From the NCBI GenBank assembly GCA_045593265.1, contig JAZNWH010000131.1, forward strand, positions 9,422 to 73,421: a stretch of DNA of 64,000 nucleotides. Direction: 5' to 3'. Shown here in pieces: positions 1-64,000 of the stretch. The stretch comes from Clostridia bacterium. GTDB lineage: Bacteria > Bacillota > Clostridia > RGIG6154. Both the position numbers and the translations under genes were made by a program. Numbering within the stretch: the first letter of the stretch is position 1; each line of letters opens with the position of its first letter. A model generated the notes under the pieces. That model searched no databases. It saw only the letters and a list, made by a program, of their open reading frames with translations, and had not been told where the DNA came from.

Positions 1-1454
1 TTGTTTCAGGAAGCATCATAAAAGTTTTCCAGTGTCCGTCAACAGGATATACATGGATAAATGCTAAGAGTATGAATGCAATCAGTGGAGAGCCTGAAAT
101 GCTTTATGACGATGTAGTTGTATTCGGCGAAAAAGAATATCGTCTGGCAAAGGACTGGGAGCTTTTTGTAGATGCGAAAAAAGACGATACTTCAATTATA
201 TCTTCTCAAAGACCAAAGGAGCTTGCTTTGGGTGTAAATACAACGTTTTATGTAATTGATGATGTAATTGCAGCATATACATCGACTCAGTCATACAAAT
301 ACGGTTATATCAAGAGTGTATCACAGTCAAGAACAAGCCTTGACCCTGACATTACAGTAAGAATGTTTACTCAGGATGCTGAATGGATAGATTTTACAGT
401 ATCTGAAAAAATAGAGTTTGAAGGTCAGGCAGGATTAAGCAAGGATGCCGTTTTAGAGGCAATTAACAGCGGTGAAGAAAGATTGGCTCATTTCTTTGAC
501 CATCCTGTAAGATTCCGTGCAAACAGCGAAAATAAGCTTCTTGCTCTTGATACAATTTATGAATCTCAGTATGAAGCTAATACAGATGATGATATTGTAT
601 TTACTCAGTACTGTGGTATGGCACGAGACTGGACATATGAAGGTGTAGGAAGAGACAATCCTTTCTTCCTGGCAGAAAGCACAGTTATCTTTGTTGCTCC
701 TGACGGAAGCAATGATGAAAGTGAATTTAAGATAATTACCAATACTCAGATGCCAACTGCAAACGGTTCAATTCTTGTACCTACTAAAATATATAACTTA
801 AATGATTATTGCCAGATTTCACTTATGGTTATGACAAGAAGCTTGAATTCTTCTTCAAGTGCTGAAAAGGCTTACTACTATGTAGAAAAAATTTCTCAGG
901 CTGTTATAAATGCTGAAGACCAGATTTATGGTTACAAGGTATCCGGCAAGCAGTTTGTAGGTATTTCAAGAGGTAACGGTGTATTAAAAGACTTCTACTT
1001 CTACGCCGACGAAAAAATGATGAATAAAAATGAAATTGAGCCGGGAGAAGAAGGATATGACGAAGTAACATATAAAAATAATGTCTTAGAAGTGGGAGAC
1101 TTTATAAGTGCAGTGGTTTCAGGTACTGATGTAGCTTCGTGGGATATGCAGTTAAAGGGTGGTGTTATTCCTGAACCTACACCTGCTGACGATGATGTAT
1201 CGGATAAAAACAATCTGAGTACGGACCAATATGTGGCAGTCGGAAAATTTGTTCGCGCAGATGCTGCAGGCGGTGTATGGGTTGCTAACGTAGACGGAGT
1301 TAATATGCCTGTTATTCCTACAGTTAAAGCTATTATTAATCCAAATACAAAAGAGATTATTTCAGCTACTGTTTCAGACTTTATCGAAGGCGAAAAAGTT
1401 TACTACCATTGGCAGTACGGACGAGGCAAATTCTTCATAAAGAACGAATATTAA
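1..1454 (+). CDS. Hypothetical protein, 5'-truncated by the window edge. It is a paralog of the C-terminal half of the 897-aa SLH-bearing protein at 26485..29178.
   Basis: The frame is open from position 1 through the ATG at 72 to the TAA at 1452-1454. The translation aligns with the C-terminal region of the 26485 protein (YIKSVSQSRTSLDPDITVRMFTQDAEWID versus YLKGIKKARTSLDPELTLRLYTQNGEWLD). Confidence 0.55.
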   Translation, partial: VSGSIIKVFQCPSTGYTWINAKSMNAISGEPEMLYDDVVVFGEKEYRLAKDWELFVDAKKDDTSIISSQRPKELALGVNTTFYVIDDVIAAYTSTQSYKYGYIKSVSQSRTSLDPDITVRMFTQDAEWIDFTVSEKIEFEGQAGLSKDAVLEAINSGEERLAHFFDHPVRFRANSENKLLALDTIYESQYEANTDDDIVFTQYCGMARDWTYEGVGRDNPFFLAESTVIFVAPDGSNDESEFKIITNTQMPTANGSILVPTKIYNLNDYCQISLMVMTRSLNSSSSAEKAYYYVEKISQAVINAEDQIYGYKVSGKQFVGISRGNGVLKDFYFYADEKMMNKNEIEPGEEGYDEVTYKNNVLEVGDFISAVVSGTDVASWDMQLKGGVIPEPTPADDDVSDKNNLSTDQYVAVGKFVRADAAGGVWVANVDGVNMPVIPTVKAIINPNTKEIISATVSDFIEGEKVYYHWQYGRGKFFIKNEY

Positions 1455-1515
1455 TTTTATTACAGGGCGTATTTTACGCCCTGTAAAATTCATATACACA
1501 AAGGAGATTGGCTAA

Positions 1516-2316
1516 ATGAAAATAATTGCAAATCATGCACATATCTTTCAAAAGGAAGTCAGGGAAGACGGAACGGTTGATGCACTTAAAAATTTTTTGG
1601 ATGAATGTGAAATTGACAAAGCAGTTTGCTTTGCACCTTTTTCAAATTATTTCAATTCAAATGGCGAAAGTCCTTCAAGGTGGATGTATGAACAGATTAA
1701 AAATGACGACCGTTTGCTCGCTTTTGGCACAATAGATTTTACAAAAGATAATGTTGCAGAACAGACGGAAGAGATATATCAGATGGGACTTTCGGGCATA
1801 AAGATGCATGCAGCTTTTCAAAAGTTTAAGCTTGATGAAGAAAAAGCCTGCAAGGTTTATGAGGTAGCTGAAAAAAGAGGTATGCCCATATCCTTTCATA
1901 CAGGTATTCATTGGCACAGAATTTCAAGCTATAACACTCTTTTATACGATGAAATTGCATATAAATTTCCAAATCTTAAAATCTGTATGGAGCATGTAGG
2001 TGGATATCATTTTTTCAACGAAGCTATGGCAGTAATGAGCAATAACGGAAAACGTATTTATGCAGGTCTTACAAGTGTTCTTCATAAAGATACACATAAA
2101 TACTGGTATTTAGGAAAAGACAAGATTAAGGATTTGATATGGATGAATGGTATAGATCAGTGTGTTTTCGGACTTGATTTTCCTTACACAAAACCAAGTC
2201 AAATAAAAGATGCGATAGTACAGCTCAATGAATGTGTAGAAGAAATGGACCTTGGTGAAGAAGCAAAAACGAAGGTTTTTGGTAAAAATCTGTTAAGAAT
2301 GATTGAAACGAAATGA
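1516..2316 (+). CDS. Amidohydrolase-family protein (TIM-barrel metal-dependent hydrolase, ACMSD-like).
   Basis: RBS AAAGGAG upstream. Length and His/Asp-rich N-terminus (HAHIF, FHTGIHW) fit the amidohydrolase_2 fold. The TGA stop overlaps the next start (ATGA). Confidence 0.5.
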   Translation: MKIIANHAHIFQKEVREDGTVDALKNFLDECEIDKAVCFAPFSNYFNSNGESPSRWMYEQIKNDDRLLAFGTIDFTKDNVAEQTEEIYQMGLSGIKMHAAFQKFKLDEEKACKVYEVAEKRGMPISFHTGIHWHRISSYNTLLYDEIAYKFPNLKICMEHVGGYHFFNEAMAVMSNNGKRIYAGLTSVLHKDTHKYWYLGKDKIKDLIWMNGIDQCVFGLDFPYTKPSQIKDAIVQLNECVEEMDLGEEAKTKVFGKNLLRMIETK

Positions 2317-4112
2317 GAGTGATGCAAATGCTTAATAAAAAATATATTAGCTGTGATTTGTGTGTGATTGGCGGGGGAATGGCAGGACTTACTTCTGCTA
2401 TTTCTGCAGCAAGGGAAGGACTTAATGTTGTTCTTATGCACGAAAGACCCGTTTTGGGTGGAAATGCCTCCTCTGAAATCCGTATGTGGGTATGTGGTGC
2501 TCAGGGCAGAGATAACCGCGAAACAGGAATAATAGAGGAAATAGCTCTTGAAAATCTTTATCGCAACCCTACAAAAAGCTATGCTATATGGGATACGGTA
2601 TTATATGATTTTGTACGCAGGGAGAAAAATATTACGTTGCTCTTAAATTGCACATGTATGGATGCAGAAACCGAAAAGGGGGAATTTGCATACAGAAGAA
2701 ATACAAGGATTAAGAGCATTACAGGATATCAAATGACAACTCAGTGCTTTTATGAGGTAGAAGCTAAATTTTATTGCGACAGTTCGGGAGACAGTATTTT
2801 AGCACCTCTTTGCGGAGCAGAATTTCGGATTGGGCGTGAAGGCAGCGATGAATTTGGAGAAGATACCAAAGTTAAGACTGCAGATAATATGACAATGGGT
2901 ATGAGTTGCCTTATTCAGGGGAGAGAAACAAATAAAGAAATAAAATATATCCCACCTCAGTGGAGCACGCAACTGACTGAAAAAGACTTTGAAAACAGAG
3001 ATCCTGACATATATAAAACAAATGAGAATTTTTGGTATCTTGAGTTGGGTGGCGATAGAAATACAATTGATGATACCGAGATTTTACGGGATGAGCTTAT
3101 CGGTCTTGCAACAGGAACATGGGATTATATTAAAAATTCTGGGAATTTTAATGCAGCAAAATGGGATTTGGATTTTCTGGGATTTTTACCGGGTAAGAGA
3201 GAGTCTCGCAGGATGTGTGGTGAATATATGATTACTCAGCGTGATATCAGTGATAACAGAGTATTTGAAGACGAAATAGCATTCGGAGGATGGCCTCTTG
3301 ATGACCATTATCCAGGTGGTTTTTATCATAAAGGTATGCCAAATACAAATGTTTCAACACCTAAGCCTTATTCCATACCATACAGGTCGTTGTATTCCAA
3401 AAATGTTGAAAATCTGTTTTTTGCAGGTAGAAATATAAGTATGACTCATATGGCAATGAGCAGCATACGAGTAATGGCAACCTGTTCACTCTTAGGCGAA
3501 GCAGTTGGTAAGGCAGCAGCTATTGCTGTTAAAAATAGCTTTACACCTCACGATGTATACTGTTATAAAATTGAAGAGCTTCAGGATATGCTTATGAACG
3601 GTGATTGCTTTCTCCCGTCAAAAACAAGAAAAATATCTCAGGTTTGCAAAAAGGCGGAGCTTAATATTGCGCAAGATACCATCAGAAACGGACAGGATCG
3701 TGCTCACTCTTTATATAATACCGATGAGACAAACTGTTCGTATATTGCAGCCTCAGGTGAGGAAATAATGTATAGCTTTGATGAAACTAAGGTTACTTCC
3801 GTGCATATTGTTTTTTGCAGCGATTTAAATCGTGATACTCTTCCGGGTGATATCAGTGAGCGTACACATTCAACTCGTGCGAATCAGCTTATTGACAGTC
3901 CGCAGATGTGTATGCCTCTAACACTTTGCAGAGAATTTAAATTAACAGGAGAATTGAATGGAATAGAAACAGAGCTTTTACATATTTCTGACAACAGAAA
4001 ACGGGCATATCATTTAAATATAAATCAAAGATTAGATAAGCTTACTTTGACAGTAGCTTATAACTGGGGAAATAACAATAAAATTCCGTTGATTTCCTTT
4101 GATTTTGAATAG
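2313..4112 (+). CDS. FAD-dependent oxidoreductase of the type commonly found in glycan-utilisation loci.
   Basis: N-terminal Rossmann dinucleotide motif VIGGGMAGLTSA. 599 aa, no signal peptide. Confidence 0.6.
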   Translation: MRVMQMLNKKYISCDLCVIGGGMAGLTSAISAAREGLNVVLMHERPVLGGNASSEIRMWVCGAQGRDNRETGIIEEIALENLYRNPTKSYAIWDTVLYDFVRREKNITLLLNCTCMDAETEKGEFAYRRNTRIKSITGYQMTTQCFYEVEAKFYCDSSGDSILAPLCGAEFRIGREGSDEFGEDTKVKTADNMTMGMSCLIQGRETNKEIKYIPPQWSTQLTEKDFENRDPDIYKTNENFWYLELGGDRNTIDDTEILRDELIGLATGTWDYIKNSGNFNAAKWDLDFLGFLPGKRESRRMCGEYMITQRDISDNRVFEDEIAFGGWPLDDHYPGGFYHKGMPNTNVSTPKPYSIPYRSLYSKNVENLFFAGRNISMTHMAMSSIRVMATCSLLGEAVGKAAAIAVKNSFTPHDVYCYKIEELQDMLMNGDCFLPSKTRKISQVCKKAELNIAQDTIRNGQDRAHSLYNTDETNCSYIAASGEEIMYSFDETKVTSVHIVFCSDLNRDTLPGDISERTHSTRANQLIDSPQMCMPLTLCREFKLTGELNGIETELLHISDNRKRAYHLNINQRLDKLTLTVAYNWGNNNKIPLISFDFE

Positions 4113-4651
4113 AAAGTGTTGATTAATAAAAAAACGCTAATCTGTGCGTAGTTCACGGATTACTGCTTGTTTTTTTGTGCAGAAGAAAAAAAGTAAAAAA
4201 TCTGCAAGAATTAAAAAATTGTCGTGATTTTTTATCGTTTGAAGCCGAAAAAATGATGCTTAAAATTGGGTGATATATTTGCTAAAGAAATGCGATAATT
4301 TTCTGTTTTTGTGCTTCCTTTATGCACCGACACTGCCTTATATTTCACCAAAAAAATAATTATATCAGATTATAAATATGATACAAGTTATATGTCTTAT
4401 TTTTATAAAAAACATCGATTATATGTATTGCCTTAATTTTGAAATGATATTATAATTCTAATAATTACGATAACATTTTAATACATCTTGCGTAAGATGT
4501 AGTCTGTAGAAATGTTTCTTGATGATTTGGAGTGTATAGTCGATGGTATATACGAATAAAATGAGCCTCCGGGAAAATATTCCTTGGAGGCTCAAACTAT
4601 TGTATCGTAGATAGAATTGTGATATAATAATAGAGAAATTGTGTTTATTAT

Positions 4652-4753
4652 ACGCTCCGCGAAGATTTAATAAGTGCGTACGAAATTTTCCTCACTAGGT
4701 TCGGAAACGCACATGCACAATTATACCAAATTCCTTTGGAATTATGGTATAAT
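4652..4753 (+). ncRNA. Degenerate partial copy (copy C) of the conserved structured leader seen at 6679-6861 and 32999-33191.
   Basis: acgctccgcgaagattta...gtgcgtacgaaattttcctcactaggttcggaaacgcacatg aligns with the P1-3' arm/P2 core of copies A and B. It lies 300 nt upstream of trxB. Confidence 0.25.
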
Positions 4754-4776
4754 GATTTCAAGCAAAGCTTGAAATC

Positions 4777-4937
4777 AATGAATTGCCTTCGGCATGAATT
4801 GAAATCATAAATTTCATGAATTGAGCCTATGGCTCATGAATTGCACCTAACGGTCCATTAAGGCAATTCAATTCATGGAGGATGCCGAGAATTCATGATG
4901 GAACATCAATTCACGACAACATAGTTGCCAATTCATT
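4777..4937. repeat. Array of eight short repeats: four direct (C/T)ATGAATTG copies followed by four inverted CAATTCA(T/C) copies.
   Basis: Direct copies at about 4778, 4794, 4817 and 4838. Inverted copies at about 4864, 4889, 4906 and 4928. Each unit overlaps the palindromes TCATGA and GAATTC. Confidence 0.5.
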
Positions 4938-4988
4938 TTAAATCTTGTCATCCAGATTATACAGCCTTTATATAATTCAATTAAATTA

Positions 4989-5003
4989 TGTGATAAAATC
5001 ACA
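4989..5003 (+). promoter_or_regulatory. Perfect 6-3-6 palindrome TGTGATaaaATCACA, a candidate operator 55 nt upstream of trxB, overlapping a likely -35 and followed by TATAAT at 5018-5023.
   Basis: Exact inverted repeat. The same TGTGAT-N3-ATCACA site occurs upstream of trxA at 8628-8642. Confidence 0.45.
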
Positions 5004-5056
5004 GAAAATAAAAAAACTATAATATATAATAAAACTGACATAGGAAAGGAGCTGAT

Positions 5057-6016
5057 GTGAATATGACAGCTTTGAATAAAGATATAGTTTACGATATGAT
5101 AATAGTTGGTGGAGGTCCGGGAGGATACACATCAGCACTTTATGCTGCAAGAGCCGGATTTAATGTTTTGGTTCTTGAAAAATTTTCAGCAGGCGGACAA
5201 ATGGCGTTGACACATCAAATTGACAATTATCCCGGATTTGAGGATGGAATTGACGGATTCTCGCTTGCTGATAAAATGAAAAAACAGGCGGAACGCTTTG
5301 GTGCAAAAAGTGAAAATTCCGAGGTAATTAAAGTTAATCTTACGGTAAATCCAAAAGAAATAGAAACTGCAAAGGGAACATTTTTATCAAAAACAATCGT
5401 ACTCGCAGCAGGGGCAAACCCAAGAGAGCTTGGTGTTGACAAAGAAAGTGAACTTACAGGACGAGGAGTTGCATACTGTGCCTCCTGTGATGGAATGTTT
5501 TACAGAGGCAAAACTGTTGTTGTGGTTGGTGGAGGAAATACTGCTGCTGCAGATGCAATTCTTCTCAGCCGTATTGCAAAAAAGGTTATTATTGTTCATC
5601 GCAGAGATACCTTGAGAGCAACAAGGATATATCATGAGACTTTAATGAATGCAGAAAATGTGGAGTTTAAATGGGATAGTACGGTTACGGAGCTTCTGCA
5701 TGAAGATAAAATAACAGGGGTTAAGATTAAAAATGTCAAAACAGGAGAAGAAAGTATAATTGATTGTGATGGTGTATTTGTAAGCATAGGCAGAAAGCCT
5801 GCAACTGATTTCCTTGGAGATCAGCCTGAATTGGATGAGAATGGATACATCATTGCAGACGAAACGACAAAGACAAGCATCCCTGGTGTGTATGCCGTTG
5901 GCGATATAAGAACTAAACAGCTACGTCAAGTGGTTACTGCTGTTTCGGATGGTGCAATGGCAGTTCATTCGGCAGAAGAATATCTTGCTGAAGAACATAA
6001 AGGAAGTGAAAAATAA
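5057..6016 (+). CDS. trxB: Thioredoxin-disulfide reductase.
   Basis: GGGPGG FAD motif, redox-active CASCDG, second Rossmann motif VVGGGNTA. The start is ambiguous between GTG 5057 and ATG 5063 (AGGAG at 5047-5051). Confidence 0.85.
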   Translation: MNMTALNKDIVYDMIIVGGGPGGYTSALYAARAGFNVLVLEKFSAGGQMALTHQIDNYPGFEDGIDGFSLADKMKKQAERFGAKSENSEVIKVNLTVNPKEIETAKGTFLSKTIVLAAGANPRELGVDKESELTGRGVAYCASCDGMFYRGKTVVVVGGGNTAAADAILLSRIAKKVIIVHRRDTLRATRIYHETLMNAENVEFKWDSTVTELLHEDKITGVKIKNVKTGEESIIDCDGVFVSIGRKPATDFLGDQPELDENGYIIADETTKTSIPGVYAVGDIRTKQLRQVVTAVSDGAMAVHSAEEYLAEEHKGSEK

Positions 6017-6678
6017 TGCAGTATTTAATATCGTTTCTTGAAGGAATTATCACTTTTATATCGCCTTGCTTACTTCCGATGCTACCCATATACATTTCAT
6101 ATTTTGCAGGCGGAGGCGAAAGAACAACCACAAAAACATTGAACTGTGCTGTCGGCTTTGTAACAGGGTTTACTATTGTTTTTGTAATGCTTGGAGCATT
6201 GGCAGGAACAGTTGGAGGATTCCTTCGTGAATACCAGACAACAGTAAATATCATTTCGGGACTGATTGTGATAATTTTCGGACTGAATTTTCTTGGAGTA
6301 TTTAAGCTGAATATCTTCAAAGGAAATCAGCGCTCTGTTAAAACAGATGATATGGGATTTTTCTCTGCAATGCTTTTGGGAATTATCTTTTCCGTAGGCT
6401 GGACTCCTTGTGTGGGGGCATTTCTTGGCTCTGCATTGATGCTGGCATCTCAGCAAGGTCATATATCAGAGGGAATGCTGATGCTGCTTAGTTATTCCTT
6501 AGGACTTGGCATACCATTTATATTAAGTGCGGTGTTGATTGAATACCTCAAATCGGCATTTAACTGGATTAAGAGAAATTACAAAATCATTAACCTTATA
6601 AGTGGTAGTCTGCTTGTTATAATCGGTATTATGATGGCAACAGGCACACTTGGGCAGCTTTTAAATCTGCTCAGTTAG
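6016..6678 (+). CDS. ccdA: Cytochrome c-type biogenesis / thiol-disulfide transporter CcdA (DsbD beta-domain family).
   Basis: Polytopic membrane protein with the two conserved Cys motifs SPCLLP and WTPCVG. The start overlaps the trxB stop. Confidence 0.8.
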   Translation: MQYLISFLEGIITFISPCLLPMLPIYISYFAGGGERTTTKTLNCAVGFVTGFTIVFVMLGALAGTVGGFLREYQTTVNIISGLIVIIFGLNFLGVFKLNIFKGNQRSVKTDDMGFFSAMLLGIIFSVGWTPCVGAFLGSALMLASQQGHISEGMLMLLSYSLGLGIPFILSAVLIEYLKSAFNWIKRNYKIINLISGSLLVIIGIMMATGTLGQLLNLLS

Positions 6679-6861
6679 GAGGTAACGTGAAAGTTCCTTT
6701 CCCGTTACGCCTCCGGCGGATTTAATTGCCCGTGCGAAAATTTCTTTGCATTTGCAAAGAAACGCACATGGGCGTAATAATCTCTTATCATTCCTTACCA
6801 TGCGGATAAGAGAATTTAATTACTATTTGTGTCGATGTATGGCGGCGGAATGGAGATTACT
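6679..6861 (+). ncRNA. Conserved structured leader RNA (copy A), a candidate cis-regulatory element of unknown class lying between ccdA and the resA-like gene.
   Basis: It is 183 nt and about 80% identical to 32999-33191. P1 is ggaggTAACG...CGTTAcgcctcc. P2 is gcccgtgcg...cgcacatgggc, enclosing a variable hairpin. P3 is tctcttatc...gataagaga, with its loop complementary to the tail just 5' of the SD. It ends with ggcggcggaatGGAGattactATG. Confidence 0.45.
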
Positions 6862-7440
6862 ATGAAAAATAAGAAAACACTAATAATACTTATTCTTGTA
6901 TTTGTTGTTTTGCTCGGTGGTGCGTATATCCTGTACTCTCAGCTTGGTGAGTCGCAGACACCCGATCAGCTATCCATGCAACAACAGGAAAATAATGAAT
7001 CAGGAACAGAGAAGCAAGATAGTCAGAAAACATTAGCACCAGATTTCACAGTTTATGATGCTGACGGAAATGAAGTTAAGCTGCATGACTTTATAGGTAA
7101 GCCAATAGTCCTCAATTTCTGGGCAAGCTGGTGTGGTCCCTGTCAGATGGAAATGCCGGACTTTCACGAAAAATATCTCGAGCTTGGTGATACAATAAAC
7201 TTCCTTATGGTAAATATGACTACCGGACGTGAAACCTTAGAGAGTGCAAAGAATTTTATTGCGGAAAAAGAATACACATTCCCGGTGTTTTATGATATAA
7301 AATCTGATGCTGCTGCAGCATACGGAGCATATTCGCTTCCGACAACATATTTTATTGATGATAGAGGCTATGCTATTGCTCAGGCTACAGGTGCTATTGA
7401 TGGTGAAACTCTTCAGCGTGGAATCGATATGATAAAATAA
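6862..7440 (+). CDS. Membrane-anchored thiol-disulfide oxidoreductase, ResA/TlpA-like extracytoplasmic thioredoxin.
   Basis: N-terminal TM helix then a thioredoxin fold with WASWCGPC. The preferred start is ATG 6862 (GGAGA SD 6 nt upstream). The six-frame ORF starting at 6829 is translated leader sequence. Confidence 0.75.
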   Translation: MKNKKTLIILILVFVVLLGGAYILYSQLGESQTPDQLSMQQQENNESGTEKQDSQKTLAPDFTVYDADGNEVKLHDFIGKPIVLNFWASWCGPCQMEMPDFHEKYLELGDTINFLMVNMTTGRETLESAKNFIAEKEYTFPVFYDIKSDAAAAYGAYSLPTTYFIDDRGYAIAQATGAIDGETLQRGIDMIK

Positions 7441-7444
7441 ACTA

Positions 7445-7478
7445 TCCGCCAGGGACAATCCTCGGCGGAATTTTTTCT
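7445..7478 (+). terminator. Rho-independent terminator after the resA-like gene.
   Basis: tccgccagg-gacaat-cctcggcgga followed by TTTTTT. Confidence 0.6.
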
Positions 7479-7566
7479 GCCATAAAATTGTTTGTTTTGT
7501 TGATTGTATAAATCCAGTTTTTGTGATACAATAAATAAAAAAGATAGATTTACGAGGATAACTATT

Positions 7567-8220
7567 ATGGAATTTCAAAGCTACTTTCCAATATGGGATA
7601 AATTAAATAAAGCAGAGCAAGACCGCATCACAGACAACTTGATTACCAGAAAGGTAACAAAAGGAACTGTAATTCATAACGGCAGTATGGAATGCACAGG
7701 ACTTCTTTTGATAAAAACAGGACAGCTTCGTGCTTATATCCTATCTGATGAAGGCAGAGAAATTACAATCTACCGTCTTTTCGACAGGGATATGTGCTTG
7801 TTTTCAGCCTCTTGTATTATGCGTTCCATTCAGTTTGATATAACAATCGAAGCCGAAAAGGATACCGATTTATGGATTATTCCTGCAGAACTTTACCAGA
7901 GTATTATGAAAGAATCTGCACCCGTTGCCAATTACACAAACGAGCTTATGGCAACAAGATTTTCTGATGTAATGTGGCTGATAGAACAGATTATGTGGAA
8001 GAGTCTTGATAAGCGTCTTGCAGCATTTCTTCTTGAGGAATTTTCTATAGAGGGAACAAAAAAACTAAAGATTACTCACGAAACCATTGCTAATCATCTT
8101 GGCTCTCACCGTGAGGTAATGACGAGAATGCTTAAATATTTCCAAAACGAAGGAATGGTTAAGCTCTCCCGTGGTATGATAGAAATTACAGATTCTGAAA
8201 AACTTGGAAGCTTAAGATAA
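7567..8220 (+). CDS. Crp/Fnr-family transcriptional regulator.
   Basis: N-terminal cNMP-binding beta-barrel, C-terminal HTH (ITHETIANHLGSHREVMTRMLKYFQNEGMV). Start chosen at ATG 7567 with GAGGA RBS. The six-frame ORF extends to 7504. Confidence 0.7.
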   Translation: MEFQSYFPIWDKLNKAEQDRITDNLITRKVTKGTVIHNGSMECTGLLLIKTGQLRAYILSDEGREITIYRLFDRDMCLFSASCIMRSIQFDITIEAEKDTDLWIIPAELYQSIMKESAPVANYTNELMATRFSDVMWLIEQIMWKSLDKRLAAFLLEEFSIEGTKKLKITHETIANHLGSHREVMTRMLKYFQNEGMVKLSRGMIEITDSEKLGSLR

Positions 8221-8224
8221 ATGA

Positions 8225-8260
8225 ATGTCCGCCGATGATGAAATCTGGCGGACATTTTAT
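8225..8260. terminator. Hairpin terminator between convergent crp and trxA, likely bidirectional.
   Basis: atgtccgcc...ggcggacat followed by TTTTAT on the + strand. Flanked by T-rich sequence on the minus strand. Confidence 0.6.
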
Positions 8261-8263
8261 GTT

Positions 8264-8569
8264 TTACAGTAATTCGAGAATTGCGTCTTTCGGTTTTGCT
8301 CCCATTGACTGATTTGTGATTTTGCCATCTTTGATAACTACCAGTGTTGGTATGCTCATAATACCGAACTGTGCTGCAAGCTCTGACTGCTCGTCCACAT
8401 TGACCTTGCCAACTTTGATGTCAGGACGTTCCTCGGCAATTTCCTCTACGATAGGTACTACCATGCGGCAAGGTCCGCACCACGGTGCCCAGAAATCCAA
8501 GAGAACAGGTCTGTCTGAATTTAAAACTTCACTTTGAAAATTGTTTTTATTGATATTTATAGCTGCCAT
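8264..8569 (-). CDS. trxA: Thioredoxin.
   Basis: WAPWCGPC active site. 102 aa from the internal Met preceded by AGGAGG at 8-nt spacing. The six-frame ORF extends to 8677 through non-coding leader. Confidence 0.85.
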   Translation of the reverse strand: MAAININKNNFQSEVLNSDRPVLLDFWAPWCGPCRMVVPIVEEIAEERPDIKVGKVNVDEQSELAAQFGIMSIPTLVVIKDGKITNQSMGAKPKDAILELL

Positions 8570-8627
8570 ATTGTTATCCTCCTTTTTCTTTTGTGTCTTT
8601 ATACTACCACAACTTTTTATGTTTTTC

Positions 8628-8642
8628 TGTGATATTATCACA
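8628..8642. promoter_or_regulatory. Perfect palindrome TGTGATattATCACA about 60 nt upstream of the trxA start, the same operator architecture as upstream of trxB.
   Basis: Exact 6-3-6 inverted repeat lying in the trxA promoter region. Confidence 0.45.
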
Positions 8643-8724
8643 TAAAACACATATAATCCCGTAACAAAATATGACATACTTTAAATAAAGAAAAGGGACA
8701 TTCAATTTTGGGCAAAAAATAAGA

Positions 8725-8901
8725 AATGGCTCAAACGCAGTGTTTGAGCCAAAATAAAGCAGGACTCCGAAGAATCGACAGATTTTTTGGGAAGAAGAGG
8801 AACAGTGAAGCAAGTGATTGATTTTTTGTATAGAAAAACAAAGCAAACGAAACTTATTCCGACGAGGCAGGGGCAGAGCGAAAAGAGTCATATCCACAAT
8901 A
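8725..8901. repeat. R1 repeat copy 1, about 177 bp and about 98% identical to 36635-36809. It contains a minus-strand intrinsic terminator hairpin at 8727-8751 and may be an sRNA or UTR module.
   Basis: The two copies differ by one 3-bp indel and one substitution. The hairpin tggctcaaac-gcagt-gtttgagcca is followed on the minus strand by a T-run. Confidence 0.6.
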
Positions 8902-8960
8902 ACATGAAAACTATGAGTAATAAGGTATTTGTAGGCATATTTTTCCATTTATTATTCATT

Positions 8961-9059
8961 ATAGAGGATATATCCGGACACACAACATCGCAGATAACCG
9001 AGATGTACTATGTAAAGAAGGACACCTCAAGGCTGAACGGAATCACAGATGGGTTTGAG
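8961..9059 (+). repeat. R2 repeat copy a, about 99 bp, encoding the peptide IEDISGHTTSQITEMYYVKKDTSRLNGITDGFE. It lies within a possible small ORF at 8904..9152 with an N-terminal hydrophobic segment.
   Basis: Second copy at 10673-10771. The 11 nucleotide differences are all synonymous in this frame. Confidence 0.5.
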
Positions 9060-9077
9060 TTATGGAAATATGCGGCA

Positions 9078-9125
9078 ATAAAAATACACCCTGAGAACAG
9101 AATTTTCGGGGTGTATGATTTTTGT
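9078..9125. terminator. Hairpin with flanking T-runs that serves as a terminator for the minus-strand SGNH gene and for any + strand transcript from the R1/R2 region.
   Basis: atacaccc-tgagaacagaattttc-ggggtgtat, followed by TGATTTTTG on the + strand and TTTTTATT on the minus strand. Confidence 0.45.
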
Positions 9126-9152
9126 ATGCCGTATATCTTCGAAGATGTATGA

Positions 9153-10118
9153 TTAGAGTAATTGTTCTTTAATAATCTTTACAAGATTTTTGCTTACGGT
9201 TTTATGTCCTTTTCTGTCAGGGTGGAGTGGCTCAGGGTTTATCCATCCTGTTGTATTTATGTAGAATACATTGTCGCTGTTTTTACTGTTATATGTGTCT
9301 GTAACCATTTTGATTTCTTCTGCTAAGCAGCCTGAAAAAGGTGTTAATGCTATTATTTGGGATTTTGGGTTTCTTTTTCTTACAAGACACAAAAATTCAA
9401 AATATTTTTTCTTAAATAAATCTTTATCATTTTTTCTGTCATTGGTTCCGTGGTTAATGACAATAATATCTGCATTCTGACTTTCCATTGGAAAACCATC
9501 GCTATAGTATGGGTAAGATTCTTCGGCTGGAGGAACATTTCCTGCTCCGCCTTTGGTTGTACCAAGGCATCCGTAGCCCATAACAACAGGACGGAAATTA
9601 AGGGATTTTGCTGTAAGATATGCATATCCTGCTGTTGAATCGTCCCAATAAACCATATCTCTGCTGTCCTGATAATTTGAATACTTAGTATCTATAGAAA
9701 TACCTTCTGTTATTGAATCACCTATAAATTCTATAACAGGTCTGGTGTCTTTAGGGAGTGGGCAGAATCCTTCGGCTTCTATTGAAACAAGAGAAACTTT
9801 AGCTTCTATAGGATTAAGCCATCTGTTCTGCGTTTCCATAGAGCTTTTCATCGTTACGCAAACTTTGTGTTTTCCTGATTCAGCAGAAATTCTTATAAAT
9901 TTGTCAAGAGTAACTTCAATGTTGGCTCCATTGTCTACATTTATGTAAATATGAGGGTAGGGAATTTGGTTTTCTGATATATCAAATTCGATTACAGCAC
10001 ATTCTCCTTCGTACATAAATTCAAAATAGCTTCCGTTGGCTGTAGATACAGACGCAGCCGTGGTAATGTTCCAGCGGCCTGTATACCTTATTTGGTTGTC
10101 GTCGTGTTTTATAATCAT
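9153..10118 (-). CDS. SGNH/GDSL hydrolase with an N-terminal beta-sandwich domain, similar to carbohydrate esterase family 2 (candidate acetyl-xylan or acetyl-mannan esterase).
   Basis: GDSITEG block I and GTND block III. N-terminal jelly-roll-like domain of about 120 aa. No signal peptide. Confidence 0.55.
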   Translation of the reverse strand: MIIKHDDNQIRYTGRWNITTAASVSTANGSYFEFMYEGECAVIEFDISENQIPYPHIYINVDNGANIEVTLDKFIRISAESGKHKVCVTMKSSMETQNRWLNPIEAKVSLVSIEAEGFCPLPKDTRPVIEFIGDSITEGISIDTKYSNYQDSRDMVYWDDSTAGYAYLTAKSLNFRPVVMGYGCLGTTKGGAGNVPPAEESYPYYSDGFPMESQNADIIVINHGTNDRKNDKDLFKKKYFEFLCLVRKRNPKSQIIALTPFSGCLAEEIKMVTDTYNSKNSDNVFYINTTGWINPEPLHPDRKGHKTVSKNLVKIIKEQLL

Positions 10119-10133
10119 AGTTAGACTCCTTAT

Positions 10134-10742
10134 TTATAAATTTTTTCGTATTTGAGATGGTGAAAGACCACATTCATTTTTAAAAACATTTGAAAAATAT
10201 GCAATATCCTCGAAGCCACATTCAAGTGCTATATCGGAGATTGAAAGATTTGTAGTTTCTAGAAGCTTTCGGGCTTCTTCACAACGGAGTTGACGAAGGT
10301 AATCAAAAACAGTGATTTTGGTATGTTCTTTAAAAAGCTTAGAAAAGTAAAATTTACTGAAGCCGGCAGCGGCCGCGACCTCGTCAAGAGTAAGCTTTTC
10401 CTTATAATGTTCTCTTATATATTTTATTCCTTTTTTAATATTTTCGTTAACATATGTATCTTCTTGTACCGGTCTTTGATAGTTTTTGTATAAATAAGCT
10501 ATCAGTGTAAGTGTTGCGGCACGAAGAGAAACCTCGCATTTTTCAAGATATTCCTTTTCAACAGATTCAAAATAATCAAATAAATGTTCATCTTCAATAC
10601 ATTCGCGAAATTCAAATTTCCCGGGTGCGAGTCCCGATTCGCTTAAAAATTCTTTGCTGACTTTAAAACAATATAGAGGATATATCCGGACATACCACAT
10701 CGCAGATAACTGAGATGTACTATGTAAAGAAAGATACATCAA
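10134..10742 (-). pseudogene. N-terminally truncated AraC-family regulator remnant. Its apparent 5' end runs into R2 repeat copy b.
   Basis: The C-terminal AraC HTH is complete, but only about 90 aa of the sensor domain remain, against about 180 aa in neighbouring AraC paralogs. The first 23 codons are antisense to the R2 repeat. Confidence 0.45.
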
Positions 10743-10771
10743 GATTAAATGGAATCACAGATGGATTCGAG
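10673..10771 (+). repeat. R2 repeat copy b, encoding the same peptide as copy a with only synonymous differences. It lacks the upstream hydrophobic segment and a start codon.
   Basis: Codon-level comparison with 8961-9059 shows 11 synonymous and 0 nonsynonymous differences. A stop follows immediately after FEI. Confidence 0.5.
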
Positions 10772-10905
10772 ATATAATTAACGAACACAGGAACTTTACA
10801 AAAAATTCTAAAAAGTGAGCCAACCTCAAAAAGTTAGACAAAAATCTAAAGATTGAGAGGTCGGCTTATTATATGTTTTAATTCGGAGTTTTTTTATATT
10901 ATCAT

Positions 10906-11730
10906 TTATTTGTGAAGATATCTTTTTCGATATTTTGAAGGAGTTAAACCGATGGACTTTTTAAATATTTTTATATAGTAGTCTGCATTATTGAAGCCTG
11001 AAAGCAGTGCAACGTCCGAAATAGATCTGCTTGAATCTTCAAGATGGGTAATAGAAGCTTCAATGCGTTTTCTGTTGATATATTCTGTAGGTGTAATTTT
11101 CATAAATTCTTTAAAAAGTGTTCTGTAACGGGATTCACTTAATCCTTCTATGTCTGCAAGGTCTTTTATCTTAATATCGAAAGGATATTTTTCATTGATA
11201 TAATTAATTGATTTTGAAAACAGATGCTTGATGTTTGGGGCATGTATATATCTTGAGGTGTCGGCAAGTATTATTGTAAATATAGCACCGGTAACATCGT
11301 TTAAATATTCACCGCCTAAACTAAAAGCTTCAAAAAGTTTTTTAAAATCGTCTACGATTTTGTGATGAATTCCCGGTGTAAAAGGAACATTTACAGGAAT
11401 TTTAAAATGTTCAAGGATGGATTTTGCCTGGTATCCCATAAAATGAAGAGTAAGATAGGTTATGGGAGTTTCCTTATCGGTTATCTGAATATGATATGTA
11501 TTGGGAGGGACGATAAACATATCACCCTCATTCAATCTGTAAGTTTTATCCGTTTTAATAGAGTAAGAGTTTTTTTGTATGTAAAAAAGATGATAGTCAG
11601 TTCTGTTCAGACGGCTTATCCCTTCATATTTTTCGGTGGTTCCTGCACAGGTTATAAGTAATGGTAAATCTGTAGTACAGGTACCCATATAGCTTGCAGG
11701 GTCGGGTATATAATAGTAATGACTTTTCAT
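10906..11730 (-). CDS. AraC-family transcriptional regulator (cupin-like sensor domain plus dual HTH).
   Basis: C-terminal AraC signature (DIKIKDLADIEGLSESRYRTLFKEFMKITPTEYINRKRIEASITHL). 274 aa. Confidence 0.75.
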   Translation of the reverse strand: MKSHYYYIPDPASYMGTCTTDLPLLITCAGTTEKYEGISRLNRTDYHLFYIQKNSYSIKTDKTYRLNEGDMFIVPPNTYHIQITDKETPITYLTLHFMGYQAKSILEHFKIPVNVPFTPGIHHKIVDDFKKLFEAFSLGGEYLNDVTGAIFTIILADTSRYIHAPNIKHLFSKSINYINEKYPFDIKIKDLADIEGLSESRYRTLFKEFMKITPTEYINRKRIEASITHLEDSSRSISDVALLSGFNNADYYIKIFKKSIGLTPSKYRKRYLHK

Positions 11731-11887
11731 ATTCTACCTCGCTTTATAAGTATACGGAATTCAACTTAAACGAAATCTACGATTTAATACTACACTATAA
11801 ACCGAATAAATGCAAGAGTAATTCGTTATTTGGCATTATTTACATAATAAATAGTAATCGAAAAGTGCGGTTTTGTTGAATTGTACA

Positions 11888-11916
11888 TTGAAGAGCAGTT
11901 GCAAAAGTGATAATAT
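11888..11916 (+). promoter_or_regulatory. Candidate sigma-A promoter for the 11972 gene (-35 TTGAAG, 17-nt spacer, -10 TAATAT).
   Basis: Hexamer match and spacing, found by sequence inspection only. Confidence 0.35.
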
Positions 11917-11971
11917 GAAAATGCGAAAGCTATAAAGCAAATTATAAATATAGACAAAAAGGAGAGATTGG

Positions 11972-14900
11972 ATGAAGAATAGAGCAAAAAGAGTTATGAG
12001 CCTTTTGATTTTGCTTACGATGATTGTTTCCTGTTTTACGGCAACAACTACTTTTGCGGCTCAAACTTATGGTGTTGACAATTTAAACAGTAAGAAAGGC
12101 GATTTGTATATTGGCTTTCTTGGTGGCTCAATAACTCAAGGATCAGGTGCGACATTGCTTGAAAACAGATATTCATCATTAATAACTAAAGAATTTTTTG
12201 GCAGTAAATTTGCTCCCGGAAAAGTTACGGAAATTAATGCTGCAGTCGGCGGAACAGGCACCGAGTATGGTCATATGAGAATGTATAAAGATTTAAGACT
12301 CGGAACTGAGGAATCTCCCGATGTTGTTTTTGTTGAATTTGCGGTAAACGACAGTTCTGTAAGTACACCATCACGACTTAAGAACATGGAATCAATTGTA
12401 AGACAACTTATTTCGCAACCTAAAATTCCTGCAATTATCTTTGTTTACACATTTTCGAGCGACTCACGATATATTGATGGTGCTGATGCCAAATCTGTAG
12501 AAGGTGCTATAGAGGATTTTCACAAGATAGCTGAAAACTACGGTATTTATGAAATTAACTTAACTGAATATATCGGTAAGGGAATAGAAGAAGGAAAATG
12601 GCTTTGGAATTCTTCGGGTCAGGAAAATAATTTATCTATAGATACGGCACATCCCAACGATTTCGGTTACAGAGTTTATGCAGATTACATTAAAGAATGT
12701 CTTGAAAAGGATTACGATAAAGCTTTTAGTAAGATAGACCCAATGACCAAGCCTTACGGTAATGACCTTTTCGGTGTTATAGAAGAAATATATTTTGGTG
12801 ATGACAGAGTTGTCAAAAGTAAAGAATGGAAACATAAGAAAAGAGTGGAAGGCACTGAAAACCATTTTTACAAAGGATTCTATACAAATCAGGATTCACT
12901 GGATGCAACCTTTGAGTTTGAATTTGAAGGCCGCGGTGTAGGTATCAATGTAACAAGAGATTATAATAATGCATATGTTAACTGGTCAGTAACCAAAAAA
13001 TCAACCGGAGAAGTTGTTGCTTCGTCAACAATAAGATATCCGTCTACCATTCAGCGCAATGATAACGGAATAGGTTTCTTACTTGCAACAGGACTACCAA
13101 AGGATACTTACATATTTAAGTGTACTCTTTCAGAGAGTGAACATGCAATAAACAGAGGCGGAAACGGAAAATATATGGCTATTGCCAATATTGTTGTAGA
13201 AAAGGATTTACATTCAAATCTTCCGGGACCTGACGGAAATGTAATTGCACCTGATGTAGATTCTTCCGGAGAAACAGAGAATATTCCACAGGAAGAAGTG
13301 AAGAATGAAAGTCTTGCAATATCAGGTGATAAAACAATTCTTTATGTAGCAAAGGATGGTAAGGATACCAACAATGGTTCGATAGATTCACCTTTTGCTA
13401 CTCTTGAAAAGGCGAGAGATACAATACGCTCACTTAAAAAGAGTGGTAATCTCGGTGAAGGTGGAGCTGTTGTTTATATAAGAGGCGGAGAATATTTAGT
13501 ACAGAAAGAATTGTTGCTTACTGAAGAGGATTCGGGAGCTGAAAATGCGCCCATTGTTTACAGAAATTATCCTGATGAGAAAGTTGAGTTTATGGGTGCG
13601 GTCGATATGAATACCGAACTGTTTAAACGTGTAACGGATGAAAGCGTATTAAATAAGATTGTCGATACTAAGGCAAGAGATAAGGTAGTGGCAGTTGATT
13701 TATTTGCATTGGGATACACGGAACTTCCTGAGCAGTATTGGCCTGGTGCATATTCCTACATTCAGAATATGCCGTCAATTACAGGTAGAGAAAAGCCGAC
13801 AGCAATAGCATCAGAACTTATTGTAAACGGTCAGGCACAAACAATTGCAAGGTATCCGAATAATGATTATATGTATATTGAATCTGTTATCGAACCGGGT
13901 GCAATGCCGAGAAACTGGAGTAACGATGTAAAAGGAAGCGACGATTATGTTAAGCCCGAGGACAGAGTACCTACACCTTTTACTTTTACGGTAGCTGATG
14001 AAAGAATTAAATACTGGACAGATGCAAAGGATGCACTTCTTTACGGTTATTTCTATTATTCATGGGCAGATCAGACGGTGCCTTTAGCATCAGTTGATGT
14101 TTCAAAGCATGCAATTACTTCAAAATATCCCAGCGTATACACTGTACTTGCAGATCAGTATTTCTACATATACAATTTGTTAGAGGAAATTGATATTCCG
14201 GGTGAATATTTTGTAGACAGAGAGAACGGTATTTTATACCTTTATCCTCCTGAAAGTGGCATCAGTTCAGCAATATATACTACTCTTGAGGATTATATGT
14301 TTAACCTTCAGGGAGCTGAATATATCAGCATAAAGGGTATTGATATGAGCTATATGAGAAGCGGTGCAATTTTCTCAATGGGTGTTAAAGGTGTTGAAAT
14401 CGCGGATTGTGAAATCAGCTATACAGGTTCTAAAGCGGTAACAGTTTCCGGTTATGACAATAAAGTATATGATTGCTATATTCACGATGTTGAAGGCGGT
14501 GTTGTGCTTGATGGCGGCGACAGAAAAAATCTGATTCCCGGTAATAATTATGTTGAAAACTGCGAATTTGAAAATTGTTCAAGAATTTCAAGTACATATA
14601 TGCCTGCCGTAACATTATCAAACATAGGTAACAGGGTAGTTAATAATAAAATCCATGGTTCACCTCATTTGCTTATTCAGTTCAGCGGTAATGACCATAT
14701 TATAGGATATAATGAAATTTACGATGCCTGTCAGCATACCGATGATGCAGGTGCTATGTATGCGGGTAGAGCAGTTTCACAGCAGGGAAACAGAATAATT
14801 AACAATTATTTCCACGATATTGAATCTGAAGAACTCGGTAATAATGGTGTATCGGGATTATATTTAGATGACTACTGGAGTTCCGCAGATATTTCGGGGA

Positions 14901-15859
14901 ATGTATTTGAAAACATTTCAGGTTACGGTGTTGCTTCGAGCGGTAACTTTACTAAGATAAACAACAATATTTTTGTTAATGTTCGTAGTGGTGCAGTTCG
15001 TGCAAAGGGCTCGGATACTTATAATCAATCTGTATCAGAAGTATTGAATGAATTTAATGTTTTGTGGAATGATGAACTTGTAAGATTTGATTGCTACAGT
15101 GATAAATGGATTAAAAAGTATCCTCAGATATTGGAGCTTAAGGACGAAAACGGAAGATTCCGACTTGGTTATAAGATGGAAATTATGAACAATATCCTCT
15201 ATAACTCATCAGACAATGTTGTCGAAAATGATGTAAAACGTGACGGAACGGTTGAAAATAATTTATTAATTACATCTGACCCGGGATTTTACGATGTGGC
15301 AAATAGAAATTATCTTCTAAAGCCGGATTCGGAAATTTATACAAAGATTCCGGATTTCCATCCTATCGCATTTACAAGAATGGGACAGTATTCATCCAGA
15401 GCTATGTCAAGAATCAAAAATGCTTATGTTTTATCAGCAGAAAGTCCATATGTGTTCAATAATGGTGAAAAAATTAAAGGCGATAAGAATGGTATAACTG
15501 TTATTGACGGTAAAGCCTATGTTCCACTTCGTAAAGGCGTTGAAGCTGTTGGCGGAAGCATTCAGTTTGATGAAGCGACAAGTGAGATAAGTATTACTAC
15601 AGATACAAAGCTCGTAAGCTTTACAGATGGTGAAAAGTCAAAGGTAAGCTCAAACGGAACGGAATATACACTTGTAAATCCTATTGTAAATAAGGAATAC
15701 ACAAACTATATAAGTATTACAGACCTTGCAGCTTTATTTGAAAAGCAGTTAACTGAATACGAGGATATATTTGTAATAAGTGATGTTGAAAATCTATTTA
15801 CCAAAACGGTTGACGACGGACTTTTAAGATATATTCAATCACAGCTTACTATATATTAA
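11972..15859 (+). CDS. Secreted multidomain protein of 1295 aa: signal peptide, SGNH/GDSL esterase domain, right-handed parallel beta-helix (pectin-lyase-fold) domain, and a C-terminal Cu-amine-oxidase-N-like domain.
   Basis: Signal peptide MKNRAKRVMSLLILLTMIVSCFTATTTFAAQ. GGSITQG and EFAVNDS esterase blocks. The beta-helix core (NNKIHGSPHLLIQFSGNDHIIGYNEIYDACQHTDDAGAMYAGR) is paralogous to 16041, 53382 and 59540. The C-terminal about 150 aa is shared with the 53382 protein (GLLRYIxxQLTIY). Confidence 0.7.
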   Translation: MKNRAKRVMSLLILLTMIVSCFTATTTFAAQTYGVDNLNSKKGDLYIGFLGGSITQGSGATLLENRYSSLITKEFFGSKFAPGKVTEINAAVGGTGTEYGHMRMYKDLRLGTEESPDVVFVEFAVNDSSVSTPSRLKNMESIVRQLISQPKIPAIIFVYTFSSDSRYIDGADAKSVEGAIEDFHKIAENYGIYEINLTEYIGKGIEEGKWLWNSSGQENNLSIDTAHPNDFGYRVYADYIKECLEKDYDKAFSKIDPMTKPYGNDLFGVIEEIYFGDDRVVKSKEWKHKKRVEGTENHFYKGFYTNQDSLDATFEFEFEGRGVGINVTRDYNNAYVNWSVTKKSTGEVVASSTIRYPSTIQRNDNGIGFLLATGLPKDTYIFKCTLSESEHAINRGGNGKYMAIANIVVEKDLHSNLPGPDGNVIAPDVDSSGETENIPQEEVKNESLAISGDKTILYVAKDGKDTNNGSIDSPFATLEKARDTIRSLKKSGNLGEGGAVVYIRGGEYLVQKELLLTEEDSGAENAPIVYRNYPDEKVEFMGAVDMNTELFKRVTDESVLNKIVDTKARDKVVAVDLFALGYTELPEQYWPGAYSYIQNMPSITGREKPTAIASELIVNGQAQTIARYPNNDYMYIESVIEPGAMPRNWSNDVKGSDDYVKPEDRVPTPFTFTVADERIKYWTDAKDALLYGYFYYSWADQTVPLASVDVSKHAITSKYPSVYTVLADQYFYIYNLLEEIDIPGEYFVDRENGILYLYPPESGISSAIYTTLEDYMFNLQGAEYISIKGIDMSYMRSGAIFSMGVKGVEIADCEISYTGSKAVTVSGYDNKVYDCYIHDVEGGVVLDGGDRKNLIPGNNYVENCEFENCSRISSTYMPAVTLSNIGNRVVNNKIHGSPHLLIQFSGNDHIIGYNEIYDACQHTDDAGAMYAGRAVSQQGNRIINNYFHDIESEELGNNGVSGLYLDDYWSSADISGNVFENISGYGVASSGNFTKINNNIFVNVRSGAVRAKGSDTYNQSVSEVLNEFNVLWNDELVRFDCYSDKWIKKYPQILELKDENGRFRLGYKMEIMNNILYNSSDNVVENDVKRDGTVENNLLITSDPGFYDVANRNYLLKPDSEIYTKIPDFHPIAFTRMGQYSSRAMSRIKNAYVLSAESPYVFNNGEKIKGDKNGITVIDGKAYVPLRKGVEAVGGSIQFDEATSEISITTDTKLVSFTDGEKSKVSSNGTEYTLVNPIVNKEYTNYISITDLAALFEKQLTEYEDIFVISDVENLFTKTVDDGLLRYIQSQLTIY

Positions 15860-15906
15860 TTGCTTGTATCCGTGTATATTTAATATACACAGTTTACTCA
15901 TAAAAC

Positions 15907-15986
15907 TGCCTTGTTTGTTTTTTAAAAAAATAATATAACATCTCTTTCCAAATTATATGTTTTTTGCAAACAAGGCACCCCCTTTT
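15907..15986 (+). terminator. Putative terminator: an 11-bp stem (tgccttgtttg/caaacaaggca) with a large loop, followed by CCCCCTTTTT.
   Basis: Inverted repeat plus T-run downstream of the 11972 stop. The unusually long loop makes this uncertain. Confidence 0.3.
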
Positions 15987-16040
15987 TAAAAAAACTTTTA
16001 TTTTAAAAGTAATTATATATAAAAGAAAGGATTTGAAATT

Positions 16041-19000
16041 ATGAAAAACATTAAAAAGATAATTGGCATAATTCTTACAATTTGTATGGTTTTGCAAATA
16101 CTTCCCGTTTTTGCAAACGAAACACAAACAAGCGAAGCGGAATTTAATTATATTATCAATGATAATTTTTCCGCTGAAAGCTTTGATGGATGGAGTCTTG
16201 TGAAGGATACAGGGTATAGCTCCCTTGCAGACGATTTGGTTTCTTTGATACCTGTTGAAGGTGAAGAAGGAAACTATGCGCTTAACTATACTTCTGTTGA
16301 CAGCAAAACAGCAAGATATACTCATATTACAAGAACATTTGGTGAATCGGTTGCAATTTCAGGGGATAATGATATTGTAATCGAAACAAGAATGAAAACC
16401 ACAGGTACTAACCGTGCTTTCTTAAAGTATAATCTTGTAACATACCCTAAGTTTGAAAACGAATGGAATTATAACTGGGGAACATTAGTTGGTACTGACG
16501 GAAGTGATGTATTTGTACTAAATGGCTGGAAGGCAAATGAAACAACGCTTTTGTACGGATATCCTACAGAAGTTAAAACCAGTGTAAGTGATTTTGCTGA
16601 TAAATGGCATAATTACAAAATTGTGATTAAAGGCGGCGAAGTTGATACATCAACACATACCGCAGTTGGCAACACAATGGACATTATCGTAACCGATGAT
16701 GACGGAACAATTGTTAAAGAAAGTTACGGTCTTAGTATGGATTTTCCAAATGCTTCAAGCTGGGAAAATGTAAATGATAAAGGAAATGCAAATATAACAG
16801 ATTATAATTGGGTTGAAGATGCATTAAATACTCTGGACTTCAGATTAAGAGATGCAGAAACACTTACTGTTGACTATGTAAGAGTTTACCAGCAGTTTGA
16901 CGCAGATATGTCAGTTGATGAATTTATTCTTAATAATGAAGATGTAGTTATTAATATTGATATTGTAAAAGGTGATGCGTTATTTGAAAATTCTTTCGCT
17001 TTATATGATGCCTACGGTGATATTGTTGATACATTAAACTCTATTGATGAAACAAATAAAGTTGTAACACTTTCACCGATTGACAGTCTTACAGTAGGTG
17101 AAAAATATACAGTTAAGCTTAATAAATCGGTAGTTCCCGGTAACTATAATTTTGTAGAAGATGAAGTAAGCTTCATTGCATCCGATGTAAAATATATACT
17201 TTATGATGAATTCGGACAGGATGATTTAAATGGCTGGGAGCTTGTTAAGGATTCCGGCAAAACAACAAGCAGTACAACTGTACTTACATCACAGGAAATT
17301 CCTGAAGAAGCAGGTAACTATGCACTTGAATATATATCGGCTGCAACTCCTGAGGCAAACTGGAGATATAATCATATAACCAGAAAACTTTCATCATCTG
17401 TTCCTTTTGCAAGTGATAAAGAGCTTGTAATAGAAACAAGAATGAAATCAACAGGTACAGGACGTGTATATTTAAAGTACAATCTTGAAACATATCCATC
17501 TATTGTTAATGAATGGAACTATTGGTGGGGCGCACTTGTAGGTTCGGATACGGACAGATTCTATATTCCGAACGGATGGGAGCCAAAAAACGATGTTTAT
17601 TTGTCAAATCCTGTAAACACTGCATGGGATGAAGATGAAGTGCTGACAGGAACAGGTAATAAATGGTATACATATAAATTTGTAATTCATGGCGGAGAAA
17701 TTAATAACGAAACACATACTGCAACAGGAAACACAATGGATGTTACCATTACAGATAACGATGGTGCGGTTGTCACAGCTTTGAAAAATATGAGCATGGA
17801 TTTCCCGGACAATTCAACGTGGTCTCATTCAGGTTCTGTAAATGCCGAAAATGTAAACTGGGTTGAAGATGCATTAAATTCACTTGATTTCAGACTCAGA
17901 GCCCAAGAAACACTTACTGTTGACTATATAAAGGTTTATGAGCAGATTTCTGCAGATATGAGCGTTGATGCGTTTATTACTCCGAATGAAGAAATAAAAG
18001 TTACTGTTGATATAGAAAATGGTAATTCAGTTTTAAAAGATGCTTTCATATTATATGATGAGAATGATAATGTAATTGAAACATCAAATACAATCGACAG
18101 TACAAATAAGATTGTAACAATTGTGCCTGATGATAACCTTACAATGGGTAAAGAATACACAGTTAAGCTTGACACAACAAAAGTTCCTTCAAACTATGTT
18201 TTTGCAACAACTGAAAAAACTTTTAAAGTATCTGACATAAAGTACATCATGTATGATGAATTTGCAAACAACGATTTTGACGGATGGGAAGCAAAGGTGT
18301 TTAGTTCAAAATCATCTTCAAACACGCTTTCAACCGAGCCATATGAAGAAAATTCTGACAACTATGTACTTAAATACTCATCAGCAGATGCAACAAATTC
18401 CTATTACGGATATTTATCAAAATCAATTAATCCTGTTACATTCCCTACAGAAAAAGACCTTGTAATTGAAACTAAAGTTAAGGATACAAAGGGTTCGGCA
18501 GGTAAGGGTAGATTCTTCATTAAATATAATCTTGACGGCACAGCATATTCTGCAAATGAATGGCAGCACAGCTGGGGTGAATTTATCTGTGTAGATGAAG
18601 GTCTTGTATATGTTAATAATGGCTGGAAAGTACTTGCTTCAGGTTTAAACGGCACTAATTTAAAGTCTACCGGTTTGTCGGTAGCAGGTGATTGGCATAC
18701 ATATAAAATTGTGATTCATGGTGGAGAAACCAAAGACGAGGCAAAGGCAGACTACATTATATACAATTCAAACGGTGTTGAAGTAGCAAGACATGAAGGT
18801 ATAACACTTGATTTTCCGGACAACTCAGATTGGCCTAATGTAGGTACAGACACAGGTTCAACAGGTGCAAATTGGGTTGAAGGTGTTCTTAACTCTGTTG
18901 ATTTCAGATTAAGAAATGCAAATGAACTTTATATTGACTATGTAAAGGTTTATGAAAAGAAAGATGCTTCAGTTTTAGTAGATTGTAAAGATATTTTAGG

Positions 19001-22000
19001 TAATGCTGAAATTAATGCGTATATCAAAACCGGTACAGGAGCAATTGCTAATCCTGAAAAATATGTTGCTCTTTATAATGGAACAACAAAAGTTGATGCA
19101 AATATAACCTGTGAAGAAGGAACAAACAAGATTACGATTGATCCAACCGAAAAGCTTGAAATTGGTAAATATACCGTTAAATTTGATGTACAGGGCATTT
19201 TAAACGCAGGATATACAATTGATGGTCCTTCTGAATTTGATGTTAATGTTATATCTTCAACAAACGTAAATGAAACTTTTGAAGACATAACAACCGCCGA
19301 CCTTTCTGATAACGGTTGGTATTTCAGAAACGATGGACTTACAAATGTTACAAGAAATGCTGAAATTGTAACAGAAGATGGTAATAAATTCCTTAGAATC
19401 AGCGTAGACGGTGATTTGGAATTACTTGAAGGTAAGCTTGTTGCTTATTCCAAAGACCTTACAAATGCAAAATTTGTGAGAGATATGGAAAATTCAACTG
19501 TTATGGAGCTTAAGTTAAGAACAAATCTTAATACTGTAAGAAAGTATTTCAAATACAACTATCCGACAACAGGAAACATAAGCACCAATGCATATAATGA
19601 GCATGGCTGGAATACAAGACTCGGAGCGGTTATGGATGCAGGCAACATTGCCATTACATACGGAGACTACAGCTATAATGAAAGTGGCAGAATGCAGGGT
19701 AAAACTGAAAATATTGCCTCATATGAAACAAATAAATGGTATACAGTTAAAACAGTTTTTGACAATGCACAAGGTAAGGCAACAAGCTACATCTACGATG
19801 AAGAAGGGGTTCTTGTAGGCAGTGCGGAAGATAAAGCACTTTCAGCATGGTGGTTTAATTACTACGATTATGACAAGACAACACCTTTGGTTATGCATAC
19901 AATAGAAGACCTTACATTCCAGTTCAGACCGGAATCACTAAATGTTACGGTAGTAAATGAACAGTTTGATGTTGACGATATTAAGCTTTACAATATGAAA
20001 GTTTGTGATGAAAGTGTAAATGCGGTATTTAAGTCAAATGATGAAGTTGTTGATGTAATTGGCCGTGAAGTAACATCAATCGTTCCTGAATTTACCATTC
20101 AGACAGAAAATGACCAGACAAAAGATTATTATATAATAGCTGCTGTATACGAAAAGGATAAGCTTTTAACAAGTCAGTTTGTACCTGTTACAATTAACGG
20201 CAACGATACAATTACATTAGATGCAATTACTGTTGACCCACAGAATACAGATATTGAAGTAAGAGCATATATATGGGACAAAAATTTTGCTCCTGTATTA
20301 TCGACACCTACAATTATTAAACCTTTAGTTTGTGAGGTTTACCTTGCAACTGACGGAAATGATTTAAACACGGGGGAAGCAACTTCCCCCGTTGCTACTC
20401 TCAACAGAGCAATTGAAATTGTAAACGATGCTCCTGATGAAGGGTATATTACATCTAAAATTATAGTTAAAGACGGTAATTATGAGCTTACGGGAGAAAC
20501 AATTGAAATCGGCTCAAATGTTAAAACAGACAGTTTAGTTATTCAGGCAGAGAATGAAGCAAAATTTGTTAACGGTGTTGTTTTTAATATAAGTGATGCA
20601 ATCGGGGCTCCTGAGACAATTAAAGCAAGACTTGTTAATCAGGATGTTAAAGATAATCTTTATATGATTGATTTGACAACAAAGGTAGACCTTGAAGATA
20701 TTCCCGGTGTAAGCCTTCCCGGACCTTATTCATATTCAGCAAATGGTCTTAATACTCCGAATGGGGAATTTGTAATTGATGAAAGCAGAATTGCTACCTG
20801 TGAAATGTTCTTTGATAATAAACCTATGACTTTAGCAAGATATCCTGATAGTGAATATGAGGTTTTAGAAGAAGGAAAGTTCAGTTATGATGCAAATTCC
20901 CGTACACGCTACTGGATGGATGATGTTATTGGAACTGATGACTATATTGCTTTGGATGACCGTGTTACCGATGGATTTACCCTTACTCTTGACAGAGCAA
21001 AAAACTGGGGAAATGCCGACCAGGCACTTATGTTTGGTTACTGGTATTATGACTGGGCAACACAGACGGTTCCTGTAGCATCAATCGACACAACAAATGG
21101 TGTTATAACTTCTAAATATCCAAGTCATTATGGTTTGTATAAAACTCAGAGATATTATGTATATAATCTTTTAGAAGAAATCACACAGCCCAACGAGTAT
21201 TTCATCGACAGAACAACAGGCATTTTGTATTTTTACAAATCACCTGATGCACAACCTGATGATGAAATTATAATGTCCCTTTACGAAAATAAAATTTTTG
21301 ATATAAGAGCATCAAATGTTACAATAGACGGTCTTACATTTACTGCATCGAGAGATGCTGCAATTTATTCAAAGGGCAATAATGTTGTAATTAAAAACTG
21401 TGAAATATCAAATACAGCAGGTGTTGCTGTAGAATTGGACGGAACGAACTCAGTTCTTGAATATTGTAATATTCACGATGTTAATGGTGGTATAAAATTA
21501 TATGGCGGAAATCTCAATACTCTTACTCCCGGAAACAATAAGGTTTTAAATAATACTATTACAAATTTCTCTCGTCTTAGCAAAACCTACACGGATGCCA
21601 TTGAGGTTACAGGTGTAGGTAATAAAGCATCCCACAACAAGATTTCAGATGGTGAACATCTGGCAATGAGATTTTCGGGTGTTGATAACGAAATAAGCTA
21701 CAACGAAATTTTCAATGTATTAAAGGAAACAGATGAGGCAGGTGCAATTTACGCAGGACGTTCATGGACTTCAAGAGACAATGTTGTTAAATATAACTAT
21801 TTCCATGATCTTATTTCAACTGAAGAAACCACAATGCCTATTTGTGGAATTATGCTCGATGACCATTTCTCAGGTGTTGAAATTTTCGGTAACATATTCT
21901 CAAATGTTGCAGGTTATGGTATAAAGGGTACAGGAAGAGATTTGGTAATATCAAATAATATTTTCGAAAAATGCACCAGTGGAGCAGTTCGTTTAACAGA

Positions 22001-22370
22001 TGCTTCAGGTAATGCAAGCTCTTATTCAACCCATATTAAAAATATTGCAAAATACTATGGAAACGATGTTTGGTTTGAACGATTTGGAACAGAGCTTTTC
22101 ACGGAAGACGGAACAAGCTATAATCCTGATCTTGTAAATTCGGCAAATGTTGTTTATACAAACAATTTTGCAACCGATGTAGCTTCGGGTGCAGATTTCG
22201 GACCTGTAACAGAAGCAAGCGGAGCTAAAGAACCAAATAAAACCTTTGCAGTTACTAATCCGTTAAACGGAAATTACGAAAATAATGGTGCTGTTATTAC
22301 TCCATATCTTGAAGGATTTATTAATATTCCTTTTGAACAGATTGGCATAAACGGAACAGCAGGCAGATAA
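16041..22370 (+). CDS. Giant secreted protein of 2109 aa: three tandem copies of a roughly 380-aa unit (LamG/ConA-like beta-sandwich plus Ig-like domain), an Ig-like spacer, and a C-terminal right-handed beta-helix domain.
   Basis: Signal peptide. Each unit carries NYAL.Y...ETRMK.TGTxRxFLKYNL...WHxYKIVIxGGE...LDFRLRxxETLTVDYxxVYxQ. The beta-helix is paralogous to 11972 and 53382 (NNKISDGEHLAMRFSGVDNEISYNEIFNVLKETDEAGAIYAGR). Confidence 0.7.
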   Translation: MKNIKKIIGIILTICMVLQILPVFANETQTSEAEFNYIINDNFSAESFDGWSLVKDTGYSSLADDLVSLIPVEGEEGNYALNYTSVDSKTARYTHITRTFGESVAISGDNDIVIETRMKTTGTNRAFLKYNLVTYPKFENEWNYNWGTLVGTDGSDVFVLNGWKANETTLLYGYPTEVKTSVSDFADKWHNYKIVIKGGEVDTSTHTAVGNTMDIIVTDDDGTIVKESYGLSMDFPNASSWENVNDKGNANITDYNWVEDALNTLDFRLRDAETLTVDYVRVYQQFDADMSVDEFILNNEDVVINIDIVKGDALFENSFALYDAYGDIVDTLNSIDETNKVVTLSPIDSLTVGEKYTVKLNKSVVPGNYNFVEDEVSFIASDVKYILYDEFGQDDLNGWELVKDSGKTTSSTTVLTSQEIPEEAGNYALEYISAATPEANWRYNHITRKLSSSVPFASDKELVIETRMKSTGTGRVYLKYNLETYPSIVNEWNYWWGALVGSDTDRFYIPNGWEPKNDVYLSNPVNTAWDEDEVLTGTGNKWYTYKFVIHGGEINNETHTATGNTMDVTITDNDGAVVTALKNMSMDFPDNSTWSHSGSVNAENVNWVEDALNSLDFRLRAQETLTVDYIKVYEQISADMSVDAFITPNEEIKVTVDIENGNSVLKDAFILYDENDNVIETSNTIDSTNKIVTIVPDDNLTMGKEYTVKLDTTKVPSNYVFATTEKTFKVSDIKYIMYDEFANNDFDGWEAKVFSSKSSSNTLSTEPYEENSDNYVLKYSSADATNSYYGYLSKSINPVTFPTEKDLVIETKVKDTKGSAGKGRFFIKYNLDGTAYSANEWQHSWGEFICVDEGLVYVNNGWKVLASGLNGTNLKSTGLSVAGDWHTYKIVIHGGETKDEAKADYIIYNSNGVEVARHEGITLDFPDNSDWPNVGTDTGSTGANWVEGVLNSVDFRLRNANELYIDYVKVYEKKDASVLVDCKDILGNAEINAYIKTGTGAIANPEKYVALYNGTTKVDANITCEEGTNKITIDPTEKLEIGKYTVKFDVQGILNAGYTIDGPSEFDVNVISSTNVNETFEDITTADLSDNGWYFRNDGLTNVTRNAEIVTEDGNKFLRISVDGDLELLEGKLVAYSKDLTNAKFVRDMENSTVMELKLRTNLNTVRKYFKYNYPTTGNISTNAYNEHGWNTRLGAVMDAGNIAITYGDYSYNESGRMQGKTENIASYETNKWYTVKTVFDNAQGKATSYIYDEEGVLVGSAEDKALSAWWFNYYDYDKTTPLVMHTIEDLTFQFRPESLNVTVVNEQFDVDDIKLYNMKVCDESVNAVFKSNDEVVDVIGREVTSIVPEFTIQTENDQTKDYYIIAAVYEKDKLLTSQFVPVTINGNDTITLDAITVDPQNTDIEVRAYIWDKNFAPVLSTPTIIKPLVCEVYLATDGNDLNTGEATSPVATLNRAIEIVNDAPDEGYITSKIIVKDGNYELTGETIEIGSNVKTDSLVIQAENEAKFVNGVVFNISDAIGAPETIKARLVNQDVKDNLYMIDLTTKVDLEDIPGVSLPGPYSYSANGLNTPNGEFVIDESRIATCEMFFDNKPMTLARYPDSEYEVLEEGKFSYDANSRTRYWMDDVIGTDDYIALDDRVTDGFTLTLDRAKNWGNADQALMFGYWYYDWATQTVPVASIDTTNGVITSKYPSHYGLYKTQRYYVYNLLEEITQPNEYFIDRTTGILYFYKSPDAQPDDEIIMSLYENKIFDIRASNVTIDGLTFTASRDAAIYSKGNNVVIKNCEISNTAGVAVELDGTNSVLEYCNIHDVNGGIKLYGGNLNTLTPGNNKVLNNTITNFSRLSKTYTDAIEVTGVGNKASHNKISDGEHLAMRFSGVDNEISYNEIFNVLKETDEAGAIYAGRSWTSRDNVVKYNYFHDLISTEETTMPICGIMLDDHFSGVEIFGNIFSNVAGYGIKGTGRDLVISNNIFEKCTSGAVRLTDASGNASSYSTHIKNIAKYYGNDVWFERFGTELFTEDGTSYNPDLVNSANVVYTNNFATDVASGADFGPVTEASGAKEPNKTFAVTNPLNGNYENNGAVITPYLEGFINIPFEQIGINGTAGR

Positions 22371-22407
22371 TACAACATTTATATACTAAACTTCAAGGAG
22401 GGTTAAT

Positions 22408-25400
22408 ATGGATTTAAAGAAATTGACAGCAGTGCTTTGTACAATAACCTTAATATTTTCGTTGATTTCAATCCCTGCTTTTGTTGGTGAAGCTGCAGAG
22501 GCTAAATATATGATTATCAACGATAATTTCGGTGAAAATGATTTGTGCGGTTGGGAAAGAAACGCTCTTTCAACCTGCAGAAATTTTGCAACAATTTCAA
22601 CGGAAGAAATAGGCGGCGGAAATTATGCTTTGACATACGAGAGTGTTCAGTCATCAGCACTTCCGACGAAATCTGACTGGTATGGAGAATATTTACAAAA
22701 AGAATTATCAGATGGTGGTCTTGAATTTACCGAAGGTATTAACACAGTTATTAAAACGAGAATTAAAACAAAGGGAACAGGCAGAGCGTTTTTGAAAATT
22801 AATGCACCTTTAATGAATAGCACGGATCCCTGGAATTTCAATTGGGGCTCCTTGTTCTCAAATGAGGAAGGCAGTTTTTATGCAATAAACGGGTGGCCGG
22901 GTAACACATATCCTACTACGACTGCAGGGATAAGCGGACTTTCTGACAAATGGTGTGTAGTAATGGTTACAATACACGGAAATACCAAAACTGCGACTTT
23001 TGAAATCACTCCCGAAGGTGGAGAAACAACTACTTATTCAAATCTTAATATTGATTACCCTGATGTTGCAAATATGGAAGAAGATTTTCTTAAAAAGCTT
23101 GTTTTCAGATTAAGAGCTGCAGAAAAGCTTTATGTTGACTATATTCAGGTATGGCAGGAGGGAATAAAAGTAACAGAAGCTACTGCTGTTGCAGGACTTG
23201 ATAATGTTGATGTAAGTCTTACGAGCAATGCAAAGCTTAAGGATTTGGTTAAGGATTATATTGATTTGTACAATTCCGACGGTTCAACCAAAATTGAAAC
23301 TGTTAAAAGCTTTGATGCTGATACGAATGTTCTAAAGCTTGTTTGTGAATCTGGGTTAGTAACAGGTGAAACATATAAGGTAAAGATTGATACAGATGCA
23401 TTATTTACAGATTTACTTTATAAATGGGAAGCAGACAGTGAATTAACTGTTCAGGCACCTGAAGCTGCAGTGTTTAATCTTGGAATAGAAGGTGAACTTG
23501 TACCTAATACAAATCTTGAAGCAGTTTACGATTTAGTTCCAAACGGAGCTTTAGAAGATATATCTGAATTTATCTGGTACACAGTTAATGAAAATGGTGA
23601 AAAGACGGAAATCAGCGGTCAGACAGGAAAGTATTTTCCTGTAACGACGGATTATGTAGATTCTACCATTACATATTCAATGGTGCCAAAATGCATAGCA
23701 GATGGCGAAACAAAAACAGGCGTTCTTATGGATTGTCAAAAAAATGTTAAGCCTTTATCAGCTCCTGTTATAACAAATCCCAAATTTGCACCCGAAAATC
23801 CTATTGTGGGATATTCACTTTCAGCTTCTTACGATTATTTTGATGCTGATGGAGATGGTGAAGATGGTAGTCTCATAACCTGGTATAAATCAGATGCATT
23901 TGACGGAAGTTTTGAGGAATTTGCTACAGGAAAGACAATTGAGGTTACAGAAAAAGGAATGTATTATCAATACACAGTTATTCCAAAAAACGGCGCTTTA
24001 TTCCGTGAGGAAGGCGAAATGGTAACAAGCCCTGTTTCTGCTCGTTCAAACGATATTATTGAGGCGACAAATTTATTTGTTAACGGTGATGCAGAGGACG
24101 GAATAATTGCACCTTGGGATTTAACCAAAAAAACTGATGATTATAACGGTCTTTCTCTTGTGGAAGACAGCAATGGAATATACGACGGGAATTATGCATT
24201 CCGTATGCATCCGAGAGTAGTGAATGGTAACACTTTTTGGCAGGAAGTAACACTTGGTGCAGGAAAAACTTACATAGTTTCTGCCATGATAAAGTCAACC
24301 TCTGTTGATACCTGGAACAAACTTGAGGGATATGTAATGAGCAGTAATAGTACTAATTACACAAAACCTTACCGTATGGCTGAAAGAACAGATGTGTCCG
24401 ATGAATGGACAAGAGTATCTCTTACTCTTAATTCATCTGTTGAAGAAAAGTATAAGATTGGTTGGCTTTCATTTGAAGATGCTTATGGTGCTGATGCGTA
24501 TATAGATGATATGTATGTCGGAGAGCTTATGATTTCCGATATTTTAACAAATAAAATAAAGCAGGTAACTATTCCAAAGCAGGGTAAAGATCCAATCAAG
24601 GTTTCTGTTCTTACTACAGAAAATGGGAAAATTTTAAACCAATTTGGTGAAACCGATGGTCTTATCGACCAAAAAGCAACAGTGTCAGTACCTGCTGATA
24701 TTAAAGGTGTAACAGTTAAGGATAATGTACTTTATGTGGATTCAAATGCTGTTACAGGCAAAGTAAATGTAATGGTAAAATGTGTACCTGACTATAATCT
24801 TCCGGGTGAAGAAGGTAACATTATTGCAGTTACACCTGCACAGAGCGAATTTGTAAAGACTATTGAAATTGAACTTGTTGCTCACGATGATAAAACACCA
24901 TATGCACAGAATGTTGACGCTAACGGTACTGTTGCACTTGGAAACACTCTTACAGGTTATTATGATTTTTATCAGGTAGACAACGAAACTGATGCATCTA
25001 CTGTAAGATGGTTATATTCAGACAGTGCTGACGGTACATACTATGAAATTCCCGGAGCAACAGGAATGACTTATACTGTTACAAGCGATTATGCAGATAA
25101 GTTTATTAAATTTGCAGTAACACCAAAAACACAAACAGGTCTTATGGGAACGGAAGTAATGTCAGATGTTCTTGTTAAACCGACAGCACCTGTTGCGAAG
25201 GAAATTTCAGTAAGCGGTGATTTTAAGGTTGGAGGAACTGTTACAGGTACATATAAATTTGAAGATTATAATCGTGATAATGAAAATGAAGCCTTAACAA
25301 CATTTAAGTGGTATGTTGCCGATTCAGAATACGGTCAATATAATGAAATTCCGGGACAAACAGGAACATCTTTAATTCTGGGAGAAGAATTAATTGATAA

Positions 25401-26481
25401 ATACATAAAGTTTTCTGTAACACCTGTGGCTGATGCTGAGCCTTACAAAGGCACAGAAACATTCAGTAATTCTGTTATGGGACCTGTAGCACCTGTCGCA
25501 ACTAATGTTTCAATTACAGCAAATGGTGCCAGATTATCAGGTAATTATAAGTATTATCATAAATATAATGCAAGAGAAAAAGAGTCTCTTTATAAGTGGA
25601 CAGTTGATGGAACAGTGGTTTCTACAACGACAAATTATACTGTGAATTTTACGGGAACAAAGGTTGTAACATTTACAGTAACGCCTGTTGGCGATACAAA
25701 TCCATCGACAGGTAATCCTGTAAGTGTTTCTGTGGTTATAACAGGAACAAGTGATAGTGTAGGTGGCGGCAGTTCCACAGGCGGCGGAAGCTATGTCGGC
25801 GGCGGTGGTGCCTCTGGCGGAGGAACATCTTCCGGTTCATCACCATCAGGCGGAGAAGTTGTTTCAGGTATTGTAAGCATCAATAAAATGGAATATGAGC
25901 AGGAACTGCCCAAAGATGAAAACAAAGAAAACCAAAGCCAAACGAGTGATATTAACGGACATTGGGGAGAAGAATACATAAAAACAATGGAATCTCGCGG
26001 AGTAATGTCCAAAGATGAAAGCGGTAAATACAATCCTGATGAGCTTGTTACAAGAGAATCTATGCTCACATATCTTTTCAAGACCTTAAAGCTTGAATCA
26101 ACTGATTATTCGGGAATGTTTGAAGATGTTAACGATGGTGAATTTGCTGGTATGCTTCAAACTATGGTGGATAATGGTACTATTTCAGTTGATACAACCT
26201 TTAGACCCAATGACAGCATTTCCCGTGAAGAAATGTGTAAAATACTTTACATTTCGTTACAAAATGCAGGTAAACTCGGCAATGTTGAAGAAGGAAAAAT
26301 AAATTCACTTGCAGATTTCGGAGAAATTTCCGATTGGGCAGTAAAATATGTAAATGCAATGTATGGTACAAAAATGATGATTGGTGTATCGGAAGAACGT
26401 TTTGCACCAAAGGAAAATTTAACAAAGGCACAGGCTGCTACATTGCTTACAAGGATAATATCGTTAGTAGAGGGGGAGTAA
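22408..26481 (+). CDS. SLH-anchored surface protein of 1357 aa: signal peptide, one LamG-like module, an Ig-like domain, repeated roughly 90-aa beta-sandwich units, a CBM4/9-like domain, a Gly/Ser linker and three C-terminal S-layer-homology domains.
   Basis: Repeats carry W/YxSDxxDGxYxEIPGxTGxxYTVTxDYADKFIKFAVTP. CBM4/9-like segment NLFVNGDAEDG...W. Three SLH motifs (DINGHWGEEYIKTMESRGVMSKDESGKYNPDELVTRESM, and two more). Confidence 0.7.
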   Translation: MDLKKLTAVLCTITLIFSLISIPAFVGEAAEAKYMIINDNFGENDLCGWERNALSTCRNFATISTEEIGGGNYALTYESVQSSALPTKSDWYGEYLQKELSDGGLEFTEGINTVIKTRIKTKGTGRAFLKINAPLMNSTDPWNFNWGSLFSNEEGSFYAINGWPGNTYPTTTAGISGLSDKWCVVMVTIHGNTKTATFEITPEGGETTTYSNLNIDYPDVANMEEDFLKKLVFRLRAAEKLYVDYIQVWQEGIKVTEATAVAGLDNVDVSLTSNAKLKDLVKDYIDLYNSDGSTKIETVKSFDADTNVLKLVCESGLVTGETYKVKIDTDALFTDLLYKWEADSELTVQAPEAAVFNLGIEGELVPNTNLEAVYDLVPNGALEDISEFIWYTVNENGEKTEISGQTGKYFPVTTDYVDSTITYSMVPKCIADGETKTGVLMDCQKNVKPLSAPVITNPKFAPENPIVGYSLSASYDYFDADGDGEDGSLITWYKSDAFDGSFEEFATGKTIEVTEKGMYYQYTVIPKNGALFREEGEMVTSPVSARSNDIIEATNLFVNGDAEDGIIAPWDLTKKTDDYNGLSLVEDSNGIYDGNYAFRMHPRVVNGNTFWQEVTLGAGKTYIVSAMIKSTSVDTWNKLEGYVMSSNSTNYTKPYRMAERTDVSDEWTRVSLTLNSSVEEKYKIGWLSFEDAYGADAYIDDMYVGELMISDILTNKIKQVTIPKQGKDPIKVSVLTTENGKILNQFGETDGLIDQKATVSVPADIKGVTVKDNVLYVDSNAVTGKVNVMVKCVPDYNLPGEEGNIIAVTPAQSEFVKTIEIELVAHDDKTPYAQNVDANGTVALGNTLTGYYDFYQVDNETDASTVRWLYSDSADGTYYEIPGATGMTYTVTSDYADKFIKFAVTPKTQTGLMGTEVMSDVLVKPTAPVAKEISVSGDFKVGGTVTGTYKFEDYNRDNENEALTTFKWYVADSEYGQYNEIPGQTGTSLILGEELIDKYIKFSVTPVADAEPYKGTETFSNSVMGPVAPVATNVSITANGARLSGNYKYYHKYNAREKESLYKWTVDGTVVSTTTNYTVNFTGTKVVTFTVTPVGDTNPSTGNPVSVSVVITGTSDSVGGGSSTGGGSYVGGGGASGGGTSSGSSPSGGEVVSGIVSINKMEYEQELPKDENKENQSQTSDINGHWGEEYIKTMESRGVMSKDESGKYNPDELVTRESMLTYLFKTLKLESTDYSGMFEDVNDGEFAGMLQTMVDNGTISVDTTFRPNDSISREEMCKILYISLQNAGKLGNVEEGKINSLADFGEISDWAVKYVNAMYGTKMMIGVSEERFAPKENLTKAQAATLLTRIISLVEGE

Positions 26482-26484
26482 CAG

Positions 26485-29178
26485 ATGAAAAACTTTAAAA
26501 AACTTTTAAGTATAATACTTGCGTTGCTTACGGTCGTATCTGCTGTTCCTGTTTCTGCGGTGTACGATATGGCTACAGAGGAATTTATTGATGATATTTT
26601 CAGATTTGATGTAGGAGAATTTGTTCAGGATATCGAAAGTGTTACAGATGATCCCGATGTTAAAAGAATGGAATTTTTAACTACATTAGGCATATGGGAT
26701 GATGCGACAAAGTCAAAATCAGCTCTTATTACTATGAGTGAATATGCAACTATTATGTCAAGATTAAGACTTGGCGGACAGAATGCATTTGTTGGTGTTT
26801 ATGAAAAGAATAATGATACATCAAATGTAACCTACGGTGTTGTTCTTGAGGGATTGCTGCAGACACTTGGTTATCACTATCAGTGTAAGCAATATGGCGA
26901 TGATGAAAAGTCTTTACTTATTGTTGCCACAGAAATAGGTCTTATTTCAGGAGATGTGCAGAATATAAATTCTTTTGTAAACCGTAATACTTTTGCTAAA
27001 ATGATTGAAAGGGCATTAAGCATTGATTTGTGTGTGGCTGAATATACCGATTACGGTATCAGTTATGTTGTCTCTGACGGTAAAACAATTCTCAGCACAG
27101 TACATAATATTCATGAATTAAGTGGTTTTGTTAACGCAATTTATGGTCTTAATGTATATGGCGGTGCAGGTCTGCGAAAAGGTTATTTTGAAATCGACAG
27201 AACAGAGATTAATGCACAGGGACTTGATATAACACAATATTTGGGTACACGCGTTAAAGCTTATGCAAAAACAGATGAAATTTCTAAAGAATATAAGCTC
27301 ATATATATTGCACCTGATTCCGATAATGAAGCTTTGACAATTGATTTTAAAAACATTACTGATATTACAGGAAACACAATCGCTTATATTAATGAAGATG
27401 GTACGGAAGATGAAATAAGAGTTGACAATTACAACTATATTATTGAAAACGGAAAAGATATCGGAAGTCTCTCTCAGATGTGTGATTTCAGCGAAAACGA
27501 AGGAAAAATTGTTTTCGTAGCATCAGAAAAAGGCGGTAGCTTTGATACTGCGGTTATTTACAGATACGAATATTTTGTAACTGATTATATTGACACATAT
27601 GAAAAACGAATCGGACTCAAGTTTGGTATGAAGCACCAAAATGATACATATATACCTGTCAACGAAATGGGTATTAACCGTATAATTATTGAAGGTGAAG
27701 AAACTGATTATACAAGCATCAAATCTAATCAGGCAATACGTGTTTTTTCTTGTGAAGATACAAATTATCTTGAAATTATAGTGTCGGAAGATAAAATTGT
27801 AGAGGGCATTATATCAGGTATGTACGAGGATATACTTGAGGTTAATAATCAGAAATACAGAATTTCAAAGAACCTTTCTAAGCGCATATCAGATTCCGAA
27901 ACTTCAGGTGAGGAAGAATATACTAAAATTAAGATGCCTGAATTTGGTGTTAATGTAAGACTTTTCGTATATGGGGATGTTATTACGGGATATACAGCTA
28001 ATGACGGTTATATGCATGCGTACCTTAAAGGCATTAAAAAAGCCAGAACAAGTCTTGACCCTGAGCTGACTTTAAGACTTTACACACAGAATGGGGAATG
28101 GCTTGATGCACCATTTGCTGATAAAGTAACTATTGATACTGTTTCGGGATATTCAAAATCTGACATTTCCCAGTGGCTCAACGAGCAGTATGATGAAAGT
28201 AATACTAATACAGATATTATTATTGACGAGCTTGTAAGAGTCAAGTTAAACGGTGAAAACAAAATTTTTGCTCTTGATACCGTAATCGAAACAGGAATAG
28301 AAACGGACACCTATGATGATATAAGTCATGCTTCTGATTACGAAGGTGGAAGAGTTACTGCAAGACCGGGCTTCCATAGATGGGAAATCGGACAGGAGAG
28401 ATATAAATTTGATAAAACCGCTCCCGTGTTTGTTGTACCTGAAGACAGAAGCAAGGAAGATAAATACAGAGCAGTTAATCCTACTGCCCTGAGTAATGCT
28501 GTAAGCTATGATATGATATGTTACAGTCCTAATGAATTTCTGCATTTAGGTGCAGTTATAGTTATCGGTGATCTCGAAGGTACTTCTGCAAGCAAGGGTG
28601 AACCGGGAATTATGTATGTAGAAAACATTAGAAATATAGTGATTGATGCAGAAAATTTTGAGTATGGATACAGAGTTATTGGTACAAATTTTGTTGCAAG
28701 TTCCAATCCTGGTGTAGGAGCTTGTAAGGAGGTTTCCTATACCATAACAAAGGAACGCTATGATAAAGCAGTAGCTGAGGGTAATGGTTTTGTTGTCGGC
28801 GATGTTATCAAACTTGACAATGTTTCAAAAAACGAAATTATCAGTTGGTCGTTCTTTGCTGAAATTGAAAGAAGCAGTTCAAAAATTACAGGTACTACCT
28901 GGAATGTTTATGATTACGGAACTCTTAATGGCGTTGAAAATTGTAAGGTTTATTTAGGAAAAGTCGAAAGAGTTGATGTAGACAATGTGTTATTGCTTAT
29001 TGATTGCGGTGCAGGAGGAAAAATAGTAGTAAAACCAAGAGCTAAAGCTATAATTGATGGAAATACAAAAAAAGCAACAAATATAGAAATCGGAGATTTT
29101 CACGAAAATGATATAGTATTTGCATTTGGTGTTGGTGCTCATGTAAATGTTGTGTTTAAGACAGTAAATATTGAATAA
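26485..29178 (+). CDS. Secreted protein of 897 aa with N-terminal SLH-like domains and an unknown C-terminal region paralogous to the ORF at 1..1454.
   Basis: Signal peptide MKNFKKLLSIILALLTVVSAVPVSA. SLH-like segments near the N-terminus. The C-terminal 450 aa align with ORF 1-1454. Confidence 0.6.
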   Translation: MKNFKKLLSIILALLTVVSAVPVSAVYDMATEEFIDDIFRFDVGEFVQDIESVTDDPDVKRMEFLTTLGIWDDATKSKSALITMSEYATIMSRLRLGGQNAFVGVYEKNNDTSNVTYGVVLEGLLQTLGYHYQCKQYGDDEKSLLIVATEIGLISGDVQNINSFVNRNTFAKMIERALSIDLCVAEYTDYGISYVVSDGKTILSTVHNIHELSGFVNAIYGLNVYGGAGLRKGYFEIDRTEINAQGLDITQYLGTRVKAYAKTDEISKEYKLIYIAPDSDNEALTIDFKNITDITGNTIAYINEDGTEDEIRVDNYNYIIENGKDIGSLSQMCDFSENEGKIVFVASEKGGSFDTAVIYRYEYFVTDYIDTYEKRIGLKFGMKHQNDTYIPVNEMGINRIIIEGEETDYTSIKSNQAIRVFSCEDTNYLEIIVSEDKIVEGIISGMYEDILEVNNQKYRISKNLSKRISDSETSGEEEYTKIKMPEFGVNVRLFVYGDVITGYTANDGYMHAYLKGIKKARTSLDPELTLRLYTQNGEWLDAPFADKVTIDTVSGYSKSDISQWLNEQYDESNTNTDIIIDELVRVKLNGENKIFALDTVIETGIETDTYDDISHASDYEGGRVTARPGFHRWEIGQERYKFDKTAPVFVVPEDRSKEDKYRAVNPTALSNAVSYDMICYSPNEFLHLGAVIVIGDLEGTSASKGEPGIMYVENIRNIVIDAENFEYGYRVIGTNFVASSNPGVGACKEVSYTITKERYDKAVAEGNGFVVGDVIKLDNVSKNEIISWSFFAEIERSSSKITGTTWNVYDYGTLNGVENCKVYLGKVERVDVDNVLLLIDCGAGGKIVVKPRAKAIIDGNTKKATNIEIGDFHENDIVFAFGVGAHVNVVFKTVNIE

Positions 29179-29183
29179 AAAAA

Positions 29184-29206
29184 GGCTTCGGCAAAATGCC
29201 GAAGCC
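29184..29206. terminator. GC hairpin ggcttcggc-aaaat-gccgaagcc after the 26485 gene. The A-run lies 5' and there is no T-run 3' on the + strand.
   Basis: Perfect 9-bp stem. The orientation of the T/A tracts is atypical for a + strand terminator. Confidence 0.3.
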
Positions 29207-29245
29207 TGAGTGCTGAATGAATAATCATAAAAAATGGAGTTAGAC

Positions 29246-30967
29246 ATGGAAAATATTAATTTAAAACTGATTCCTCAACCTAAAGAAGTTAAATTAACAG
29301 ATTCAATTTTAAATGATTCTGGTATAAGAATATTAACTGAAATATGTGATGAGCGAATTAATACGATGCTTAGGAAACTGCCTTTGTCAGATGATGGTGT
29401 AGGTTTGAAAATCAAAATTAAAGATACAAATTCTGAAAGCTACACTCTTAAAATAACAAAGGATGAAATTTTGATTGACGCTGACGGAATTAAAGGTGCA
29501 TTTTATGCAGTACAGACACTTCGACAAGTTTATAACAACGGAATAGTTCCATGTTGTGAGATATACGATAAACCTGATTTTGAGTACAGAGGTGCTTACC
29601 TTGATATAACAAGAGGTAAAGTTCCTACACTCGAAACAATAAAAAAGTTTATCGATAAAATAGCTTATTACAAAATGAATTCTTTGCAGCTTTATGTAGA
29701 ACATACATATGAATTTAAGGAATATGCAGATAATTTAGAAAGAACAGGATATATAACATCCGAAGAATTAAAAGAAATTGATGCATACTGCAAAGAAAAC
29801 TTTATTGAATTTATACCCTCCCTTTCAACATTCGGACATTTGTATGAGCTTCTGCAGAAGGACAGGTATAAGCATTTACGTATGCTTGACGATTACAAGC
29901 CTGAGCATCATATGTGGCTTGAAAGGCAGAGTCATCACACAATTGACCCACGTAATCCGGAAAGCTTTGAATTAATAAAGAGCTTAATAGACCAGTACAG
30001 CCCCAATTTTACTTCACAATGGTTTAACATATGCTGTGATGAAACCTTTGATTTAACGAGAAATCCACAGCTCGAGAATGAAGATACAGGTGCACAGTAT
30101 GTTGCTTTCATTTCAAAGCTTGTTGACTATTTGAGTAAAAAGGGCAAGAGATGTATGATGTGGGGGGATGTTTTGTTAAATCATCCCGATAAAATCGATG
30201 AAGTCCCCAAAGATGTGGTATTTCTTAATTGGTTTTACAGAGAAAATCCCAAAACGGAGCAGGTTGAAAAATTCTACACTGCAGGAAGAAATCAAATTTT
30301 ATGTGTGGGAACCTCGAATTGGGCAAGGTATTGCGAAAATATTGATATTGCCTTGCTTAATATAGAAAATATGACACGTCTTGGTTATCGATTCGGTGCA
30401 AAGGGGACACTTACTTCACTGTGGGGTGATTACGGAAATACTGCAAGTATTGCTCTTTCTGAATGTTCCTTTGCGTATGGTGCGGACAGAGTATGGAATA
30501 TAGATGTACAAAAGGAAGATATCTTCAGTAAAGTTGATAGGCTTGTTTATAAAGCGGAAGGCTTATCTAATTATGCTAAAGAACTTTCAAAATTCCAGAC
30601 CGAATTACCATGGATAGGTATAATACTTCTTTATGAAGACAGATGTATGGGAATTAAACATGATTTCCCTTATTATGCTGAGCATATAATGTTACCATTC
30701 ATAGCGAAATGCAAGGATTACATAGCAAGGCTTGAAAAAGAGCCTTATGACAATGAGCATAAAAAAGAAATGCTTGTTGTTGCAGAAGGGTTTATAGTTA
30801 TGGCTGAAATAGCTACCATTCAGAACGGAACTAAGCTTAAAAGAAGCACTGACACATCTCTGTGGATGAAAAAGTACAGAGATTTGTGGTTGTCAAATAA
30901 CAAAGAAAGCGAGCTTAAAGAGATTGAAAATATCTTCAATTCATTGGAGATAAAGGGAGAAGCATAA
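29246..30967 (+). CDS. GH20-like TIM-barrel hydrolase (beta-N-acetylhexosaminidase family, divergent active site), cytoplasmic.
   Basis: RGAYLDITRGKVPTLETIKKFIDKIAYYKMNSLQLYVEHTYEF matches the GH20 beta1-beta2 signature. FNICCDET sits at the position of the HxGGDE motif. Start chosen at ATG 29246 (GGAG 6 nt upstream). The six-frame ORF starts at 29234. Confidence 0.45.
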   Translation: MENINLKLIPQPKEVKLTDSILNDSGIRILTEICDERINTMLRKLPLSDDGVGLKIKIKDTNSESYTLKITKDEILIDADGIKGAFYAVQTLRQVYNNGIVPCCEIYDKPDFEYRGAYLDITRGKVPTLETIKKFIDKIAYYKMNSLQLYVEHTYEFKEYADNLERTGYITSEELKEIDAYCKENFIEFIPSLSTFGHLYELLQKDRYKHLRMLDDYKPEHHMWLERQSHHTIDPRNPESFELIKSLIDQYSPNFTSQWFNICCDETFDLTRNPQLENEDTGAQYVAFISKLVDYLSKKGKRCMMWGDVLLNHPDKIDEVPKDVVFLNWFYRENPKTEQVEKFYTAGRNQILCVGTSNWARYCENIDIALLNIENMTRLGYRFGAKGTLTSLWGDYGNTASIALSECSFAYGADRVWNIDVQKEDIFSKVDRLVYKAEGLSNYAKELSKFQTELPWIGIILLYEDRCMGIKHDFPYYAEHIMLPFIAKCKDYIARLEKEPYDNEHKKEMLVVAEGFIVMAEIATIQNGTKLKRSTDTSLWMKKYRDLWLSNNKESELKEIENIFNSLEIKGEA

Positions 30968-31869
30968 TGAGAGAGTATATAATCAGCTTTTTTGATGAAT
31001 TTGATTTTCCAACCGAGGCAAGGGAAGATTTGCTTGCAAATTACGATATTATCTGGGAAAATGATAATGTCCGCAAGGTGTTTGAAGCTTATATAAAGGA
31101 ATATGAGGCGGAGAATAAGCTTGACTGGAACAAATCGACAGATGATGTTGTAGAAGCGGCAGGATCGCTTGGAGTTCACGAATACAGCGCACATCTTATA
31201 TTTTTAATATGTCTTACAAAGCACGCAAAGCAGTTATATGAAGAAAAGGGATATTCTTATGAGATGTATAAGAATACCTTTAATGATATAAGATGCAAGC
31301 TTTTTGAATGTCATAATGTACATTCTGTATGGGGTAATGAGCTTCTTCGTATATGGTACGGCAGATTTTTTGAACTCGATTTGTTTGGCTTGGGAAGATT
31401 TCAGTTTGAAAAACGTGAATTTTACAATCCTTCTGGTGAAGATTATAAAAAAGGCTCAAAGTGTATCAAACAGGGTGATTTAGTAATAAACATACATATT
31501 CCGTCAGACGGACGACCTGTTACAAAGGAACTTATAGATGATGCTTTAGCAAGAGGCTACGAGTTTTATAAGGATTTATTCGAAGACGGAGTAGTGCCTT
31601 TCAATTTGCGTTCATGGTTGCTGTACGAGAGACATAGAGAATTTCTTCCCGAAAAATCAAATATATTGACACTTATGGATTATTTTGATATTTATTTCAG
31701 CCATGATGATGAAAAGTTTCTTGACTGGTGGCGTATATTCGGTAAGAATTATAACAATAATATTGACGAAATGCCCACAGACACAAGCCTGCAGCGTGCA
31801 TATGTAGATTGGGTTAAAAAAGGCAATTTTCCAGGTCATGGCCATGGAATATTGCTGTATGAAAAATAA
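30967..31869 (+). CDS. Hypothetical protein, possibly a DUF-type acyltransferase-like protein.
   Basis: RBS AAGGGAGAAG. 300 aa with no recognisable catalytic motif. The TAATG start overlaps the preceding stop. Confidence 0.3.
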   Translation: MREYIISFFDEFDFPTEAREDLLANYDIIWENDNVRKVFEAYIKEYEAENKLDWNKSTDDVVEAAGSLGVHEYSAHLIFLICLTKHAKQLYEEKGYSYEMYKNTFNDIRCKLFECHNVHSVWGNELLRIWYGRFFELDLFGLGRFQFEKREFYNPSGEDYKKGSKCIKQGDLVINIHIPSDGRPVTKELIDDALARGYEFYKDLFEDGVVPFNLRSWLLYERHREFLPEKSNILTLMDYFDIYFSHDDEKFLDWWRIFGKNYNNNIDEMPTDTSLQRAYVDWVKKGNFPGHGHGILLYEK

Positions 31870-31895
31870 CTGAAAATAAAAAAAGATTTATGTTG

Positions 31896-31924
31896 TTGAA
31901 AAAATCCCAAGTACGATGTATAAT
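31896..31924 (+). promoter_or_regulatory. Sigma-A-type promoter for the AraC gene (-35 TTGAAA, 17-nt spacer, -10 TATAAT).
   Basis: Perfect consensus hexamers with optimal spacing about 30 nt upstream of the start. Confidence 0.5.
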
Positions 31925-31956
31925 GTTATTAACCTAACGCTATGGATGGTGATAAT

Positions 31957-32844
31957 ATGGATATTCTTACAAAAGAAAATTTTTTCAGACCAAATGAAAA
32001 TATACATATACAGTTATCAAATGAATATCCCGATTATATAGGTAAATGGCATACACACAATTACATTGAAGTAGTTTATATTATTTCTGGAAGTGCAGTT
32101 CACGAAATAGACGGAAAAAGATACAATGTCAAACGCGGAGATTTGTGTATAATTAATATGCACACACCTCATGTTTTCTATATTCACGAGGATTCCAAAG
32201 AGACATTTTCCTGTTACGATCTTATGTTTACACCTGAATTTTTCGATGAATCACTGGACGGATATAAGGCGCTGGAATCTCTTAATAAATCTTATATGTT
32301 TTATTCTTTGTTCGGTGAAAGCAGAGAAATTGTTCCTTTTTACAGTGTATCGGAAAGTGATTTTACTATGTTTGGTGAATTGTTCAATAAGATTTACCAT
32401 GAACACCGAAAGCAGGAAAAAGGATATACCGAAATAATCCGTGCATATCTTTTACAATTAATTATAACAATATTTCGTATTGACAGCAGGGAAAACGAAA
32501 ATTCCAAAAAGCATAAAGTAAATCACGTTGTAAGCTATATAAACGATTATATAAATGCAAATTACAGCCAACATATATCTGTAAATAAGCTTGCAAAAGA
32601 GGTGTTTTTGCATCCCGATTATCTTGGACGTATTTTTCGCGAAGCTACCGGAATGAACATAAGTACAATGATACAAAAGGTAAGAGTTGAAAATGCCTGT
32701 CATTTTCTTTCAACAACCAACCTTAACATTTCGGATATAGCTCATAAGTGTGGCTTTGACGATACAAAATTTTTCTATACGGTTTTCAAAAAAAGAATGG
32801 GCGTTTTGCCGGGAGAGTACAGAAAAAATATACAGACTAAATAA
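31957..32844 (+). CDS. AraC-family transcriptional regulator (cupin sensor domain plus HTH).
   Basis: C-terminal AraC HTH (ISTMIQKVRVENACHFLSTTNLNISDIAHKCGFDDTKFFYTVFKKRMGVLPGEYRK). Start placed at ATG 31957 downstream of the promoter. The six-frame ORF starts at 31942. Confidence 0.7.
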   Translation: MDILTKENFFRPNENIHIQLSNEYPDYIGKWHTHNYIEVVYIISGSAVHEIDGKRYNVKRGDLCIINMHTPHVFYIHEDSKETFSCYDLMFTPEFFDESLDGYKALESLNKSYMFYSLFGESREIVPFYSVSESDFTMFGELFNKIYHEHRKQEKGYTEIIRAYLLQLIITIFRIDSRENENSKKHKVNHVVSYINDYINANYSQHISVNKLAKEVFLHPDYLGRIFREATGMNISTMIQKVRVENACHFLSTTNLNISDIAHKCGFDDTKFFYTVFKKRMGVLPGEYRKNIQTK

Positions 32845-32998
32845 TACAGATAACGACTTTGTTGAAAAATTATTTTCAGCAGAGTCTTATTTTTTATAAA
32901 AATTAAATGTCGGAATATACCATATTTAAGTAGGAATTATCTAAAGACATTTTTTTCTTGTTAAGATATACTTAAATTGTAGTAAACTATTTAGTTTA

Positions 32999-33191
32999 AG
33001 AGGAGAGTAACGTGAAAGTTCCTTTCCCGTTATTGCCTCCGGCGGATTTAAAAAGCCCGTGCGAAATTTTCCTCACACTCGTTCGGGAACGCACATGGGC
33101 AAAAAATCTCTTATCATTCCTTGCCATACGGATAAGAGAAATTTTAAAACTATTATTTATGCCGACGTATGGCGGCGGAATGGAGATTTAT
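32999..33191 (+). ncRNA. Conserved structured leader RNA (copy B), immediately upstream of an M24-like/PIG-L/epimerase operon.
   Basis: Same P1/P2/P3 architecture and identical 3' tail (gtatggcggcggaatGGAGatttatATG) as copy A. Covariation in the P2 inner hairpin and in the loop/tail pairing (ccauacg/cguaugg versus ccaugcg/uguaugg). Confidence 0.45.
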
Positions 33192-34541
33192 ATGTTTAAT
33201 TTAAAAGAATGGAATCAGCAGGCGAACATTGTTGCCGATATTTTAGCAAAGGCACCAAAGTTTGATAAGACAGTAAGAATAGGTAAGGACGAATTTCAGG
33301 CGAGAGCTAAAAGAGTGTACGAAGCTTTAAAGGCGGCAGGCTTTGATGGCGGTATTGTATATTCCGACGAGCATTATCACGGTGATGTACCTTATCTTGG
33401 CGGTAATACCAACATTTCTGTTGAACCTGTTGCAGGTATTGTAGGAAAGAACGGTTTTTCAATTCTTGCAGGACTTGAGGGCTGCTATGTTGCAGAACAG
33501 CTTTCAAAGAGAAGCGGCTGCAAGGTAGGAAGAGTTGAAATGCTTAAGCTTGCAGACGAAGAATATCCTGTTGAAGTTGACAGAATAGAAGATATTGCAG
33601 AACAGATTTGCGGAGGAAAGCCACAGAAACTTGCGCTTTTAACATCCCGTTCTGTAATGCCGGTAAGCATATATGAATTTTTTGAAGATTATGTAGGTAA
33701 AGGAAATCTCCTGGACGGTCAGGAAATATATCAGAAAATCAAATACGAAAAGTCAGATATGGAAATGGCACTTACCCGTCAGGCAGCAAAAATATCCGAC
33801 TATATGATGGAGGGTATGCTTGCTGTTATGAAGCCGGGTATGCTCGAAACTCAGGTTGCACAGTGGGGTTATACTATTGCTTATGAATTAGGTGTTGAGG
33901 AACTTGGCTTTGACGTAATGGTTACAGCAGGCGAAGCTAACCGTTCAATCGTAGGTAAAGCATTGAACAGAACAATTATGGAAGGTGATTTTGTACATCT
34001 TGGTGTAGGTCCTAAGGTTGATGGTCTTACAGCTTGCGAAAGATGCAGTGTTGTATGCACAAAGCCAGGCGGAAAGATTTCTGATGTTCAGGATTACTGG
34101 CTCAGCTTTGTTGAAGATGCATACAGAGTTGGTCTCGATGCATTTATTGATGTTGCAAAAAATAATCTTCCTGCAAAATTACAGGAACAGGCACTTGTTG
34201 ATTATTTTGAAAGCAGAAGAGCAGAAGTAAGCAAACGAATGGGAAAAGACATTGACCTTGCAATGCTTAAGCCTTACACAGGAACACACAATGCAGGTTA
34301 TACAGAATGTCAGGAATTTTATGGTGCTATTACCCTTAATTCAAATGAACCTATGGGTAACCAGATTGTAACAATGCTTGACGTTGCAGCAAGAGGCTTC
34401 GGAAGCACATGGGATGAAGTTATCATTCCTGAATTTGACTATCTTTTAGTAGAAAAAACTCTCGGTAAGTTCGGTAATAAAGTAGAAGTATTTAACGACC
34501 TTCCTGTAAGAGTTCAGCATTTAGTAGGTGCAGGATATTAA
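33192..34541 (+). CDS. Creatinase/prolidase-fold (M24-family-like) protein, a candidate Xaa-Pro aminopeptidase or related hydrolase.
   Basis: Creatinase-type N-terminal domain followed by a pita-bread fold. Start ATG 33192 after SD GGAGA. The six-frame ORF from GTG 33012 translates the leader RNA. Confidence 0.5.
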   Translation: MFNLKEWNQQANIVADILAKAPKFDKTVRIGKDEFQARAKRVYEALKAAGFDGGIVYSDEHYHGDVPYLGGNTNISVEPVAGIVGKNGFSILAGLEGCYVAEQLSKRSGCKVGRVEMLKLADEEYPVEVDRIEDIAEQICGGKPQKLALLTSRSVMPVSIYEFFEDYVGKGNLLDGQEIYQKIKYEKSDMEMALTRQAAKISDYMMEGMLAVMKPGMLETQVAQWGYTIAYELGVEELGFDVMVTAGEANRSIVGKALNRTIMEGDFVHLGVGPKVDGLTACERCSVVCTKPGGKISDVQDYWLSFVEDAYRVGLDAFIDVAKNNLPAKLQEQALVDYFESRRAEVSKRMGKDIDLAMLKPYTGTHNAGYTECQEFYGAITLNSNEPMGNQIVTMLDVAARGFGSTWDEVIIPEFDYLLVEKTLGKFGNKVEVFNDLPVRVQHLVGAGY

Positions 34542-34552
34542 GAGGTGAAAAA

Positions 34553-35398
34553 ATGAGCTTTAAATATTATAATGTTAACGAAAGAACGGTTTCAGATGAT
34601 ATAAATATTATTTTCCCCAATTTCGGTGAAAATGAAGTTCTTGCTGTTATGAGTCCACACGACGATGATGCAATTATCGGTGCAGGATATGCTATGCTTG
34701 CGGCTAAAAAAGCAGGAGCGGATGTATATGTTGTTATTTTCTGCAGAGGCGATGCAGGTTACAGCACAGTAGAAGAAAAAGAAACAATCGAAGAGGTAAG
34801 AAAAAAAGAAACCTTTGATTGTTATGAAAGACTTGGCATTCCTGAGGACCATATAATAAGACTTGATTTCAGGGATTTCTCTGCATTCGGAAATATCGGC
34901 TGGGAAAAAGCAGATGGAAAAGAAGGGGATATGCCGAGAATATTACGTTTTTTGCGTGATAAAAAGGTTACGAGAGTTATGGTGCCAAACCATCACCGTG
35001 AACATATCGACCATACTGCAGCACATATTATGAGTTCTTTTAATGTGCCTCAGGCAGGTGATATTTGTATAGTCGATAACGGAACTCCTCACAGTGTTAA
35101 ATCTGTGCTTGAATACTCTGTATGGGCAGATTTGGCTCCCGATGATGCTTTGGTAAACGGCAGACCTTCTAACTTACGTGCAAACCGTATACTTACAGTA
35201 AGCTCTGATGTGGAAGAAGAAATTGCGAACGCAGTTTCTGCGTATGTTTCACAGATTGAAATAATTAAAGGGCTTGTTGCCGCAAGAAAAGAAAGAAAAA
35301 CTGCTGACGGAGAATATGTTGAAGTATATTTAACTCTTGATTGCAGACCGAAGATTGATTTTTCACCTTACAAGGAATTTGTTGAAAGTGTTAAATAA
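34553..35398 (+). CDS. PIG-L/LmbE-family N-deacetylase.
   Basis: N-terminal VLAVMSPHDDDAIIGAG matches the PIG-L zinc-binding motif (AHPDDE-type). Confidence 0.65.
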   Translation: MSFKYYNVNERTVSDDINIIFPNFGENEVLAVMSPHDDDAIIGAGYAMLAAKKAGADVYVVIFCRGDAGYSTVEEKETIEEVRKKETFDCYERLGIPEDHIIRLDFRDFSAFGNIGWEKADGKEGDMPRILRFLRDKKVTRVMVPNHHREHIDHTAAHIMSSFNVPQAGDICIVDNGTPHSVKSVLEYSVWADLAPDDALVNGRPSNLRANRILTVSSDVEEEIANAVSAYVSQIEIIKGLVAARKERKTADGEYVEVYLTLDCRPKIDFSPYKEFVESVK

Positions 35399-35417
35399 AA
35401 CGGGAGGTGTATGCGTA

Positions 35418-36296
35418 ATGAATAAGCTTGGTATATTTATGAATTTCTGGGAAAATGAATGGCAGGCAGACCACATTAAGTATATCAAAAAAGCATCGGA
35501 CATAGGCTTTGATATACTTGAATTTCAGGCACAGCCACTTCTTGATATGACAGAAAAAAGAATGACTGAAATTAAAAATGCCGCAGAAGAATATGGCATT
35601 GAGCTTACATACAGCTTAGGACTTGATAAAAAATACGATATTTCCTCAAATGATGAATCGGTAAGACTTGGAGGAATTAAGTATCTTACTGAAATTATGA
35701 ACAAGGTTCATTTTATGGGCGGAAAGATAATTTCAGGTGTAAGCTATGCAGGTTGGGGAGTTCCCGACGGTGATTTTACAAGAGAGCAGCTTTTGGAAAA
35801 CAGTATTAAGTCAATGAAAGAGCTTGTTAAAATTGCAGAAGAATACGATATAACATATGCAGTAGAAGCTGTTAACCGTTTTGAAGGTGTTGTGCTTAAT
35901 ACATCAAAACAAGCTGTTGAATATGTAAAGGCTGTTGGCAGTAAGAATATGGGTGTTCTTCTTGATACATATCATATGAATATCGAAGAAAATAATATCG
36001 GCGATGCTATAAGATGTGCAGGAGAATTACTTGTTGGCTTCCATACAGGCGAAAATAACCGTACTGCACCTGGTAGAGGTCATCTTGACTGGGACGAAAT
36101 TTTCGGTGCCCTTGCTGATATTAACTATAAGGGTAGAATAGTTTCAGAACCCTTTGTTATGTCAGGCGGTCAGGTAGGAAGAGATATCTATGTGTGGAGA
36201 GATTTAATTTGCGATACATCAGAAAAATCTATCGATGAAGAAGCAAAGTATCTCTTAAACTTTGAAAAAGAAATGTTACAAAAGTATATGATTTAA
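35418..36296 (+). CDS. Ketose 3-epimerase (D-psicose/D-tagatose 3-epimerase family, xylose-isomerase-like TIM barrel).
   Basis: Nearly collinear with characterised DPEases: GIFMNFWENEW, VEAVNRFE, LLDTYHMNIEE, GFHTGENNRTAPGRG and SEPFVMSGG metal/catalytic blocks. Start ATG 35418 after GGGAGG. Confidence 0.7.
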   Translation: MNKLGIFMNFWENEWQADHIKYIKKASDIGFDILEFQAQPLLDMTEKRMTEIKNAAEEYGIELTYSLGLDKKYDISSNDESVRLGGIKYLTEIMNKVHFMGGKIISGVSYAGWGVPDGDFTREQLLENSIKSMKELVKIAEEYDITYAVEAVNRFEGVVLNTSKQAVEYVKAVGSKNMGVLLDTYHMNIEENNIGDAIRCAGELLVGFHTGENNRTAPGRGHLDWDEIFGALADINYKGRIVSEPFVMSGGQVGRDIYVWRDLICDTSEKSIDEEAKYLLNFEKEMLQKYMI

Positions 36297-36430
36297 TCAG
36301 ACTTACAGAATAAAAAAGATAAAACGGATCAAAATATGGTATCCATTTTAAAAACATATTTTCACAAATTAAATATTTCGTATTATCGTGAAACTATAGC
36401 TGCTAATATAATACAGTAAGTATATCGTGA

Positions 36431-36473
36431 AACATCTGCGAGAATTGAAAAATATTCTCGCAGATGTTTTTGC
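36431..36473 (+). terminator. Strong Rho-independent terminator after the epimerase operon.
   Basis: Perfect 15-bp stem aacatctgcgagaat/attctcgcagatgtt with an 8-nt loop, followed by TTTTGC. Confidence 0.7.
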
Positions 36474-36634
36474 ATAACGAAACTGACAGAATTGCTAAAA
36501 ATAAAATGATGCTTTTTGATGATGTAACAGACGGAATGGTTAAGAATGTATGCAGCCAGACGCGAAATTGATACTTATTTTGGGCAATTTTAATTGACAC
36601 AGAGGACCACGAACCTTAGAATTAACAACACAAA

Positions 36635-36809
36635 AAATGGCTCAAACGCAGTGTTTGAGCCAAAATAAAGCAGGACTCCGAAGAATCGACAGATTTTTTG
36701 GGAAGAAGAACAGTGAAGCAAGTGATTGATTTTTTGTATAGAAAAACAAAGCAAACGAAACTTATTCCGACGAGGCAGGGGCAGAGCGAAAAGAGTCATA
36801 TACACAATA
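36635..36809. repeat. R1 repeat copy 2. Its minus-strand terminator hairpin at 36638-36662 lies just downstream of the minus-strand AraC gene.
   Basis: Near-identical to 8725-8901. The hairpin is followed by TTTTTTGTG on the minus strand. Confidence 0.6.
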
Positions 36810-36830
36810 TGCTTTGAATGTGCATATATA

Positions 36831-37619
36831 CTATAAATTATGAATTTTCAGTTTGTATTCGGTGGGGGATGTACGCATTATTTTTTTAAACTGTTTGCTG
36901 AAATGATATTCGTCGTAAAATCCCAGGTTAAAAGCCACTTCCTTTACGGTAATTTCAGGAAAATTTTTGAAGTAGGTAATTGCTTCGGTTATTTTAAAAT
37001 CGAGCATATATTGGTGTATTGTTATGCCGAAGGCTTCTTTGAATTTTGTTTCGGCGGTTTTGACAGAAACATTACATTTTTTTGCAAGATAAGCGTTTGA
37101 GAAAAACTTTTCTGGACTGTTATGTACGATTTTTTTAATACGTAGCGGGATATTGTTTTCCGTATCTTCTACAGGTTGACACAGCTCATATAAAAGCAGA
37201 TTAAAGAAAATATCTGCTTTTTTTTGTTTGCCCTGAAGATAGCAGTTTACAATTTCTGAGAAGTATTTTTTAATATCAGAATTTGATGAAACATCGCAAA
37301 GGCTGTTTATGCATAAACCGTCTTGAGGAATGTTACTTGTAAAATCATTTTCGCCTTTTACGTGAAAATACATTGTTTTGGTGTTTGGTAGGCAAGGTGA
37401 AATTCCAAAGTGAGTATTGTTTGCGCTTAAAATTAAAATATTATCTTTTTTTGCTGTGAATTCTTCGTTATTTTGACCGAATTTCCATTCTCCCTGAAGT
37501 ATGTATATAAAGTCGTGGTCTTTCATTTTACGTTTGGGATGCACAAAGGGAGATGCGTAGAAATTTATATTCGCTTCCGTTATTGTGTGTGGAGTATTTT
37601 CCGAAAATACAGTAAACAT
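36831..37619 (-). CDS. AraC-family transcriptional regulator, divergent from the glycyl-radical-enzyme operon.
   Basis: Cupin N-domain plus AraC HTH (ITVKEVAFNLGFYDEYHFSKQFKKIMRTSPTEYK). Confidence 0.75.
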   Translation of the reverse strand: MFTVFSENTPHTITEANINFYASPFVHPKRKMKDHDFIYILQGEWKFGQNNEEFTAKKDNILILSANNTHFGISPCLPNTKTMYFHVKGENDFTSNIPQDGLCINSLCDVSSNSDIKKYFSEIVNCYLQGKQKKADIFFNLLLYELCQPVEDTENNIPLRIKKIVHNSPEKFFSNAYLAKKCNVSVKTAETKFKEAFGITIHQYMLDFKITEAITYFKNFPEITVKEVAFNLGFYDEYHFSKQFKKIMRTSPTEYKLKIHNL

Positions 37620-37723
37620 TTTAACACCTCTTTTTCGTTATTTTACATCTATATTTCCTTTTTGTCAATTCCATAATCAAAAATATATATGTATACTAAA
37701 ACTGTATAGTGAGAGGTGAATCT

Positions 37724-38425
37724 ATGAAAATTTTCCAAAAAGGCTTTAATTTTGGTCAGGATGGACCGGGAAACCGACTTGTTTATCACCTTCAGGGATG
37801 CAATATGGCATGTATATGGTGCTCAAACCCTGAAGGTATGAATATTAATGGTGGAAAAGAATATACAATTCAAGAGATTTTTGATGAGTGTAAACAAAGC
37901 AGGATGCTTTTCTTTTCAGGCGGAGGAGTAACATTTACAGGCGGAGAGGCAACACTTCAGCATAAGGAGCTTTTAGAAATTCTTAAACTGCTTAAAGAAG
38001 AGAAAATACATACCTGTATAGAAACAAACGGAACCTCTCTAAAGCTTAAGGAATTACTTCCGTTTATCGATTATCTTATAATGGATTTCAAGCACTATGA
38101 CAGCGATATACTGAAAAAATATACAGGCGTTGGTAACGAGGTAATAAAAAATAATTTTGAAGAAAACTGCAAAAATGAAAGACAGCAACATATAAGGATA
38201 CCTCTTATAAACAGAATAAATACAGATGCACCGGAAGAGTTTGCAGAATATTTTTCAAAATACGATACAAGTAATACAGTGTTTGAATTTTTGGTATATC
38301 ACGAATATGGTAAAGATAAGTGGACTTCAGAATATAAAGTTAAAGACGGTTTTGTACCCAGAGAAACCTTAAATAAATTTACAGAAGTTTTCAATGAATA
38401 TAATCTGAAATTAATAACTACATAG
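37724..38425 (+). CDS. Glycyl-radical enzyme activating protein (radical SAM, short PflA-like type).
   Basis: CNMACIWC (CX3CX2C) radical-SAM motif near the N-terminus. 233 aa. RBS GAGAGGTGA. The six-frame ORF starts at GTG 37709. Confidence 0.75.
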   Translation: MKIFQKGFNFGQDGPGNRLVYHLQGCNMACIWCSNPEGMNINGGKEYTIQEIFDECKQSRMLFFSGGGVTFTGGEATLQHKELLEILKLLKEEKIHTCIETNGTSLKLKELLPFIDYLIMDFKHYDSDILKKYTGVGNEVIKNNFEENCKNERQQHIRIPLINRINTDAPEEFAEYFSKYDTSNTVFEFLVYHEYGKDKWTSEYKVKDGFVPRETLNKFTEVFNEYNLKLITT

Positions 38426-38435
38426 GAGGGTTAAT

Positions 38436-40763
38436 ATGTACGGAATTTACAAATCGGGAGAGCTTACAAAAATGGCAAAGGCTCTTTACAGAGAAGAAAG
38501 AGAAATTAAAAGACTTGATGGATGGTTTGTTGCAAAAGAAACTGAAATGCTTGCTGATGAAAAATATAAGGATTGCAGTCCTGAGGTAAAAAAAGCACAT
38601 TTGTTATGTGAAGTGTTGAAAGAAATGCCTTTATTTATCAGCGAAAATGCAGTTTTTGTGGGAACACAGAGAGATGCTTTTGCAAAAAGCTATGCACTGA
38701 TTAATCCTTCCTTTACGGTTGAGGGTTTTTCAGGTTATTGCGACCCTATGGCAATATACAACGATATTGAGCCAAACGAAGAATTTACAAAAGAGCGTAT
38801 TGATAGTGTCCGTAAATTTACTTCAAAAACGAAAATGGTGGAAATGCTCAATAAAACTTATGATGAAGCTGAAATCTACACAAAAGAAGTTATTTTCTTT
38901 GTTGAACAGGTAACAGGGCACATTATTCCTGATTTTCGTTATGCTTTAAAGTATGGTATTGATAAAATGACACAGGAAGCAAACAAAAAACAAGGCGAAT
39001 TTTTTGAAGCGGCAGCAATTGCCCTTGGCGGAGTTAAAATTCTTGCAGACAGATATATTGAAATAATAAATGAGCAGAAGAAAACCTGTTCCGATGAAAG
39101 AAAAGCTCAGCTTGATTTTATGGAAAAAGCTCTTATAAATATATCTTCAAAGGGTGCGGAAAATCTGTATGAAGCACTTCAGCTTTACATTCTTTTATGG
39201 ACTGTGATGTGTCTTGAACAGGCACCTAATCCATATGCATTTTCTGTAGGTAATGCAGACAGAATTTTTGAACCTTACAGAGGAGAATTAACCAGAGAAG
39301 ATGCAAGCGAATTATTTAAGCATTTTCTTGTGTTCTATAATGTAGGCGACAGAAGCTGGGCAATTTCACAAAATGTCCTTATCGGCGGAAGAGATAATGA
39401 CTCAAATGACCTTACCAACACCATGAGCTATGCAATTATGGATGCGTACTACGATATGAACCTTCCACAGCCTATTTTGTCAGTTAAATTACATAAAAAC
39501 ACACCCCAAAAGCTTTATGAGGAAATGGGAAGATTTTTCTTCTCACCCGGTGTGCTTACACCGTCCCTTTTTAATGACGATGCACTTTTTGAGGTGCTTA
39601 AAAATAACGGTATTGATGAAAAGGATATCCCTGACTATTCTGTTGCGGGCTGTCAGGAACCTCTTATTATGGGTAAAGATAATGGTAACACAACCAACAG
39701 CTGGCTTAATCTTCCTAAGGTTCTTGAATTGATACTTACAGGTGGAGTTTCTGCTATTACCGGAGAAAAGCTTATAGAAAAGACAGAGTATTCTCTTGAA
39801 AACATAAGAGAGGTATTTTATGAAACTCTCGATAAAATTTGCAACAAGATGGCAGAGTACGCGAATGGAGCATCAATAGCATTGTCAGAGCTTAAAGTAC
39901 CATTCTTAAGTTGTTTTATGGGAGGAATGGAAACAGGTGCCGATATGCGTGATACCAAAGTACAGGGAACAAAGTATAACGGAAGCGGATGTTTAATTCA
40001 CGGTCTTAGTGTTCTTGCAGATTCATTTATCGCAATTGATGAGTTTGTTAAGAAATATCCTGATGGTAAAGAAATGCTTGTGGATGCACTTAAAAATAAT
40101 TTTGAAGGCTACGATGAATTAAGAGAATTTTTACTGTCTTGTCCTAAATTTGGAAACAATATTGAAACTGTTGATAACGAGGCTCGTGAGATTGCAATCA
40201 AGGTTTCAAGTATAGTAAGAAGCAAGAAAAATTATCTCGGCAATTCTTTCAGACCTGACTTTTCAAGTCCTTCAACACATCTTACCTACGGTTACTGGGT
40301 AGGTGCAACACCTGACGGAAGAAAGAGTCGTGATATGCTTGGCTACGGAGTTGACCCTCTTTATGGGGAAGCGTCAAACGGACTTGGATTTCGAATGCTT
40401 TCAAATATGAAACTGCCTTTTGAGGAATTTAACGGAGGGTATGCTTCCCATCTTGGTATTGACCCAAAATATTTTAAAGGTGAAGATTACAGCAAAAAGG
40501 GAGTAGAATTCTATCATAATGTTGTAGAGCCTTTGTTCTTTAATGAGCTTAAAGAGGGAGTATCACCATTTTACCTTTATGTAAATGTAACAACACCTGA
40601 AACTCTCCGTAAGGTTCTTGCAAATCCGTCAAAATATGCTCCGAGCGGTGTTTACATTATGAGAATTCACGGAACATTTGTAAACTTCCTTGATTTATCT
40701 CCTGAAATTCAGCAAGATATAATAACAAGACTTGATTTACAGTCTACAACTATGGGGTGCTGA
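38436..40763 (+). CDS. Glycyl radical enzyme of the PFL2/dehydratase-lyase class, substrate unknown.
   Basis: Single active-site Cys in VAGCQEP (a GCxE-type thiyl loop, not the PFL Cys-Cys pair). C-terminal glycine-radical region MRIHGTFVNF...EIQQDIITR aligns with the RVxG[YF] motif. RBS AGGAGGG. Confidence 0.7.
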   Translation: MYGIYKSGELTKMAKALYREEREIKRLDGWFVAKETEMLADEKYKDCSPEVKKAHLLCEVLKEMPLFISENAVFVGTQRDAFAKSYALINPSFTVEGFSGYCDPMAIYNDIEPNEEFTKERIDSVRKFTSKTKMVEMLNKTYDEAEIYTKEVIFFVEQVTGHIIPDFRYALKYGIDKMTQEANKKQGEFFEAAAIALGGVKILADRYIEIINEQKKTCSDERKAQLDFMEKALINISSKGAENLYEALQLYILLWTVMCLEQAPNPYAFSVGNADRIFEPYRGELTREDASELFKHFLVFYNVGDRSWAISQNVLIGGRDNDSNDLTNTMSYAIMDAYYDMNLPQPILSVKLHKNTPQKLYEEMGRFFFSPGVLTPSLFNDDALFEVLKNNGIDEKDIPDYSVAGCQEPLIMGKDNGNTTNSWLNLPKVLELILTGGVSAITGEKLIEKTEYSLENIREVFYETLDKICNKMAEYANGASIALSELKVPFLSCFMGGMETGADMRDTKVQGTKYNGSGCLIHGLSVLADSFIAIDEFVKKYPDGKEMLVDALKNNFEGYDELREFLLSCPKFGNNIETVDNEAREIAIKVSSIVRSKKNYLGNSFRPDFSSPSTHLTYGYWVGATPDGRKSRDMLGYGVDPLYGEASNGLGFRMLSNMKLPFEEFNGGYASHLGIDPKYFKGEDYSKKGVEFYHNVVEPLFFNELKEGVSPFYLYVNVTTPETLRKVLANPSKYAPSGVYIMRIHGTFVNFLDLSPEIQQDIITRLDLQSTTMGC

Positions 40764-40765
40764 AT

Positions 40766-42040
40766 ATGAAAGCAATAGGAATTGATATAGGTACAACGAG
40801 TATATGCGGTATTGTGTGCGATGCAAAAAGCGGCGAGATTTTAAAGGTAATTAACAAAGACAGTAATGCATTTTTAAAAGGCTCTGCCGATTGGGAAAAA
40901 ATTCAGTCGGTTGACAAAATTATATCTTGCGCAAGAGAAATTCTGGACAGCCTTATAGATGAAGATGTCAAGGTTATAGGTGTTACGGGGCAGATGCATG
41001 GAATTGTGTATACGGATAAAAACGGAGAGGCTGTAAGTCCGTTATATACCTGGCAGGATGGCCGGGGAAATCTGCTATATAAAGATACCACATATGCAAA
41101 GTATTTAAACAGCTTTACAGGATACGGAAATGTAACGGATTTTTATAACAGAGAAAATAATATCAGACCTGAAAATGCCGAGTATTTTTGTACAATACAC
41201 GACTATTTTGTGATGACTCTTTGTAATCTTTACAAACCTCTTATACATATAAGCGATTTAGCAAGTTTCGGCATCGATAACAGAAGCGGAGCAGATGTTA
41301 CGGATGGTTACACCATTGCAGGTGAGTATAAAAATATTCCCGTAAGTGTTGCAATCGGCGATAATCAGGCAAGTGTATTTTCAACTCTTGCAGATGAAAA
41401 TGATGTTTTGATAAATGTAGGTACAGGCAGTCAGGTTTCCGTTATTTCTTCAAATAAGGTTACGGGTGAGGATATAGAGGTAAGACCTTATTTTGAAAAT
41501 AAGTATCTTATTGTTGGAGCTGCCCTTTGCGGTGGAAGAGCTTATTCGCTTCTTAAAGATTTCTATTCTGAAATTTTTGAATATACAGGTGCATTTGATG
41601 ACAATGCTGTTTACAGCATTATGAATAAAATGCTTCAAAAAACGGATAATTTAACTCTTGAGGTTGATACCCGTTTTGCAGGCACAAGAAAAAATCCACA
41701 GCTTTGCGGAAGCATATCAGGTATAACTACAGAAAATTTCAATCCGTCAGCTCTTACATATGGTATGCTTTCAGGCATGGCAAACGAGCTTTTTGAAATG
41801 TACAAACAGATGAAGTCTGAAAAGTTGGGAATAGTAGGCTCAGGAAACGGTGTGCGTAAAAATTCAGCCTTCATAAAAATTCTCGAAGAAAAATTCGGCG
41901 GCGAACTGAAAATACCTGTGCATACGGAGGAAGCATCCTTCGGTGCAGCACTTTACGGACTTATTGCCTGCGGTGTATATAATAATGCCGCAGATGTTCA
42001 GAAACTTATAAAATACACAAAAAAGGAGAATAAATTATGA
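40766..42040 (+). CDS. FGGY-family carbohydrate kinase (ASKHA superfamily).
   Basis: IGIDIGTTS phosphate-1 motif and IGVTGQMHGIVYTDKNGEAVSPLYTWQDGRG, typical of xylulokinase/glycerol-kinase relatives. Start ATG 40766. Confidence 0.55.
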   Translation: MKAIGIDIGTTSICGIVCDAKSGEILKVINKDSNAFLKGSADWEKIQSVDKIISCAREILDSLIDEDVKVIGVTGQMHGIVYTDKNGEAVSPLYTWQDGRGNLLYKDTTYAKYLNSFTGYGNVTDFYNRENNIRPENAEYFCTIHDYFVMTLCNLYKPLIHISDLASFGIDNRSGADVTDGYTIAGEYKNIPVSVAIGDNQASVFSTLADENDVLINVGTGSQVSVISSNKVTGEDIEVRPYFENKYLIVGAALCGGRAYSLLKDFYSEIFEYTGAFDDNAVYSIMNKMLQKTDNLTLEVDTRFAGTRKNPQLCGSISGITTENFNPSALTYGMLSGMANELFEMYKQMKSEKLGIVGSGNGVRKNSAFIKILEEKFGGELKIPVHTEEASFGAALYGLIACGVYNNAADVQKLIKYTKKENKL

Positions 42041-45000
42041 GATTTCTTGAGGATAAAGCATTAAAAACCGTTACTATGCTCAATAGCTTCATAGTAAAAA
42101 ACACAATGGTGCTTGATGGATTTAAAATTAAGTATTGCGATTATAAAACAGATAATATTATTCCTGAAATTGATGAATCTTGGGATAATCTTGAAAAATT
42201 TGTTGAATTTAAGGAGCTTGCAGTTCATTTCTGGATAAGGGGAACTGTTACAACTCCAAAGGCAGAGGAAGGCTGTTATTATGCTCTTGATTTTAAACAG
42301 GAATACACAGGCAGAGTTCAGACAATTTTATATTTAAACGGGGAAATGACACAAGGTCTTGACGAAAACCACTTCAGAACAATACTTGAACCTGATACAA
42401 CATACGATGTTGCATTTTACTGCTACCTCGACCCTGTATACTCGCCAAGGACACATCTTGTTTCTTCAACAGTACCCAAGCTTGTAACAGTTGACGAAAA
42501 AACAGAGCAATTATATTTTGATTTTGAAACACCGTTTGAGGCACTTGAGGCTCTTGAAAAAACAAGCGATGATTATAAAACAATTCTTCACCATCTTGAA
42601 CTTGCGGCAAATTTAATTGATTTCAGACAGCCGTATACACAGGAATATTACAATGCGATTGATAAAGCTATAAAATACCTTGATGAGGAATTTTACGGTA
42701 AAGCCTGTGGTAAAGGTGATATTACGGTAAACTGTCTTGGTCATTCACATATTGATGTTGCCTGGCGCTGGCCTGTAAGACAAACTGTTGAAAAGGTTCA
42801 AAGAAGCTATTCTACAGTTCTTTATCTTATGAAGCACTATCCTGAATACATATTTATGATGACCACACCACAGATGTATGAATTTTTAAAGGAGCAGGCA
42901 CCTGAAAAGTTTGAAGAGCTCAAAGAGCGTGTGAAAGAGGGAAGATGGGAGACAGATGGAGCGATGTGGCTTGAATCTGACTGCAATCTTCCATCAGGTG
43001 AAAGCTTTGTTCGTCAGCTTGTACACGGAAAGAAATATTTTATGGACGAATTTGGTGTTAATAGCCGAACACTCTGGATTCCTGATGTATTCGGGTATTC
43101 TGCAGCTCTTCCTCAGATACTTAAAAAAGCAGGCGTTGACCGTTTCGTTACAGGTAAAATAAGTTGGAATGATACAGACAGAATGCCTAATGACACATTT
43201 TACTGGAAGGGTATTGATGGTACTGAAATATTTACACAGTTTTTAACAACCAAGGATTTTGTGATTCCTGAAAAATCAAGAGATTTTGTTATGATAAACG
43301 GTGCGCTTGATGCCCGTGAGGTAAAAAGCACCTGGGATATATACAGAAACAAGGAATATAATGACGAAACAATTCACACCTTTGGTTTTGGTGACGGCGG
43401 TGGCGGACCTACTTATCAGATGCTTGAGCGTCAGCGAAGATTCCAAAAAGGTATTCCGGGAATTCCTAAAACAAGAATGGACACACTTGACAATTACTTA
43501 ACCAGATCTCAAGAAAAATTTGACAAATCATGCGAAAAATTCGGCAGAACACCAAAATGGTCGGGAGAATTATATCTTCAGTATCACAGAGGTACATATA
43601 CATCTGTTGCAAGAACCAAAAGAGCAAACCGTATATGTGAATTTATGCTTGCTGATACTGAACAGCTTTCGGTTATGAATATGCTTCTAAGAGGCGGAGT
43701 ATATCCTCAAAGTGAGCTTGATGTTGCATGGAAGCATATGCTTCTTAATCAGTTCCACGATATTATTCCGGGAAGCTGTATTAAAGAGGTTTCTGATGTT
43801 GCAGAGGCTGAATACAACGAGGTAAAAGAAATCTGCAAAAATGCAACTAAGACGGTTTATGACAGCATTGTGCCCGAAATCAGTTCTCAAGAGGGTTATG
43901 TTGTGTTTAATCCAAGGCCTTTTGAGGGTGATGGAATTGTTGAGGTTTCCGACAGCTTTGCTTATGTTGAAAGTATTCCTTCACACGGATATAAGGTTGT
44001 TAAATCTCTTGATTTTTCAAATAATGCAACAGTATCAGAAAATGAGATTTCAAACAAGTATTTTAATATACATCTTGACAAAAATGGAAATGTTTCATCA
44101 ATTTTCGATAAATCTGCAGACAGAGAAATCCTTTCGGAAACAGGAAACAGATTTGTTGCCTATGAGGACAGACCAAAGTGGTCGGACGCATGGGAGGTTA
44201 CACACTACTATAAACAAAAGCCATATTATGTCGATGATGTTACAGATATTGTTCCTTACGAAAAGGGAGCAAAAAAAGGTCTTACAGTATCAAGAAAATT
44301 TATGAATTCTACAATTAAGCAGAACATTATTGTATACGATAACATACCAAGAATTGATTTTGAAACAGAAATTGACTGGAAAGAGGAGCATCTTATATTA
44401 AAAACGCTCTTCCCTGTAAATGTATTTGCCAATACTGTAACTGCAGATATACAGTTTGGTAATGTTGAAAGACCTACTCATAAAAACAGAAGCTGGGATG
44501 AAGCGCAGTTCGAAATGTGTATGCATAAATGGGTCGATATATCCGATAACGGCTACGGAGTAAGCTTTTTGAACGATTGCAAATACGGCTATTCTTCAGA
44601 AGAAAATGTAATCGGACTTACAATACTTAAATGTGCAACTGATCCTGATCCTGAAGCAGACAAGTGCAAGCATGAGTTTACATATTCATTATACCCACAT
44701 AATGGCAGAGTAACAGATGGAGATACTATAAAGCAGTCGTATAACTTAAATCAGCCTATGACTGTGGTAGAGAAAACAGCAACAAAGGGATCGCTTCCAT
44801 CAGAATTTTCACTGGTAAGCTGTAACAGAGAAAATGTTGTTGTTGAAACTATCAAAAAGGCAGAAAACAATGATAACATTGTGATAAGAATGTTTGATGT
44901 ACACAACAAAACAGAGAATGTAACACTTGATTTCGGCTTTGATGTGAAAAAGGCATATATTTGTGATTTGCTTGAAAATATTGAGTCTGAAATTGAAGTT

Positions 45001-45066
45001 TCAGGAAACACAGTAACTGTTCCTGTTAAAAATTTCGAGATTGTTACGCTTATGTTGGAAGTATAG
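42037..45066 (+). CDS. GH38 alpha-mannosidase, cytoplasmic (MngB/mannosylglycerate-hydrolase-like architecture).
   Basis: GH38 catalytic core: LGHSHIDVAWRWP, WIPDVFGYSAALPQILKKAGVDRFV. No signal peptide. The ATGA start overlaps the kinase stop. Confidence 0.85.
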   Translation: MRFLEDKALKTVTMLNSFIVKNTMVLDGFKIKYCDYKTDNIIPEIDESWDNLEKFVEFKELAVHFWIRGTVTTPKAEEGCYYALDFKQEYTGRVQTILYLNGEMTQGLDENHFRTILEPDTTYDVAFYCYLDPVYSPRTHLVSSTVPKLVTVDEKTEQLYFDFETPFEALEALEKTSDDYKTILHHLELAANLIDFRQPYTQEYYNAIDKAIKYLDEEFYGKACGKGDITVNCLGHSHIDVAWRWPVRQTVEKVQRSYSTVLYLMKHYPEYIFMMTTPQMYEFLKEQAPEKFEELKERVKEGRWETDGAMWLESDCNLPSGESFVRQLVHGKKYFMDEFGVNSRTLWIPDVFGYSAALPQILKKAGVDRFVTGKISWNDTDRMPNDTFYWKGIDGTEIFTQFLTTKDFVIPEKSRDFVMINGALDAREVKSTWDIYRNKEYNDETIHTFGFGDGGGGPTYQMLERQRRFQKGIPGIPKTRMDTLDNYLTRSQEKFDKSCEKFGRTPKWSGELYLQYHRGTYTSVARTKRANRICEFMLADTEQLSVMNMLLRGGVYPQSELDVAWKHMLLNQFHDIIPGSCIKEVSDVAEAEYNEVKEICKNATKTVYDSIVPEISSQEGYVVFNPRPFEGDGIVEVSDSFAYVESIPSHGYKVVKSLDFSNNATVSENEISNKYFNIHLDKNGNVSSIFDKSADREILSETGNRFVAYEDRPKWSDAWEVTHYYKQKPYYVDDVTDIVPYEKGAKKGLTVSRKFMNSTIKQNIIVYDNIPRIDFETEIDWKEEHLILKTLFPVNVFANTVTADIQFGNVERPTHKNRSWDEAQFEMCMHKWVDISDNGYGVSFLNDCKYGYSSEENVIGLTILKCATDPDPEADKCKHEFTYSLYPHNGRVTDGDTIKQSYNLNQPMTVVEKTATKGSLPSEFSLVSCNRENVVVETIKKAENNDNIVIRMFDVHNKTENVTLDFGFDVKKAYICDLLENIESEIEVSGNTVTVPVKNFEIVTLMLEV

Positions 45067-45076
45067 GAGAATAATT

Positions 45077-46093
45077 ATGCTTACAAAACCCATATTTTTT
45101 GAAAAAAACAGAGTAGGAAGAGTTTACACAGGAGGCAAGCTTTTTTGTAATTTTTTTGGTGATGACAGCACCGATGGATTTTTCCCGGAAGAATGGATTG
45201 CATCAAGTGTAAAGGCGGTTAACAAAGTGCAGGCATCTGAAAAAGAAGGTGTTTCAAAGCTTGCTGACAGCGATATATATTTTGATGAGCTTATTGAAAA
45301 ATACCCATTTGAAATGCTCGGAAGCTCAGAAAAAATGCGTATTCTTGTAAAGCTTCTTGACAGTGCGGTGCGTCTTCCTGCTCAGGCGCATCCTGATAAA
45401 GAGTTTTCAAGAAAATATTTTAATTCAGAATATGGCAAGACCGAGAGCTGGATTGTTCTTGACAAAAGAGAAAATGCCAAAATCTATTTCGGGTTCAAAG
45501 ACAATGTTAACGAAGAAATATTTTCAAAGGCAATAGACGAAAGCGAAACAGATAAAGATGCAATGGAACGCATTATGGAGTATACCGAGCCTGAAATTGG
45601 TGATGTTATTTTAGTTCCTGCAAAAACAGTACACGCTATAGGTGCCGGCTGTCTTATTTTGGAGGTTCAGGAGCCTACAGATTTTACAATTCAGCCGGAG
45701 CATTGGTGCGATGAATATAAGTTAAACGAAAAAGAAATGTATATGAATTTATCCCGTGAAACTGCGGTGAAGTGTTTTGACTTTAAAAAATCATCCGACC
45801 CAAGAATAGCCCCTGAGGTAATCTTTAACAAAGACGGGGTAAAAATCGAACACCTTATAAAGCCTTGCGATACGGAGTGTTTTGTTATTAACAGAATAAC
45901 CCTTGAGGGCGGAAATGTTTGTATAAACCTTAAGGATAGCTATGGTGTTTATATCGTGACTGACGGCGAAGGTGAAATTTCAGGTGAAGGGTATGAGAAA
46001 AAAATAAAAAAAGGCGATTATTTCTTTATGCCTTGCTGTGCTATGGGGAAATTCAGCATCAATGGAAATGTTCAGGTAGTAGAGTGTTATTGA
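45077..46093 (+). CDS. manA: Mannose-6-phosphate isomerase, class I (cupin).
   Basis: QAHPDK zinc-ligand motif, TESWIVLD, collinear with Bacillus-type PMI. Start ATG 45077 after TAGGAG. The six-frame ORF begins at 45041. Confidence 0.75.
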   Translation: MLTKPIFFEKNRVGRVYTGGKLFCNFFGDDSTDGFFPEEWIASSVKAVNKVQASEKEGVSKLADSDIYFDELIEKYPFEMLGSSEKMRILVKLLDSAVRLPAQAHPDKEFSRKYFNSEYGKTESWIVLDKRENAKIYFGFKDNVNEEIFSKAIDESETDKDAMERIMEYTEPEIGDVILVPAKTVHAIGAGCLILEVQEPTDFTIQPEHWCDEYKLNEKEMYMNLSRETAVKCFDFKKSSDPRIAPEVIFNKDGVKIEHLIKPCDTECFVINRITLEGGNVCINLKDSYGVYIVTDGEGEISGEGYEKKIKKGDYFFMPCCAMGKFSINGNVQVVECY

Positions 46094-46106
46094 TAGGAGA
46101 GATTTA

Positions 46107-46967
46107 ATGTCTGTTATTGAAATAAAAAATGAAAGGCTTTCGGTAGGCATAAATACTTTTGGAAGTGAACTTGTGTATATAACTGCCAAAGACGGCAATG
46201 AGTATTTATGGAACAGAGATGAAAAGGTGTGGTCTTTAAGTTCGCCAATACTTTTTCCTATCTGCGGAGGCTTGAAAAACGATAAATATACATATATGGG
46301 CAAGGAATATCCTCTTGATAAACACGGATTTGCACAGGTTATGGAATTCAATGGTGAAAAAATAAGTGAGACAAAGGCTGAATTTGTACTGAGACACAAT
46401 GACGAAACTTTAAAACAATTTCCCTTTGAATTTGAATTCAAAACTCTTTTTGAACTTTCAGGAAATAAGCTTAAAGTAACATATATCACAAAAAATTTAT
46501 CCGATAAAGAAATGTTTTTCTCGGTAGGTGCCCACGAAGGTTATTATTGTCCCGAAGGTATTGAAGAGTATAGTGTTTCTTTTGATGAAAATCAAACTCT
46601 TGACAGTTATATCTTAAATGGCAATCTTCTGGAAAACAATAAAATCAGAATTATTGAGAACAGTAAAAGTATTCCCTTAAAATATGAATATTTTAAGGTT
46701 GACGCCCTTGTTTTTAAGAATATCCGTTTTAATAAAGTATATCTTGTTCACAAGAACAGCAAAAAAAGAATTGCATTGACATTTGATAAGGCAAAATATT
46801 TTCTTCTGTGGACAAAACCAAATGCAAAATATATATGCCTGGAGCCTTGGTGTGGAGTTCAGGATATTATAGATTCAGATTATGAAATCTCAAAAAAAGA
46901 GGGAATTATAAAGCTTAGAGGCAATGGAATACATACTTTTACCCATACAATAGAAATTTTTGACTAA
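46107..46967 (+). CDS. Aldose 1-epimerase family protein (mutarotase-like).
   Basis: SSPILFPICGG...HGFAQ pattern of the galactose-mutarotase-like fold. RBS TAGGAGAG. Confidence 0.65.
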   Translation: MSVIEIKNERLSVGINTFGSELVYITAKDGNEYLWNRDEKVWSLSSPILFPICGGLKNDKYTYMGKEYPLDKHGFAQVMEFNGEKISETKAEFVLRHNDETLKQFPFEFEFKTLFELSGNKLKVTYITKNLSDKEMFFSVGAHEGYYCPEGIEEYSVSFDENQTLDSYILNGNLLENNKIRIIENSKSIPLKYEYFKVDALVFKNIRFNKVYLVHKNSKKRIALTFDKAKYFLLWTKPNAKYICLEPWCGVQDIIDSDYEISKKEGIIKLRGNGIHTFTHTIEIFD

Positions 46968-47164
46968 ATTAATATATATAGATAAGTCAAATGAAAAGGG
47001 AATGTTAAAAAAGTTCATAACCGTAAAAAGGCTTAAATAATAATATTTATAACATGATATGTTTGTCAAAATTAACAAAAAATATATACTTATGGAAAAA
47101 TATCGTTTATGAACGATATTTTTTCTATTAAATAAGCCTTTTTGCTCGAACGAACTTCGCCTAA

Positions 47165-47310
47165 CTCGGCGTATCCGCATACGCCTTCGGGTACCTGCAA
47201 ATGCCTTTAAACAGGCATTTGCAGCTCAATTCGTTCGTTCTGAAGCATTTTTTCCTATTCCCTAAACAAGGGTCTGTAAAAAATCATCGATTTTTTACAG
47301 ACCCTTTTAT
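47165..47310. terminator. Compound terminator region between the convergent mutarotase and AraC genes: three GC hairpins, the last a perfect 15-bp stem with T-runs on both strands.
   Basis: ggcgtat-ccgc-atacgcc; ctgcaaatgcct-ttaaac-aggcatttgcag then TTTTTT; gggtctgtaaaaaat-catcg-attttttacagaccc then TTTTAT. Confidence 0.6.
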
Positions 47311-47378
47311 ATTAATCTGATTTGATAATCGAGGTGATAGTTTCGTAGATTAATATAATTCTTGTTTTATGAGGATAC

Positions 47379-48161
47379 TTAAGGAGAAGTATCTGTTTTG
47401 GAATAATGTTGTTTATATTTTGACGGAGAAATTCCAAATTGCCGTTTAAACATTTTTGAAAATGTATACAAATCAGAATATCCCACAGAATTGGCTACAA
47501 CAGATATGGTATCACAATTTTTTGTTATGAGATTGGCGGCAACATTCATTCTGTAATTAAGAATATATTGTTTTGGAGAAAGTCCGGTTTTCTTTTTGAA
47601 AATGGAAGAAAAGTATGTTCTGTCAAGATTTAAGTCCCGGGCAATTTTATCTACAGATATATTGTACATATAGTTTGTATGGATGAAACTTAATGCTTTT
47701 TCAGTATAGTCGTATTTGATGCCGTCATCCTCTAAAAGCAGTGAAAACAAATCCCACAATCTTGCGGTAAGGTAGGCGTGTTTGTCGTGGGAATAGTTGC
47801 CGGTTTCTTTTATGGAAGCAAATATTTTTTCAGCCTCCGGGCATACGATAACATCTGAAAGCATTTCCAACTGTTTGACGTTGCAGGTAAAGCCAATCCA
47901 GATATAACTCCATGGGTTAACAGCATCTGCTTCGTAATAGGTTTCTATATAAGGCGGAATAACAAACATTTCGCCTGCTTTAACTTTATATTCTTTGTCT
48001 CTGATTTTGAAAATACCGACTCCTGATACGACAAAATGAATAAGCCAATGTGTTCGTATCATCGGACCAAAAAAATGGCTTTTTTCGCAGTTTTCGTGAC
48101 CAAATTGAACAGGATTTAACACCCAGTTTTTCTTACTGTTTATCATAATACTGTAATCCAT
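47379..48161 (-). CDS. AraC-family transcriptional regulator.
   Basis: C-terminal AraC HTH. Start placed at ATG 48161 (MDYSIMINSKK, GGAGGG upstream). The six-frame ORF extends to 48323 through a low-complexity hydrophobic stretch that overlaps the next gene's promoter region. Confidence 0.65.
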   Translation of the reverse strand: MDYSIMINSKKNWVLNPVQFGHENCEKSHFFGPMIRTHWLIHFVVSGVGIFKIRDKEYKVKAGEMFVIPPYIETYYEADAVNPWSYIWIGFTCNVKQLEMLSDVIVCPEAEKIFASIKETGNYSHDKHAYLTARLWDLFSLLLEDDGIKYDYTEKALSFIHTNYMYNISVDKIARDLNLDRTYFSSIFKKKTGLSPKQYILNYRMNVAANLITKNCDTISVVANSVGYSDLYTFSKMFKRQFGISPSKYKQHYSKTDTSP

Positions 48162-48292
48162 ATTTTTTGTATTCCCTCCATTTCTAAAAACAACAAAATG
48201 ACAAATGTTTATATCATTATACCATTTCTTAAAACAGAAAGTCAATATATAATTAAATTGAAGAAATAATAATAAAGAAAGAGGTAATTGAT

Positions 48293-49822
48293 ATGAAAAA
48301 GTTTTTAGCAGTAGTACTCGCAATGCTCATGGTACTTTCAGTATTTACAGCATGCAGTAAAACAGATTCAAATGACGGGGATATTACTCTTACATGGTAT
48401 GTTCCAGGAGACAAATATCCTGACACAGCAATGGTAGTTGAAGAATTAAACAAGATCACAATGGAAAAAATCGGTTGTAAGATTGATCTTCAGTTTATCG
48501 ATGCAGGTTCTTTCCAGGAAAGAATGAATATGAATATGGCATCAAATGCAGAGTATGACCTTACATTTGTAGGCTACTTAAATCAGTTCGAGCCTGCAGC
48601 ATCAAAGGGCGGACTTATGCAGCTTGATGAATTACTTAAATTAGCTCCCGGAATTACAGAAACAATTCCTGAATATATCAGAAATTCAGGTGTTTATATG
48701 GGCAAAACCTATGCAATTCCCAATATGCAGATTACAGCTTCAGCACTTGCTGCACAAGCGCCAAAGGAATATGCTGATGCATTTAAAGCAGCAACAGGGC
48801 AGGATGTAGCTACATTCACAAATACTCTGCAGTATGAACCATATCTTGAATTTGTAAAGGCAAACTATCCTAATGTTTATCCGTTTAACACAAGCTATGG
48901 TATGGGTTCTTTCAAAAGTCAGGATGAAGGAAAGGATGCAAAAGACCCATTCTTCCGCTGGACTTTAGGAATCAGCAGTTATGAAGCTTATAAGGATTCA
49001 GAGCAGAAGAAATTTGTTGTATTGGATGCCTATAAAAACGAAGAGCTTTCCCATGCAAAAATGTTTGCAGAAAAGCTTCATGAATATTACAAAAAAGGTT
49101 GGATTCGTCAGGATGTAGATTCTGTTATGGATGAAACAGCAGAAAGAAAACAGAAAAAATTCGGTCTCTGGTTCGGTACATATAAACCGGGTATGGATGG
49201 TGAAAGCTTAGCAACCTATGGCTGGGAGACAGTTTCATCAAGAATTTCATCAGTATCAATCGGTTCAGCATCAGCTACAATGGTAGGTATCGGTGCAAAC
49301 TGCAAGCATCCTGAAGAAGCAATTAAATTCATTGAATTGATGAACACTGATAAAGAAGCTTATAATTTAGTATGCTTCGGTATCGAAGGTAAGCATTATA
49401 ATAAGGTTGGCGAAGAAAGAATTGAATTTGTTGAAGGAAGCGGTTATGCCCCAAATGCTTCATGGAAATTCGGTAACCAATTCAACGCATACCGTCTCCC
49501 CGGTCAGCCTGACGATGTTTGGGAGGAAACAATTGAATTCAATAACTTAGGTTATGAAATGAGTAAGGTAAATCCAAATCTTTCAGCACTTGGTTTCACA
49601 TTCAACAAGGAAGATATTAAATCAACAGTAACCAAGGTTACAGAAGTATTTAATAAGTATAGCAGTAAAGGTACCGGCTCAAAGGATCCCGATACATATT
49701 GGAATAAGATGATTGAGGAAGCTTATGCAGCAGGTAACCAGATTATCATTGACGAATATCAGAAACAGCTTGACGAGTTCTTTGAGGAGCATCCTGAAAA
49801 GCTTGAACAAGTAGTGTGGTAA
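48293..49822 (+). CDS. Extracellular solute-binding lipoprotein (family-1 carbohydrate ABC-transporter substrate-binding protein). No cognate permease genes lie adjacent.
   Basis: Lipoprotein signal MKKFLAVVLAMLMVLSVFTAC(+1)SK. About 500-aa SBP fold. RBS AAGAGG. Confidence 0.65.
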   Translation: MKKFLAVVLAMLMVLSVFTACSKTDSNDGDITLTWYVPGDKYPDTAMVVEELNKITMEKIGCKIDLQFIDAGSFQERMNMNMASNAEYDLTFVGYLNQFEPAASKGGLMQLDELLKLAPGITETIPEYIRNSGVYMGKTYAIPNMQITASALAAQAPKEYADAFKAATGQDVATFTNTLQYEPYLEFVKANYPNVYPFNTSYGMGSFKSQDEGKDAKDPFFRWTLGISSYEAYKDSEQKKFVVLDAYKNEELSHAKMFAEKLHEYYKKGWIRQDVDSVMDETAERKQKKFGLWFGTYKPGMDGESLATYGWETVSSRISSVSIGSASATMVGIGANCKHPEEAIKFIELMNTDKEAYNLVCFGIEGKHYNKVGEERIEFVEGSGYAPNASWKFGNQFNAYRLPGQPDDVWEETIEFNNLGYEMSKVNPNLSALGFTFNKEDIKSTVTKVTEVFNKYSSKGTGSKDPDTYWNKMIEEAYAAGNQIIIDEYQKQLDEFFEEHPEKLEQVVW

Positions 49823-49940
49823 GACAAGCTGACTTTTGGAGCTATTTTGGATATTATTACCTTTAAAGGCAACTTTAATCATTGATAGAGGATAGCTTTA
49901 ATAGTAAAATAATGATGTTTAAAGAAGGAAGCAGTAAGAA

Positions 49941-51620
49941 ATGAATTTAATACATATGACATATACAGGAAACCATTATTCTGTTGTTGCAAAAGAAAAT
50001 GCTTTTGAAATTAATGACACAAATCCATTTGAAATATTTTTTGAATTTGGCGTTTCAACGATTATTAATGGTGAAAAAGACAATATTATAGCCTTTGAGA
50101 AAAAAGATAATAGTTTTATATGGACAGCATCAGATGGAATTTTTGAAAAGACCTATACTCTTGAATGTTGTGATGATTATATGCTTTACAAAGCGAAAAT
50201 CAAAGGCAAAGGCAATTTAGGATTGGTTAAATATCTTGATAACACTATGTTTAATGCGTCAGGTTATTTTTCACCTGTTGTTGCCGGTGGCGGAGATGTA
50301 GCTACTTATAAAGATATGACACAGCCACAGACAGCTTCCGACGGATTTTTTGTTCCACCACCTCAGTGTTTTATTTTTGATATGGAAGGAAATAACAATC
50401 TTATTGCTGTTGGATTAGTTGCAAAAGAAAAGCAATATAATTACTCAGGATTTTCATATATTCCTGACGGAAATATGTGTGCTTTCGGCGCTGACTTCGG
50501 TAATTATACTGAAGTCAGCGGTGAGTATGAACTCCCTCATATTTTAATTCAGTTAGGAAAAGACAGATATTCCCTTCTCGAAAGTAATGCAAAATTCCAT
50601 GTTGAAAAAGGTTATGTCAAGCAGCAAAACCACGAAAGGGAAAATTGGTGGAACGGAAATATTCTTTGCGGTTGGGGAGACCAATGGAAGATTGGTGCTG
50701 AAGTTGCAAATTCACAGAGCTTTGCATGGGATAATGAGGCAATTAAGAAAAACGCAGATAATACACCGGAAATGAGTGTTTTTAATTACGCTATTGATGC
50801 GGCAACAGAGGAGAATTACAAAAAAATCATTGCAGGTGCAGAAAGAAAGAATGTTCCTTTCTCAACAATTATAATAGATTGCAAATGGCACAAAGAATTT
50901 GGCACAATGGAAGTTGATAAAGAAAAATGGCCAAATATGAGAGGGTTTATTGACCATCAGCACCAAAAGGGACGAAAGGTTCTTCTGTGGTACAATTTCT
51001 GGAGTGTGGAAGGACTGCCTAAGGATGAATGTATTACCCGTGGTGAAGAAGCACTTTATGTTGATCCTACGAATCCTAAATATATTGCCCGCCTTGAAAG
51101 AATAATGGAATATTTACTCAGTGATAAAAACGGATGCTGCAATGCGGATGGTTTTAAAGTTGATTTTACAGCTGTTCCATATGAGGGGAATCTCCGTATT
51201 TACGAAAAAGGAGTATTTGGTATTGAGCTTGTTAAAAGAAATATGTCTTTAATTTATAATTTAGCCAAGAAGGTAAAAAAGAGTGCTTTAATTACATCGC
51301 AGCATGTACATCCGTATTTTGATGAATGTATGGATATGATGAGAATTGGCGATTACTGGTGTTCAAGTAACAGACCGCTTTCCAATATCAATACAAGAAC
51401 AGGTATCCTGAAAGCAACACTACCAAATATGTTAATAGATATGGATGCAGCAGGTGGCGGCAAAAAGAGAGATGCACTTCTTTATTACAGAAGAGGTGCA
51501 CAAATCGGCACTTTGTCTTTATACGGAACTAGTATTTATGATAAATTATTCAGCGAGGATGACTGGAAAGAAGTTGCAGAAATTTTCAGGGAAAATCAGG
51601 AAAAATCCGGGTTATTATAA
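49941..51620 (+). CDS. Putative cytoplasmic glycoside hydrolase (TIM-barrel, GH-D-clan-like), family unassigned.
   Basis: STIIIDCKWH and KGRKVLLWYNFW resemble the DDGW and beta4-strand blocks of GH27/31/36-type barrels. Otherwise no clear motif. Confidence 0.3.
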   Translation: MNLIHMTYTGNHYSVVAKENAFEINDTNPFEIFFEFGVSTIINGEKDNIIAFEKKDNSFIWTASDGIFEKTYTLECCDDYMLYKAKIKGKGNLGLVKYLDNTMFNASGYFSPVVAGGGDVATYKDMTQPQTASDGFFVPPPQCFIFDMEGNNNLIAVGLVAKEKQYNYSGFSYIPDGNMCAFGADFGNYTEVSGEYELPHILIQLGKDRYSLLESNAKFHVEKGYVKQQNHERENWWNGNILCGWGDQWKIGAEVANSQSFAWDNEAIKKNADNTPEMSVFNYAIDAATEENYKKIIAGAERKNVPFSTIIIDCKWHKEFGTMEVDKEKWPNMRGFIDHQHQKGRKVLLWYNFWSVEGLPKDECITRGEEALYVDPTNPKYIARLERIMEYLLSDKNGCCNADGFKVDFTAVPYEGNLRIYEKGVFGIELVKRNMSLIYNLAKKVKKSALITSQHVHPYFDECMDMMRIGDYWCSSNRPLSNINTRTGILKATLPNMLIDMDAAGGGKKRDALLYYRRGAQIGTLSLYGTSIYDKLFSEDDWKEVAEIFRENQEKSGLL

Positions 51621-51648
51621 CGCTTAAGACAGAAAGGAAAGATGTGTA

Positions 51649-53361
51649 ATGAAAAAACCATTATTATCTGAGCTTTCATTGCGTGAAAAAATTAATAATA
51701 TGATTATCTTGCCGCAATGGGATTTAAGAAGAAGATATGAAAACGGAGAAGATTACCGTGTTGAAAGAACTGAAAAAGAACAGGAAGAAATTTTGAAAAA
51801 CGGTCAATTCGGTTCGCTGTTTGCTCAGTACGGAGACATTGTAAAGGGAAGAAATACCGACCTTTTAGATGCTAAAACTGACAAAAGATGTAAAAGCAGT
51901 GAATTTGCAGATATGATTGACTGGGAAGCTTCATTTTTAAAAGTACCTCCTCTCGTAGGCGGAGACAGTGAATTAAGCGGAGCAGGACAGATGCATTATG
52001 ATTTAACATCAATCATCTCACCTCTTGCTATGGGAGCAACTGATGATGAAGATTTGGTTTTTGAATTAGGAGCAGCTCTCGGTCGTGAACTTCGTTGCAC
52101 CGGAGTAAACTGGAGATGGTCTCCTGTTGTTGATATTTCAAATAGATTTTCAAGATTGTGTCAGGCTTTAAGAACCTTTACCGATATGGATGTTGAAAAG
52201 CAGTCTCGTCTTGGCATTGCGATGATTAAGGGTATGCAAAGTGAGGGTGTTGCGGCAACTGCAAAGCATTTCCCCGGTTGCGATCCTCATGAATACAGAG
52301 ATTGCCATTTTTGTAATTCGACAATCAGAGTTTCAAAGGAAGAATGGTGGGAAACACAGGGTGTGATTTTCCAGAATGTTATTGATGCAGGCGTTTATTC
52401 AATTATGACAAGTCATCAGTCTTTTCCTGCAATTGATGATTCAACAATAAACGGATTGCCGAGACCAACTACAATATCAAAGAAAATTACAACCGATTTA
52501 CTTAAAAATGAGATGCACTTTGACGGTGTTATAATTACCGATGCAATAACAATGGGTGGACTTTGTACCATTCTTCCTTATGAAGAATTAATTGTCGAAA
52601 TTGTAAATGCAGGTAACGATGTTATTTTATGTGCTTCCCCTGAAATAGCCGATATCATCGAAAATGCAATTAAGGACGGAAGAATTGAAGAATCAAGAAT
52701 TGACGATGCTTGCCTGAGAGTTTTAAATATGAAAGAAAAGCTCGGAATGTTCGAAGATGGGTATGTAAATGTTAAATATAGAGCGGAAGATGTAAGAGAT
52801 AAAACAGCTGAGTTAAGTTTAAAAGCCGCAAGAAAAGCTGTAACATTGCTTCATGACAGAAACAACCTTCTTCCCCTTGACAAAAATAAGATTAAAAAGG
52901 TTTCAATCATTGTTTCAAGCCATAGCGACAATTTCTACGATGTTGCCGTACAGAATCTGAAAAAAGAGTTTACCGACAGGGGTATGGAGGTTTATGTTCA
53001 GAGAAGACTGAAAAATGATATGGAGCTGAAAGAAATATCCGACAATAGCGATTTGATAATTTATGCTGCATATGTTGCAGGACACGAACCGAAAGGAGCA
53101 CCTGCTTTATTTGGTGAAGAATGTAATACATTCTGGCATGCGTTTAAGCACGGTAATGAAAAGTCTATTGCTATTTCCTGCGGATCACCTTATCTTGCTT
53201 ACGATATTATGGAAAACGCAAATGCATTTGTAAATCTTTACGGAGATTCGCCTTACTTATTAAAAGCTTTCGTTGAGGGAATTTTCGGCGAAATTCCTTT
53301 TGTTGGCAAATCGCCTGTAGAATTGGAACCACCGAAGTTTATTTTTAATTCGAGAAAATAA
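51649..53361 (+). CDS. GH3 beta-N-acetylhexosaminidase/beta-glucosidase, cytoplasmic.
   Basis: KHFPGCDPHEYRDCH (KHFPGHG-type motif) and GVIITDAITMGG nucleophile region. No signal peptide. Confidence 0.7.
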   Translation: MKKPLLSELSLREKINNMIILPQWDLRRRYENGEDYRVERTEKEQEEILKNGQFGSLFAQYGDIVKGRNTDLLDAKTDKRCKSSEFADMIDWEASFLKVPPLVGGDSELSGAGQMHYDLTSIISPLAMGATDDEDLVFELGAALGRELRCTGVNWRWSPVVDISNRFSRLCQALRTFTDMDVEKQSRLGIAMIKGMQSEGVAATAKHFPGCDPHEYRDCHFCNSTIRVSKEEWWETQGVIFQNVIDAGVYSIMTSHQSFPAIDDSTINGLPRPTTISKKITTDLLKNEMHFDGVIITDAITMGGLCTILPYEELIVEIVNAGNDVILCASPEIADIIENAIKDGRIEESRIDDACLRVLNMKEKLGMFEDGYVNVKYRAEDVRDKTAELSLKAARKAVTLLHDRNNLLPLDKNKIKKVSIIVSSHSDNFYDVAVQNLKKEFTDRGMEVYVQRRLKNDMELKEISDNSDLIIYAAYVAGHEPKGAPALFGEECNTFWHAFKHGNEKSIAISCGSPYLAYDIMENANAFVNLYGDSPYLLKAFVEGIFGEIPFVGKSPVELEPPKFIFNSRK

Positions 53362-53381
53362 AAAAACAAAGGAGAGATTGT

Positions 53382-56105
53382 ATGAAAGAACGATTAAGAA
53401 GACAACTATTGGCACTTTTCCTGACGGTTGCTATGTTGATTTCTTCTTCTGTTGCTGTATGTGCAGAAGAAATTTCTACAGAGTTACCCCTTGAAGAAAC
53501 GACAGAAGAGGTTGTTGCTGAAGAAGAGATTCAGATTCAAAGAATAGTTGGCTCAACTGAATTTGAAAATGAAAAAGACAAGCTTATTCTTTATGTTGCG
53601 ACCGACGGTGATGATAACAACGAAGGCACGATTGACAGACCTTTAAAATCGCTTGAAGGTGCACAGATGAAAATCCGTGATATTAAGAAAACAAGCGGAA
53701 TCCCCGAAGGAGGGGCGATAGTTTACTTCCGCGGTGGTACGTATAAGTTTGAAAAGGGTGTTAAATTTACAAATGAGGACTCAGGTACTGAAAATGCAAG
53801 AATTACATACAGAAATTACCCCGATGAAAAGGTTGATTTTGTAGGTGCAGAAACTCTTTCCTGGGACGACTTCGAAAAGGTTACCGATGAAGAAGTTTTG
53901 TCGAAGATTATCGATAAAAGTGCAAGAGAGCACATTTATGCGGCAGACCTTAAGGCTCTTGGGTTTAAGGAGCTTAATCCGCCCAGATGGCCCGGATCTT
54001 ATTCATACTGGAGTTCATTAATGCGTCACCTTACAGCAAAATACGGAATTACAAAACCCGCATCAAAGTCTTCCGAGCTGTTTATAAACGATAAAACAAT
54101 GACTATCGCAAGATACCCGAATGAAGGATATATGACTATTAAAACCGTTATTGAGGGCGGAGTTGAATCAACGGTATATGACAATACACCGGCTGAGGAT
54201 GCGGCAAAGCTTGATGCCCCTCCTATAGAAGTTGAAGTAGCCGATAAAAGAATTTTAGAGTGGGAAGGCGTTGAAGGTGCCATTATGTACGGAACCTTCT
54301 CTCTTTCCTGGGCAACTCACGCTACCGAGCTGGGCTCCGTCAACAAGAAAACAAATTCGATTGTGGCAAAATATCCAATGTTTTATCCGGCAAAGGAAGG
54401 ACAAACCTTCTATGTTTATAACTTGATTGAAGAGCTTGATACACCGGGCGAGTATTACATAGATATTGACGAAGGCATGCTTTATCTCTATGAGCTTGAT
54501 GAAGAGATTGAGAATATTTCATATACCACTCTTGAAGATATAATGATTACCATTGACAATGCAAGCTATCTTACATTTAAAAATTTAAACATGAAATATA
54601 TTAAGAACCGTGCATTCGATTTTCTTACTGACAGCCACGATTGTGAGCTTATAGGTGCAGAGGTTGCTTTTACCGATACAGGTCTGACACGAGCAACATA
54701 TGTATGGGGTAAAAACAATAAGGTTCTGGATTGCTGGTATCACGATAATGACGGCGGAGTTGAGCTTGCCGGCGGAGACAGACCAACTTTAACACGCAGT
54801 AACAATCTTCTCGAAAATTCTAAATTTGAGAGAAACGACAGACTTACAACATCATATTCACCTGCTATTCACTTAACACGCTGCGGTAATATCGTAAGAA
54901 ACTGTGATGTTTCAAATGCTCAGCACAGCTTGATTCTTGTTGCGGGTAATTATCAGGAGATTTCTTATTGTAACATATATGACGCTTGCAAAAATGCCGA
55001 CGATATGGGTGCAATATATGCAGGTCGTAATCTTACAGAACGTGGTAACAAAATATTTTTTAACTATATTCATGATATAGGAGGCGGACTCGGGATGGGC
55101 GGACAAGGTTGTCATGGTTTGTTTTGGGATGACTGGGGCTCAGCTGCCGATATTGCAGGAAATATCTTTGAAAACATACCAAAAGGTGCGGCCGTAATGC
55201 TTGCGGGAAGCTATAATGTAATGGATAATAATATTGCTATCAACTGTATGGAATCCTTCAGGCTGACACGTTCATTTAATTACGGCAATCCTGATAACTT
55301 TACCGTATACCACGAAACTACTGCACAAGTGCCCGTTAAAAGTGAGCTTTGGATGAATGCCTTCCCGGGAATTGAGAATGTAATAAATGAAAAAGGCGAA
55401 CCGGACATGAATAATTACATTGTTGCAACGGATAATGTGCTCATTAACACTCCGCTTCCCACAACCTCGGAACAGGTTAAGAAAACAGCAACGCTTGAAA
55501 ACAATGTAACCTTCAGCAAAGATCCCGGTTTTTACGACATGGAAAACAGAAATTATCTTCTTAATGAAGATTCAGAAGTTTTTGAAAAAATTCCTGATTT
55601 TGAACAGATTCCGTTCACAAGAATCGGTATGTATTCGGACAGAGCTATGTCAAGAATTAAGGACGCATATGTATTCTGTGTAAACAGTCCTTATGTGTAC
55701 AAAAACGCTAAGCGTGTAAAGAACAGCAAAAATGAAGCAATTATTGAAAATGATACTTTGTATGTTCCCTTAAGAAGCGGTGCGGAAGCAATTGGTGCTA
55801 ATGTTGATTTTAACGAAGAAACAAATGCAGTAATTGTTTCAGTTTCAGGAAAGGCAATGGAATTTGTATCAAACGGTTCACTTGACAGCGTTAAGGTTAA
55901 TGGTGAAGAATACAAGCTTTCAAAGTCTGTTATCAATAAAGAATATACAAATTACATATCCCTCGAAGACCTTGTAAATATTTTCGAAAAGCATTTGGTA
56001 CTTAACAATAATATCGCGGTAGTAAGTGATATTGAAAAGCTCTTTACAATGGGCGCAGATGACGGATTACTTCGTTATATAGAAGAACAGTTAACAATTT
56101 ATTAA
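53382..56105 (+). CDS. Secreted right-handed beta-helix protein of 907 aa with a C-terminal Cu-amine-oxidase-N-like domain. Paralog of the 11972 protein without the SGNH domain.
   Basis: Signal peptide. The beta-helix region aligns with 11972 (LYVATDGDDNNEGTIDRPLKSL, YCNIYDACKNADDMGAIYAGR). The C-terminal 150 aa are near-collinear with the 11972 C-terminus. The RBS context AAAGGAGAGATTG is shared with 11972. Confidence 0.7.
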   Translation: MKERLRRQLLALFLTVAMLISSSVAVCAEEISTELPLEETTEEVVAEEEIQIQRIVGSTEFENEKDKLILYVATDGDDNNEGTIDRPLKSLEGAQMKIRDIKKTSGIPEGGAIVYFRGGTYKFEKGVKFTNEDSGTENARITYRNYPDEKVDFVGAETLSWDDFEKVTDEEVLSKIIDKSAREHIYAADLKALGFKELNPPRWPGSYSYWSSLMRHLTAKYGITKPASKSSELFINDKTMTIARYPNEGYMTIKTVIEGGVESTVYDNTPAEDAAKLDAPPIEVEVADKRILEWEGVEGAIMYGTFSLSWATHATELGSVNKKTNSIVAKYPMFYPAKEGQTFYVYNLIEELDTPGEYYIDIDEGMLYLYELDEEIENISYTTLEDIMITIDNASYLTFKNLNMKYIKNRAFDFLTDSHDCELIGAEVAFTDTGLTRATYVWGKNNKVLDCWYHDNDGGVELAGGDRPTLTRSNNLLENSKFERNDRLTTSYSPAIHLTRCGNIVRNCDVSNAQHSLILVAGNYQEISYCNIYDACKNADDMGAIYAGRNLTERGNKIFFNYIHDIGGGLGMGGQGCHGLFWDDWGSAADIAGNIFENIPKGAAVMLAGSYNVMDNNIAINCMESFRLTRSFNYGNPDNFTVYHETTAQVPVKSELWMNAFPGIENVINEKGEPDMNNYIVATDNVLINTPLPTTSEQVKKTATLENNVTFSKDPGFYDMENRNYLLNEDSEVFEKIPDFEQIPFTRIGMYSDRAMSRIKDAYVFCVNSPYVYKNAKRVKNSKNEAIIENDTLYVPLRSGAEAIGANVDFNEETNAVIVSVSGKAMEFVSNGSLDSVKVNGEEYKLSKSVINKEYTNYISLEDLVNIFEKHLVLNNNIAVVSDIEKLFTMGADDGLLRYIEEQLTIY

Positions 56106-56173
56106 TGTATTTAAATGAATCGTAAAGATTCATCTGAATAAAAAATTTATTAATGAAAGGGATGTTTTGAATC

Positions 56174-59100
56174 ATGAAAAGTAAAAAAATCTTATCCTTG
56201 GTGTTGGTATTGTGTATGGTACTGCCAATGCTTCCGGTTTTTGCAACAGAAGCTACACAGACCGAATTAGCAGGTAATATCAGAGTAATTTACGAAAATG
56301 ATTTCGAAAGCAACATTGACGGATGGACAATAGGCGAAACCAAAGCCGCAGAGGGGACTTATAATTTAAGTCACGAAACCTACGAGGATAAAGGCGTTCT
56401 CGCACTTTCTTCCACAGCAGGAATTACAAACTATTTTTGTGGGCAGCCAACTGCATTTCTCGATTTTGATGACATTGATTTCACAAGTGGAAACAAAATC
56501 GTCATTGAAATGAGCCTTAAGCAGAGTGGTAGCAATGAATTTGGTCAGGCATGGTCTTACCTTAAGTATAACAGACCAAATAAAAGTGACCTTACATATG
56601 CTAAAGCTGACGGAAGCGAATTTCATACAAAGAACATATCGGAAGATGCCGACAACTGGTGGACAATGCTTATGTTCCAATCAAATGTTAAAGAAACAAC
56701 CGACGATGCAGGCGTTACTACAACATCAGGCGCAAACAAAGTTTCTTATATGTACAATAATGAGGGCGACACATCGTTGGCTACAATGTCTGATGCTGAT
56801 ACAAAAGCAGACTGGACAGATATAAAAATTGTTATTGATGAAGGAACAAAATACTTTAGTGTTAACGGTAAAACAGGAGATCAGGAATATTCAATAACCG
56901 ATGGCTGGATTAATGCAAATGCTTACGAAATTAACAACACAAATATTGCATACGGTACTCAATTAACAGATTATGACTCACTTGACAACTTGACACTTTA
57001 TTTAAGAAACTACGCACAGACTCTTTATGTTGATTCATTCAAGGTTTACGAAATAAGCCCTGTTTATGCAAGTGCAGTAATTAGTGGCGGTTCAACAGTT
57101 AAGTATGATGAAGCAGTAGAGCTTGAATTTGTAAATGTATATGCAGATGCAGATAAGACAACTGCTTCAACAATCGCTGCAGTTCCTGAAGGTGCAGTTA
57201 AAATCAACGATGTCAACGCAGTACAGAATTACGATGCAGTAAATCAGATTCTTTCAGTTATGCCCGAAAACGGTTTTGTTGAGGGAGAAACCTATACAGT
57301 TACATTAGATACAGATGTACTTGAAGAAGGCAGTATAATCTACTCGGGCACAGAAAGCTTTACGGTTCGTGCAAGAGGAGAGCGTTCTAACGGACTTGTT
57401 GTAAACGATACCTTTGAAAATGAAGCGGATAAGGATAACTGGGTTATCGGCGGTGCAAATGACGGCTACAAGGCTGTAACAGATATTGTTACCGTTGATG
57501 GCGACAACAAAGCACTTTCCGTTAAGATGGAAACCAATACAAACGCAGCAAACGGTGCAAACAAAGTTCCGAATGTTATAAGAAGCATCGGAAACGGTAT
57601 TGAATTTGCTGAGGACAAAACGGTAGTTATCAAAACAAGAATGAAGGTTAAATCTTCTAAAATTGATGAAAGCGGAGCCGAGGCTTCAACTGCCTTCCAT
57701 TTAAGAATGAATTCAATCGGCTACGAAACAAACGGATTTAATACAGACCAGCATGCTATAGGTTGGCTTACATATACATTGTTCCACTTAGGACAGGAAG
57801 GTATTAAGCATCCTGTAGGAGTTGGACGCTTGCTTTCTTCCACAAGCGGATGGTATTATGATGGCGGAACTATAAGCGGCACAGAAAATTCAGCAATCCT
57901 TGACAAGTGGGTTGACTATACAATAACAGTTGACGGAATAAACAATAAAACAGTTATAAATGCAGTATGCAGTGATATTTCATTAAATAAGACAACAACT
58001 ACATCAACAATCGCTGTAACCCCCCGTGCACTTGCAAATGAATACGGAGAAGGTACGGATAAAACACACTTTGACGCACTCGACACATTAAGCTTTGCAT
58101 TGTTTGATAATGCAAATACAGACAGCGAATTGTTAATTGACTATTTCAAGGTAGTTGAATTGGTTGGCGGCAGAATTATTAATCAGAGCGGTGCTTCTGC
58201 TATGTACAATGAGCCTCTTAAATTCACACTTGAATCAGACAAGCCGATTTCAGCAGTTTCAGAGGGAGCGGTAAAAATCGAAGGTGTTGCAGCTTCTTTC
58301 AGCTATGATGCAGAAACTCAGGAAATTACATTAACTCCCGAAACAGATTTAACAATCGGTAATTTGTATAATGTAACAATTGACAAGGATGTACTTGAAA
58401 ACAACGGCGTTGGTTACAAAGGTGTTACTTCATTTGCGGTTCGTGCAAGAGATGAACGTAAAACAGGTAAGATTATTTCCGATGACTTTAATGACGGAAC
58501 GACACAGGGCTGGACAGTTGGTGCTGCAAATGATGCATACAAGGCAGGCTTACAGGTTGTTGATGTTGAAGGTGAAGAAGGAAATAAAGCGCTCAAGATT
58601 TCAATGTCGGCAACTGCAAGCGGCAGCGGTAATCAGCCGAATGTTACAAGAGTTCTCGGCAACGGTATTGAATTTAAAGACAATGAATGGGTAACAATTA
58701 CGGCAAGAGTTAAAAAGTCAAGTGAAGGCTTTTCTTATAAGTTAAAAGCCAACAGACCGGATACTGTTGAACAGGTTCCGTATGAATACCAATGGGCAGC
58801 ATACGGTATCATGGGTAACAATACATCAGGAAAAACAGTAACTCTTACGGGTACACAGGATTTAGGTGATTACGTAGGCGGATATTCATACATGCCCGAA
58901 GACCCCGGTGCAACAACAGTTGGAACAGACTGGATTACATATACAATTGTGTTTACACCTGAAGAAGGCTTATTCTGGGTTACAGGCGTTAAAGATGACG
59001 GAACATATGTAACAACTCAGAGAGGCAGAGAAGGTGCTATGTACCTTGCAGGTACTGCTGTTGAAAAAATATACGGTGTTGCTCCTGCTGCAAAAATGAA

Positions 59101-64000: not shown

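Follow-up and report, generated by a model that had tools for sequence, protein, structure and literature searches.

Paired palindromes at the trxB and trxA promoters of a Clostridia bacterium: probable operators of a conserved thiol-redox regulon and their candidate three-cysteine Crp/Fnr-family regulator

The trxB and trxA locus

The window (the whole 64-kb stretch of DNA analyzed here) carries a group of thioredoxin-system genes beside a gene for a Crp/Fnr-family regulator. On the plus strand, trxB (5057..6016, starting at GTG 5057 or ATG 5063) encodes an NADPH-type thioredoxin reductase, which scored 381.7 bits against the equivalog TIGR01292 (cut-off 343) and contains GGGNTA (GxGxxA) and HRRDTLR (HRRxxxR) for NADPH as well as CASC. 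It is followed by a ccdA-like gene for a membrane thiol-disulfide electron transporter (CcdA/DsbD_TM; 6016..6678, plus strand; PF02683, E = 1.2e-22) and by tlpA (6829..7440, plus strand; PF00578, PF08534, NF002854), whose product is a ResA/TlpA-like membrane-anchored thioredoxin-fold redoxin with a CGPC motif. The regulator, of 217 aa, is encoded at 7567..8220 on the plus strand (PF13545, PF00027, PF00325), and trxA, for a WCGPC thioredoxin (TIGR01068, 124 bits against a cut-off of 96.8), occupies 8264..8569 on the minus strand. A sequence-only reading of this stretch had already named trxB and trxA, and both identities held up in profile searches. Based on established knowledge of these families, the operon can be read as a full electron path, from NADPH through TrxB, TrxA, and CcdA to the extracytoplasmic TlpA-like protein.

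The sequence-only reading had also placed the regulator gene inside the trxB operon, and here our analysis suggests otherwise. A terminator-like hairpin, tCCGCCaGGG...CCTcGGCGGa followed by TTTTTT, can be read 3' of tlpA (~7445..7476, plus strand). Beyond it lies a candidate promoter of the regulator gene's own (7504..7532, plus strand), of sigma-A type, with TTGTAT at 7504-7509 and TGaTACAAT at 7524-7532 at a spacing of 17 nt. Because both elements stand between tlpA and the regulator gene, the latter is probably transcribed independently, as a separate unit beside the trxB operon.

Two palindromes of the form TGTGAT-N3-ATCACA occur in the window, one 5' of trxB-ccdA-tlpA and one 5' of the divergent trxA. 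There are exactly two such matches in 64 kb, against 0.04 expected from dinucleotide-preserving shuffles (0 of 100 shuffles reached two). The only exact matches to TGTGATNNNATCACA in the window are TGTGATAAAATCACA at 4989-5003 and TGTGATATTATCACA at 8628-8642. The first putative operator, TGTGATaaaATCACA (4989..5003, plus strand, centered at 4996), points toward trxB and is kept at orthologous trxB promoters. The second, TGTGATaatATCACA in its minus-strand reading (8628..8642, centered at 8635), points toward trxA and has a counterpart 5' of trxA in 42 loci, where the median distance from its center to the start codon is 66 nt. Allowing two mismatches in the window scan gave no gain over chance, and the window sites with one or two mismatches (9705-9721, 45155-45175, 53608, and 59238) lacked supporting context.

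Both sites overlap the -35 region of a putative promoter. On the trxB side, a GAA flank (5004..5006, plus strand) lies at +8 to +10 from the palindrome center, or about -33 to -31, and is the remnant of a -35 hexamer, with CAGAAA at 5002-5007. The putative -10 box TATAAT (5025..5030, plus strand) begins 29 nt past the center, and transcription of trxB is predicted to start near 5037. On the trxA side, the GAA flank is found in the sequence at 8625..8627 (minus strand) and a putative extended -10, TGgTAGTAT, at 8601..8609 (minus strand), with its hexamer TAGTAT (8606..8601) again 29 nt from the center and a predicted start near 8594. Most of the earlier description of these sites was accurate: it had reported perfect 15-bp palindromes at 4989-5003 and 8628-8642, and both are there; it had put them about 55-60 nt upstream of the start codons, where we measured 54-60 nt from site edge to start for trxB and 59 nt for trxA; and the overlap with a likely -35 that it had noted for the trxB site is seen at both promoters.

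The region 5' of the trxB site is unusually long and free of ORFs (945 bp), and it holds two further features. The 8-mer ATGAATTG forms an array at 4778-4936, with direct copies at 4778, 4794, 4816, and 4836 (spacing ~20 nt), exact or near reverse-complement copies at 4869 and 4929, and degenerate ones near 4890 and 4908. Six of the seven exact copies in the entire window fall in this array, which close relatives lack at the orthologous position. The second feature, a strong inverted repeat (GAGCCTCC ... GGAGGCTC) at 4555-4601, has no Rfam match; it could serve as a terminator or belong to a small structured element.

Conservation, spacing, and promoter geometry

The regulator has thousands of close homologs. 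We scanned orthologs using one genome per species, which gave 80 loci with orthologs 72-98% identical to the window protein, distributed among Oscillospiraceae, Acutalibacteraceae, Lachnospiraceae (Blautia, Acetatifactor, Eisenbergiella, and [Ruminococcus] faecis), Christensenellales, Butyricicoccus, Lawsonibacter, and Faecalibacterium. Within 945 kb of sequence surrounding the orthologous genes, we counted 35 exact and 33 one-mismatch copies of the motif over its 12 defined positions, and in nearly all of them the center lies 60-70 nt 5' of a trxA or trxB start codon. A position weight matrix (PWM) scan of the same surroundings returned 131 matches, compared with 5-14 in shuffled sequence. 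It also showed that higher-GC relatives carry CGTGAT-N3-ATCACG or GGTGAT-N3-ATCACG, so the core is GTGAT-N3-ATCAC and the outermost T/A is optional.

The spacing of the half-sites is strict. In ~1.0 Mb around regulator genes, GTGAT-N3-ATCAC occurs 83 times, while every other spacing from N0 to N8 yields 0-1 copies and the CRP-like N4 yields none; we thus found no alternative spacing among N0-N8 in that sequence. The sequence-only reading had called the center shorter than canonical, and the 83 N3 sites against zero N4 sites put the difference at one bp. Among 36 non-redundant trxA/trxB promoters, the central three bases favor R-W-Y, which places the dyad axis through a base pair and gives a symmetric consensus of (T/c/g)GTGAT-RWY-ATCAC(A/g). 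Taken together, the shuffles, the counts at ortholog loci, the PWM scan, and the spacing counts exclude a chance origin of the palindromes.

The association between motif and regulator persists across the 80 species despite rearranged gene order. Close relatives keep the layout trxB-ccdA-tlpA-crp with trxA convergent. In relatives at ~82% identity, the regulator gene is divergent from a desulfoferrodoxin-trxA-trxB-ccdA-tlpA operon, and the site lies 66 nt 5' of a paralogous trxA. At many other loci, the regulator gene is convergent with a site-headed operon, composed either of trxA, rhodanese, and a CoA-disulfide-reductase-like gene with rhodanese or of ferredoxin, membrane protein, rhodanese, and reductase genes. 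No second regulator gene with consistent linkage was found across 85 loci. Since the comparative loci were mostly picked through the regulator gene, their co-occurrence with the motif is biased; a regulator-blind scan, described below, corrects for this in part, its contigs being mostly short.

Several candidate targets were rejected based on site orientation. Autoregulation is not indicated: at the 14-15 sites near a divergent crp gene, a -10 at +29 on the crp side is present in 0 of 15, and the GAA points away. A shared site turns its non-promoter side to the desulfoferrodoxin genes of L006-L012, and likewise to the genes for Mn-catalase (L059), for MsrAB (L018), and for an unknown protein of 146 aa. 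Among desulfoferrodoxin genes, the site is properly oriented for some only (L057, L092, and L178).

Some loci carry additional features. Oscillibacter sp. PC13 (L018) has two regulator paralogs ~1.4 kb apart (5937-6584 and 8001-8648), which are 60% and 82% identical to the window protein and one of which adjoins a trxA-trxB-ccdA-tlpA operon; sites there are at 5302, 7936, 12207/12214, 13061, 15528, and 16047. A conserved polytopic membrane protein of 191 aa, which has several cysteines (CxxYC, CVYCP) and matches no Pfam family significantly (L075:10763-11338, with relatives in L062, L070, L078, and L084), is encoded between the small ferredoxin and the rhodanese/CoA-disulfide-reductase-like (CoADR) genes of the regulated operon. 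In the relatives at 93% identity (L004/L005:7646-12660), clustered defense- and toxin-type genes (Fic, DUF6088, AbiEii, SMEK_N/CTD10, and DUF2326) lie directly downstream of the trxA promoter region.

We aligned the 36 non-redundant trxA/trxB promoters on the palindrome center. G-6, T-5, G-4, and A-3 on one arm and A+2, T+3, C+4, A+5, and C+6 on the other are invariant. The GAA is present on one side only (G+8 and A+9 in 36/36, A+10 in 35/36), and TATAAT stands at +29 to +34 (T in 35, A in 36, T in 31, A in 28, A in 32, and T in 36 of the 36). The -35 window reads CAGAAA, a poor hexamer with 2-3 matches out of 6, and for this reason we regard the GAA as what remains of TTGACA. A G is found at +27 in 29 of the 36 promoters, and a full TG extended -10 in 15-20.

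Weighing of alternatives, headed by ALTERNATIVES, covered an RNA hairpin, Rex, Fur/PerR boxes, repression, and a different binder. It is extremely improbable that the palindromes arose by chance, or that they work as RNA hairpins (attenuator or terminator) and not as DNA operators. A 6-bp stem with a 3-nt loop could form at -4.3 kcal/mol (z = -2.3 to -3.3). However, this is a weak fold, a search of Rfam returned no family, and a hairpin or riboswitch was rejected as a reading. The arms are kept as sequence, with no compensatory changes, and the variant CGTGAT...ATCACA breaks the outer pair. Moreover, the site lies 5' of the conserved -10 box and would therefore not be transcribed.

The distance from site to -10 box is fixed well beyond the thioredoxin genes. 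The palindrome center lies exactly 29 nt 5' of the hexamer in at least nine non-orthologous promoter families, including trxA, trxB, ferredoxin, rhodanese, CoA-disulfide-reductase-like, SDR, and rubredoxin-domain protein genes. A -10 at +29 is present in 13 of 13 trxB and 37 of 46 trxA promoters (4 further at +/-1), 10 of 11 for ferredoxin, 8 of 10 for SDR, 6 of 7 for rhodanese, and 5 of 5 each for a small Cys-rich protein and a rubredoxin-domain (rubrerythrin-like) protein. Assuming that transcription starts ~7 nt past the hexamer, the palindrome center falls at about -41. This geometry would match the class II arrangement of Crp/Fnr activators, with the site in place of a proper -35 element.

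Repression by the same protein is the main rival to activation. The reduced regulator would cover the -35 and block RNA polymerase, and oxidation of its cysteines or of a cluster would release it, de-repressing the thioredoxin genes much as is the case for PerR or Rex. The overlap of the site with the -35 window CAGAAA fits such a scheme, as does the TG of many promoters (G at +27 in ~29 of 36, full extended -10 in 15-20 of 36), by which they could work without an activator. Oxidative-stress genes of Clostridium acetobutylicum, which are under the repressor PerR, offer a parallel. Against this, base-exact spacing across unrelated promoters is required by class II Crp/Fnr activation and not by simple repression, and it is the constant offset in at least nine non-orthologous families that forms our main argument for an activator. 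The -35 hexamer is also poor (2-3 of 6 matches), and Crp/Fnr proteins at -41.5 are classically activators. We consider repression unlikely, and the promoter geometry argues for activation.

The regulator-blind scan searched a public metagenome collection for the pattern ATGTGATNNNATCACAGAA and matched at least 120 stretches. Matches were classed as promoter-type when the hexamer at +29 agreed with TATAAT in five or more of its 6 positions; among the matches listed, 48 had such a box and 72 did not. A check for enrichment of the motif upstream of redox genes had been proposed along with the sequence-only reading, and on these metagenomes the enrichment is strong: among the matches listed, a thiol-redox gene follows in 30 of 48 cases with the box compared with 7 of 72 without it (odds ratio 15.5, Fisher P = 1e-9). 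The 30 downstream genes in this list are mostly trxA, at 70-82% identity, and some of the remaining downstream ORFs listed are also redox-related (CoADR-like, rubredoxin-domain, and hemerythrin). A crp ortholog lies on the same stretch in 12 of the 48 listed matches with the box and 1 of the 72 without it (P = 6e-5). The exact metagenome matches listed are therefore roughly half background and half promoters of one coherent gene set. In proposing a local redox regulon, the sequence-only reading was right about redox, given this gene set, and wrong about local, as the regulon is wider.

Further promoter-type sites precede a gene for a 205-aa protein that carries a rubredoxin-like domain at each terminus (PF21349; L096, L105, L125, L159, and L164), a gene for a hemerythrin-domain protein (L170), and stand-alone CoA-disulfide-reductase-like genes (L095, L088, and L166). 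These three kinds of target came from the blind scan and were not encountered beside the regulator.

The candidate regulator and a proposed mechanism

By its domain content, the protein encoded at 7567-8220 belongs to the Crp/Fnr superfamily. It has an N-terminal cNMP-binding-like beta-roll (PF00027, 33.4 bits against a cut-off of 27.5, residues 28-116) and a C-terminal Crp-type helix-turn-helix (PF13545, E = 2.2e-15; PF00325, E = 1.8e-6). It reached none of the NCBIfam cut-offs for CRP, FNR, NtcA, and FtrB, and its scores and sensor residues set it apart from CRP, FNR, NtcA, CooA, and every other curated subfamily. A search of 1.84 billion cluster representatives gave 363 relatives at E < 1e-30. 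An alignment of E. coli CRP and FNR with 90 full-length representatives (36-58% identity) showed conservation of 90% or more, among these 90, at only 19 positions.

The conserved residues include those of the recognition helix, SHREVMTR. Its R182, E183, and R187 align with CRP R180, E181, and R185 and are kept, as R-E-x-x-x-R, in 84-88 of the 90 distant relatives. In CRP, these residues read GTGA; FNR has Val in the first position (V208) and reads TTGA. A CRP-type helix therefore predicts the GTGA half-site that is observed, which agrees with the earlier description of the half-site as CRP/FNR-like. The DNA encoding the helix, CGTGAGGTCATCAC (R-E-V-I-T), itself resembles the operator, at 13.8-16.8 bits in the PWM (L022-L059; e.g. 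L024:8543-8559). Matches here and in the CoADR gene were judged to be conserved coding sequence and set aside, as they read GTGAG and not GTGAT; the resemblance is probably a coincidence.

The only cysteines of the regulator, C43, C77, and C83, are kept in 84-87 of the 90 relatives (~95%), down to 36% identity, and C77 and C83 flank the segment that aligns with the ligand-binding loop of CRP. This triad suggests a thiol-disulfide switch or a three-Cys Fe-S or metal site. The same three cysteines are present in the crystal structure 3DV8, which matches the regulator at E = 1e-115 and whose title names only a Crp/Fnr-family transcriptional regulator, with no function assigned. The 3DV8 clade is very abundant in human-gut data, where its 90%-identity clusters hold 3,778 and 25,610 sequences; the larger carries the name Anaerobutyricum hallii. 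Upstream of trxA (or trxA-CoADR), an A. hallii genome and one further relative have TGTGATGATATCACA-GAA or GGTGATGTTATCACA-GAA with TATAAT at +29, and the clade shares the operator-promoter architecture. The structure is that of a Eubacterium rectale protein (PMC6955866).

The palindromes are very probably read by this adjacent three-cysteine regulator. The sequence-only reading had named it as the obvious candidate binder, and the candidacy gains from the motif's travelling with the regulator gene in 80 species. Alternatively, the sites could be true operators of another protein (Rex, a PerR/Fur-type factor with a 7-1-7 site, or an unidentified one), with the Crp/Fnr gene a mere neighbor or co-regulated target. 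An odd-length 7-1-7 dyad is typical of Fur-family boxes, and in divergent arrangements the sites face away from the crp gene, both of which would suit this alternative. The individual candidates fit poorly, however. The Rex consensus, TTGTGAA-N4-TTCACAA, is 18 bp long and has an A adjoining GTGA; at our sites, position -2 is T in 32 and C in 4 of the 36 promoters, with A in none, and the half-sites stand one base closer together. A Rex operator, whose consensus the sequence-only reading had also quoted, was accordingly rejected. The PerR consensus TTATAAT-N-ATTATAA is likewise unmatched; the arms are TGTGATR/YATCACA with invariant G and C positions and do not follow the TnATAAT-N-ATTATnA of a Fur/PerR 7-1-7 box, which was rejected as well. 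In addition, the regulator's helix holds the GTGA-reading R-E-x-x-x-R triad, no alternative regulator gene is consistently linked across 85 loci, and a crp ortholog accompanies promoter-type sites in 12 of 48 against 1 of 72 of the blind-scan matches listed. We judge a different binder to be quite improbable.

The motif with its spacing and orientation, its distance to the -10 box, the linked genes including that of the regulator, and the conserved residues were all observed; from them we infer that the protein binds, where transcription starts, that it is activated and not repressed, and what kind of signal is sensed. Our preferred reading, which we consider likely, is that both palindromes are operators of a conserved thiol-redox/oxidant-defense regulon and are most likely bound by the regulator encoded at 7567-8220, acting as a class II activator. 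A regulator dimer would sit at about -41, in place of a proper -35 element, and in its active form would bring RNA polymerase to the promoters of trxB-ccdA-tlpA and trxA. Its targets in relatives would further include ferredoxin-rhodanese-CoA-disulfide-reductase-like operons and SDR genes, with rubredoxin-domain proteins and some superoxide reductase genes as further putative targets. The signal is probably sensed by the three near-invariant cysteines of the effector domain, which may form a thiol-disulfide switch or coordinate an Fe-S or metal center. An oxidized cell would in this way switch its reducing machinery on.

More tentatively, this three-Cys subfamily may be a master sensor of oxidants, disulfides, or reactive sulfur in the dominant strictly anaerobic gut and rumen Clostridia, namely Oscillospiraceae, Faecalibacterium, and Lachnospiraceae (among them the groups of Anaerobutyricum, Blautia, and E. 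rectale). Through a shortened operator, it would switch on the genes for thioredoxin, CcdA-TlpA, rhodanese, superoxide reductase, and CoA-disulfide/persulfide reductase, and could hold the role played elsewhere by OxyR, Spx, or PerR. We regard this broader proposal as possible, with somewhat less confidence than would favor it outright.

A description of the motif or regulon was not found in the literature we searched, whose coverage leaves out most subscription journals and regulon databases. In C. difficile, thioredoxin has been placed under sigma-B and sigma-A control, with Crp unmentioned (PMC10880999). The results point to a candidate oxidant- or thiol-stress switch in strict anaerobes that has not been described. 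Little is understood of how gut commensals that are strict anaerobes detect oxygen or disulfide stress and regulate thiol reduction, and the question bears on commensal survival in the inflamed gut and on live-biotherapeutic production. The proposed circuit is testable, consisting of a 15-17 bp operator, a set promoter geometry, and a candidate three-Cys sensor with a crystal structure, 3DV8. The predicted regulon is found again in 80 species and in human-gut protein clusters that are very abundant. Provided that the regulator binds as proposed, the odd-length dyad would extend the known geometry of DNA recognition in the Crp/Fnr family.

Comparison with known systems

A close parallel in promoter layout is E. 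coli CRP at class II promoters. CRP has the same two-domain architecture, GTGAT/ATCAC half-sites, and aligned R-E-x-x-x-R residues. Its site, TGTGA-N6-TCACA, is centered at -41.5, and the site here lies ~41 nt 5' of the putative start, where it would likewise replace the -35. The center differs, being N4 in CRP (GTGAT-N4-ATCAC) and strictly N3 here, with a dyad axis through a base. Our operator is symmetric, but it reads TGTGA-N5-TCACA and departs from the canonical even spacing of TGTGA-N6-TCACA or TTGAT-N4-ATCAA. To our knowledge, the half-sites lie one bp closer than in any Crp/Fnr site, and we infer the docking of a Crp-type dimer there. The regulator scores 34.9 bits against the CRP equivalog NF008732 (cut-off 266), and its C43, C77, and C83 align to Ala, a gap, and Leu in CRP. 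Finally, CRP governs carbon catabolism, in contrast to the thiol-redox regulon here.

FNR belongs to the same superfamily and gave the best non-orthologous PDB and NCBIfam match to the regulator. It, too, has a redox-linked output through cysteine-dependent sensing and acts at class II promoters. However, its [4Fe-4S] cysteines C20, C23, C29, and C122 have no counterparts in the regulator, which lacks the N-terminal Cys cluster; opposite C43, C77, and C83, FNR has L, V, and G. The score against NF008365 is 45.8 bits, compared with a cut-off of 228. The recognition helix has R where FNR has V208, giving GTGA and not the TTGA of the FNR site TTGAT-N4-ATCAA. The output genes also suggest that the regulator is active under oxidizing conditions, unlike FNR, which is active when oxygen is absent.

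Thiol-disulfide switches, in which DNA binding is governed by reversible oxidation of cysteines, are found in two other Crp/Fnr members, FLP of Lactobacillus casei and CprK. These two differ from the regulator in the positions and numbers of their cysteines, in their regulons, and in their sites (CCTGA-N4-TCAGG and TTAAT-N4-ATTAA). PgRsp of Porphyromonas gingivalis is a heme-binding, oxidative-stress-linked protein that was modelled on 3DV8 (PMC6955866). It is distantly related, with a Cys at position 76, close to C77 of the regulator; it is reported to bind heme, and no DNA site is defined for it.

In other phyla, trxA and trxB are switched on by the thiol-based activators Spx, OxyR, and sigmaR-RsrA, which come from unrelated protein families and make unrelated contacts to DNA or RNA polymerase. 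The logic proposed here is nonetheless like theirs: an oxidant-sensing Cys switch would turn on the thioredoxin system, which in turn could reset the sensor. The predicted regulon is also similar to what OxyR, Spx, and sigmaR-RsrA control: it comprises the thioredoxin system, reducing-power export, a CoA-disulfide/persulfide-type reductase, rhodaneses, ferredoxin, a rubredoxin-domain protein, and some superoxide reductases.

Follow-up and report, generated by a model that had tools for sequence, protein, structure and literature searches.

Two intergenic segments of a Clostridia contig resemble each other although the genes behind them are unrelated, and a sequence-only reading of the 64,000-nt stretch analysed here (the window) took them for an unclassified structured leader, either a riboswitch or a protein-binding attenuator that occludes the SD. 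This raises the question of what kind of element can stand before unrelated genes and still look like a regulatory RNA. Our comparisons point to a probable insertion element, interspersed and non-autonomous, that gates its own SD through its RNA.

Three copies in the window and a family of three architectures

Aligned with blastn, copy A (6677–6864) and copy B (33001–33194) were 82.6% identical over 195 columns (E 8e-49). Within the element boundaries given below (6683–6861 and 33008–33191), the identity was 83%, in line with the roughly 80% claimed before. Over 53 nt, a third site (4664–4715) matched copy B with 83% identity (E 3e-9). This match upstream of trxB had been called a degenerate copy; the match is real, but the copy is a complete member of a different class (class 3) that shares only the central hairpin. 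A pattern built on the shared hairpin matched the window three times, exactly at copies A, B and C, against 0 expected from 100 shuffles. With a covariance model of the core (R1), copy A scored 72.4 bits (6716–6774), copy B 63.0 and copy C 59.6; the next-best match in the window was the antisense of copy A at 21.8 bits, and all remaining matches were below 12 bits.

The genes around copies A and B were as first described, namely trxB (5057–6016), ccdA (DsbD_TM, 6016–6678) and a redoxin/ResA-like gene (resA, 6862–7440, start codon 6862–6864) at copy A, and at copy B the M24 gene (33192–34541) followed by PIG-L and xylose-isomerase-like TIM barrel genes. The M24 start was placed at ATG 33192 from the M24 homologues, which are all 447–449 aa long. 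The left end of copy A lies 4 nt past the ccdA stop codon, and an exact-sequence look-up returned no record for the ResA-like protein. The parts of the three copies are as follows.

6677–6682, + strand: native SD of resA (AGGAGG) flanking copy A on the left, paired with CCUCC of the element in the MFE prediction
6683–6861, + strand: copy A, class-1 element; the segment absent from relative L116 by blastn is 6683–6858, and the origin of the final 3 nt before ATG (6859–6861) is ambiguous
6683–6707, + strand: copy A, P1 hairpin (UAACGUGAAAG-UUC-CUUUCCCGUUA), supported by covariation
6708–6727, + strand: copy A, CGCCUCCGGCGG, which is anti-SD-like or might form a mini-hairpin (P1b), then AUUUAAUU, an A/U-rich joiner; the segment is conserved in classes 1 and 3
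6728–6773, + strand: copy A, P2 core, GCCC-GUGCG-AAAA-UUUC[variable hairpin]GAAA-CGCAC-AU-GGGC, the module common to all three classes
6774–6803, + strand: copy A, 5' side of the long helix that sequesters the SD (GUAAUAAUCUC..CAUUCC..ACCAUGC), partner 6837–6861
6781–6813, + strand: copy A, P3 local hairpin (UCUCUUAUC-15 nt-GAUAAGAGA), which competes with the SD for UCUC
6814–6836, + strand: copy A, conserved linker (AUUUAAUUACUAUUUGUGUCGAU), a putative partner of the tail (P4) in the P3 state
6837–6861, + strand: copy A, tail GUAUGGCGGCGGAAUGGAGAUUACU, nearly invariant between copies, with its own SD GGAGAU at 6852–6857
33000–33007, + strand: GAGGAGAG, native M24 SD flanking copy B on the left
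33008–33191, + strand: copy B, class-1 element, with P1 at 33008–33032, P2 at 33055–33100 and P3 at 33107–33139
33166–33191, + strand: copy B, tail, with the SD at 33182–33188 and the M24 start codon at 33192
4620–4753, + strand: copy C, class-3 element upstream of trxB, starting after or within the TGATATAAT box (4620–4628)
4624–4652, 4674–4718 and 4719–4753, + strand: copy C, 5' hairpin, P2 core and 3' hairpin, ending in TGGTATAAT (4745–4753)

Copies A and B are members of a large non-coding interspersed family of Oscillospiraceae-type gut and rumen Clostridia. In a one-genome-per-species collection the core pattern was found at at least 115 further loci, with 62 Clostridia assemblies among the matches listed. 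We sorted 129 cores into class 1 (69), class 2 (38), class 3 (6) and variants (16); the invariance of the core is partly by construction, because the sample was drawn with the exact core pattern. The three architectures share hairpin P2 and differ in position. Class 1 (copies A and B) lies directly 5' of start codons. Class 2 lies directly 3' of terminators, and terminator-like sites both adjoin its left end and make up its right end. Class 3 (copy C) lies directly 3' of a TGnTATAAT box, and its architecture was found in 8 assemblies with TGGTATAAT at both ends. The TTGTAT-N17-TGATATAAT site at copy C was not called in a consensus promoter scan, so the promoter reading of class 3 is drawn from the sequence alone. 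One assembly, SVJN (SIG436), carried at least 27 class-2 copies, and a divergent subfamily (L070, L101) kept the architecture with different helix sequences. No copies were found in viral contigs, plasmids or phages.

The element had been described as unclassified, and the comparison with Rfam 15 agrees. There were no matches at the gathering score in the whole window, and at E≤10 over 4400–7100 only four chance-level snoRNA/sRNA matches were obtained, none of them on the elements. Likewise, no element had a match in 18 loci with classes 1–3, and the literature searched held no description of such an element.

Placement at gene starts and absence from relatives

Class-1 elements fill the interval between SD and ATG and supply a new SD (GGAGAU). 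In 51 of 61 class-1 copies GGAG stood 6 nt before the start codon, and the ORF that followed was real, at least 58 aa and mostly more than 130 aa long, leaving aside tandem units, copies truncated at locus ends and two starts that were called wrongly. The left flank always carried an SD-like G-rich motif (GGAGG, GGAGA, GGGGA and others) of variable sequence, 0–5 nt from TAACG. The right-hand GGAGAU is constant and the left SD varies. The sequence-only reading had named, as an outcome that would speak against regulation, a generic repeat scattered without regard to gene starts. The element does prove generic and interspersed, yet class-1 copies sit at gene starts with single-nucleotide regularity.

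The genes downstream of 56 class-1 copies were unrelated (for example gatB, glgC, hisB, aroC, rimM, cdsA, ylqF, mscL and copA), with only a few weak pairs of homologues among the 56 proteins and no association with any one pathway. The link to thiol-redox genes suggested by the sequence-only reading is thus coincidental. The lack of a common pathway also argues against a true leader serving a global signal, be it a riboswitch or protein-responsive, in which the P2 core and joiner would form the sensor and the regulon would have grown by duplication. Such a leader would use the SD helix of class 1 and the terminator-like helix of class 2 as alternative expression platforms, and the finding of one core with translation-type and terminator-type 3' modules is in its favour. 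On the other side, class 2 was often found between convergent genes with nothing downstream to regulate (by crude ORF calls), and the leader has no Rfam family and no candidate ligand. Overall we consider it unlikely, although it is partly compatible with the insertion element if the latter has been domesticated.

Orthologous loci without the element were found in close relatives at ccdA-resA, araC-M24 and lepB-ylqF, where the native SD is followed by ATG within 4–8 nt. These filled and empty sites were compared at the three loci, with 2 relatives for copy A, four orthologues at eight loci for copy B and 3 for the copy at L106. Relative L116 (TrxB 95% identical in amino acids, DNA about 92%) aligned from 3418 to 5126 with window 4974–6682 and from 5128 to 6562 with window 6859–8300, and 176 nt were missing from L116. 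Its empty site is TTAGGAGGcACTATG; copy A is flanked by TTAGGAGG on the left and ACTATG on the right, and in L116 the same TTAGGAGG is followed by cACTATG. At copy C, the homology with L116 ends directly after the TGGTATAAT of L116. The araC-M24 gap is 347 nt in the window compared to 116–148 nt in three syntenic orthologues (six loci) without an element, and in a fourth context (L202/L203) M24 lies 5 nt past a different gene, again with no element. Copy B is thus absent from M24 orthologues at eight loci encoding four distinct proteins, with SD and ATG within 6–8 nt. Three ylqF orthologues likewise lack the copy at L106, the nearest relative of copy A. The exact cut points are ambiguous. The native spacer looks replaced, not split, and DNA divergence from the relatives is 8–24%.

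The absence at three loci in close relatives argues against the global-signal leader, and so does the similarity of the copies, which are 78–97% identical over their full length, loops included. True riboswitch paralogues are not known to conserve more than the core. The mean identity was 0.87 between copies within genomes and 0.78 between genomes, and two loci of one genome (L104 and L114) had the element alone in common, 198 nt at 95.5%. The element was also retained at both members of one orthologous pair, L059 and L067, where it is about 97% identical (differences counted by eye) compared to 93.9% for the whole locus. This shows long retention, which favours the global-signal leader and would equally suit an element domesticated for regulation. 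Tandem units, as known from some riboswitches, were found at L010, L013, L080, L089 and L093 and count in favour of the leader as well. We rejected these arrays as evidence of re-insertion, since their junctions match the array's own left flank and point to unequal crossing-over. An apparent rearrangement at the element between L022 and L100 was rejected as well, as the homology stops at the contig end.

The same comparisons could be read in the opposite direction, with an ancestral leader deleted in the relatives rather than inserted in the lineage of the window. The GGAG at both ends could mediate such a deletion, and the tandem arrays resemble unequal crossing-over at GGAG (the L080 junction GGAGCUA equals its left flank). 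However, all compared relatives lacked the element at each of the three loci, the downstream genes are different in every genome, and a deletion between the two GGAG motifs would give GGAGATTACTATG where GGAGGCACTATG was observed. We therefore regard deletion as very improbable.

On this evidence the family behaves as an interspersed insertion element and not as a vertically inherited, pathway-specific riboswitch: the copies are dispersed with unrelated flanks in single genomes (A and B; L104 and L114; SVJN), and presence/absence polymorphism is found at three loci with collinear flanks. Neither a transposase nor a recombinase or reverse transcriptase turned up in the 64-kb window, and no HUH Y1 transposase, TnpA, TnpB or RAYT in the window or beside the 129 copies. 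When 378 flanking ORFs were clustered no recurrent neighbour gene family emerged, and the top cluster was discarded, its ORFs having arisen by read-through of the element tail (PTYGGGMEI). A search of all loci for an autonomous parent, a core split by cargo traced through orphan half-sites, gave only truncated or mutated copies. The case for mobility therefore comes from the presence/absence comparisons alone, and these suggest that the element is actively mobile.

Regarding the type of element, a DDE-type MITE was rejected, because the left end TAACGTGAAAG and the reverse complement of the right end AATCTCCATTCC are not inverted repeats and no target-site duplication was seen, neither when the copy A flanks were compared with the empty site nor in the pairing of a constant GGAGAU with a variable left SD. 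Group I and II introns and IStrons were rejected as well, with no Intron_gpI or Intron_gpII match on the elements, and because removal of the element would leave the SD 0–3 nt from ATG. Compared with a DDE-type MITE, transposition of single-stranded DNA (HUH) or site-specific recombination would be a better fit.

RNA fold and covariation

Copies A and B were far more stable than shuffled controls, with an MFE of -63.3 kcal/mol (z -4.6) and -62.1 kcal/mol (z -4.0), and P1, P2 with its hypervariable tip, P3 and the match of the P3 loop to the tail, as proposed earlier, were all present. Some details of P2 had to be redrawn: the hairpin is real and consists of GCCC/GGGC and GUGCG/CGCAC with an AU bulge on the 3' side and an AAAU loop on the 5' side. 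It is fully Watson-Crick, and a G.U pair in P2 was therefore dropped as evidence for the strand. The pairing of the P3 loop with the tail had been credited with a compensatory-type change between copies A and B; this difference is a wobble and an A.C mismatch, and true covariation is found only in the alignment of 61 class-1 copies.

RNAalifold predicted P2 and the SD helix from this alignment, and 15 of the 32 pairs were double-changed. When the OFF structure was specified explicitly, 92% of the cells were paired and 24 pairs were double-changed, values equalled in 0 of 500 shuffles; slid registers gave 38–50% pairing. The proposed occlusion of the SD by the P3 loop and the tail is thus supported by covariation, and the helix runs much further than claimed, through the SD and the spacer to the start codon. 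Its parts (helices 4–6) were 93–98% paired with 10 pairs double-changed, and the covariation extends through the SD, the spacer and the edge of the start codon (columns 129–131 with 226–228). The 5' strand of this helix begins 1–4 nt past P2, the outer and tip pairs of which covary. P3 was paired in 97.7% of the cells with 3 pairs double-changed. For P4, between linker and tail, 88–92% of the cells were paired compared to at most 58% in slid registers, with one-sided changes only, no double compensatory change and 4–5 conserved U.G pairs. The mini-hairpin P1b (GCC-UCC-GGC) was weakly supported.

The conserved structured domain (P1 and P2) combined with two mutually exclusive, covarying pairings (the SD helix and P3) is built like a riboswitch, and both the exclusive pairings and the position of the SD helix directly behind P2 speak for the global-signal leader. 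Of the riboswitch or attenuator proposed at the outset, the structure and the covarying SD occlusion stand; the unrelated genes and the absence at the same loci in relatives do not fit it.

In P1, 91% of the cells were paired and 5 of 11 pairs double-changed. This stem also bears on an attenuator in which a leader peptide (MKVPFPL...) would be translated from the native SD and a GUG start in P1 and thereby open the structure. Copy A reads AGGAGG-UAAC-GUG, the frame from GTG 33012 is open through copy B into M24, and 48 of the 61 copies have GUG, AUG or UUG at this position. However, 11 of the 61 have GCG, GGG, GAG or CUU, the peptide is unconserved in length and sequence (12, 29 or 44 aa, or read-through), the GUG sits within a covarying stem, and the downstream ATG is the start in all M24 homologues. 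With neither start codon nor short ORF conserved, we rejected a leader peptide, which we find scarcely credible.

The element could also be purely selfish DNA, with hairpins and helix that serve excision and integration as single-stranded DNA (IS200/IS605-type or REP-like), an RNA fold that is only a by-product, and tolerance by the host because a usable SD is carried along. This is possible, but on balance doubtful. The lack of inverted terminal repeats and target duplication, the clean absence in relatives and the single conserved hairpin per element (P2), which is imperfect and GC-rich with bulged bases, agree with it, as does the strict orientation with the G-rich strand (GC skew +0.15) as the sense strand. 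By textbook reasoning, this strand would be the lagging-strand template. Furthermore, the minus strand of copy A also folds well (z -5.35), and A.C exceeded G.U in the OFF helix (31 versus 17) and in P1 (16 versus 3), so these helices show no preference for sense RNA over DNA or the other strand. In contrast, P3 had 17 G.U and 6 A.C, and the G.U pairs in P3 and P4 favour the sense strand. DNA mechanics alone would hardly account for covariation through the SD, the spacer and the start-codon edge. The distance from SD to ATG is kept at 6 nt, and searches of the window and of the genes beside the copies revealed no HUH or other transposase.

The predicted switch and its relation to known systems

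If class 1 is an insertion element that gates its own SD, it would take the interval between SD and ATG and leave the native SD upstream, where it could pair with CCUCC as an outer extension of P1, and the replacement SD (GGAGAU), 6 nt before ATG, would come from the element. In the mRNA, the element would fold P1, P2 and one of two mutually exclusive arrangements. In the OFF state, a long-range helix of about 23–26 bp is predicted to bury the new SD together with the spacer and the start-codon edge. In the ON or leaky state, the 3' arm of P3, GAUAAGAGA, would pull the anti-SD UCUC off the SD, probably together with the weaker, U.G-rich linker-tail helix P4. The predicted energies were -63.3 (OFF) and -60.6 kcal/mol (P3 enforced) for copy A, and -61.4 and -52.6 kcal/mol for copy B. 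A transcript prefix lacking the tail is predicted to fold P3. As P3 does not depend on the tail having been transcribed, kinetics probably permit translation, with tuning by a factor that favours one of the two states. The P2 core abuts the long helix and would be the obvious binding place for such a factor, which may act through P2. The model suggests that the RNA switch modulates translation, and the element could act as a portable translation switch. The predicted OFF fold is more stable, yet essential genes lie downstream, so either the ON state would prevail in vivo or the energy model is misleading.

Classes 2 and 3 carry the same core with a 3' module that is terminator-like or bears a -10 box, directly 3' of a native terminator or -10 box. 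As the classes adjoin matching native signals, each version would restore the expression signal beside its insertion point. A bolder reading, which we hold to be unlikely, is a mobile riboregulator with one sensor (P2 and joiner) and interchangeable outputs that rebuild the host signals, so that transposition recruits arbitrary, even essential, genes into a common regulon. Its sensor would bind one cellular factor or ligand, and its output modules would be an SD switch, a terminator switch and a promoter-proximal hairpin.

If the gated insertion element is correct, genes of uncultured gut and rumen Oscillospiraceae tolerate an insertion in the spacer between SD and start, the few nucleotides where a gene is most sensitive, because a replacement ribosome-binding site arrives in a conserved two-state fold. 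This would explain the "leaders" of about 180 nt annotated at unrelated genes and the ORFs spuriously extended through them, and the element would be a strong false positive in riboswitch searches because of its covariation and 5' UTR placement. Regulatory RNA modules could then spread by insertion, and a natural, portable and insulated translation-initiation cassette would be at hand for synthetic biology. The carrier genera Ructibacterium and Congzhengia include named species (R. gallinarum and C. minquanensis; NCBI taxonomy), so the idea would be testable if these are cultured.

MITE-like and mosaic repeats can supply promoters or terminators or alter the fate of an mRNA. Like Correia/NEMIS in Neisseria, the pneumococcal BOX A-B-C, the enterobacterial ERIC/IRU and REP/BIME of E. 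coli, the element is short, non-coding, multi-copy and co-transcribed with stable stem-loops, and it is modular or mosaic, here with a common core and exchangeable flanks. It differs from their descriptions in that it lacks terminal inverted repeats and target-site duplication and has three context-matched versions with one core. To our knowledge, placement between SD and ATG with a replacement SD in a covarying switch has no precedent in those families. Bacterial repeats of this MITE-like and mosaic kind are the subject of a general review (PMC3184786).

The element shares with the PATEs of IS200/IS605 and with REP/RAYT the lack of inverted terminal repeats and target duplication, the strict orientation, the seamless empty sites, an imperfect bulged hairpin and a left-flank motif that resembles the right end of the element (GGAG...|...GGAGAU, T-run|...CUUUGUUC, TATAAT|...TATAAT). 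PATEs and REP/RAYT are systems of HUH Y1 transposition of single-stranded DNA. In contrast, those families carry similar subterminal hairpins at both ends and insert 3' of a fixed target of 4–5 nt, whereas our element, at most a candidate member, has one conserved hairpin and a left-flank motif that varies and has no fixed distance from it.

The logic of anti-SD, SD and anti-anti-SD with two exclusive folds and a sensor-like domain upstream is that of translational riboswitches and RNA thermometers. Unlike these, the element has no coherent gene set, near-identical full-length copies and insertion polymorphism, and a helix of about 23–26 bp is far too stable for a thermometer. MIRUs, which are mycobacterial tandem units of 40–100 bp encoding small ORFs for translational coupling, similarly lie between operon genes in sense orientation and abut the stop and start signals on either side. 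Our element differs from MIRUs in having no conserved ORF and, in its place, a large conserved RNA fold.

Window copies and three architectures

The sequence-only reading had described repeated structured leaders in this DNA, and this observation was confirmed. With blastn, 6677-6864 aligned to 33001-33194 (82.6% identity over 195 columns, E 8e-49), and 4664-4715 matched copy B at 83% over 53 nt (E 3e-9). The genes flanking copies A and B were also as had been guessed.

4620-4753: copy C, class-3 element upstream of trxB
5057-6016: trxB
6016-6678: DsbD_TM/CcdA gene
6683-6861: copy A, class-1 element
6862-7440: redoxin/ResA-like gene
31942-32844: AraC regulator gene
33008-33191: copy B, class-1 element
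from 33192: M24 peptidase-like gene, then a PIG-L deacetylase gene and a xylose-isomerase-like TIM-barrel gene

Copy A started 4 nt past the ccdA stop codon and is intercistronic, being flanked by the ccdA and redoxin/ResA-like genes; a Crp-family regulator and a thioredoxin were also present in this redox gene neighbourhood. An AT-rich, promoter-like gap preceded copy B. Both copies folded far better than shuffled sequence (copy A, -63.3 kcal/mol, z -4.6; copy B, -62.1 kcal/mol, z -4.0), and their reverse strands also folded well. The leaders remained unclassified, with zero Rfam 15 matches at gathering score across the window and, over 4400-7100 at E≤10, no hit of relevance. No Rfam match in 18 loci fetched from other assemblies overlapped an element; matches elsewhere in them were a group II intron domain (L010 347-411), a T-box leader (L079 2580-2857) and an L20 leader (L048 5182-5312). 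A frame from GTG 33012, inside the P1 hairpin of copy B, ran across the element for 60 codons without a stop and was in frame with M24, so a gene caller could report a 509-aa protein (33012-34541), whereas all close M24 homologues had 447-449 aa. ORFs extended through element tails (PTYGGGMEI...) formed artificial clusters. A uORF attenuator was rejected, the element having failed the defining tests.

The P2 hairpin was the only stretch common to all three window sites. A pattern for it (CGTRCGAAANTTT, 8-30 nt, AACGCACATG) matched exactly three times in the window, never in 100 shuffles, and in at least 115 stretches of a one-genome-per-species collection. By our own count the matches listed came from 62 assemblies, and the carriers among them were nearly all uncultured gut or rumen Clostridia or Oscillospiraceae, including Ructibacterium and Congzhengia. 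Read with their flanks, the 129 cores among the matches listed showed three architectures.

Layout of the three classes among the 129 cores
Class 1, 5' half (69 copies, A and B included): SD-like GGAG, P1 (UAACGUGAAAG-UUC-CUUUCaCGUUA), gCCUCCGGCGG, joiner AUUUAAUU, P2
Class 1, 3' half: P2, then AAUCUCUUAUCAUUCCUUGCCnnnCGGAUAAGAGA, conserved linker UACUAUUUGUGCCGAnG, tail nnnGGCGGCGGAAUGGAGAUUnnn, then AUG
Class 2 (38 copies, at least 27 in one assembly, SIG436): AT-rich hairpin, P2, long irregular hairpin with GCGGCGAAGCCGCUUUGUUC end
Class 3 (copy C and relatives): hairpin beginning in TGGTATAAT, often GCCUCCGGCGG, P2, second hairpin ending in TGGTATAAT

Copy C had been taken for a degenerate copy of A and B, but it is not decayed, because it has the full class-3 architecture shared with its relatives. 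A covariance model of the core (R1) recovered the three known window sites and no others there (72.4, 63.0 and 59.6 bits), and it added few diverged copies in 720 kb of loci; searches of viral contigs, plasmids and phage records found none. A divergent subfamily (L070, L101) shared the three-part architecture but not the helix sequences. Among variants, a class-1 copy at L020 4806-5002 lacked P1, with GAAGGAGG directly adjoining the joiner, and a class-2 copy at L031 (core 7736-7791) had about 110 nt of nested, hairpin-rich DNA (AGTGGCAACCAACGACTCGTCG...) inserted just past its core, which may be a further small mobile element.

The window also contained other repeats. An unrelated interspersed repeat of about 185 nt (8722-8904 and 36632-36814, copies 96-98% identical) opened with a terminator-like hairpin, GGCTCAAACGCAGTGTTTGAGCC; one copy adjoined a thioredoxin gene and the other an AraC gene. 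A 107-nt direct repeat (8957-9063 and 10669-10775, 87% identity) lay near AraC-type genes, one of which was truncated to its HTH domains (10134-10742). Very large + strand ORFs (1295, 2109, 1357, 897, 907, 1119 and 704 aa) at 11972-29178 and 53382-64000 had many internal and mutual DNA repeats, and the one scanned had GDSL lipase, beta-helix and Cu_amine_oxidN1 domains.

Insertion after host expression signals

The family is an interspersed, insertion-polymorphic, oriented, non-coding element, and its class-1 form replaces the spacer between the Shine-Dalgarno sequence (SD) and ATG and supplies a new SD. L116, a relative of the copy A locus from a metagenome scan with TrxB, had the same gene order (TrxB 95%, CcdA 96%, ResA 88% and Crp 95% identical), and R1 found no core in it. 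In blastn, window 4974-6682 aligned to L116 3418-5126 and window 6859-8300 to L116 5128-6562; because these blocks adjoin, L116 is without the 176 nt at 6683-6858. The junction reads ...ctcagTTAGGAGGcACTATGaaaaat in L116 and ...ctcagTTAGGAGG[TAACGTG...GGAATGGAGATT]ACTATGaaaaat in the window, and L117, a more distant relative, had an SD and then ATG directly. Three syntenic contexts (six loci, 88-93% aa identity) had an araC-M24 gap of 116-148 nt, compared to 347 nt for the window; the fourth context (86% aa identity) placed M24 5 nt after a different gene. At every compared M24 locus the start codon stood 6-8 nt past a native SD, and the element was missing. The L106 copy, the closest relative of A (91%), reads ...GGGAGGAAGG[TAACGCG...GGAATGGAGATTTTT]ATG, and three ylqF orthologues had a 33-nt lepB-ylqF gap with ...GGGGAAagctgaATG. 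At copy A, copy B and L106 the element occupied the native SD-to-ATG interval, and neither terminal inverted repeats nor a target duplication were found at these three sites.

The left SD differed between copies and the right GGAGAU was constant. L104 and L114, from one genome, were alike in the element only. Copies are also inherited vertically, since the orthologous loci L059 and L067 (94% identical) both retained the element upstream of rimM. Mean identity was 0.87 within and 0.78 between genomes. Three class-1 variants from one genome (L001, L055 and L087; assembly CAAENE) lacked GCCUCCGGCGG and still followed G-rich SD-like flanks, which argues against CCUCC being required for targeting.

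Class-1 copies were followed by a real ORF, and in 51 of 61 of them GGAG preceded the start codon by 6 nt. These ORFs were mutually unrelated. From N-termini and lengths we take them to include aldo-keto reductase, glgC, ROK kinase, gatB, glycosyltransferase, CCA-adding enzyme, SNF symporters, Hsp33, aroC, hisB, RNR activase, rimM, cdsA, PP2C phosphatase, mscL, rarA, ahcY, copA and uracil-DNA glycosylase; ylqF was also among them, under a tool or source name as otherwise only for the window genes. A blastp comparison among 56 downstream proteins gave just a single symporter pair (30% identity) and a few repeat-domain pairs. The thiol-redox link proposed for copy A is therefore a coincidence.

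In one assembly, 23 aligned class-2 copies had sharp ends (CTTTATAGG...GCCGCTTTGTTC) and unrelated flanks. Folds and consensus scans showed that the left flank was the T-run belonging to the intrinsic terminator of the gene upstream and that the right end was itself terminator-like. By crude ORF calls, most class-2 copies followed the 3' end of a gene in the same orientation, and class-3 copies lay between divergent genes. At copy C, TTGTAT-N17-TG(A/G)TATAAT was common to the window and L116, homology ended right past the box, and copy C continued to its own TGGTATAAT at 4745-4753. A consensus promoter scan did not call the TTGTAT-N17 site, so the putative promoter comes from reading the sequence. 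From these placements, each class lies directly after a host signal (-10 box, SD or terminator) and ends in a signal of the same kind.

Between copy C and trxB, window 4760-4900 held at least six (C)ATGAATTG copies in small hairpins (e.g. gccttcggc, gagcctatggctc), and no similar DNA was found in L116. There, a small minus-strand ORF (2982-3365, MCDNNKFYICEHCGN...), which by eye looks like a desulfoferrodoxin/superoxide reductase, lay between the common TGGTATAAT box and trxB, where the window (4629-4973) instead had copy C and the ATGAATTG repeats. L117 had a similar ORF in the other orientation.

Competing pairings around the Shine-Dalgarno sequence

Constraint on the class-1 sequence preserves P1, P2 and two pairings that compete around the SD. 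For 61 distinct class-1 copies, RNAalifold gave P2 plus a long-range helix between the tail and the segment that directly follows P2 on its 3' side (5'-UAAUAAUCUC..CAUUCC..GCCAUAC with GUAUGGC..GGAAUG.GAGAUUAUUA-3'); of the 32 pairs in this prediction, 15 changed on both sides. In the explicit structure (P1, P2, P2 tip and long helix) 92% of cells were paired and 24 pairs changed on both sides (245 cells), values reached by none of 500 shuffles; with slid registers pairing fell to 38-50%. The top of the long helix varied as GCCAUAC/GUAUGGC, GCCCUGC/GCAGGGC and GCUCCGC/GCGGAGC, and the bottom as UAAU/AUUA, UAAA/UUUA and UUUU/AAAA. The predicted helix covers the SD, spacer and start-codon edge, in line with the loop-tail pairing that had been suggested to occlude the SD. 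P2 comprised GCCC/GGGC and GUGCG/CGCAC with an AU bulge and an AAAU loop; a register with a G.U pair was wrong.

The P3 hairpin (UCUCUUAUC/GAUAAGAGA) shares UCUC with the SD-pairing segment, was 97.7% paired and had three covarying pairs (e.g. UUUCAU/AUGAAA, UUGUC/GAACAA). Since P3 and the long helix each covary, both mutually exclusive pairings are maintained. With P3 enforced, the conserved linker paired with the tail (P4), 88-92% complete in register compared to at most 58% when slid, with four or five conserved U.G pairs. Changes in P4 were one-sided only, so this modelled pairing is graded as plausible. In computed stability the long-helix fold had an advantage over the P3 fold of 2.7 kcal/mol for A and 8.8 kcal/mol for B, and the transcript prefix preceding tail synthesis folded P3. 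The modelled pairs gave mixed evidence for sense RNA versus the other strand: P3 had 17 G.U to 6 A.C and P4 depends on U.G pairs, and in P1 and the long helix A.C mismatches were at least as common as G.U pairs.

In the mRNA, P3 would form co-transcriptionally and keep the anti-SD UCUC occupied, leaving the new SD weakly paired in P4 or free and allowing translation. Rearrangement into the long helix would shut translation off, and the two folds could be balanced by a factor acting on the conserved P2, which adjoins this helix. By analogy, the class-2 long helix may take in the U-tract of its own terminator. The earlier riboswitch reading is supported only in part, with covarying pairings around the SD, and a pathway-specific riboswitch was rejected because the downstream gene set is not coherent.

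Mode of spread and known systems

Judged by analogy, several features make HUH single-strand transposition (IS200/IS605-type, REP/RAYT) or site-specific recombination a closer likeness for the putative mode of spread than a DDE-type MITE, which was rejected for want of inverted repeats and target duplication. Besides this double absence, the features are strict orientation, cleanly empty sites, a single GC-rich hairpin with a bulge and a left-flank motif similar to the right end. Counting against HUH transposition or site-specific recombination, the window yielded no enzyme of either kind, no recurrent gene family adjoined the 129 copies, and a parent element with a split core was looked for and not found. 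Nearly all window genes lie on the + strand, which is G-rich (GC skew +0.15), so the element's sense strand would be the lagging-strand template, an assignment confounded with gene orientation. Head-to-tail arrays of two or three units occurred in class 1 (L010, L013, L080, L089, L093) and class 3 (L039, L048, L053), the tail GGAG of one unit being the 5' strand of the next unit's P1; re-insertion was rejected for these, which look like unequal crossing-over at GGAG instead.

The element failed the defining test of an Rfam family, and we rate it as belonging with bacterial interspersed structured repeats. The closest known kinds include the structured modular intergenic repeats Correia, BOX, ERIC and REP/BIME and the IS200/IS605-derived PATEs and, at the RNA level, SD-sequestering riboswitch platforms. 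In the literature searched we found no description of an element inserting between SD and start codon. Compared to these systems, its unusual features are the single-nucleotide-regular placement in translation-initiation regions, the predicted built-in, covarying SD switch, and the sister versions matched to promoters and terminators.

Follow-up and report, generated by a model that had tools for sequence, protein, structure and literature searches.

A near-identical repeat pair in a Clostridia bacterium as probable tRNA-Trp-type attachment sites bounding a carbohydrate-utilisation island

What is the repeat of about 180 bp, here called R1, that occurs twice in the window (the whole analyzed stretch of DNA, 64 kb long) and carries a terminator-like hairpin in each copy? 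The original prediction took it for a possible sRNA or portable 3'-UTR module. The reading that we prefer, with a probability of roughly 0.6, is that R1 is an att site of the tRNA-Trp type and not a gene, and that its two copies would be the attL and attR of a 27.9-kb carbohydrate-utilisation island with a decayed integrase.

Self-alignment of the window yields direct repeats at 8722-8903 and 36632-36809, in the same orientation and 27.9 kb apart. As predicted, the two copies differ in one substitution (8894 C / 36802 A) and one 3-bp indel (GAG near 8798-8800), the repeat being slightly longer than first noted. The flanks diverge abruptly at both ends of both copies.

8722..8903, minus strand: R1 copy 1, proposed attL-type site, identical with module B (see below); trx cassette on the left, linker and integrase stub on the right
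36632..36809, minus strand: R1 copy 2, proposed attR-type site, likewise module B; module C on the left, the AraC 3' end 21 nt away on the right
8904..36631: proposed island cargo, 27.7 kb between the R1 copies, with an SGNH esterase, a truncated AraC, a second AraC and a 24-kb plus-strand cluster of carbohydrate-active genes

R1 is indeed non-coding: the ORFs 8604..8948 and 36590..36805 drawn over it, both on the minus strand, are purely mechanical, have no gene support and should be dropped from the annotation. Both copies had also been described as lying immediately downstream of minus-strand genes, which is accurate for copy 2, 21 nt past the AraC stop codon, and loose for copy 1, which an integrase fragment and the plus-strand terminator of that fragment separate from the stop of the SGNH esterase, 250 nt away.

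Outside the window, an exact 22-mer from R1 matched one genome in the GTDB set, the MAG Clostridia bacterium RGIG8497 (water deer cecum), where it is present twice in contig JAGAJK010000009 (loci L002 and L003). By this exact 22-mer the copy count is two in the 64-kb window and two in RGIG8497, a species-representative MAG. Sequences of the R1 type come from just three sources, namely the window, RGIG8497 and L023, a metagenome contig reached via the widespread CcdA protein. Their identity is near 100% inside the window and 93% for L002 against L003, and it falls to 83-86% when the window is compared with RGIG8497; the outer end (...CACAATA) is common to all copies, while the opposite ends vary. 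No plasmid or phage matched R1 by BLASTN, the exact 22-mer was absent from viral contigs, a metagenome scan with a 20-mer returned chance G+C-rich matches only, and exact-protein look-ups of the window AraC and isomerase found no record.

Alignment of L002 and L003 to the window, with the window plus strand as the orientation, indicates a larger repeat built of modules A, B and C, with R1 as B in the middle. Module C corresponds to 36420-36631; module A corresponds to 8959-9065 and recurs at 10669-10777, where it is the partner of repeat D8. The order is C-B-linker-A in L003, C-B in L002 and at window copy 2, and B-linker-A at window copy 1, while A stands alone at 10669.

36420..36631: module C, with a terminator hairpin (36433-36466), the C-core (36507-36583) and a promoter-like sequence (36594-36622)
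8904..8958: linker of 55 nt from R1 to the integrase stub, present in L003 too
8959..9065, plus strand: integrase stub A, approximately codons 371-404 of a ~400-aa tyrosine integrase, stop codon lost
9084..9116, plus strand: terminator hairpin past the first stub, resembling those that follow intact int in L007 and L008
10669..10777, plus strand: second integrase stub, with the same start point and an intact stop, abutting a 5'-truncated AraC ORF

The nature of module A follows from protein comparisons. A search with the ORFs over A and B returned tyrosine integrases of ~400 aa (PF00589, often with PF14659) ending in ...GHTTSQITEMYYVKKDTSRLNGITDGFEI, and tblastn placed integrase residues 371-404 exactly at 8961-9062, at 10673-10774 and in L003, with 88-91% identity (P0008, P0014). 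By tblastn the window holds no other part of an integrase, including the N-terminal one; full-length relatives are encoded elsewhere, in L006 and L007. Codons of the copy 1 stub differ from those of the 10669 stub by 11 synonymous to 2 non-synonymous changes, both of the latter at the lost stop, and those of the 10669 stub differ from L003 by 3 synonymous to 0. Since the codon differences are overwhelmingly synonymous, the stubs derive from functional integrase genes, and the fragments should be annotated as pseudogene remnants. Where an att site would have a functional integrase beside it, the last 34 codons only are found here, 55 nt from R1.

All three integrase stubs start at the same point, TATAGAGGATATATCC, though the 10669 copy has a different upstream context, the 5'-truncated AraC. 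The outer end of R1 is an 11/13 inverted repeat of this TATAGAGGATATATCC start, a motif that also occurs by chance elsewhere.

The stub start TATAGAGGATATATCC contains the palindrome GGATATATCC, and the cut falls at the same nucleotide at 8959, at 10669 and in L003. The AraC-family ORF at 10134-10781 lacks the N-terminal domain and is cut exactly where the stub 10669-10777 begins. The terminal motif TATWGWGKATAT, considered as a recombinase core site, was suggestive and was set aside, as it occurs by chance at 15192 too. The linker, considered as a remnant 5' part of an int gene after internal deletion, shows no similarity to int 5' regions. An SSV-like split integrase, with attP inside int, was rejected as well, no N-terminal int part being present anywhere in the window.

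The link between R1 and tRNA-Trp is carried by a short core. The plus-strand sequence GGCAGGGGCAGA in R1 reads TCTGCCCCTGCC in the tRNA sense, which is the acceptor 3' end of tRNA-Trp; it matches 12 nt of the tRNA-Trp 3' end in L009 and 11 nt of that in L023, with its orientation relative to the C-core preserved and its distance to the C-core similar. In the window this 12-mer occurs in the two R1 copies only, with 0.03 occurrences expected by chance.

8866..8877, minus strand: tRNA-Trp 3'-end core of copy 1, the match to GGCAGGGGCAGA
36774..36785, minus strand: tRNA-Trp 3'-end core of copy 2; RGIG8497-like synteny ends at 36783, and homology to the tRNA-Trp locus ends at ~36784
8878..8903: outer arm of copy 1, GCGAAAAGAGTCATATCCACAATA, in place of the tRNA body, with the sharp outer boundary CACAATA
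36786..36809: outer arm of copy 2, kept beside AraC in RGIG8497-like strains without the rest of R1

The L023 contig shows what lies beyond this core in an intact locus. Its positions 13590-13939 align with window C plus R1 at 71% identity over 367 nt and at 79% over 169 nt (E = 3e-30), and its homolog of the series terminator, C-core, hairpin and B runs directly into an intact tRNA-Trp(CCA) gene at 13928-14003 (ARAGORN; Rfam tRNA, 62.6 bits). In the alignment of the window with L023 the R1 identity ends 11-12 nt inside tRNA-Trp, and in R1 the tRNA body is replaced by GCGAAAAGAGTCATATMCACAATA, an outer arm of 24-27 nt. The same neighbourhood is seen in L007, where int, a terminator and the C-core are followed by tRNA-Trp(CCA) on the opposite strand, and in L009 (IMG/VR), where int and the C-core are followed after 140 nt by tRNA-Trp, again pointing the opposite way. 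To judge from these alignments, R1 is the last ~12 bases of tRNA-Trp plus ~150 bp of downstream DNA, including the hairpin. The replacement of the tRNA body by a short foreign arm is, on the same comparisons, the signature of recombination of an integrase element at a tRNA 3' end; a displaced tRNA 3' fragment is classic for an att site, and R1, being identical with the 3' end of a tRNA gene over its core, apparently shows such a fragment. An intact tRNA at one boundary is lacking: ARAGORN finds no tRNA in the window, L002 or L003, and an intact tRNA-Trp adjoins the homologous block in L023 only.

The C-core itself follows the motif TGATGCTnnTTGATGATGTArCAGACGGAATGGTT...CGAAATTGATrCT and was found at window 36507-36583, L007 11292-11368, L008 ~396-471, L009 1184-1220 and L023 ~13650-13730, that is, in five unrelated contexts beside tRNA-Trp and/or the 3' end of ~400-aa tyrosine integrases. 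Three TGATGMT-like repeats occur within this motif, which may represent arm-type integrase binding sites. L007 also has a direct repeat of 90 nt (11487-11576 / 11657-11747) consisting of the last 17 nt of tRNA-Trp and its terminator; the repeat adjoins a lone integrase between the host genes GH141 and efp and looks like a minimal or decayed integrative element.

The hairpin of R1 reads TGGCTCAAAC, 5 nt and GTTTGAGCCA on the minus strand, followed by a T-run, with a 10-bp stem in both copies. It had been predicted to be an intrinsic terminator, and it behaves like one in the comparison: it is called in both copies, and one stem pair shows a compensatory double change, C-G to U-A, in L003, L002 and L008, while the loops vary. 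A stable stem-loop with a U-run is thus kept in the homologs.

8727..8751, minus strand: terminator hairpin of copy 1, 10 bp, with the T-run at 8710-8726; terminator-like site by consensus scan
36638..36662, minus strand: terminator hairpin of copy 2, followed by TTTTTTGTGT; terminator-like site by consensus scan

Downstream of AraC (36831-37619) the hairpin at 36638-36662 is the only terminator-like site, so that copy 2 in effect supplies the AraC terminator; to this extent the idea of a 3'-UTR module was right, the self-contained portable unit being unsupported. In the best reading, from sequence, the hairpin was probably inherited from the region downstream of tRNA-Trp and is now predicted to end the AraC transcript incidentally. 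R1 resembles intrinsic (Rho-independent) terminators in its G+C-containing 10-bp stem, 5-nt loop and T-run, and in the preservation of the stem while the loop varies; it differs from them in that the hairpin is embedded in, and travels with, an att-derived block. Att-derived blocks can in this way donate terminators to host genes.

A near-consensus sigma-70-type promoter-like sequence, TTGACA-17-TAGAAT, lies on the plus strand at 36594-36622 (11/12 positions) and points into R1; both hexamers are kept in L003 with a different spacer, and the sequence is absent in L002 and L023. A plus-strand RNA starting from it was considered and dropped, as the promoter is kept in L003 and not in L002/L023, and no terminator defines such an RNA. 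A type I toxin-antitoxin system (small hydrophobic ORF and convergent terminator) was dropped too, the ORF being the integrase C-terminus.

Related strains place a breakpoint at the tRNA-like core. An ortholog (P0121) of the AraC that adjoins copy 2 is encoded, with 98% identity, in RGIG8497 (contig 77) and in several metagenomes of the same study; the RGIG8497-like loci L011-L018 match the window at 97.6% identity between 38000 and 36783. This match takes in AraC, the 21 nt after it and, read on the minus strand, the first 27 nt of R1 (TATTGTGKATATGACTCTTTTCRCTCT), and it stops exactly before GCCCCTGCC. Past 36783 these loci hold a different MGE-like segment with a 559-aa ORF, an HTH_3 protein and a sigma-like protein, so that the breakpoint at the core edge leads into another element and not into an empty site; a hairpin of that different element takes the place of the R1 terminator after AraC. 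Because the match of a near-identical chromosome stops there, the tRNA-like core is a recombination breakpoint of another element. Another four contigs stop at the edge of R1 or no more than 14 nt into it, and the att-site reading would show why assemblies break at this point. Between strains that share 97.6% identity at the AraC locus the R1 copies reach only 83-86%, and they thus seem to behave as accessory DNA.

The element that replaces R1 in the RGIG8497-like strains carries, at the contig end of L011 (14300-14637), tandem repeats of ~86 bp.

The layout recurs in RGIG8497 contig 9, with B-C at one end and A-linker-B-C at the other, ~55.6 kb apart, in the same relative orientation and around different cargo. 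Among the loci compared, no empty site of the form trx/R1/AraC, no circular junction and no second junction of the neighbouring element was recovered; the closest CcdA contigs are too short to reach R1, and the L002 locus was uninformative as an empty site, since its synteny with the window ends at the start of the SBP gene. As no empty site was recovered, we infer the mobility of the island rather than see it.

The arrangement is what the integration of a single circle would produce. A circular island with the order terminator, C, R1, linker, int and cargo would have recombined with an R1 copy already resident between the trx cassette and AraC, the recombination core being proposed at TCT/GCCCCTGCC. 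The product would read trx, R1, linker, integrase stub, SGNH and the 24-kb carbohydrate gene cluster up to terminator, C, R1 and AraC, with the R1 pair as attL and attR of the island. The integrase would since have decayed to 34 codons, leaving the island fixed or movable only with an integrase in trans. In such a product the hairpin derived from the tRNA-Trp downstream region would terminate AraC at copy 2, as AraC has no terminator of its own, and at copy 1 it may shield or insulate the trx promoter. Integration of a circle would account for the absence of C from copy 1 and of linker-A from copy 2, for the integrase stub being just inside one repeat and C just inside the other, for the order C-R1-linker-A in L003, as predicted for an attP-like junction, and for the like arrangement in RGIG8497 contig 9, where the cargo is different and spans ~55.6 kb. 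For the element beside AraC in RGIG8497, the far junction is predicted to be ...B-GGCAGGGGC/element.

Direct repeats of the attL/attR kind bound genomic islands, prophages and ICEs/IMEs that target tRNA genes with tyrosine integrases (general background in PMC4482086, PMC2717098). The segment described here is like them in having direct repeats with a tRNA 3' end, an integrase remnant beside one repeat and accessory metabolic cargo. A strain-specific presence with a breakpoint at the tRNA-derived core may be a further likeness, the break in the related strains leading into another element. It differs in that no repeat adjoins an intact tRNA, in that the integrase is cut to 34 codons, and in that R1 has ~180 bp, mostly of the downstream region rather than tRNA sequence. 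Integrase subfamilies prefer particular sublocations of the tRNA 3' end. CIME-type elements are att-flanked and have no integrase (ICESt1/ICESt3 literature). As in SGI1, integrative elements can use secondary attachment sites and accrete in tandem (PMC2297512). The R1 island resembles SGI1-type secondary sites and CIMEs in its apparent integration into a non-tRNA att-like copy, with remnants of earlier elements beside it, and in being an att-flanked segment without a working integrase; it differs from them in that it is known from sequence alone and in that the resident site looks like an attP-like relic and not a host gene.

Of the explanations that compete with an att site, an sRNA gene on the minus strand, or a portable 3'-UTR/terminator module, ending at the hairpin, would account for the terminator-like hairpin and T-run in both copies, for the covarying stem pair and for copy 2 being the only terminator after AraC. 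We consider it very improbable: despite the terminator there is no minus-strand promoter-like site upstream of R1, the comparison with Rfam gave no R1 match for the window and both copies at gathering and permissive E-value thresholds, the minus-strand fold is unremarkable (z = -1.7), and in RNAalifold with five homologs the covariation term is unfavourable on both strands, only the terminator stem covarying. Moreover, copy L002 follows no co-oriented gene, and the L023 homolog is simply the tRNA-Trp flank, where the terminator of tRNA-Trp itself comes first. A MITE-like non-autonomous transposon, which the original prediction would have recognized by divergent copies with TIRs or TSDs, fits a short, non-coding, near-identical dispersed repeat at which assemblies break, and is still scarcely credible here, as R1 has no TIRs (also the earlier finding) and no visible TSDs, its only strong inverted repeat being the internal hairpin and its flanks sharing no duplication. 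In addition, just two copies were seen in the 64-kb window and two in RGIG8497, the left extents vary while the right end is fixed, and R1 is associated with an integrase and a tRNA rather than with a transposase. What R1 shares with MITEs and sRNA genes is that it is short, non-coding, repeated and intergenic; it differs from them in having no TIRs or TSDs, no minus-strand promoter-like site upstream, no covariation beyond the terminator stem and no Rfam family. The near-identity of the copies had been ascribed to recent mobility or selection, and the first of these holds, the near-identity reflecting recent activity of mobile DNA.

By another explanation, the two copies are independent relics of old tRNA-Trp-type integrations, kept similar by gene conversion or homologous recombination, and the 28 kb between them are ordinary chromosome. 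Several findings speak against an island. There is no GC shift across the 28-kb segment and no empty site was seen; the window lacks both an intact tRNA-Trp and an integrase, and with them the textbook arrangement of a tRNA island; an identity block of ~180 bp is long for an att core, and gene conversion could have homogenised the copies. The two integrase stubs and the truncated AraC within the segment suggest several rearrangements, the second stub, with the same start point in a different context, is not explained by the island, and the trx side, a hot spot in its own right, has many different neighbours. Two relics nevertheless seem rather unlikely to us, because the direct orientation, with the stub inside one copy and C inside the other, is exactly that of one integrated C-R1-linker-int circle, because the layout recurs in RGIG8497 with different cargo, and because the junction in related strains falls at the core.

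With R1 taken as an att site, the candidate sRNA or MITE is reclassified as an integration scar, and the 28-kb carbohydrate cluster of this uncultured Clostridia bacterium from a herbivore gut was probably acquired horizontally through a tRNA-Trp-type integrase. A further suggestion, which is tentative, goes beyond a single insertion: the tRNA-Trp 3' fragment with its flank, hairpin and C-core may be a portable landing pad, or pseudo-attB, carried by islands and reused by different integrase elements. Its users would be the 28-kb island in the window and another element at the same core in RGIG8497-like strains. If so, tRNA-Trp-specific integrases would assemble and exchange carbohydrate-utilisation islands at non-tRNA sites and supply the neighbouring genes with terminators, and the C-core, given its five unrelated contexts, would be a functional arm site.

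Other features of the window were noted in passing. To the left of copy 1, at ~4975-8696, there is a thiol-redox cassette comprising trxB, ccdA, a tlpA-like gene, crp/fnr and a convergent trxA, with 88-93% nucleotide identity in ten unrelated contigs; the CcdA cluster P0247 occurs on 546 contigs or more, which are named after Clostridia, Bacilli and Lachnospiraceae MAGs. For the majority of the ten contigs the cassette homology ends at 8695-8696, and beyond this border there are different elements (RdRP/MobL/integrase, integrase and FtsK, an IS, Fic/AbiE). The cassette appears to be widely disseminated and an integration hot spot.

A separate repeat of ~185 nt with ~88% identity (6685-6866 and 33005-33195) immediately precedes two ORFs that are unrelated to each other, the TlpA-like gene at 6829 and a 509-aa gene at 33012. 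Ten other trx cassettes lack this repeat, and L032 has it. In the predicted structure the inner part of the stem differs between the copies and still pairs (three double changes), and a long predicted helix pairs TCTCTTATCATTCC with the Shine-Dalgarno region GGAATGGAGA. Rfam gave no match for this repeat, which looks like an undescribed cis-regulatory leader or a riboswitch candidate. Finally, tandem coding repeats of ~1050 bp (families D1, D3, D9, D10, D13 and D14) were found at 16300-19000 and 23000-23200; they are described inside the 2109-aa ORF 16041-22370 and look like domain repeats in a large protein of the carbohydrate-active or surface type.

Follow-up and report, generated by a model that had tools for sequence, protein, structure and literature searches.

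Integrative elements have been described as accreting in tandem and then decaying (PMC5704250), and the CIMEs and decayed ICEs and IMEs of the ICESt1 type (PMC5704250) are the described elements with which the locus analysed here can best be compared. The integrase family from which this locus derives integrates repeatedly at one site and forms same-orientation arrays, its integrase genes and attachment arms have been lost or truncated, and cargo has been left between the relics. Likewise, the window (the whole 64-kb stretch of DNA that was analysed) holds several co-oriented relics of one element family separated by cargo. Unlike those described systems, the elements examined showed no conjugation or mobilisation genes, their cargo consisting of Gabija-like genes, a methylase and regulators; the window also lacks the tRNA target, and its relics are scrambled. 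Integrase pseudogene fragments in decayed integrative islands are a well-known kind of locus, and only this particular family appears to be undescribed.

A second point of reference is the integrase of Tn1549 (PDB 6EN0/6EMY/6EMZ). The relatives of the window sequence share with it a SAM-like N-terminus, a PF00589 domain and a box II in which HxLRH...GH-x8-Y(Y) is aligned, but the window itself has only the tail (the last 34 residues, with the last His and Tyr), and the relatives target tRNA-Trp and sit in minimal islands, not in conjugative transposons. The ssrA islands of Dehalococcoides, an example of tRNA- or tmRNA-gene islands that contain degenerate integrase fragments, are reported to be mobilised site-specifically at a single-copy RNA gene (PMC3146451). 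They resemble the present islands in using the 3' end of a small-RNA gene as their target, but differ from them in integrase lineage, host group and the target itself.

The repeat pair and the peptide it encodes

The window contains a direct repeat (8957-9063 and 10669-10775) of 87% identity, and the same 33 residues, IEDISGHTTSQITEMYYVKKDTSRLNGITDGFE, are read from both copies in the + frame starting at 8961 and 10673, as a previous, sequence-only reading of this DNA had reported. That reading counted 11 nucleotide differences between the copies, called a and b here, and found all of them synonymous. The second part stands, but the count is 12, distributed over 11 codons, of which the CTG/TTA codon carries two. 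Nei-Gojobori counting gives Sd=12 and Nd=0 for S=21 and N=78 sites, with pS=0.57. Random single changes in the repeat sequence are synonymous in ~21-25% of cases, which assigns to 12/12 a p value of ~7e-9 to 5e-8, and none of 200,000 simulations (0/200,000) produced such a result. The codon-periodic pattern of the repeat pair is real, and the synonymous divergence of the two copies is large, so that the duplication is not recent. Among the other reading frames, none is both open and conserved in the two copies. Immediately after the common peptide, copy a has TTA (Leu) and copy b has ATA (Ile). Copy b then ends at a TAA (10775-10777) that occupies the stop position of intact integrase genes, whereas copy a reads through. 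At their 5' ends, the copies share a stretch of 21 nt with perfect identity (Table 1), which has no further occurrence in the 64-kb window.

Table 1. Positions of the relics and neighbouring features in the window
Feature	Position	Strand	Remarks
R1 copy 1	8716..8901	+	Putative integrase-downstream attachment-site arm relic; contains the 13-nt tRNA-Trp 3' end (GGCAGGGGCAGAG, 8866-8878); ends CACAATA
Spacer (58 nt)	8902..8959	+	Adjoins copy a on its 5' side; conserved in L001 and L093; in no integrase locus
82-aa ORF	8904..9152	+	ATG 8904, stop 9150-9152; judged not a gene
21-nt edge, first copy	8960..8980	+	Common 5' edge of both remnants; found in L001 and L093
Copy a (F_a)	8961..9062	+	Orphan a-type integrase 3' remnant, last 34 codons (IEDISGH...GFEL); native stop lost, TGG at 9063-9065
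Native 3' flank of the a-type integrase	9063..9130	+	With intrinsic terminator 9084-9116; colinear with the post-stop sequence in L034, L044 and L019
GDSL/SGNH hydrolase gene, cargo between the remnants	9153..10118	-	PF13472, 1.7e-10; L095 version 97% identical
AraC-family regulator, 5'-truncated	10134..10673	-	Only the HTH half left; PF00165 + PF12833 at residues 106-200
21-nt edge, second copy	10672..10692	+	AraC junction at 10673|10674, TA microhomology
Copy b (F_b)	10673..10777	+	Orphan b-type integrase 3' remnant, last 34 codons + native stop TAA; no start codon
R1 copy 2	36430..36809	+	Longer version of the arm, not preceded by an integrase gene; colinear with L034 10439-10597 and with L001

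The identity of the peptide was established by protein comparison. The peptide, extended by a few flanking residues, matched 11 short proteins, one of which was named an integrase and one flagged PF00589. When a longer match served as the query, 73 proteins were found, the majority flagged PF00589, that carry HxLRHTFA...LGHTTSQITEMYYVKKD...GFEI, the box II known from tyrosine recombinases. All 73 are at most 112 aa long, and the word-indexed search with a short query seems to favour short entries. These lengths, together with an in-frame TAA in one integrase gene (locus L007, described below), had raised the idea of a recoding signal or a split gene; this was rejected, as most of the relatives' loci that were fetched show ordinary uninterrupted ORFs of roughly 400-450 codons, and the L007 gene was taken to be a pseudogene.

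The 35-aa peptide is 82-91% identical to residues 371-404 of full-length proteins of 404 aa that are PF00589-positive. The integrase of locus L034 (404 aa) matches PF00589 at 2.7e-19 and has an N-terminal SAM-like domain; its closest solved relative is the Tn1549 integrase (6EN0), with which the HxLRH...GH...YY / HxxR positions are aligned. A tblastn comparison of three full-length integrases (L034, L014 and L007) with the 64-kb window matched only residues 371-404, at the two copies, and found the rest of the integrase, including its 5' part, absent from the window. Pfam gave no match for the 35-aa peptide, which is too short, and PHROGs returned nothing usable. On the strength of these alignments, both segments are the orphan last 34 codons of tyrosine integrase genes, with the GH...Y motif that includes the catalytic tyrosine. 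They retain the last catalytic His and the Tyr nucleophile (GH, YY) but lack the Arg, Lys and HxxR parts, and therefore cannot be an enzyme. The sequence-only reading had offered, as an alternative to a small protein gene, that a larger gene family was leaving fragments here; this alternative proves correct, the family being that of a tyrosine integrase.

The parent integrase family and its tRNA-Trp islands

A scan of one genome per species returned more than 457 relatives of the integrase, often in several copies per MAG, from Ruminococcus, Acutalibacteraceae, Oscillospiraceae and other Clostridia MAGs of rumen and gut. In 20 loci, a convergent tRNA-Trp(CCA) gene lies 170-1050 nt downstream of the integrase. 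In many other loci, what comes after the integrase is a piece of the tRNA-Trp 3' part, either ~45 nt reaching to the anticodon loop or no more than ~18 nt, with non-tRNA sequence beyond it. Partial tRNA-Trp junctions of this kind are the attP-like junctions to be expected inside tandem arrays. Same-strand pairs of full-length integrases ~5-8 kb apart are present in L018, L036, L067 and L070. Integrase fragments in the database begin at many different points of the protein, and 5'-truncated remnants are therefore common. The integrases of the parent family belong to small integrative islands of Oscillospirales/Ruminococcaceae that insert at the 3' end of tRNA-Trp(CCA); these islands accumulate in same-orientation tandem arrays and later decay. 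Abundant, apparently unnamed minimal tRNA-Trp islands are thereby documented in rumen and gut Oscillospirales, at least one of them with Gabija-like defence genes and another with a DNA methylase.

Several of these loci show further features of the family. Between the two tandem integrases of L036 (10907-14987) lies a Gabija-like pair, AAA_15 + OLD-TOPRIM followed by a UvrD helicase, and minimal islands of this type, ~6 kb in size, carry defence cargo plus the integrase and nothing else. In L007 (9143-10339; also in L008-L011), the integrase has an in-frame TAA, so that 250 aa, the stop and 112 aa share one frame. The identical 112-aa product is found on at least five contigs, in at least two different upstream contexts, and this integrase may be a pseudogene copy that has recently spread or a shared assembly or strain variant. 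In L003-L005, a gene for an IS200/IS605-type Y1 transposase (9580-10002, opposite strand) adjoins the start of a 112-aa integrase fragment, and the insertion sequence appears to have cut the integrase. On either side of the tRNA-derived core, the motif (T)TGATGCT(A) is repeated in L052 (7400-7440), in L034 (10510-10660) and in the window (36497-36590); these repeats are probably arm-type binding sites of the integrase.

Origin of the synonymous differences and history of the pair

Across 51 distinct full-length integrase genes, the 33 codons show a pN/pS of 0.127 with a pS of 0.83. Purifying selection on the working enzyme has kept the C-terminal peptide almost invariant in the family, and exactly the 28-aa GH...GFE peptide of the window is encoded by the intact integrase genes of L014, L034 and L042, which belong to other genomes. 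Over 84 nt, copy a differs from L034 at 7 positions and copy b from L014 at 6, while the two copies differ from each other at 12. Since for each copy there is a distinct intact gene to which it is nearer than to the other copy, the synonymous signature is inherited and does not reflect selection acting in the window. Copies a and b descend from two different integrase alleles, an 'a-type' and a 'b-type', and relics cut from two constrained genes consequently differ at synonymous sites only.

The corresponding copies on two other contigs point the same way. Relative to copy b, the copy of L001 shows 5 nonsynonymous and 4 synonymous codon changes, while that of L093 has a Gly to Arg change in the GH motif, which brings the two together to 6 nonsynonymous versus 4 synonymous codon changes; by this count, the corresponding copies elsewhere decay neutrally. 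The sequence-only reading took the pattern as a sign of purifying selection on the encoded peptide. Such selection is indeed seen in the parent integrase genes, but not in place, and nonsynonymous-dominated change in other copies, which that reading had itself named as speaking against it, is what L001 and L093 present. The two segments are thus very probably non-functional 3' remnants of two integrase alleles from decaying tRNA-Trp islands, with a synonymous signature that was inherited. A caution of more general use is that a perfect dN=0 between two short repeats is no proof of a gene, as fragments of diverged constrained genes carry the signature along with them.

The local history of the pair can be approached through L093 and L095, two short contigs from one metagenome sample (SRR12277013) whose strains may differ. 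L093 is 99.7% identical to window 10669-12994 and then runs directly into the spacer and the core relic found ahead of copy a in the window; its single remnant is of the b-type, and the segment with the GDSL and truncated AraC genes is missing from it. The window amounts to this one-copy arrangement with 1,712 bp added. To the left of copy a, identity between the window and L093 is only ~92%, so that L093 is no clean 'before' state and the region is a mosaic of differing histories. L095 is 97.3% identical to window 9007-10673 and comprises the 3' part of the a-type remnant, the flank with its terminator, the GDSL gene and the AraC gene. Its AraC frame continues in-frame past 10673, uncut at the junction, which fixes the boundary between truncated AraC gene and remnant given in Table 1. 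The AraC ORF as listed for the window extends to 10742 solely as the antisense of copy b. The earlier remark that copy b has no start codon holds, an in-frame TAA at 10664-10666 preceding the copy. The missing AraC N-terminus was also sought past R1 copy 2, which would have made 10.7-36.8 kb one insertion; this was discarded, the gene at 36831-37619 being a complete, unrelated AraC. Exact-protein look-ups for the GDSL protein and the truncated AraC gave no match, and that for the thioredoxin encoded upstream led to a 629-nt contig that ends short of the informative region. Scans for the junction pattern found nothing in genome_contigs or viral contigs, and the junction matches in JGI metagenomes (L012 and L013) proved to be chance, lying inside a glycosyltransferase.

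The common 5' edge of the remnants, TATAGAGGATATATCCGGACA, departs from native integrase sequence: the first 14 of its 21 bases differ, and its part TAGAGGATATATCC bears only a loose resemblance to GTAGCAGATATACTC (VADIL) of the integrase. None of ~90 integrase loci contains the 21-nt edge, and no sampled full-length gene has the IEDIS edge sequence. The 14-mer of the edge occurs only in L001 and L093, besides chance matches in the unrelated L012 and L013.

In the order and by the mechanism of recombination that we infer, a b-type relic joined to the 58-nt spacer would already have been resident, as it is in the one-copy contigs L093 and L001. Recombination anchored in integrase homology would then have brought in an a-type integrase 3' end with its terminator, the GDSL gene and part of the AraC gene. 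The far end of the incoming segment would have been joined illegitimately to the resident relic, at the relic's 5' edge and through the TA microhomology, an event that would both truncate AraC and duplicate the 21 nt. Against such a one-event history stands the fact that the two remnants have the same integrase coordinate as their starting point and share there 21 identical bases that depart from native sequence. Two independent truncations would not produce this, and in the one-event model the join must fall no more than 1-2 nt from where the older truncation ended, a coincidence whose probability we estimate at a few percent. A single edge-duplicating event and a duplicated relic followed by gene conversion would both fit the common 21-nt edge. 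The 64-kb window contains no intact integrase or tRNA-Trp gene, so that the donor allele is not seen whole.

The gene conversion history is possible but, in our judgement, unlikely. In it, an already truncated remnant was duplicated in place, and one or both copies were then overwritten from intact integrase paralogues. Conversion tracts start only where homology starts, and the non-native edge would therefore have stayed identical while the rest became filtered by selection; consistently, the edge is perfectly identical and divergence begins directly after it. L001, although in the position of copy a, has b-type sequence, and the integrase family is multi-copy within genomes. The two R1 copies, moreover, are 97% identical over 181 nt (8721-8901 versus 36632-36809), which suggests local homogenisation. 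However, copy a is followed by ~70 nt of genuine integrase 3' flank with the terminator, which copy b lacks, so that one side would have been exchanged together with new flanking DNA, and no donor paralogue is visible in the window.

The architecture of the window is found independently in L079, where a full integrase is followed by a low-GC cassette and then by a 3' fragment, an arm and a tRNA half. The cassette (10440-12967) encodes an uncharacterised 484-aa protein and a Dam (D12-class adenine) methylase, and is flanked by ~270-nt imperfect repeats, 80-82% identical; either repeat is more similar to integrases of other elements than to its partner. One could imagine that the conserved integrase 3' end is a reusable recombination anchor that captures foreign cassettes directly downstream of the integrase and leaves them flanked by integrase 3' repeats, via homology-guided template switching or via the integrase acting on a secondary site at the 21-nt edge, an extension that we regard as improbable. 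The candidate captured cassettes would be GDSL plus truncated AraC in the window and ParB-like plus Dam in L079. If true, this would be an integron-like route of cargo acquisition for minimal tRNA-Trp islands in gut Clostridia.

Improbable, too, is the view that recombination prefers the 5' edge itself, which might for instance serve the integrase or another site-specific enzyme as a secondary attachment site, and that the 1.7-kb unit was inserted there as a cassette-like circle. The 1,712-bp unit (remnant + GDSL + truncated AraC) is indeed flanked by 21-bp perfect direct repeats, L093 resembles an empty site, and the cassette of L079 is flanked by integrase 3' repeats. However, the cassette of the window ends inside AraC, a gene uncut there in L095, and this end looks accidental and not like a dedicated boundary. 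The repeats of L079 have their boundaries at different integrase coordinates, and the scattered starting points of the database fragments likewise tell against a fixed site. The 21-mer, absent as it is from the sampled integrase loci, is also unlike the tRNA-Trp core. An apparent 'insertion hotspot' in L086 contains only a putative IS110-type transposase, and a general hotspot downstream of the integrase was rejected on this ground. The L086 ORF in question (10447-11565), which resembles an IS110-family transposase, lies between the integrase 3' flank and the attachment arm.

In SSV1-type archaeal integrases, attP lies inside the integrase gene, and integration therefore splits the gene. Such splitting would yield orphan integrase fragments with a fixed boundary at the ends of the element, as in the window. 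A split integrase of this type, or an element that targets integrase genes, was rejected for the present family: the core is the 3' end of tRNA-Trp, 170-1050 nt downstream of the intact gene, the 21-nt/IEDIS edge is in no sampled full-length gene, and the window has no 5' integrase part.

The 82-aa ORF that runs through copy a, which the sequence-only reading described as a possible protein with a hydrophobic N-terminus ending at 9152, does exist as an open frame, but is judged not to be a gene. Its 'hydrophobic N-terminus' is the translated 58-nt spacer, which is non-integrase DNA. There is no purine-rich Shine-Dalgarno sequence upstream of ATG 8904 or of ATG 8913, and a terminator scan places the intrinsic terminator inside the ORF, ahead of the stop at 9150. 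The tail past GFEL was created by the change of a TGA (in L095) to TGG (in the window) and runs through the integrase terminator. The corresponding ORF counts 82 aa in the window, 57 aa in L093 and 50 aa in L001, with a stop position that differs in all three; in L001, the first ATG is lost and the frame stops at the native integrase stop. Neither start nor stop is conserved in L001, L093 or L095, and the non-integrase parts of the ORF have no Pfam match and no meaningful PHROG match. The spacer itself is better conserved than R1. Compared with 92 loci, it shows similarity to L001 only, and it lacks the GATGCT arm-type repeats of L052; its interpretation as a P' arm or as a 5' piece of the integrase was rejected on these grounds. 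The title reading of the earlier analysis, a hidden small membrane protein gene that was partly duplicated and kept by purifying selection in place, is consequently abandoned as highly improbable: dN=0 against 12 synonymous differences, a frame that stays open across the spacer in the window as well as in L001 and L093, and the good conservation of that spacer all speak for it, but they are outweighed by a peptide that is an integrase C-terminus, a copy b devoid of a start codon, the nonsynonymous excess in the corresponding copies, the unconserved limits of the ORF and its internal terminator.

Arm relics and the wider window

R1 corresponds to what normally separates the integrase stop from the tRNA, and has a terminator hairpin. 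The four relics of the window, i.e., two integrase 3' remnants and two arms, are all on the + strand with cargo between them, yet their order is scrambled compared to intact elements: R1 is upstream of the integrase remnant, and the core relic is just 13 nt of the tRNA end. Together, they bracket the segment with the GDSL and truncated AraC genes as well as 25 kb in which very large ORFs cluster with AraC regulators. No tRNA, Rfam match or compositional break was detected in the 64-kb window. Between the two R1 copies lie ~28 kb, with the remnants and ORFs of 1295, 2109, 1357 and 897 aa accompanied by AraC regulators, and this stretch may represent a relic island. In this way, a large cluster of carbohydrate-active enzymes with AraC regulators (window 8.7-36.8 kb) is placed among integrative-island relics, which bears on how a polysaccharide-utilisation locus was acquired.

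Just upstream of the relics, the window carries a redox cluster (5057-8569) with a thioredoxin gene, assigned by its Pfam families, at 8264-8569 on the - strand. From their translations, we take the other genes of this cluster to encode proteins of 319 aa (probably a thioredoxin reductase), 220 aa (a CcdA-like membrane protein), 203 aa (a TlpA-like thiol-disulfide oxidoreductase) and 238 aa (a Crp/Fnr-like regulator). A related contig, L094, departs from the window at 8695.

Follow-up and report, generated by a model that had tools for sequence, protein, structure and literature searches.

Introduction

For phage Q-beta, retroviruses and plant viruses as well as a number of eukaryotic genes, programmed stop codon readthrough is well established. 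Examples are the UGA between the coat and A1 proteins of Q-beta, the gag-pol stop of MuLV, which is followed by a pseudoknot after about 8 nt, and eukaryotic genes with a UGA-CUAG context. In bacteria, UGA followed by C is the weakest terminator, and a conserved in-frame UGA usually encodes selenocysteine (Sec), for which a hairpin just downstream is used. The weak UGA-C is also part of the prfB +1 frameshift site (CUU UGA C). An established example of structure-stimulated stop codon readthrough in a bacterial cellular gene was not found in our literature search.

Here, we describe a junction between two reading frames (B2 and B3) from gut Clostridia that resembles the viral and eukaryotic sites in its putatively leaky UGA followed by C, in structured RNA that starts after 7 nt and in conserved coding sequence downstream. 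It would likewise yield a short abundant and a minor C-terminally extended product. Unlike these sites, it would belong to an operon for extracellular enzymes on a bacterial chromosome; where MuLV has a pseudoknot, three tandem hairpins are predicted. With Sec recoding and prfB it would share the exploitation of an in-frame UGA. In contrast to prfB, no frame change is needed and no SD-like stimulator is present upstream, and in contrast to Sec, the UGA is located in a linker and no SECIS model matches. Programmed UGA readthrough is our best reading of this junction, to which we assign a probability of roughly 0.55.

The encoded proteins are best compared with the SLH-anchored GHs and cellulosome-like systems of Clostridia. 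Alike are the signal peptides, Ig spacers, carbohydrate-binding-type modules and the SLH triplet as well as the clustering with GH genes, transporters and AraC regulators. On the other hand, our arrays are free of dockerin and cohesin, their binding module forms a private family, and anchor and enzymes reside on separate polypeptides that show no obvious means of docking.

Two copies of a five-gene cassette

Within the window, i.e., the whole analysed stretch of 64,000 nt, two same-strand arrays were found where the initial annotation had placed them, namely A (11972-29178) and B (53382-64000), the latter continuing past the window end. The array features discussed below are on the + strand. 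The arrays are diverged paralogous copies of one five-gene operon-like cassette, which is found again in all fully covered related loci (MAG/metagenomes of herbivore-gut Clostridia). They are neighboured by GH20, GH38, GH3 and GH31 genes, a solute-binding protein and AraC regulators; no tRNA genes were found near the cassettes.

A1 (11972..15859) combines a signal peptide, an SGNH/GDSL esterase (aa 47-240), a GH141-like beta-helix and a C-terminus matching the Pfam family Cu_amine_oxidN1 (aa 1164-1259); its ATG is preceded by the SD sequence AAGGAG. B1 (53382..56105) is its paralogue without the esterase (43% over 854 aa), i.e., it consists of signal peptide, GH141-like beta-helix and Cu_amine_oxidN1-like C-terminus. 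A1 is also paralogous to A2 and B3. A2 (16041..22370, 2109 aa) starts with a signal peptide, followed by three lectin-fold modules, each succeeded by a Big_5 Ig domain, and a beta-helix. It is the uninterrupted fused counterpart of two ORFs of array B, i.e., of B2 (56174..59533), which comprises a signal peptide and three lectin-fold modules with Ig spacers and terminates at a conserved TGA, and of B3 (59534..61654), a GH141-like beta-helix whose frame is open from the codon after the TGA. For B3, the ORF caller sets the start to the GTG at 59540 (ORF 59540-61654).

A3 (22408..26481) carries a signal peptide, one lectin-fold module (aa 27-273), five AIR9-type Ig repeats and a C-terminal SLH region (aa ~1165-1350, E 4.9e-22). 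With the signal peptide at its N-terminus, it shows the make-up of an SLH-anchored surface protein. Its paralogue B4 (61735..64000, past the window end) comprises a signal peptide, a lectin-fold module, Big_5 and two AIR9-type Ig repeats, where the latter count (at least 2) refers to the part visible before the window end. SLH C-termini are present on the B4 orthologues in five related loci (L001, L004, L006, L084, L087). Finally, A4 (26485..29178, 897 aa, with signal peptide) is a conserved fifth cassette member. No match was obtained in Pfam, NCBIfam or PDB and only 6 homologues were found; orthologues of 873-899 aa occupy the same cassette position in L001, L004, L007, L010, L084, L087 and L088.

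Most of the earlier domain reading stands. The two anchor types are present, i.e., SLH in A3 and Cu_amine_oxidN1 C-termini in A1 and B1, of which the latter tail is a candidate for a second mode of attachment. The Ig-like spacers are identified as Big_5 domains, and the ~90-aa repeat is the AIR9-type Ig domain of A3 and B4. The small shared domain vocabulary applies to most ORFs, with the exception of A4 (26485-29178), which has none of these domains. The reported CBM4/9-like domain is reduced to a weak CBM4_9 match in B4 (E 4.5e-4), below the Pfam cut-off. Duplication of signal peptide and 5'UTR/RBS was likewise recovered: the respective DNA of the A1/B1 (11972 vs. 53382) and A2/B2 (16041 vs. 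56174) pairs scores 38 and 49, compared to shuffle maxima of 27 and 33. The count of at least eight secreted proteins has to be corrected. Signal-peptide-like N-termini (judged by eye) are found on 7 ORFs of both arrays, while B3 shows neither a signal peptide nor a Shine-Dalgarno sequence before 59540. An SD of GGAGG type precedes every array gene except B3.

GH141-like beta-helix domain

The beta-helix domain is present in four ORFs (A1 aa ~457-1088, A2 aa ~1433-2052, B1 aa 66-743, B3 aa 1-625), joined to the SGNH esterase in A1, which is the distribution proposed before. The four domains show pairwise identities of 28-43% (E 1e-55 to 1e-139). Their family had been considered not assignable, but profile search, Foldseek and a catalytic Asp pair place it as a remote relative of GH141. 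Using the AF2 model of B3 (pLDDT 95, pTM 0.94), Foldseek returns on ranks 1-4 the chains of 5mqp (BT_1002, GH141; E 1e-17, TM 0.5-0.6). A profile of the beta-helix family (66 sequences) matches 9rx2 (1e-103) and 5mqp (7e-48) in the PDB. A search of the PDB with the single B3 sequence did not reach 5MQP, and no window protein matches Pfam GH141_M at E up to 0.01, such that the profile and fold searches lead to GH141 while the Pfam family is matched only by the distant relatives P0072 and P0077.

With the described GH141 enzymes, i.e., the alpha-L-fucosidase BT_1002 (5MQP), Xyn141E of C. thermocellum and the Wf141 endo-fucanases, the window family shares the right-handed beta-helix, the N-terminal cap and the inserted domain; it differs by a sequence identity of only ~14%. 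D523 and D564 of BT_1002 are essential (PMC12786026). In the HMM alignment, the BT_1002 chain residues D528 and D569 are aligned with the family-invariant D474 (DDAGAIY) and D516 (LDD). Since both BT_1002 pairs are spaced by 41 residues, we assume a tag offset of 5. The Asp pair is kept in A1, B1 and B3, and A2 has a Glu at the first position (equivalent to D474 of B3). Taken from profiles and models, the beta-helix thus places as a distant GH141 relative.

A clear family member is PDB 9rx2 ('Parallel beta-helix repeat protein', 717 aa), which is covered by the profile match over nearly its full length and is also found by phmmer with B3 alone (E 2e-15). Unlike B3, it stands alone, begins with a signal-like N-terminus of its own and has neither lectin modules nor a stop codon ahead. 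Our literature search for 9rx2 returned no function and no paper.

Lectin-fold module

The module of ~260 aa is found three times in A2 (26-295, 375-645, 724-985), followed by a weak fourth copy (1092-1248), three times in B2 (27-321, 396-679, 754-1004) and once each in A3 and B4. This agrees with the initial annotation, which had described a LamG-like module of ~250 aa with three copies in two proteins and one in two others. Its predicted structure is of moderate quality (pTM 0.80, pLDDT 74). Foldseek relates the model to legume lectins and calreticulin (E 3e-8 to 1e-6, TM ~0.45-0.5), i.e., the predicted fold is concanavalin-A/legume-lectin-like. The concanavalin-A-like lectin/glucanase superfold also includes LamG and many CBMs. 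'LamG-like' is thus right at the superfamily level given this fold match. As in jelly-roll CBMs, the first and last strands of the module pair with each other.

Structure and sequence searches differ for this module, since the similarity to lectins has no counterpart among PDB chains, Pfam families or curated CBMs when searched by sequence. An exhaustive profile search of 1.84 billion proteins yields a family of 60 cluster representatives, compared to one protein returned by a word-indexed homology search with the module profile. From the predicted fold, glycan binding by the modules seems plausible. The cassette defines a divergent GH141-related clade along with a private lectin-fold module in herbivore-gut Clostridia.

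Proposed lineage-restricted surface apparatus

Taken together, the cassette would encode a cell-wall-attached glycan-degrading apparatus of an uncultured herbivore-gut Clostridia lineage, for which we infer a location at the cell surface. It would comprise (1) a secreted hydrolase that joins a GH141-like beta-helix to a Cu-amine-oxidase-N-like tail, with an additional SGNH esterase in A1, (2) a secreted carrier that is built of at least three lectin-fold modules and Ig spacers and ends in a second GH141-like beta-helix, (3) a protein with an SLH anchor, a single lectin module and AIR9-type Ig repeats and (4) a secreted protein of ~890 aa. The domain content, the remote GH141 kinship with its kept catalytic Asp pair and the conservation of the cassette are the firm part of this picture. 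Its core, i.e., a lineage-restricted, duplicated apparatus for glycan degradation at the cell surface, had been proposed as a lineage-specific expansion and holds given the GH-type beta-helices, lectin-fold modules, SLH, signal peptides, GH neighbourhood and recurrent cassette. What had to be revised is the placement of beta-helix and module, and the UGA between B2 and B3 had been missed.

Conserved in-frame UGA between carrier and beta-helix

B2 and B3 share one frame and are parted only by the TGA and two codons. The TGA (59531..59533) is situated in the linker between carrier and beta-helix within the context GAT TGA CTT ACT GTG T, and B2/B3 is the sole TGA-split pair of long same-frame ORFs in the window. 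An in-frame TGA is found at the same boundary in 13 distinct loci from three lineages (copy B and 12 others), at protein identities that go down to 35-36%, and is always followed by C. The loci are mutually related and thus do not represent 13 independent observations, i.e., the relevant count is that of the three lineages. Within the main lineage, 'A TGA CTT ACT GTG T' is invariant in all 11 loci. Several different codons precede the stop (GAU, CAU, CAA, AAA). The other two lineages, each represented by one locus (L010 and L088), show TGA-CTG. The residues before and after the UGA are not conserved between lineages.

The constraint is also visible at the nucleotide level. For the 11 main-lineage loci, synonymous codon identity is 0.98 for codons -6 to +3 and 0.79 for +4 to +13, compared to a background of ~0.53. 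Downstream of the stop, the ORF of ~660-700 codons is intact and its catalytic residues are invariant. Natural fusions with no stop at the carrier/beta-helix boundary are A2 and P0022, and a third fused protein is P0029 (1196 aa). Judged by frame and homology, B3 is thus best described as the in-frame continuation of B2 over a single TGA, and A2 as the respective fused form.

A single in-frame stop that splits what array A encodes as one gene might also indicate a nonsense mutation, a sequencing error or a pseudogene of this one genome. However, the same TGA is present in independent assemblies from many samples and in three lineages, at protein identities among TGA-bearing loci of 35-87%, and the ORF behind it is kept intact with invariant catalytic residues, which makes an isolated defect extremely improbable.

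Three further readings of the stop were rejected. A use of TGA as sense codon is in conflict with TGA-free ORFs of up to 2109 codons and with four other ORFs that end in TGA. A genome-wide leakiness or splitting of genes does not hold either, i.e., the other pairs of long same-frame ORFs with one stop in between show TAA followed by an SD and ATG. Ribosome hopping as in T4 gene 60 does not fit the varying codon before the stop and the high conservation of the peptide that would be bypassed.

Initiation of the downstream frame

In all 11 main-lineage loci, a GTG is found exactly 6 nt past the stop. Termination-reinitiation is thus physically possible in the main lineage, i.e., a ribosome could end B2 at the UGA and restart at this GUG. 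The beta-helix would then be a separate protein with no signal peptide, located in the cytoplasm or exported otherwise, while the hairpins and conserved nucleotides discussed below would tune the coupling. Such coupling needs very short intergenic distances (PMC10666635), which the invariant GTG provides, and apparently cytoplasmic beta-helix relatives with their own ATG and no signal peptide exist (P0031, P0032).

The other two lineages do not fit this explanation. Both keep the TGA, but the first in-frame start codon follows 55 codons (165 nt; L010) or 23 codons (69 nt; L088) later and falls inside the conserved N-terminal cap, such that a complete domain is unreachable from any start. A start codon within a few nt of the stop is a feature of the main lineage only. 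Coupling is reported to be almost abolished by a distance of ~20 nt (PMC10666635). Within the main lineage, the GTG has no SD while all neighbouring genes have a strong one, and it is never swapped for ATG or TTG. A cytoplasmic enzyme would also sit oddly beside its paralogues, each of which is either secreted or joined to a secreted carrier. With regard to the hairpins, structures right after stop codons have been reported to control re-initiation (PMC7518266), but according to the same study stable structures at this position insulate against re-initiation rather than promote it. We thus consider a restart at the GUG rather unlikely.

An internal promoter was rejected as well. The junction contains TTGACT, but the putative -10 (CATACA/G) is without the key T, and the scan for promoter-like sites at the junction found none above shuffle expectation. 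Furthermore, respective transcripts would begin inside B3.

RNA structure downstream of the UGA

Three consecutive RNA hairpins are predicted at 59541..59605, i.e., H1 (59541-59558), H2 (59559-59574, with the GNRA-type loop GUGA) and H3 (59575-59605), the first of which begins 7 nt after the UGA. For the main lineage, RNAalifold predicts 25 base pairs and 8 of these show compensatory changes. Within the hairpin alignment, 92% of the cells are paired, and on 4/5 measures the observed values were reached by none of 500 shuffles. The junction of the window has an MFE of -33.3 kcal/mol (z -4.6). On average, z-scores are -3.6 for the 13 stop-containing junctions compared to -0.69 (sd 1.34) for 52 stop-less homologues, a few of which also fold well (z below -3). 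L010 and L088 show stable structures after the TGA that differ from the main-lineage hairpins.

A conserved in-frame UGA with conserved hairpins close by is the signature of bacterial Sec, in which case one of the hairpins would be a bacterial SECIS element. H2 offers a tetraloop with a leading G ~31 nt after the UGA, which agrees only with the loose generic bSECIS geometry that has been published. However, no Rfam family, including those of bacterial SECIS, matches the window junction at E up to 10, and none matches four other loci at gathering thresholds. The UGA is placed in an inter-domain linker of an extracellular glycanase and not in a redox centre, near its position, Leu, Val or Ala rather than Cys is found in the fused homologues, the flanking residues vary between lineages, and the loop of the strong hairpin in L010 is ~46 nt away from the UGA and thus too far. 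Insertion of Sec is therefore very improbable.

Another role of the hairpins is suggested by A2, which retains an H3-like hairpin (~20370-20392) where no stop is present. The UGA might thus be a plain terminator and the hairpins might act on the mRNA by shielding the processed B2 transcript at its 3' end or, as a variant, as 'ribosome termination structure', with the beta-helix ORF being poorly expressed or expressed by another route. Selective RNA processing and stabilisation has been described for clostridial cellulosome operons, where stem-loops behind genes set the subunit stoichiometry (Clostridium cip-cel; PMC4423207, PMC10311766), and post-stop structures are common in bacteria (PMC7518266). 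Such a function leaves unexplained, however, why the TGA-C is constant, in frame and within a linker that has no intergenic spacer, why synonymous sites are frozen in the two codons after the stop, and why an intact beta-helix ORF of ~660-700 codons is under selection with no initiation signal. We regard a purely mRNA-directed role as improbable.

When JGI metagenomes were scanned for the DNA pattern of the junction, with any codon allowed at the stop position, L080 was the only match. It is part of a non-coding, promoter-like AT-rich region and probably due to chance.

Proposed programmed UGA readthrough

Programmed readthrough of the UGA would account for the observations as follows. The stop is conserved across diverged relatives and the coding signature continues behind it, homologous to the fused proteins. 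The leaky UGA-C context is present in all loci, accompanied by nucleotide-level constraint around the stop. RNA structure starts a few nt downstream, although A2 keeps one hairpin with no stop, and B3 is without an independent initiation signal, except for the GTG at +6 of the main lineage. The comparative support appears unusually clean, i.e., a stop kept in three lineages, frozen synonymous sites, covarying stems and two lineages with no usable start.

Most ribosomes would terminate at the UGA and yield the lectin-module carrier alone, while some would decode it, probably via a near-cognate tRNA such as tRNA-Trp. Decoding would be aided by the weak UGA-C context and by stable RNA from 7 nt downstream, i.e., at the mRNA entrance of the ribosome. 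The readthrough product would be a carrier-enzyme fusion of ~1826 aa that is exported through the signal peptide of the carrier. The outcome would be a ratio between non-catalytic and catalytic forms that is either fixed or dependent on RF2.

As an explanation of the whole locus, we slightly favour a surface apparatus with such readthrough over its absence. Chances are about even that this bacterial operon uses RNA-structure-stimulated UGA readthrough to add a GH141-like catalytic domain to a fraction of its secreted carriers, with a signal of UGA-CU and downstream hairpins that is conserved over three diverged lineages of gut Clostridia.

If true, the junction would stand for a new class of recoding sites in bacteria and for a novel means of setting the enzyme-to-scaffold stoichiometry on the cell surface. 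It would provide a mechanism that fixes the share of catalytic surface proteins relative to those that only bind. Gene callers would systematically mis-annotate such enzymes as leaderless or N-terminally truncated, and P0016 and P0021 would be calls of this kind. The junction might also provide a compact recoding element for Gram-positive synthetic biology.

The B2-B3 frame with its conserved UGA and RNA structure was absent from the initial annotation and is the most unusual feature of the locus. Within the same window, the fused paralogue A2 provides an internal control.

Gene arrays and cassette organisation

The window has a GC content of about 36%, and its forward strand carries a series of genes for glycan utilisation. 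Array A consists of A1 (11972-15859, 1295 aa), A2 (16041-22370, 2109 aa), A3 (22408-26481, 1357 aa) and A4 (26485-29178, 897 aa). Array B consists of B1 (53382-56105, 907 aa), B2 (56174-59533, 1119 aa), B3 (59540-61654, 704 aa, GTG start) and B4, which begins at 61735 and runs past the window end; all eight genes are on the forward strand. Genes between and around the arrays encode GH20, GH38, GH31 and GH3 enzymes, a GNAT-like acyltransferase, AraC regulators, an M24 peptidase, a PIG-L deacetylase, mannose-6-phosphate isomerase, an aldose epimerase and a solute-binding protein. A PFL-like glycyl-radical enzyme (775 aa), a radical-SAM activase and an FGGY sugar kinase (37709-42040, between the arrays) adjoin the GH38 and mannose-6-phosphate isomerase genes, and a 460-aa ORF at the left edge (72-1454) has no Pfam match. 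Directly 3' of A4, the array A transcription unit probably ends at an 11-bp GC-rich terminator-like hairpin with T-runs (29183-29207).

We retrieved related loci via B3 homologues and judged gene order on those that are fully covered. These share one order, i.e., a B1-like enzyme with a Cu_amine_oxidN1 tail, a multi-module carrier (lectin-fold modules plus Ig spacers), the beta-helix, an SLH protein with AIR9-type repeats and an A4-like protein of 873-899 aa, with an AraC-type regulator nearby in several loci. GH20, GH2, GH3, GH31, melibiase, GNAT-like and M24 genes surround these cassettes. Given the same order across loci, arrays A and B are two diverged copies of one cassette (BLASTP identity: A1-B1 43%, A2-B3 beta-helices 42.5%, modules about 24%). 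In one related locus, the A1/B1-like first gene (L004:330-4457) has a SASA (sialate O-acetylesterase-type) domain in place of A1's SGNH esterase, which points to acetylated glycans as targets.

Domain composition

The initial annotation described both arrays as drawing on a common domain vocabulary, and all-against-all BLASTP bears this out. The beta-helix domain spans aa 457-1088 of A1, 1433-2052 of A2, 66-743 of B1 and 1-625 of B3, while a local HMM finds the module of about 260 aa in four proteins: A2 and B2 have three copies each, A3 and B4 a single one, and A2 has a fourth, weak copy besides. Pfam recovers the proposed SGNH esterase (GDSL/SGNH, A1 N-terminus), the Cu-amine-oxidase-N-like C-termini (Cu_amine_oxidN1 in A1 and B1), the SLH anchor (in A3) and the Ig-like spacers (Big_5 domains following the modules), and it identifies the repeat of about 90 aa as the AIR9-type Ig domain, of which A3 has five copies and the portion of B4 inside the window has two. 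The suggested CBM4/9-like domain does match CBM4_9 in B4, but weakly and below the Pfam cut-off. Duplication of ribosome-binding sites and signal peptides is seen as well, i.e., in this DNA, the likeness of A1/B1 and of A2/B2 exceeds that of shuffled controls. The earlier description of the arrays is thus accurate except for its count of at least eight secreted proteins: by inspection, only seven ORFs have a signal-peptide-like start, and B3 (MYVQAYSGSD...) enters the first strand of the beta-helix cap at once.

No sequence match for the module was found in Pfam, NCBIfam or PDB. Searched exhaustively with an HMM, 1.84 billion cluster representatives yielded only 60 proteins, and nearly all full-length ones are large, multi-module and of the same kind as those of the window. 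Built from the eight copies in the window, an AlphaFold2 model of moderate quality (pLDDT 74, pTM 0.80) resembles calreticulin globular domains and legume lectins, i.e., a concanavalin-A-like fold (E 3e-8 to 1e-6). The label 'LamG-like' is therefore right at the superfold level, and putative carbohydrate binding is a reasonable inference.

The beta-helix domain as a remote GH141 relative

Used as a single query, B3 finds one solved relative, 9rx2 ('Parallel beta-helix repeat protein', E 2e-15), for which our literature search found no paper. A profile from an alignment of 66 family sequences matches 9rx2 with E 1e-103 and BT_1002 (5MQP), the founding GH141 alpha-L-fucosidase, with E 7e-48. An AlphaFold2 model from the same alignment (pLDDT 95, pTM 0.94) has the 5MQP chains as its best Foldseek matches (E 1e-17, TM 0.5-0.6), followed by GH120 and GH110. 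In BT_1002, D523 and D564 are reported to be essential (PMC12786026). We equate these with residues 528/569 of the 5MQP chain by the equal 41-residue spacing, assuming a tag offset of 5, and the HMM alignment pairs the latter with the family-invariant D474 (DDAGAIY motif) and D516 (LDD). Both putative catalytic Asp are kept in A1, B1 and B3; A2 has Glu at the first (TDEAGAIY), a position that is Asp throughout the 66 family members. The window proteins do not reach Pfam GH141_M. Profile, structure matches and the aligned Asp pair therefore predict a remote GH141-type glycosidase, so that a fold previously held to be unassignable from sequence can be placed. The family is broad, with members in gut Clostridia MAGs, Kiritimatiellia, Verrucomicrobiota, Planctomycetota, Bacteroidota and Paenibacillus.

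An in-frame UGA between carrier and beta-helix

B2 and B3 lie in the same reading frame and are separated by a TGA at 59531-59533 (...GCA AAC GAT TGA CTT ACT GTG TAT GTT...). The same architecture occurs without a stop in A2, in the homologous protein P0022 and in a further fused protein, P0029. A lesion peculiar to the source genome was considered and rejected, since all recovered loci have the same arrangement: B3 homologues of 36-87% identity 'start' at the identical residue, and the carrier gene ends 6 nt before this 'start', in the same frame, in every locus. 'A TGA CTT ACT GTG T' is invariant in the 11 distinct sequences of the main lineage, while the linker upstream is unalignable. Codon identity at codons for the same amino acid is 0.98 in -6..+3 and 0.79 in +4..+13, against a background of about 0.53 in the remaining 900 aligned codons.

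In two more lineages, this domain boundary also carries a TGA, between different flanks (L010, CAT TGA CTG AAC AGG...; L088, GAT TGA CTG AAG ATT...). Here, the first in-frame ATG/GTG/TTG follows 55 (L010) and 23 (L088) codons after the TGA. The gene-caller ORFs of these loci (P0021 and P0016) lack the conserved N-terminal cap YVxxxGxDxxxGxxxxPxxxL, which is encoded right after the TGA, in frame and without stops. The water-deer caecum MAG RGIG8497 holds three cassette copies (L008, L009 and the divergent L010, which lacks a nearby start codon), all three with the in-frame TGA.

Termination followed by reinitiation at the GUG of B3 could operate in the main lineage. For L010 and L088 it fails as an explanation, since such coupling reportedly breaks down by about 20 nt (PMC10666635), and its product would be a leaderless enzyme.

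RNA structure downstream of the UGA

RNAalifold predicts three successive hairpins from the 11 main-lineage junctions, the first 7 nt 3' of the UGA: H1 (59541-59558), H2 (59559-59574, GUGA loop) and H3 (59575-59605). Compensatory double changes are found in 8/25 pairs, several at synonymous third positions, and 92% of cells are paired compared to 29-55% in slid-partner controls. On four of five measures, none of 500 column shuffles reaches the level of the real alignment. The window junction folds with -33.3 kcal/mol (z -4.6), and L010 and L088 form equally stable yet different structures at the same place. The mean folding z is -3.6 for the 13 stop-containing junctions versus -0.69 (sd 1.34) at the equivalent position of 52 stop-less homologues.

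The hairpins could also act on the mRNA, either through selective processing and stabilisation of the kind described for cellulosome operons of clostridia or as 'ribosome termination structures', which leaves the properties of the stop unexplained. Decoding of the UGA as selenocysteine is unlikely, since the site is a linker, homologues align no Cys to it, and an Rfam search of the junction matches no family, SECIS families included.

Beyond its training loci, a covariance model of the element matches only a weak site in A2 and the pattern-selected L080. Although A2 has no stop at its carrier/beta-helix boundary, an H3-like hairpin of 10 bp (ACGGGGGAAG/CUUCCCCCGU) and an H1-like stem are still present there (20318-20401; 23 bits; z -3.25 for the 93 nt beginning at 20331). 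They may have been inherited from an ancestor that had the stop, or the hairpin may have a role beyond readthrough. In L080:24-85 (JGI contig Ga0316603_10116552), the 20-nt junction motif TTGACTTACTGTGTATGTT..GCATAC lies in AT-rich non-coding sequence upstream of a GntR-like gene and, with its operator palindromes, resembles a -35/-10 promoter; the pattern search probably picked it up by chance.

Proposed readthrough of the UGA

UGA followed by C is regarded as the weakest bacterial termination signal, and a spacing of the 7-nt type between stop and structure is classical for recoding stimulators. From these sequence comparisons, we put the probability that translation proceeds through the UGA by readthrough at even or marginally better (0.5-0.55). 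The majority product would be the 1119-aa carrier and the minority product a carrier-enzyme fusion of about 1826 aa, whose enzyme would be exported via the carrier's signal peptide. Readthrough would account for the invariable frame and TGA-C, the location in a linker between domains, the freezing of synonymous sites, the structure at recoding-stimulator spacing, the lack of a usable start codon in two lineages, the natural fusions and enzyme export. It would also account for the missing Shine-Dalgarno sequence of B3, while a strong one precedes every other gene of both arrays. Against it count the H3-like hairpin retained by the stop-less A2, the good folding of a few stop-less controls, the leaderless members of the family and the fact that the 13 junction loci make up three lineages and are not independent events.

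By themselves, the arrays stay within known kinds, with SLH anchoring, a lectin-fold module of a private family and a divergent clade related to GH141. The conserved UGA and the structured element behind it would be a variation on a known mechanism in the setting of bacterial chromosomal genes for secreted enzymes, for which we know of no established precedent; none surfaced in our literature search for such genes.

A3 and A4 likewise share a frame, one stop and one codon apart (26479-26487). This stop is a TAA preceded by a strong Shine-Dalgarno sequence (GGGGGAG), and A4 starts with an ATG and a signal peptide of its own. The frame differs in relatives, and A3/A4 is thus an ordinary gene junction.
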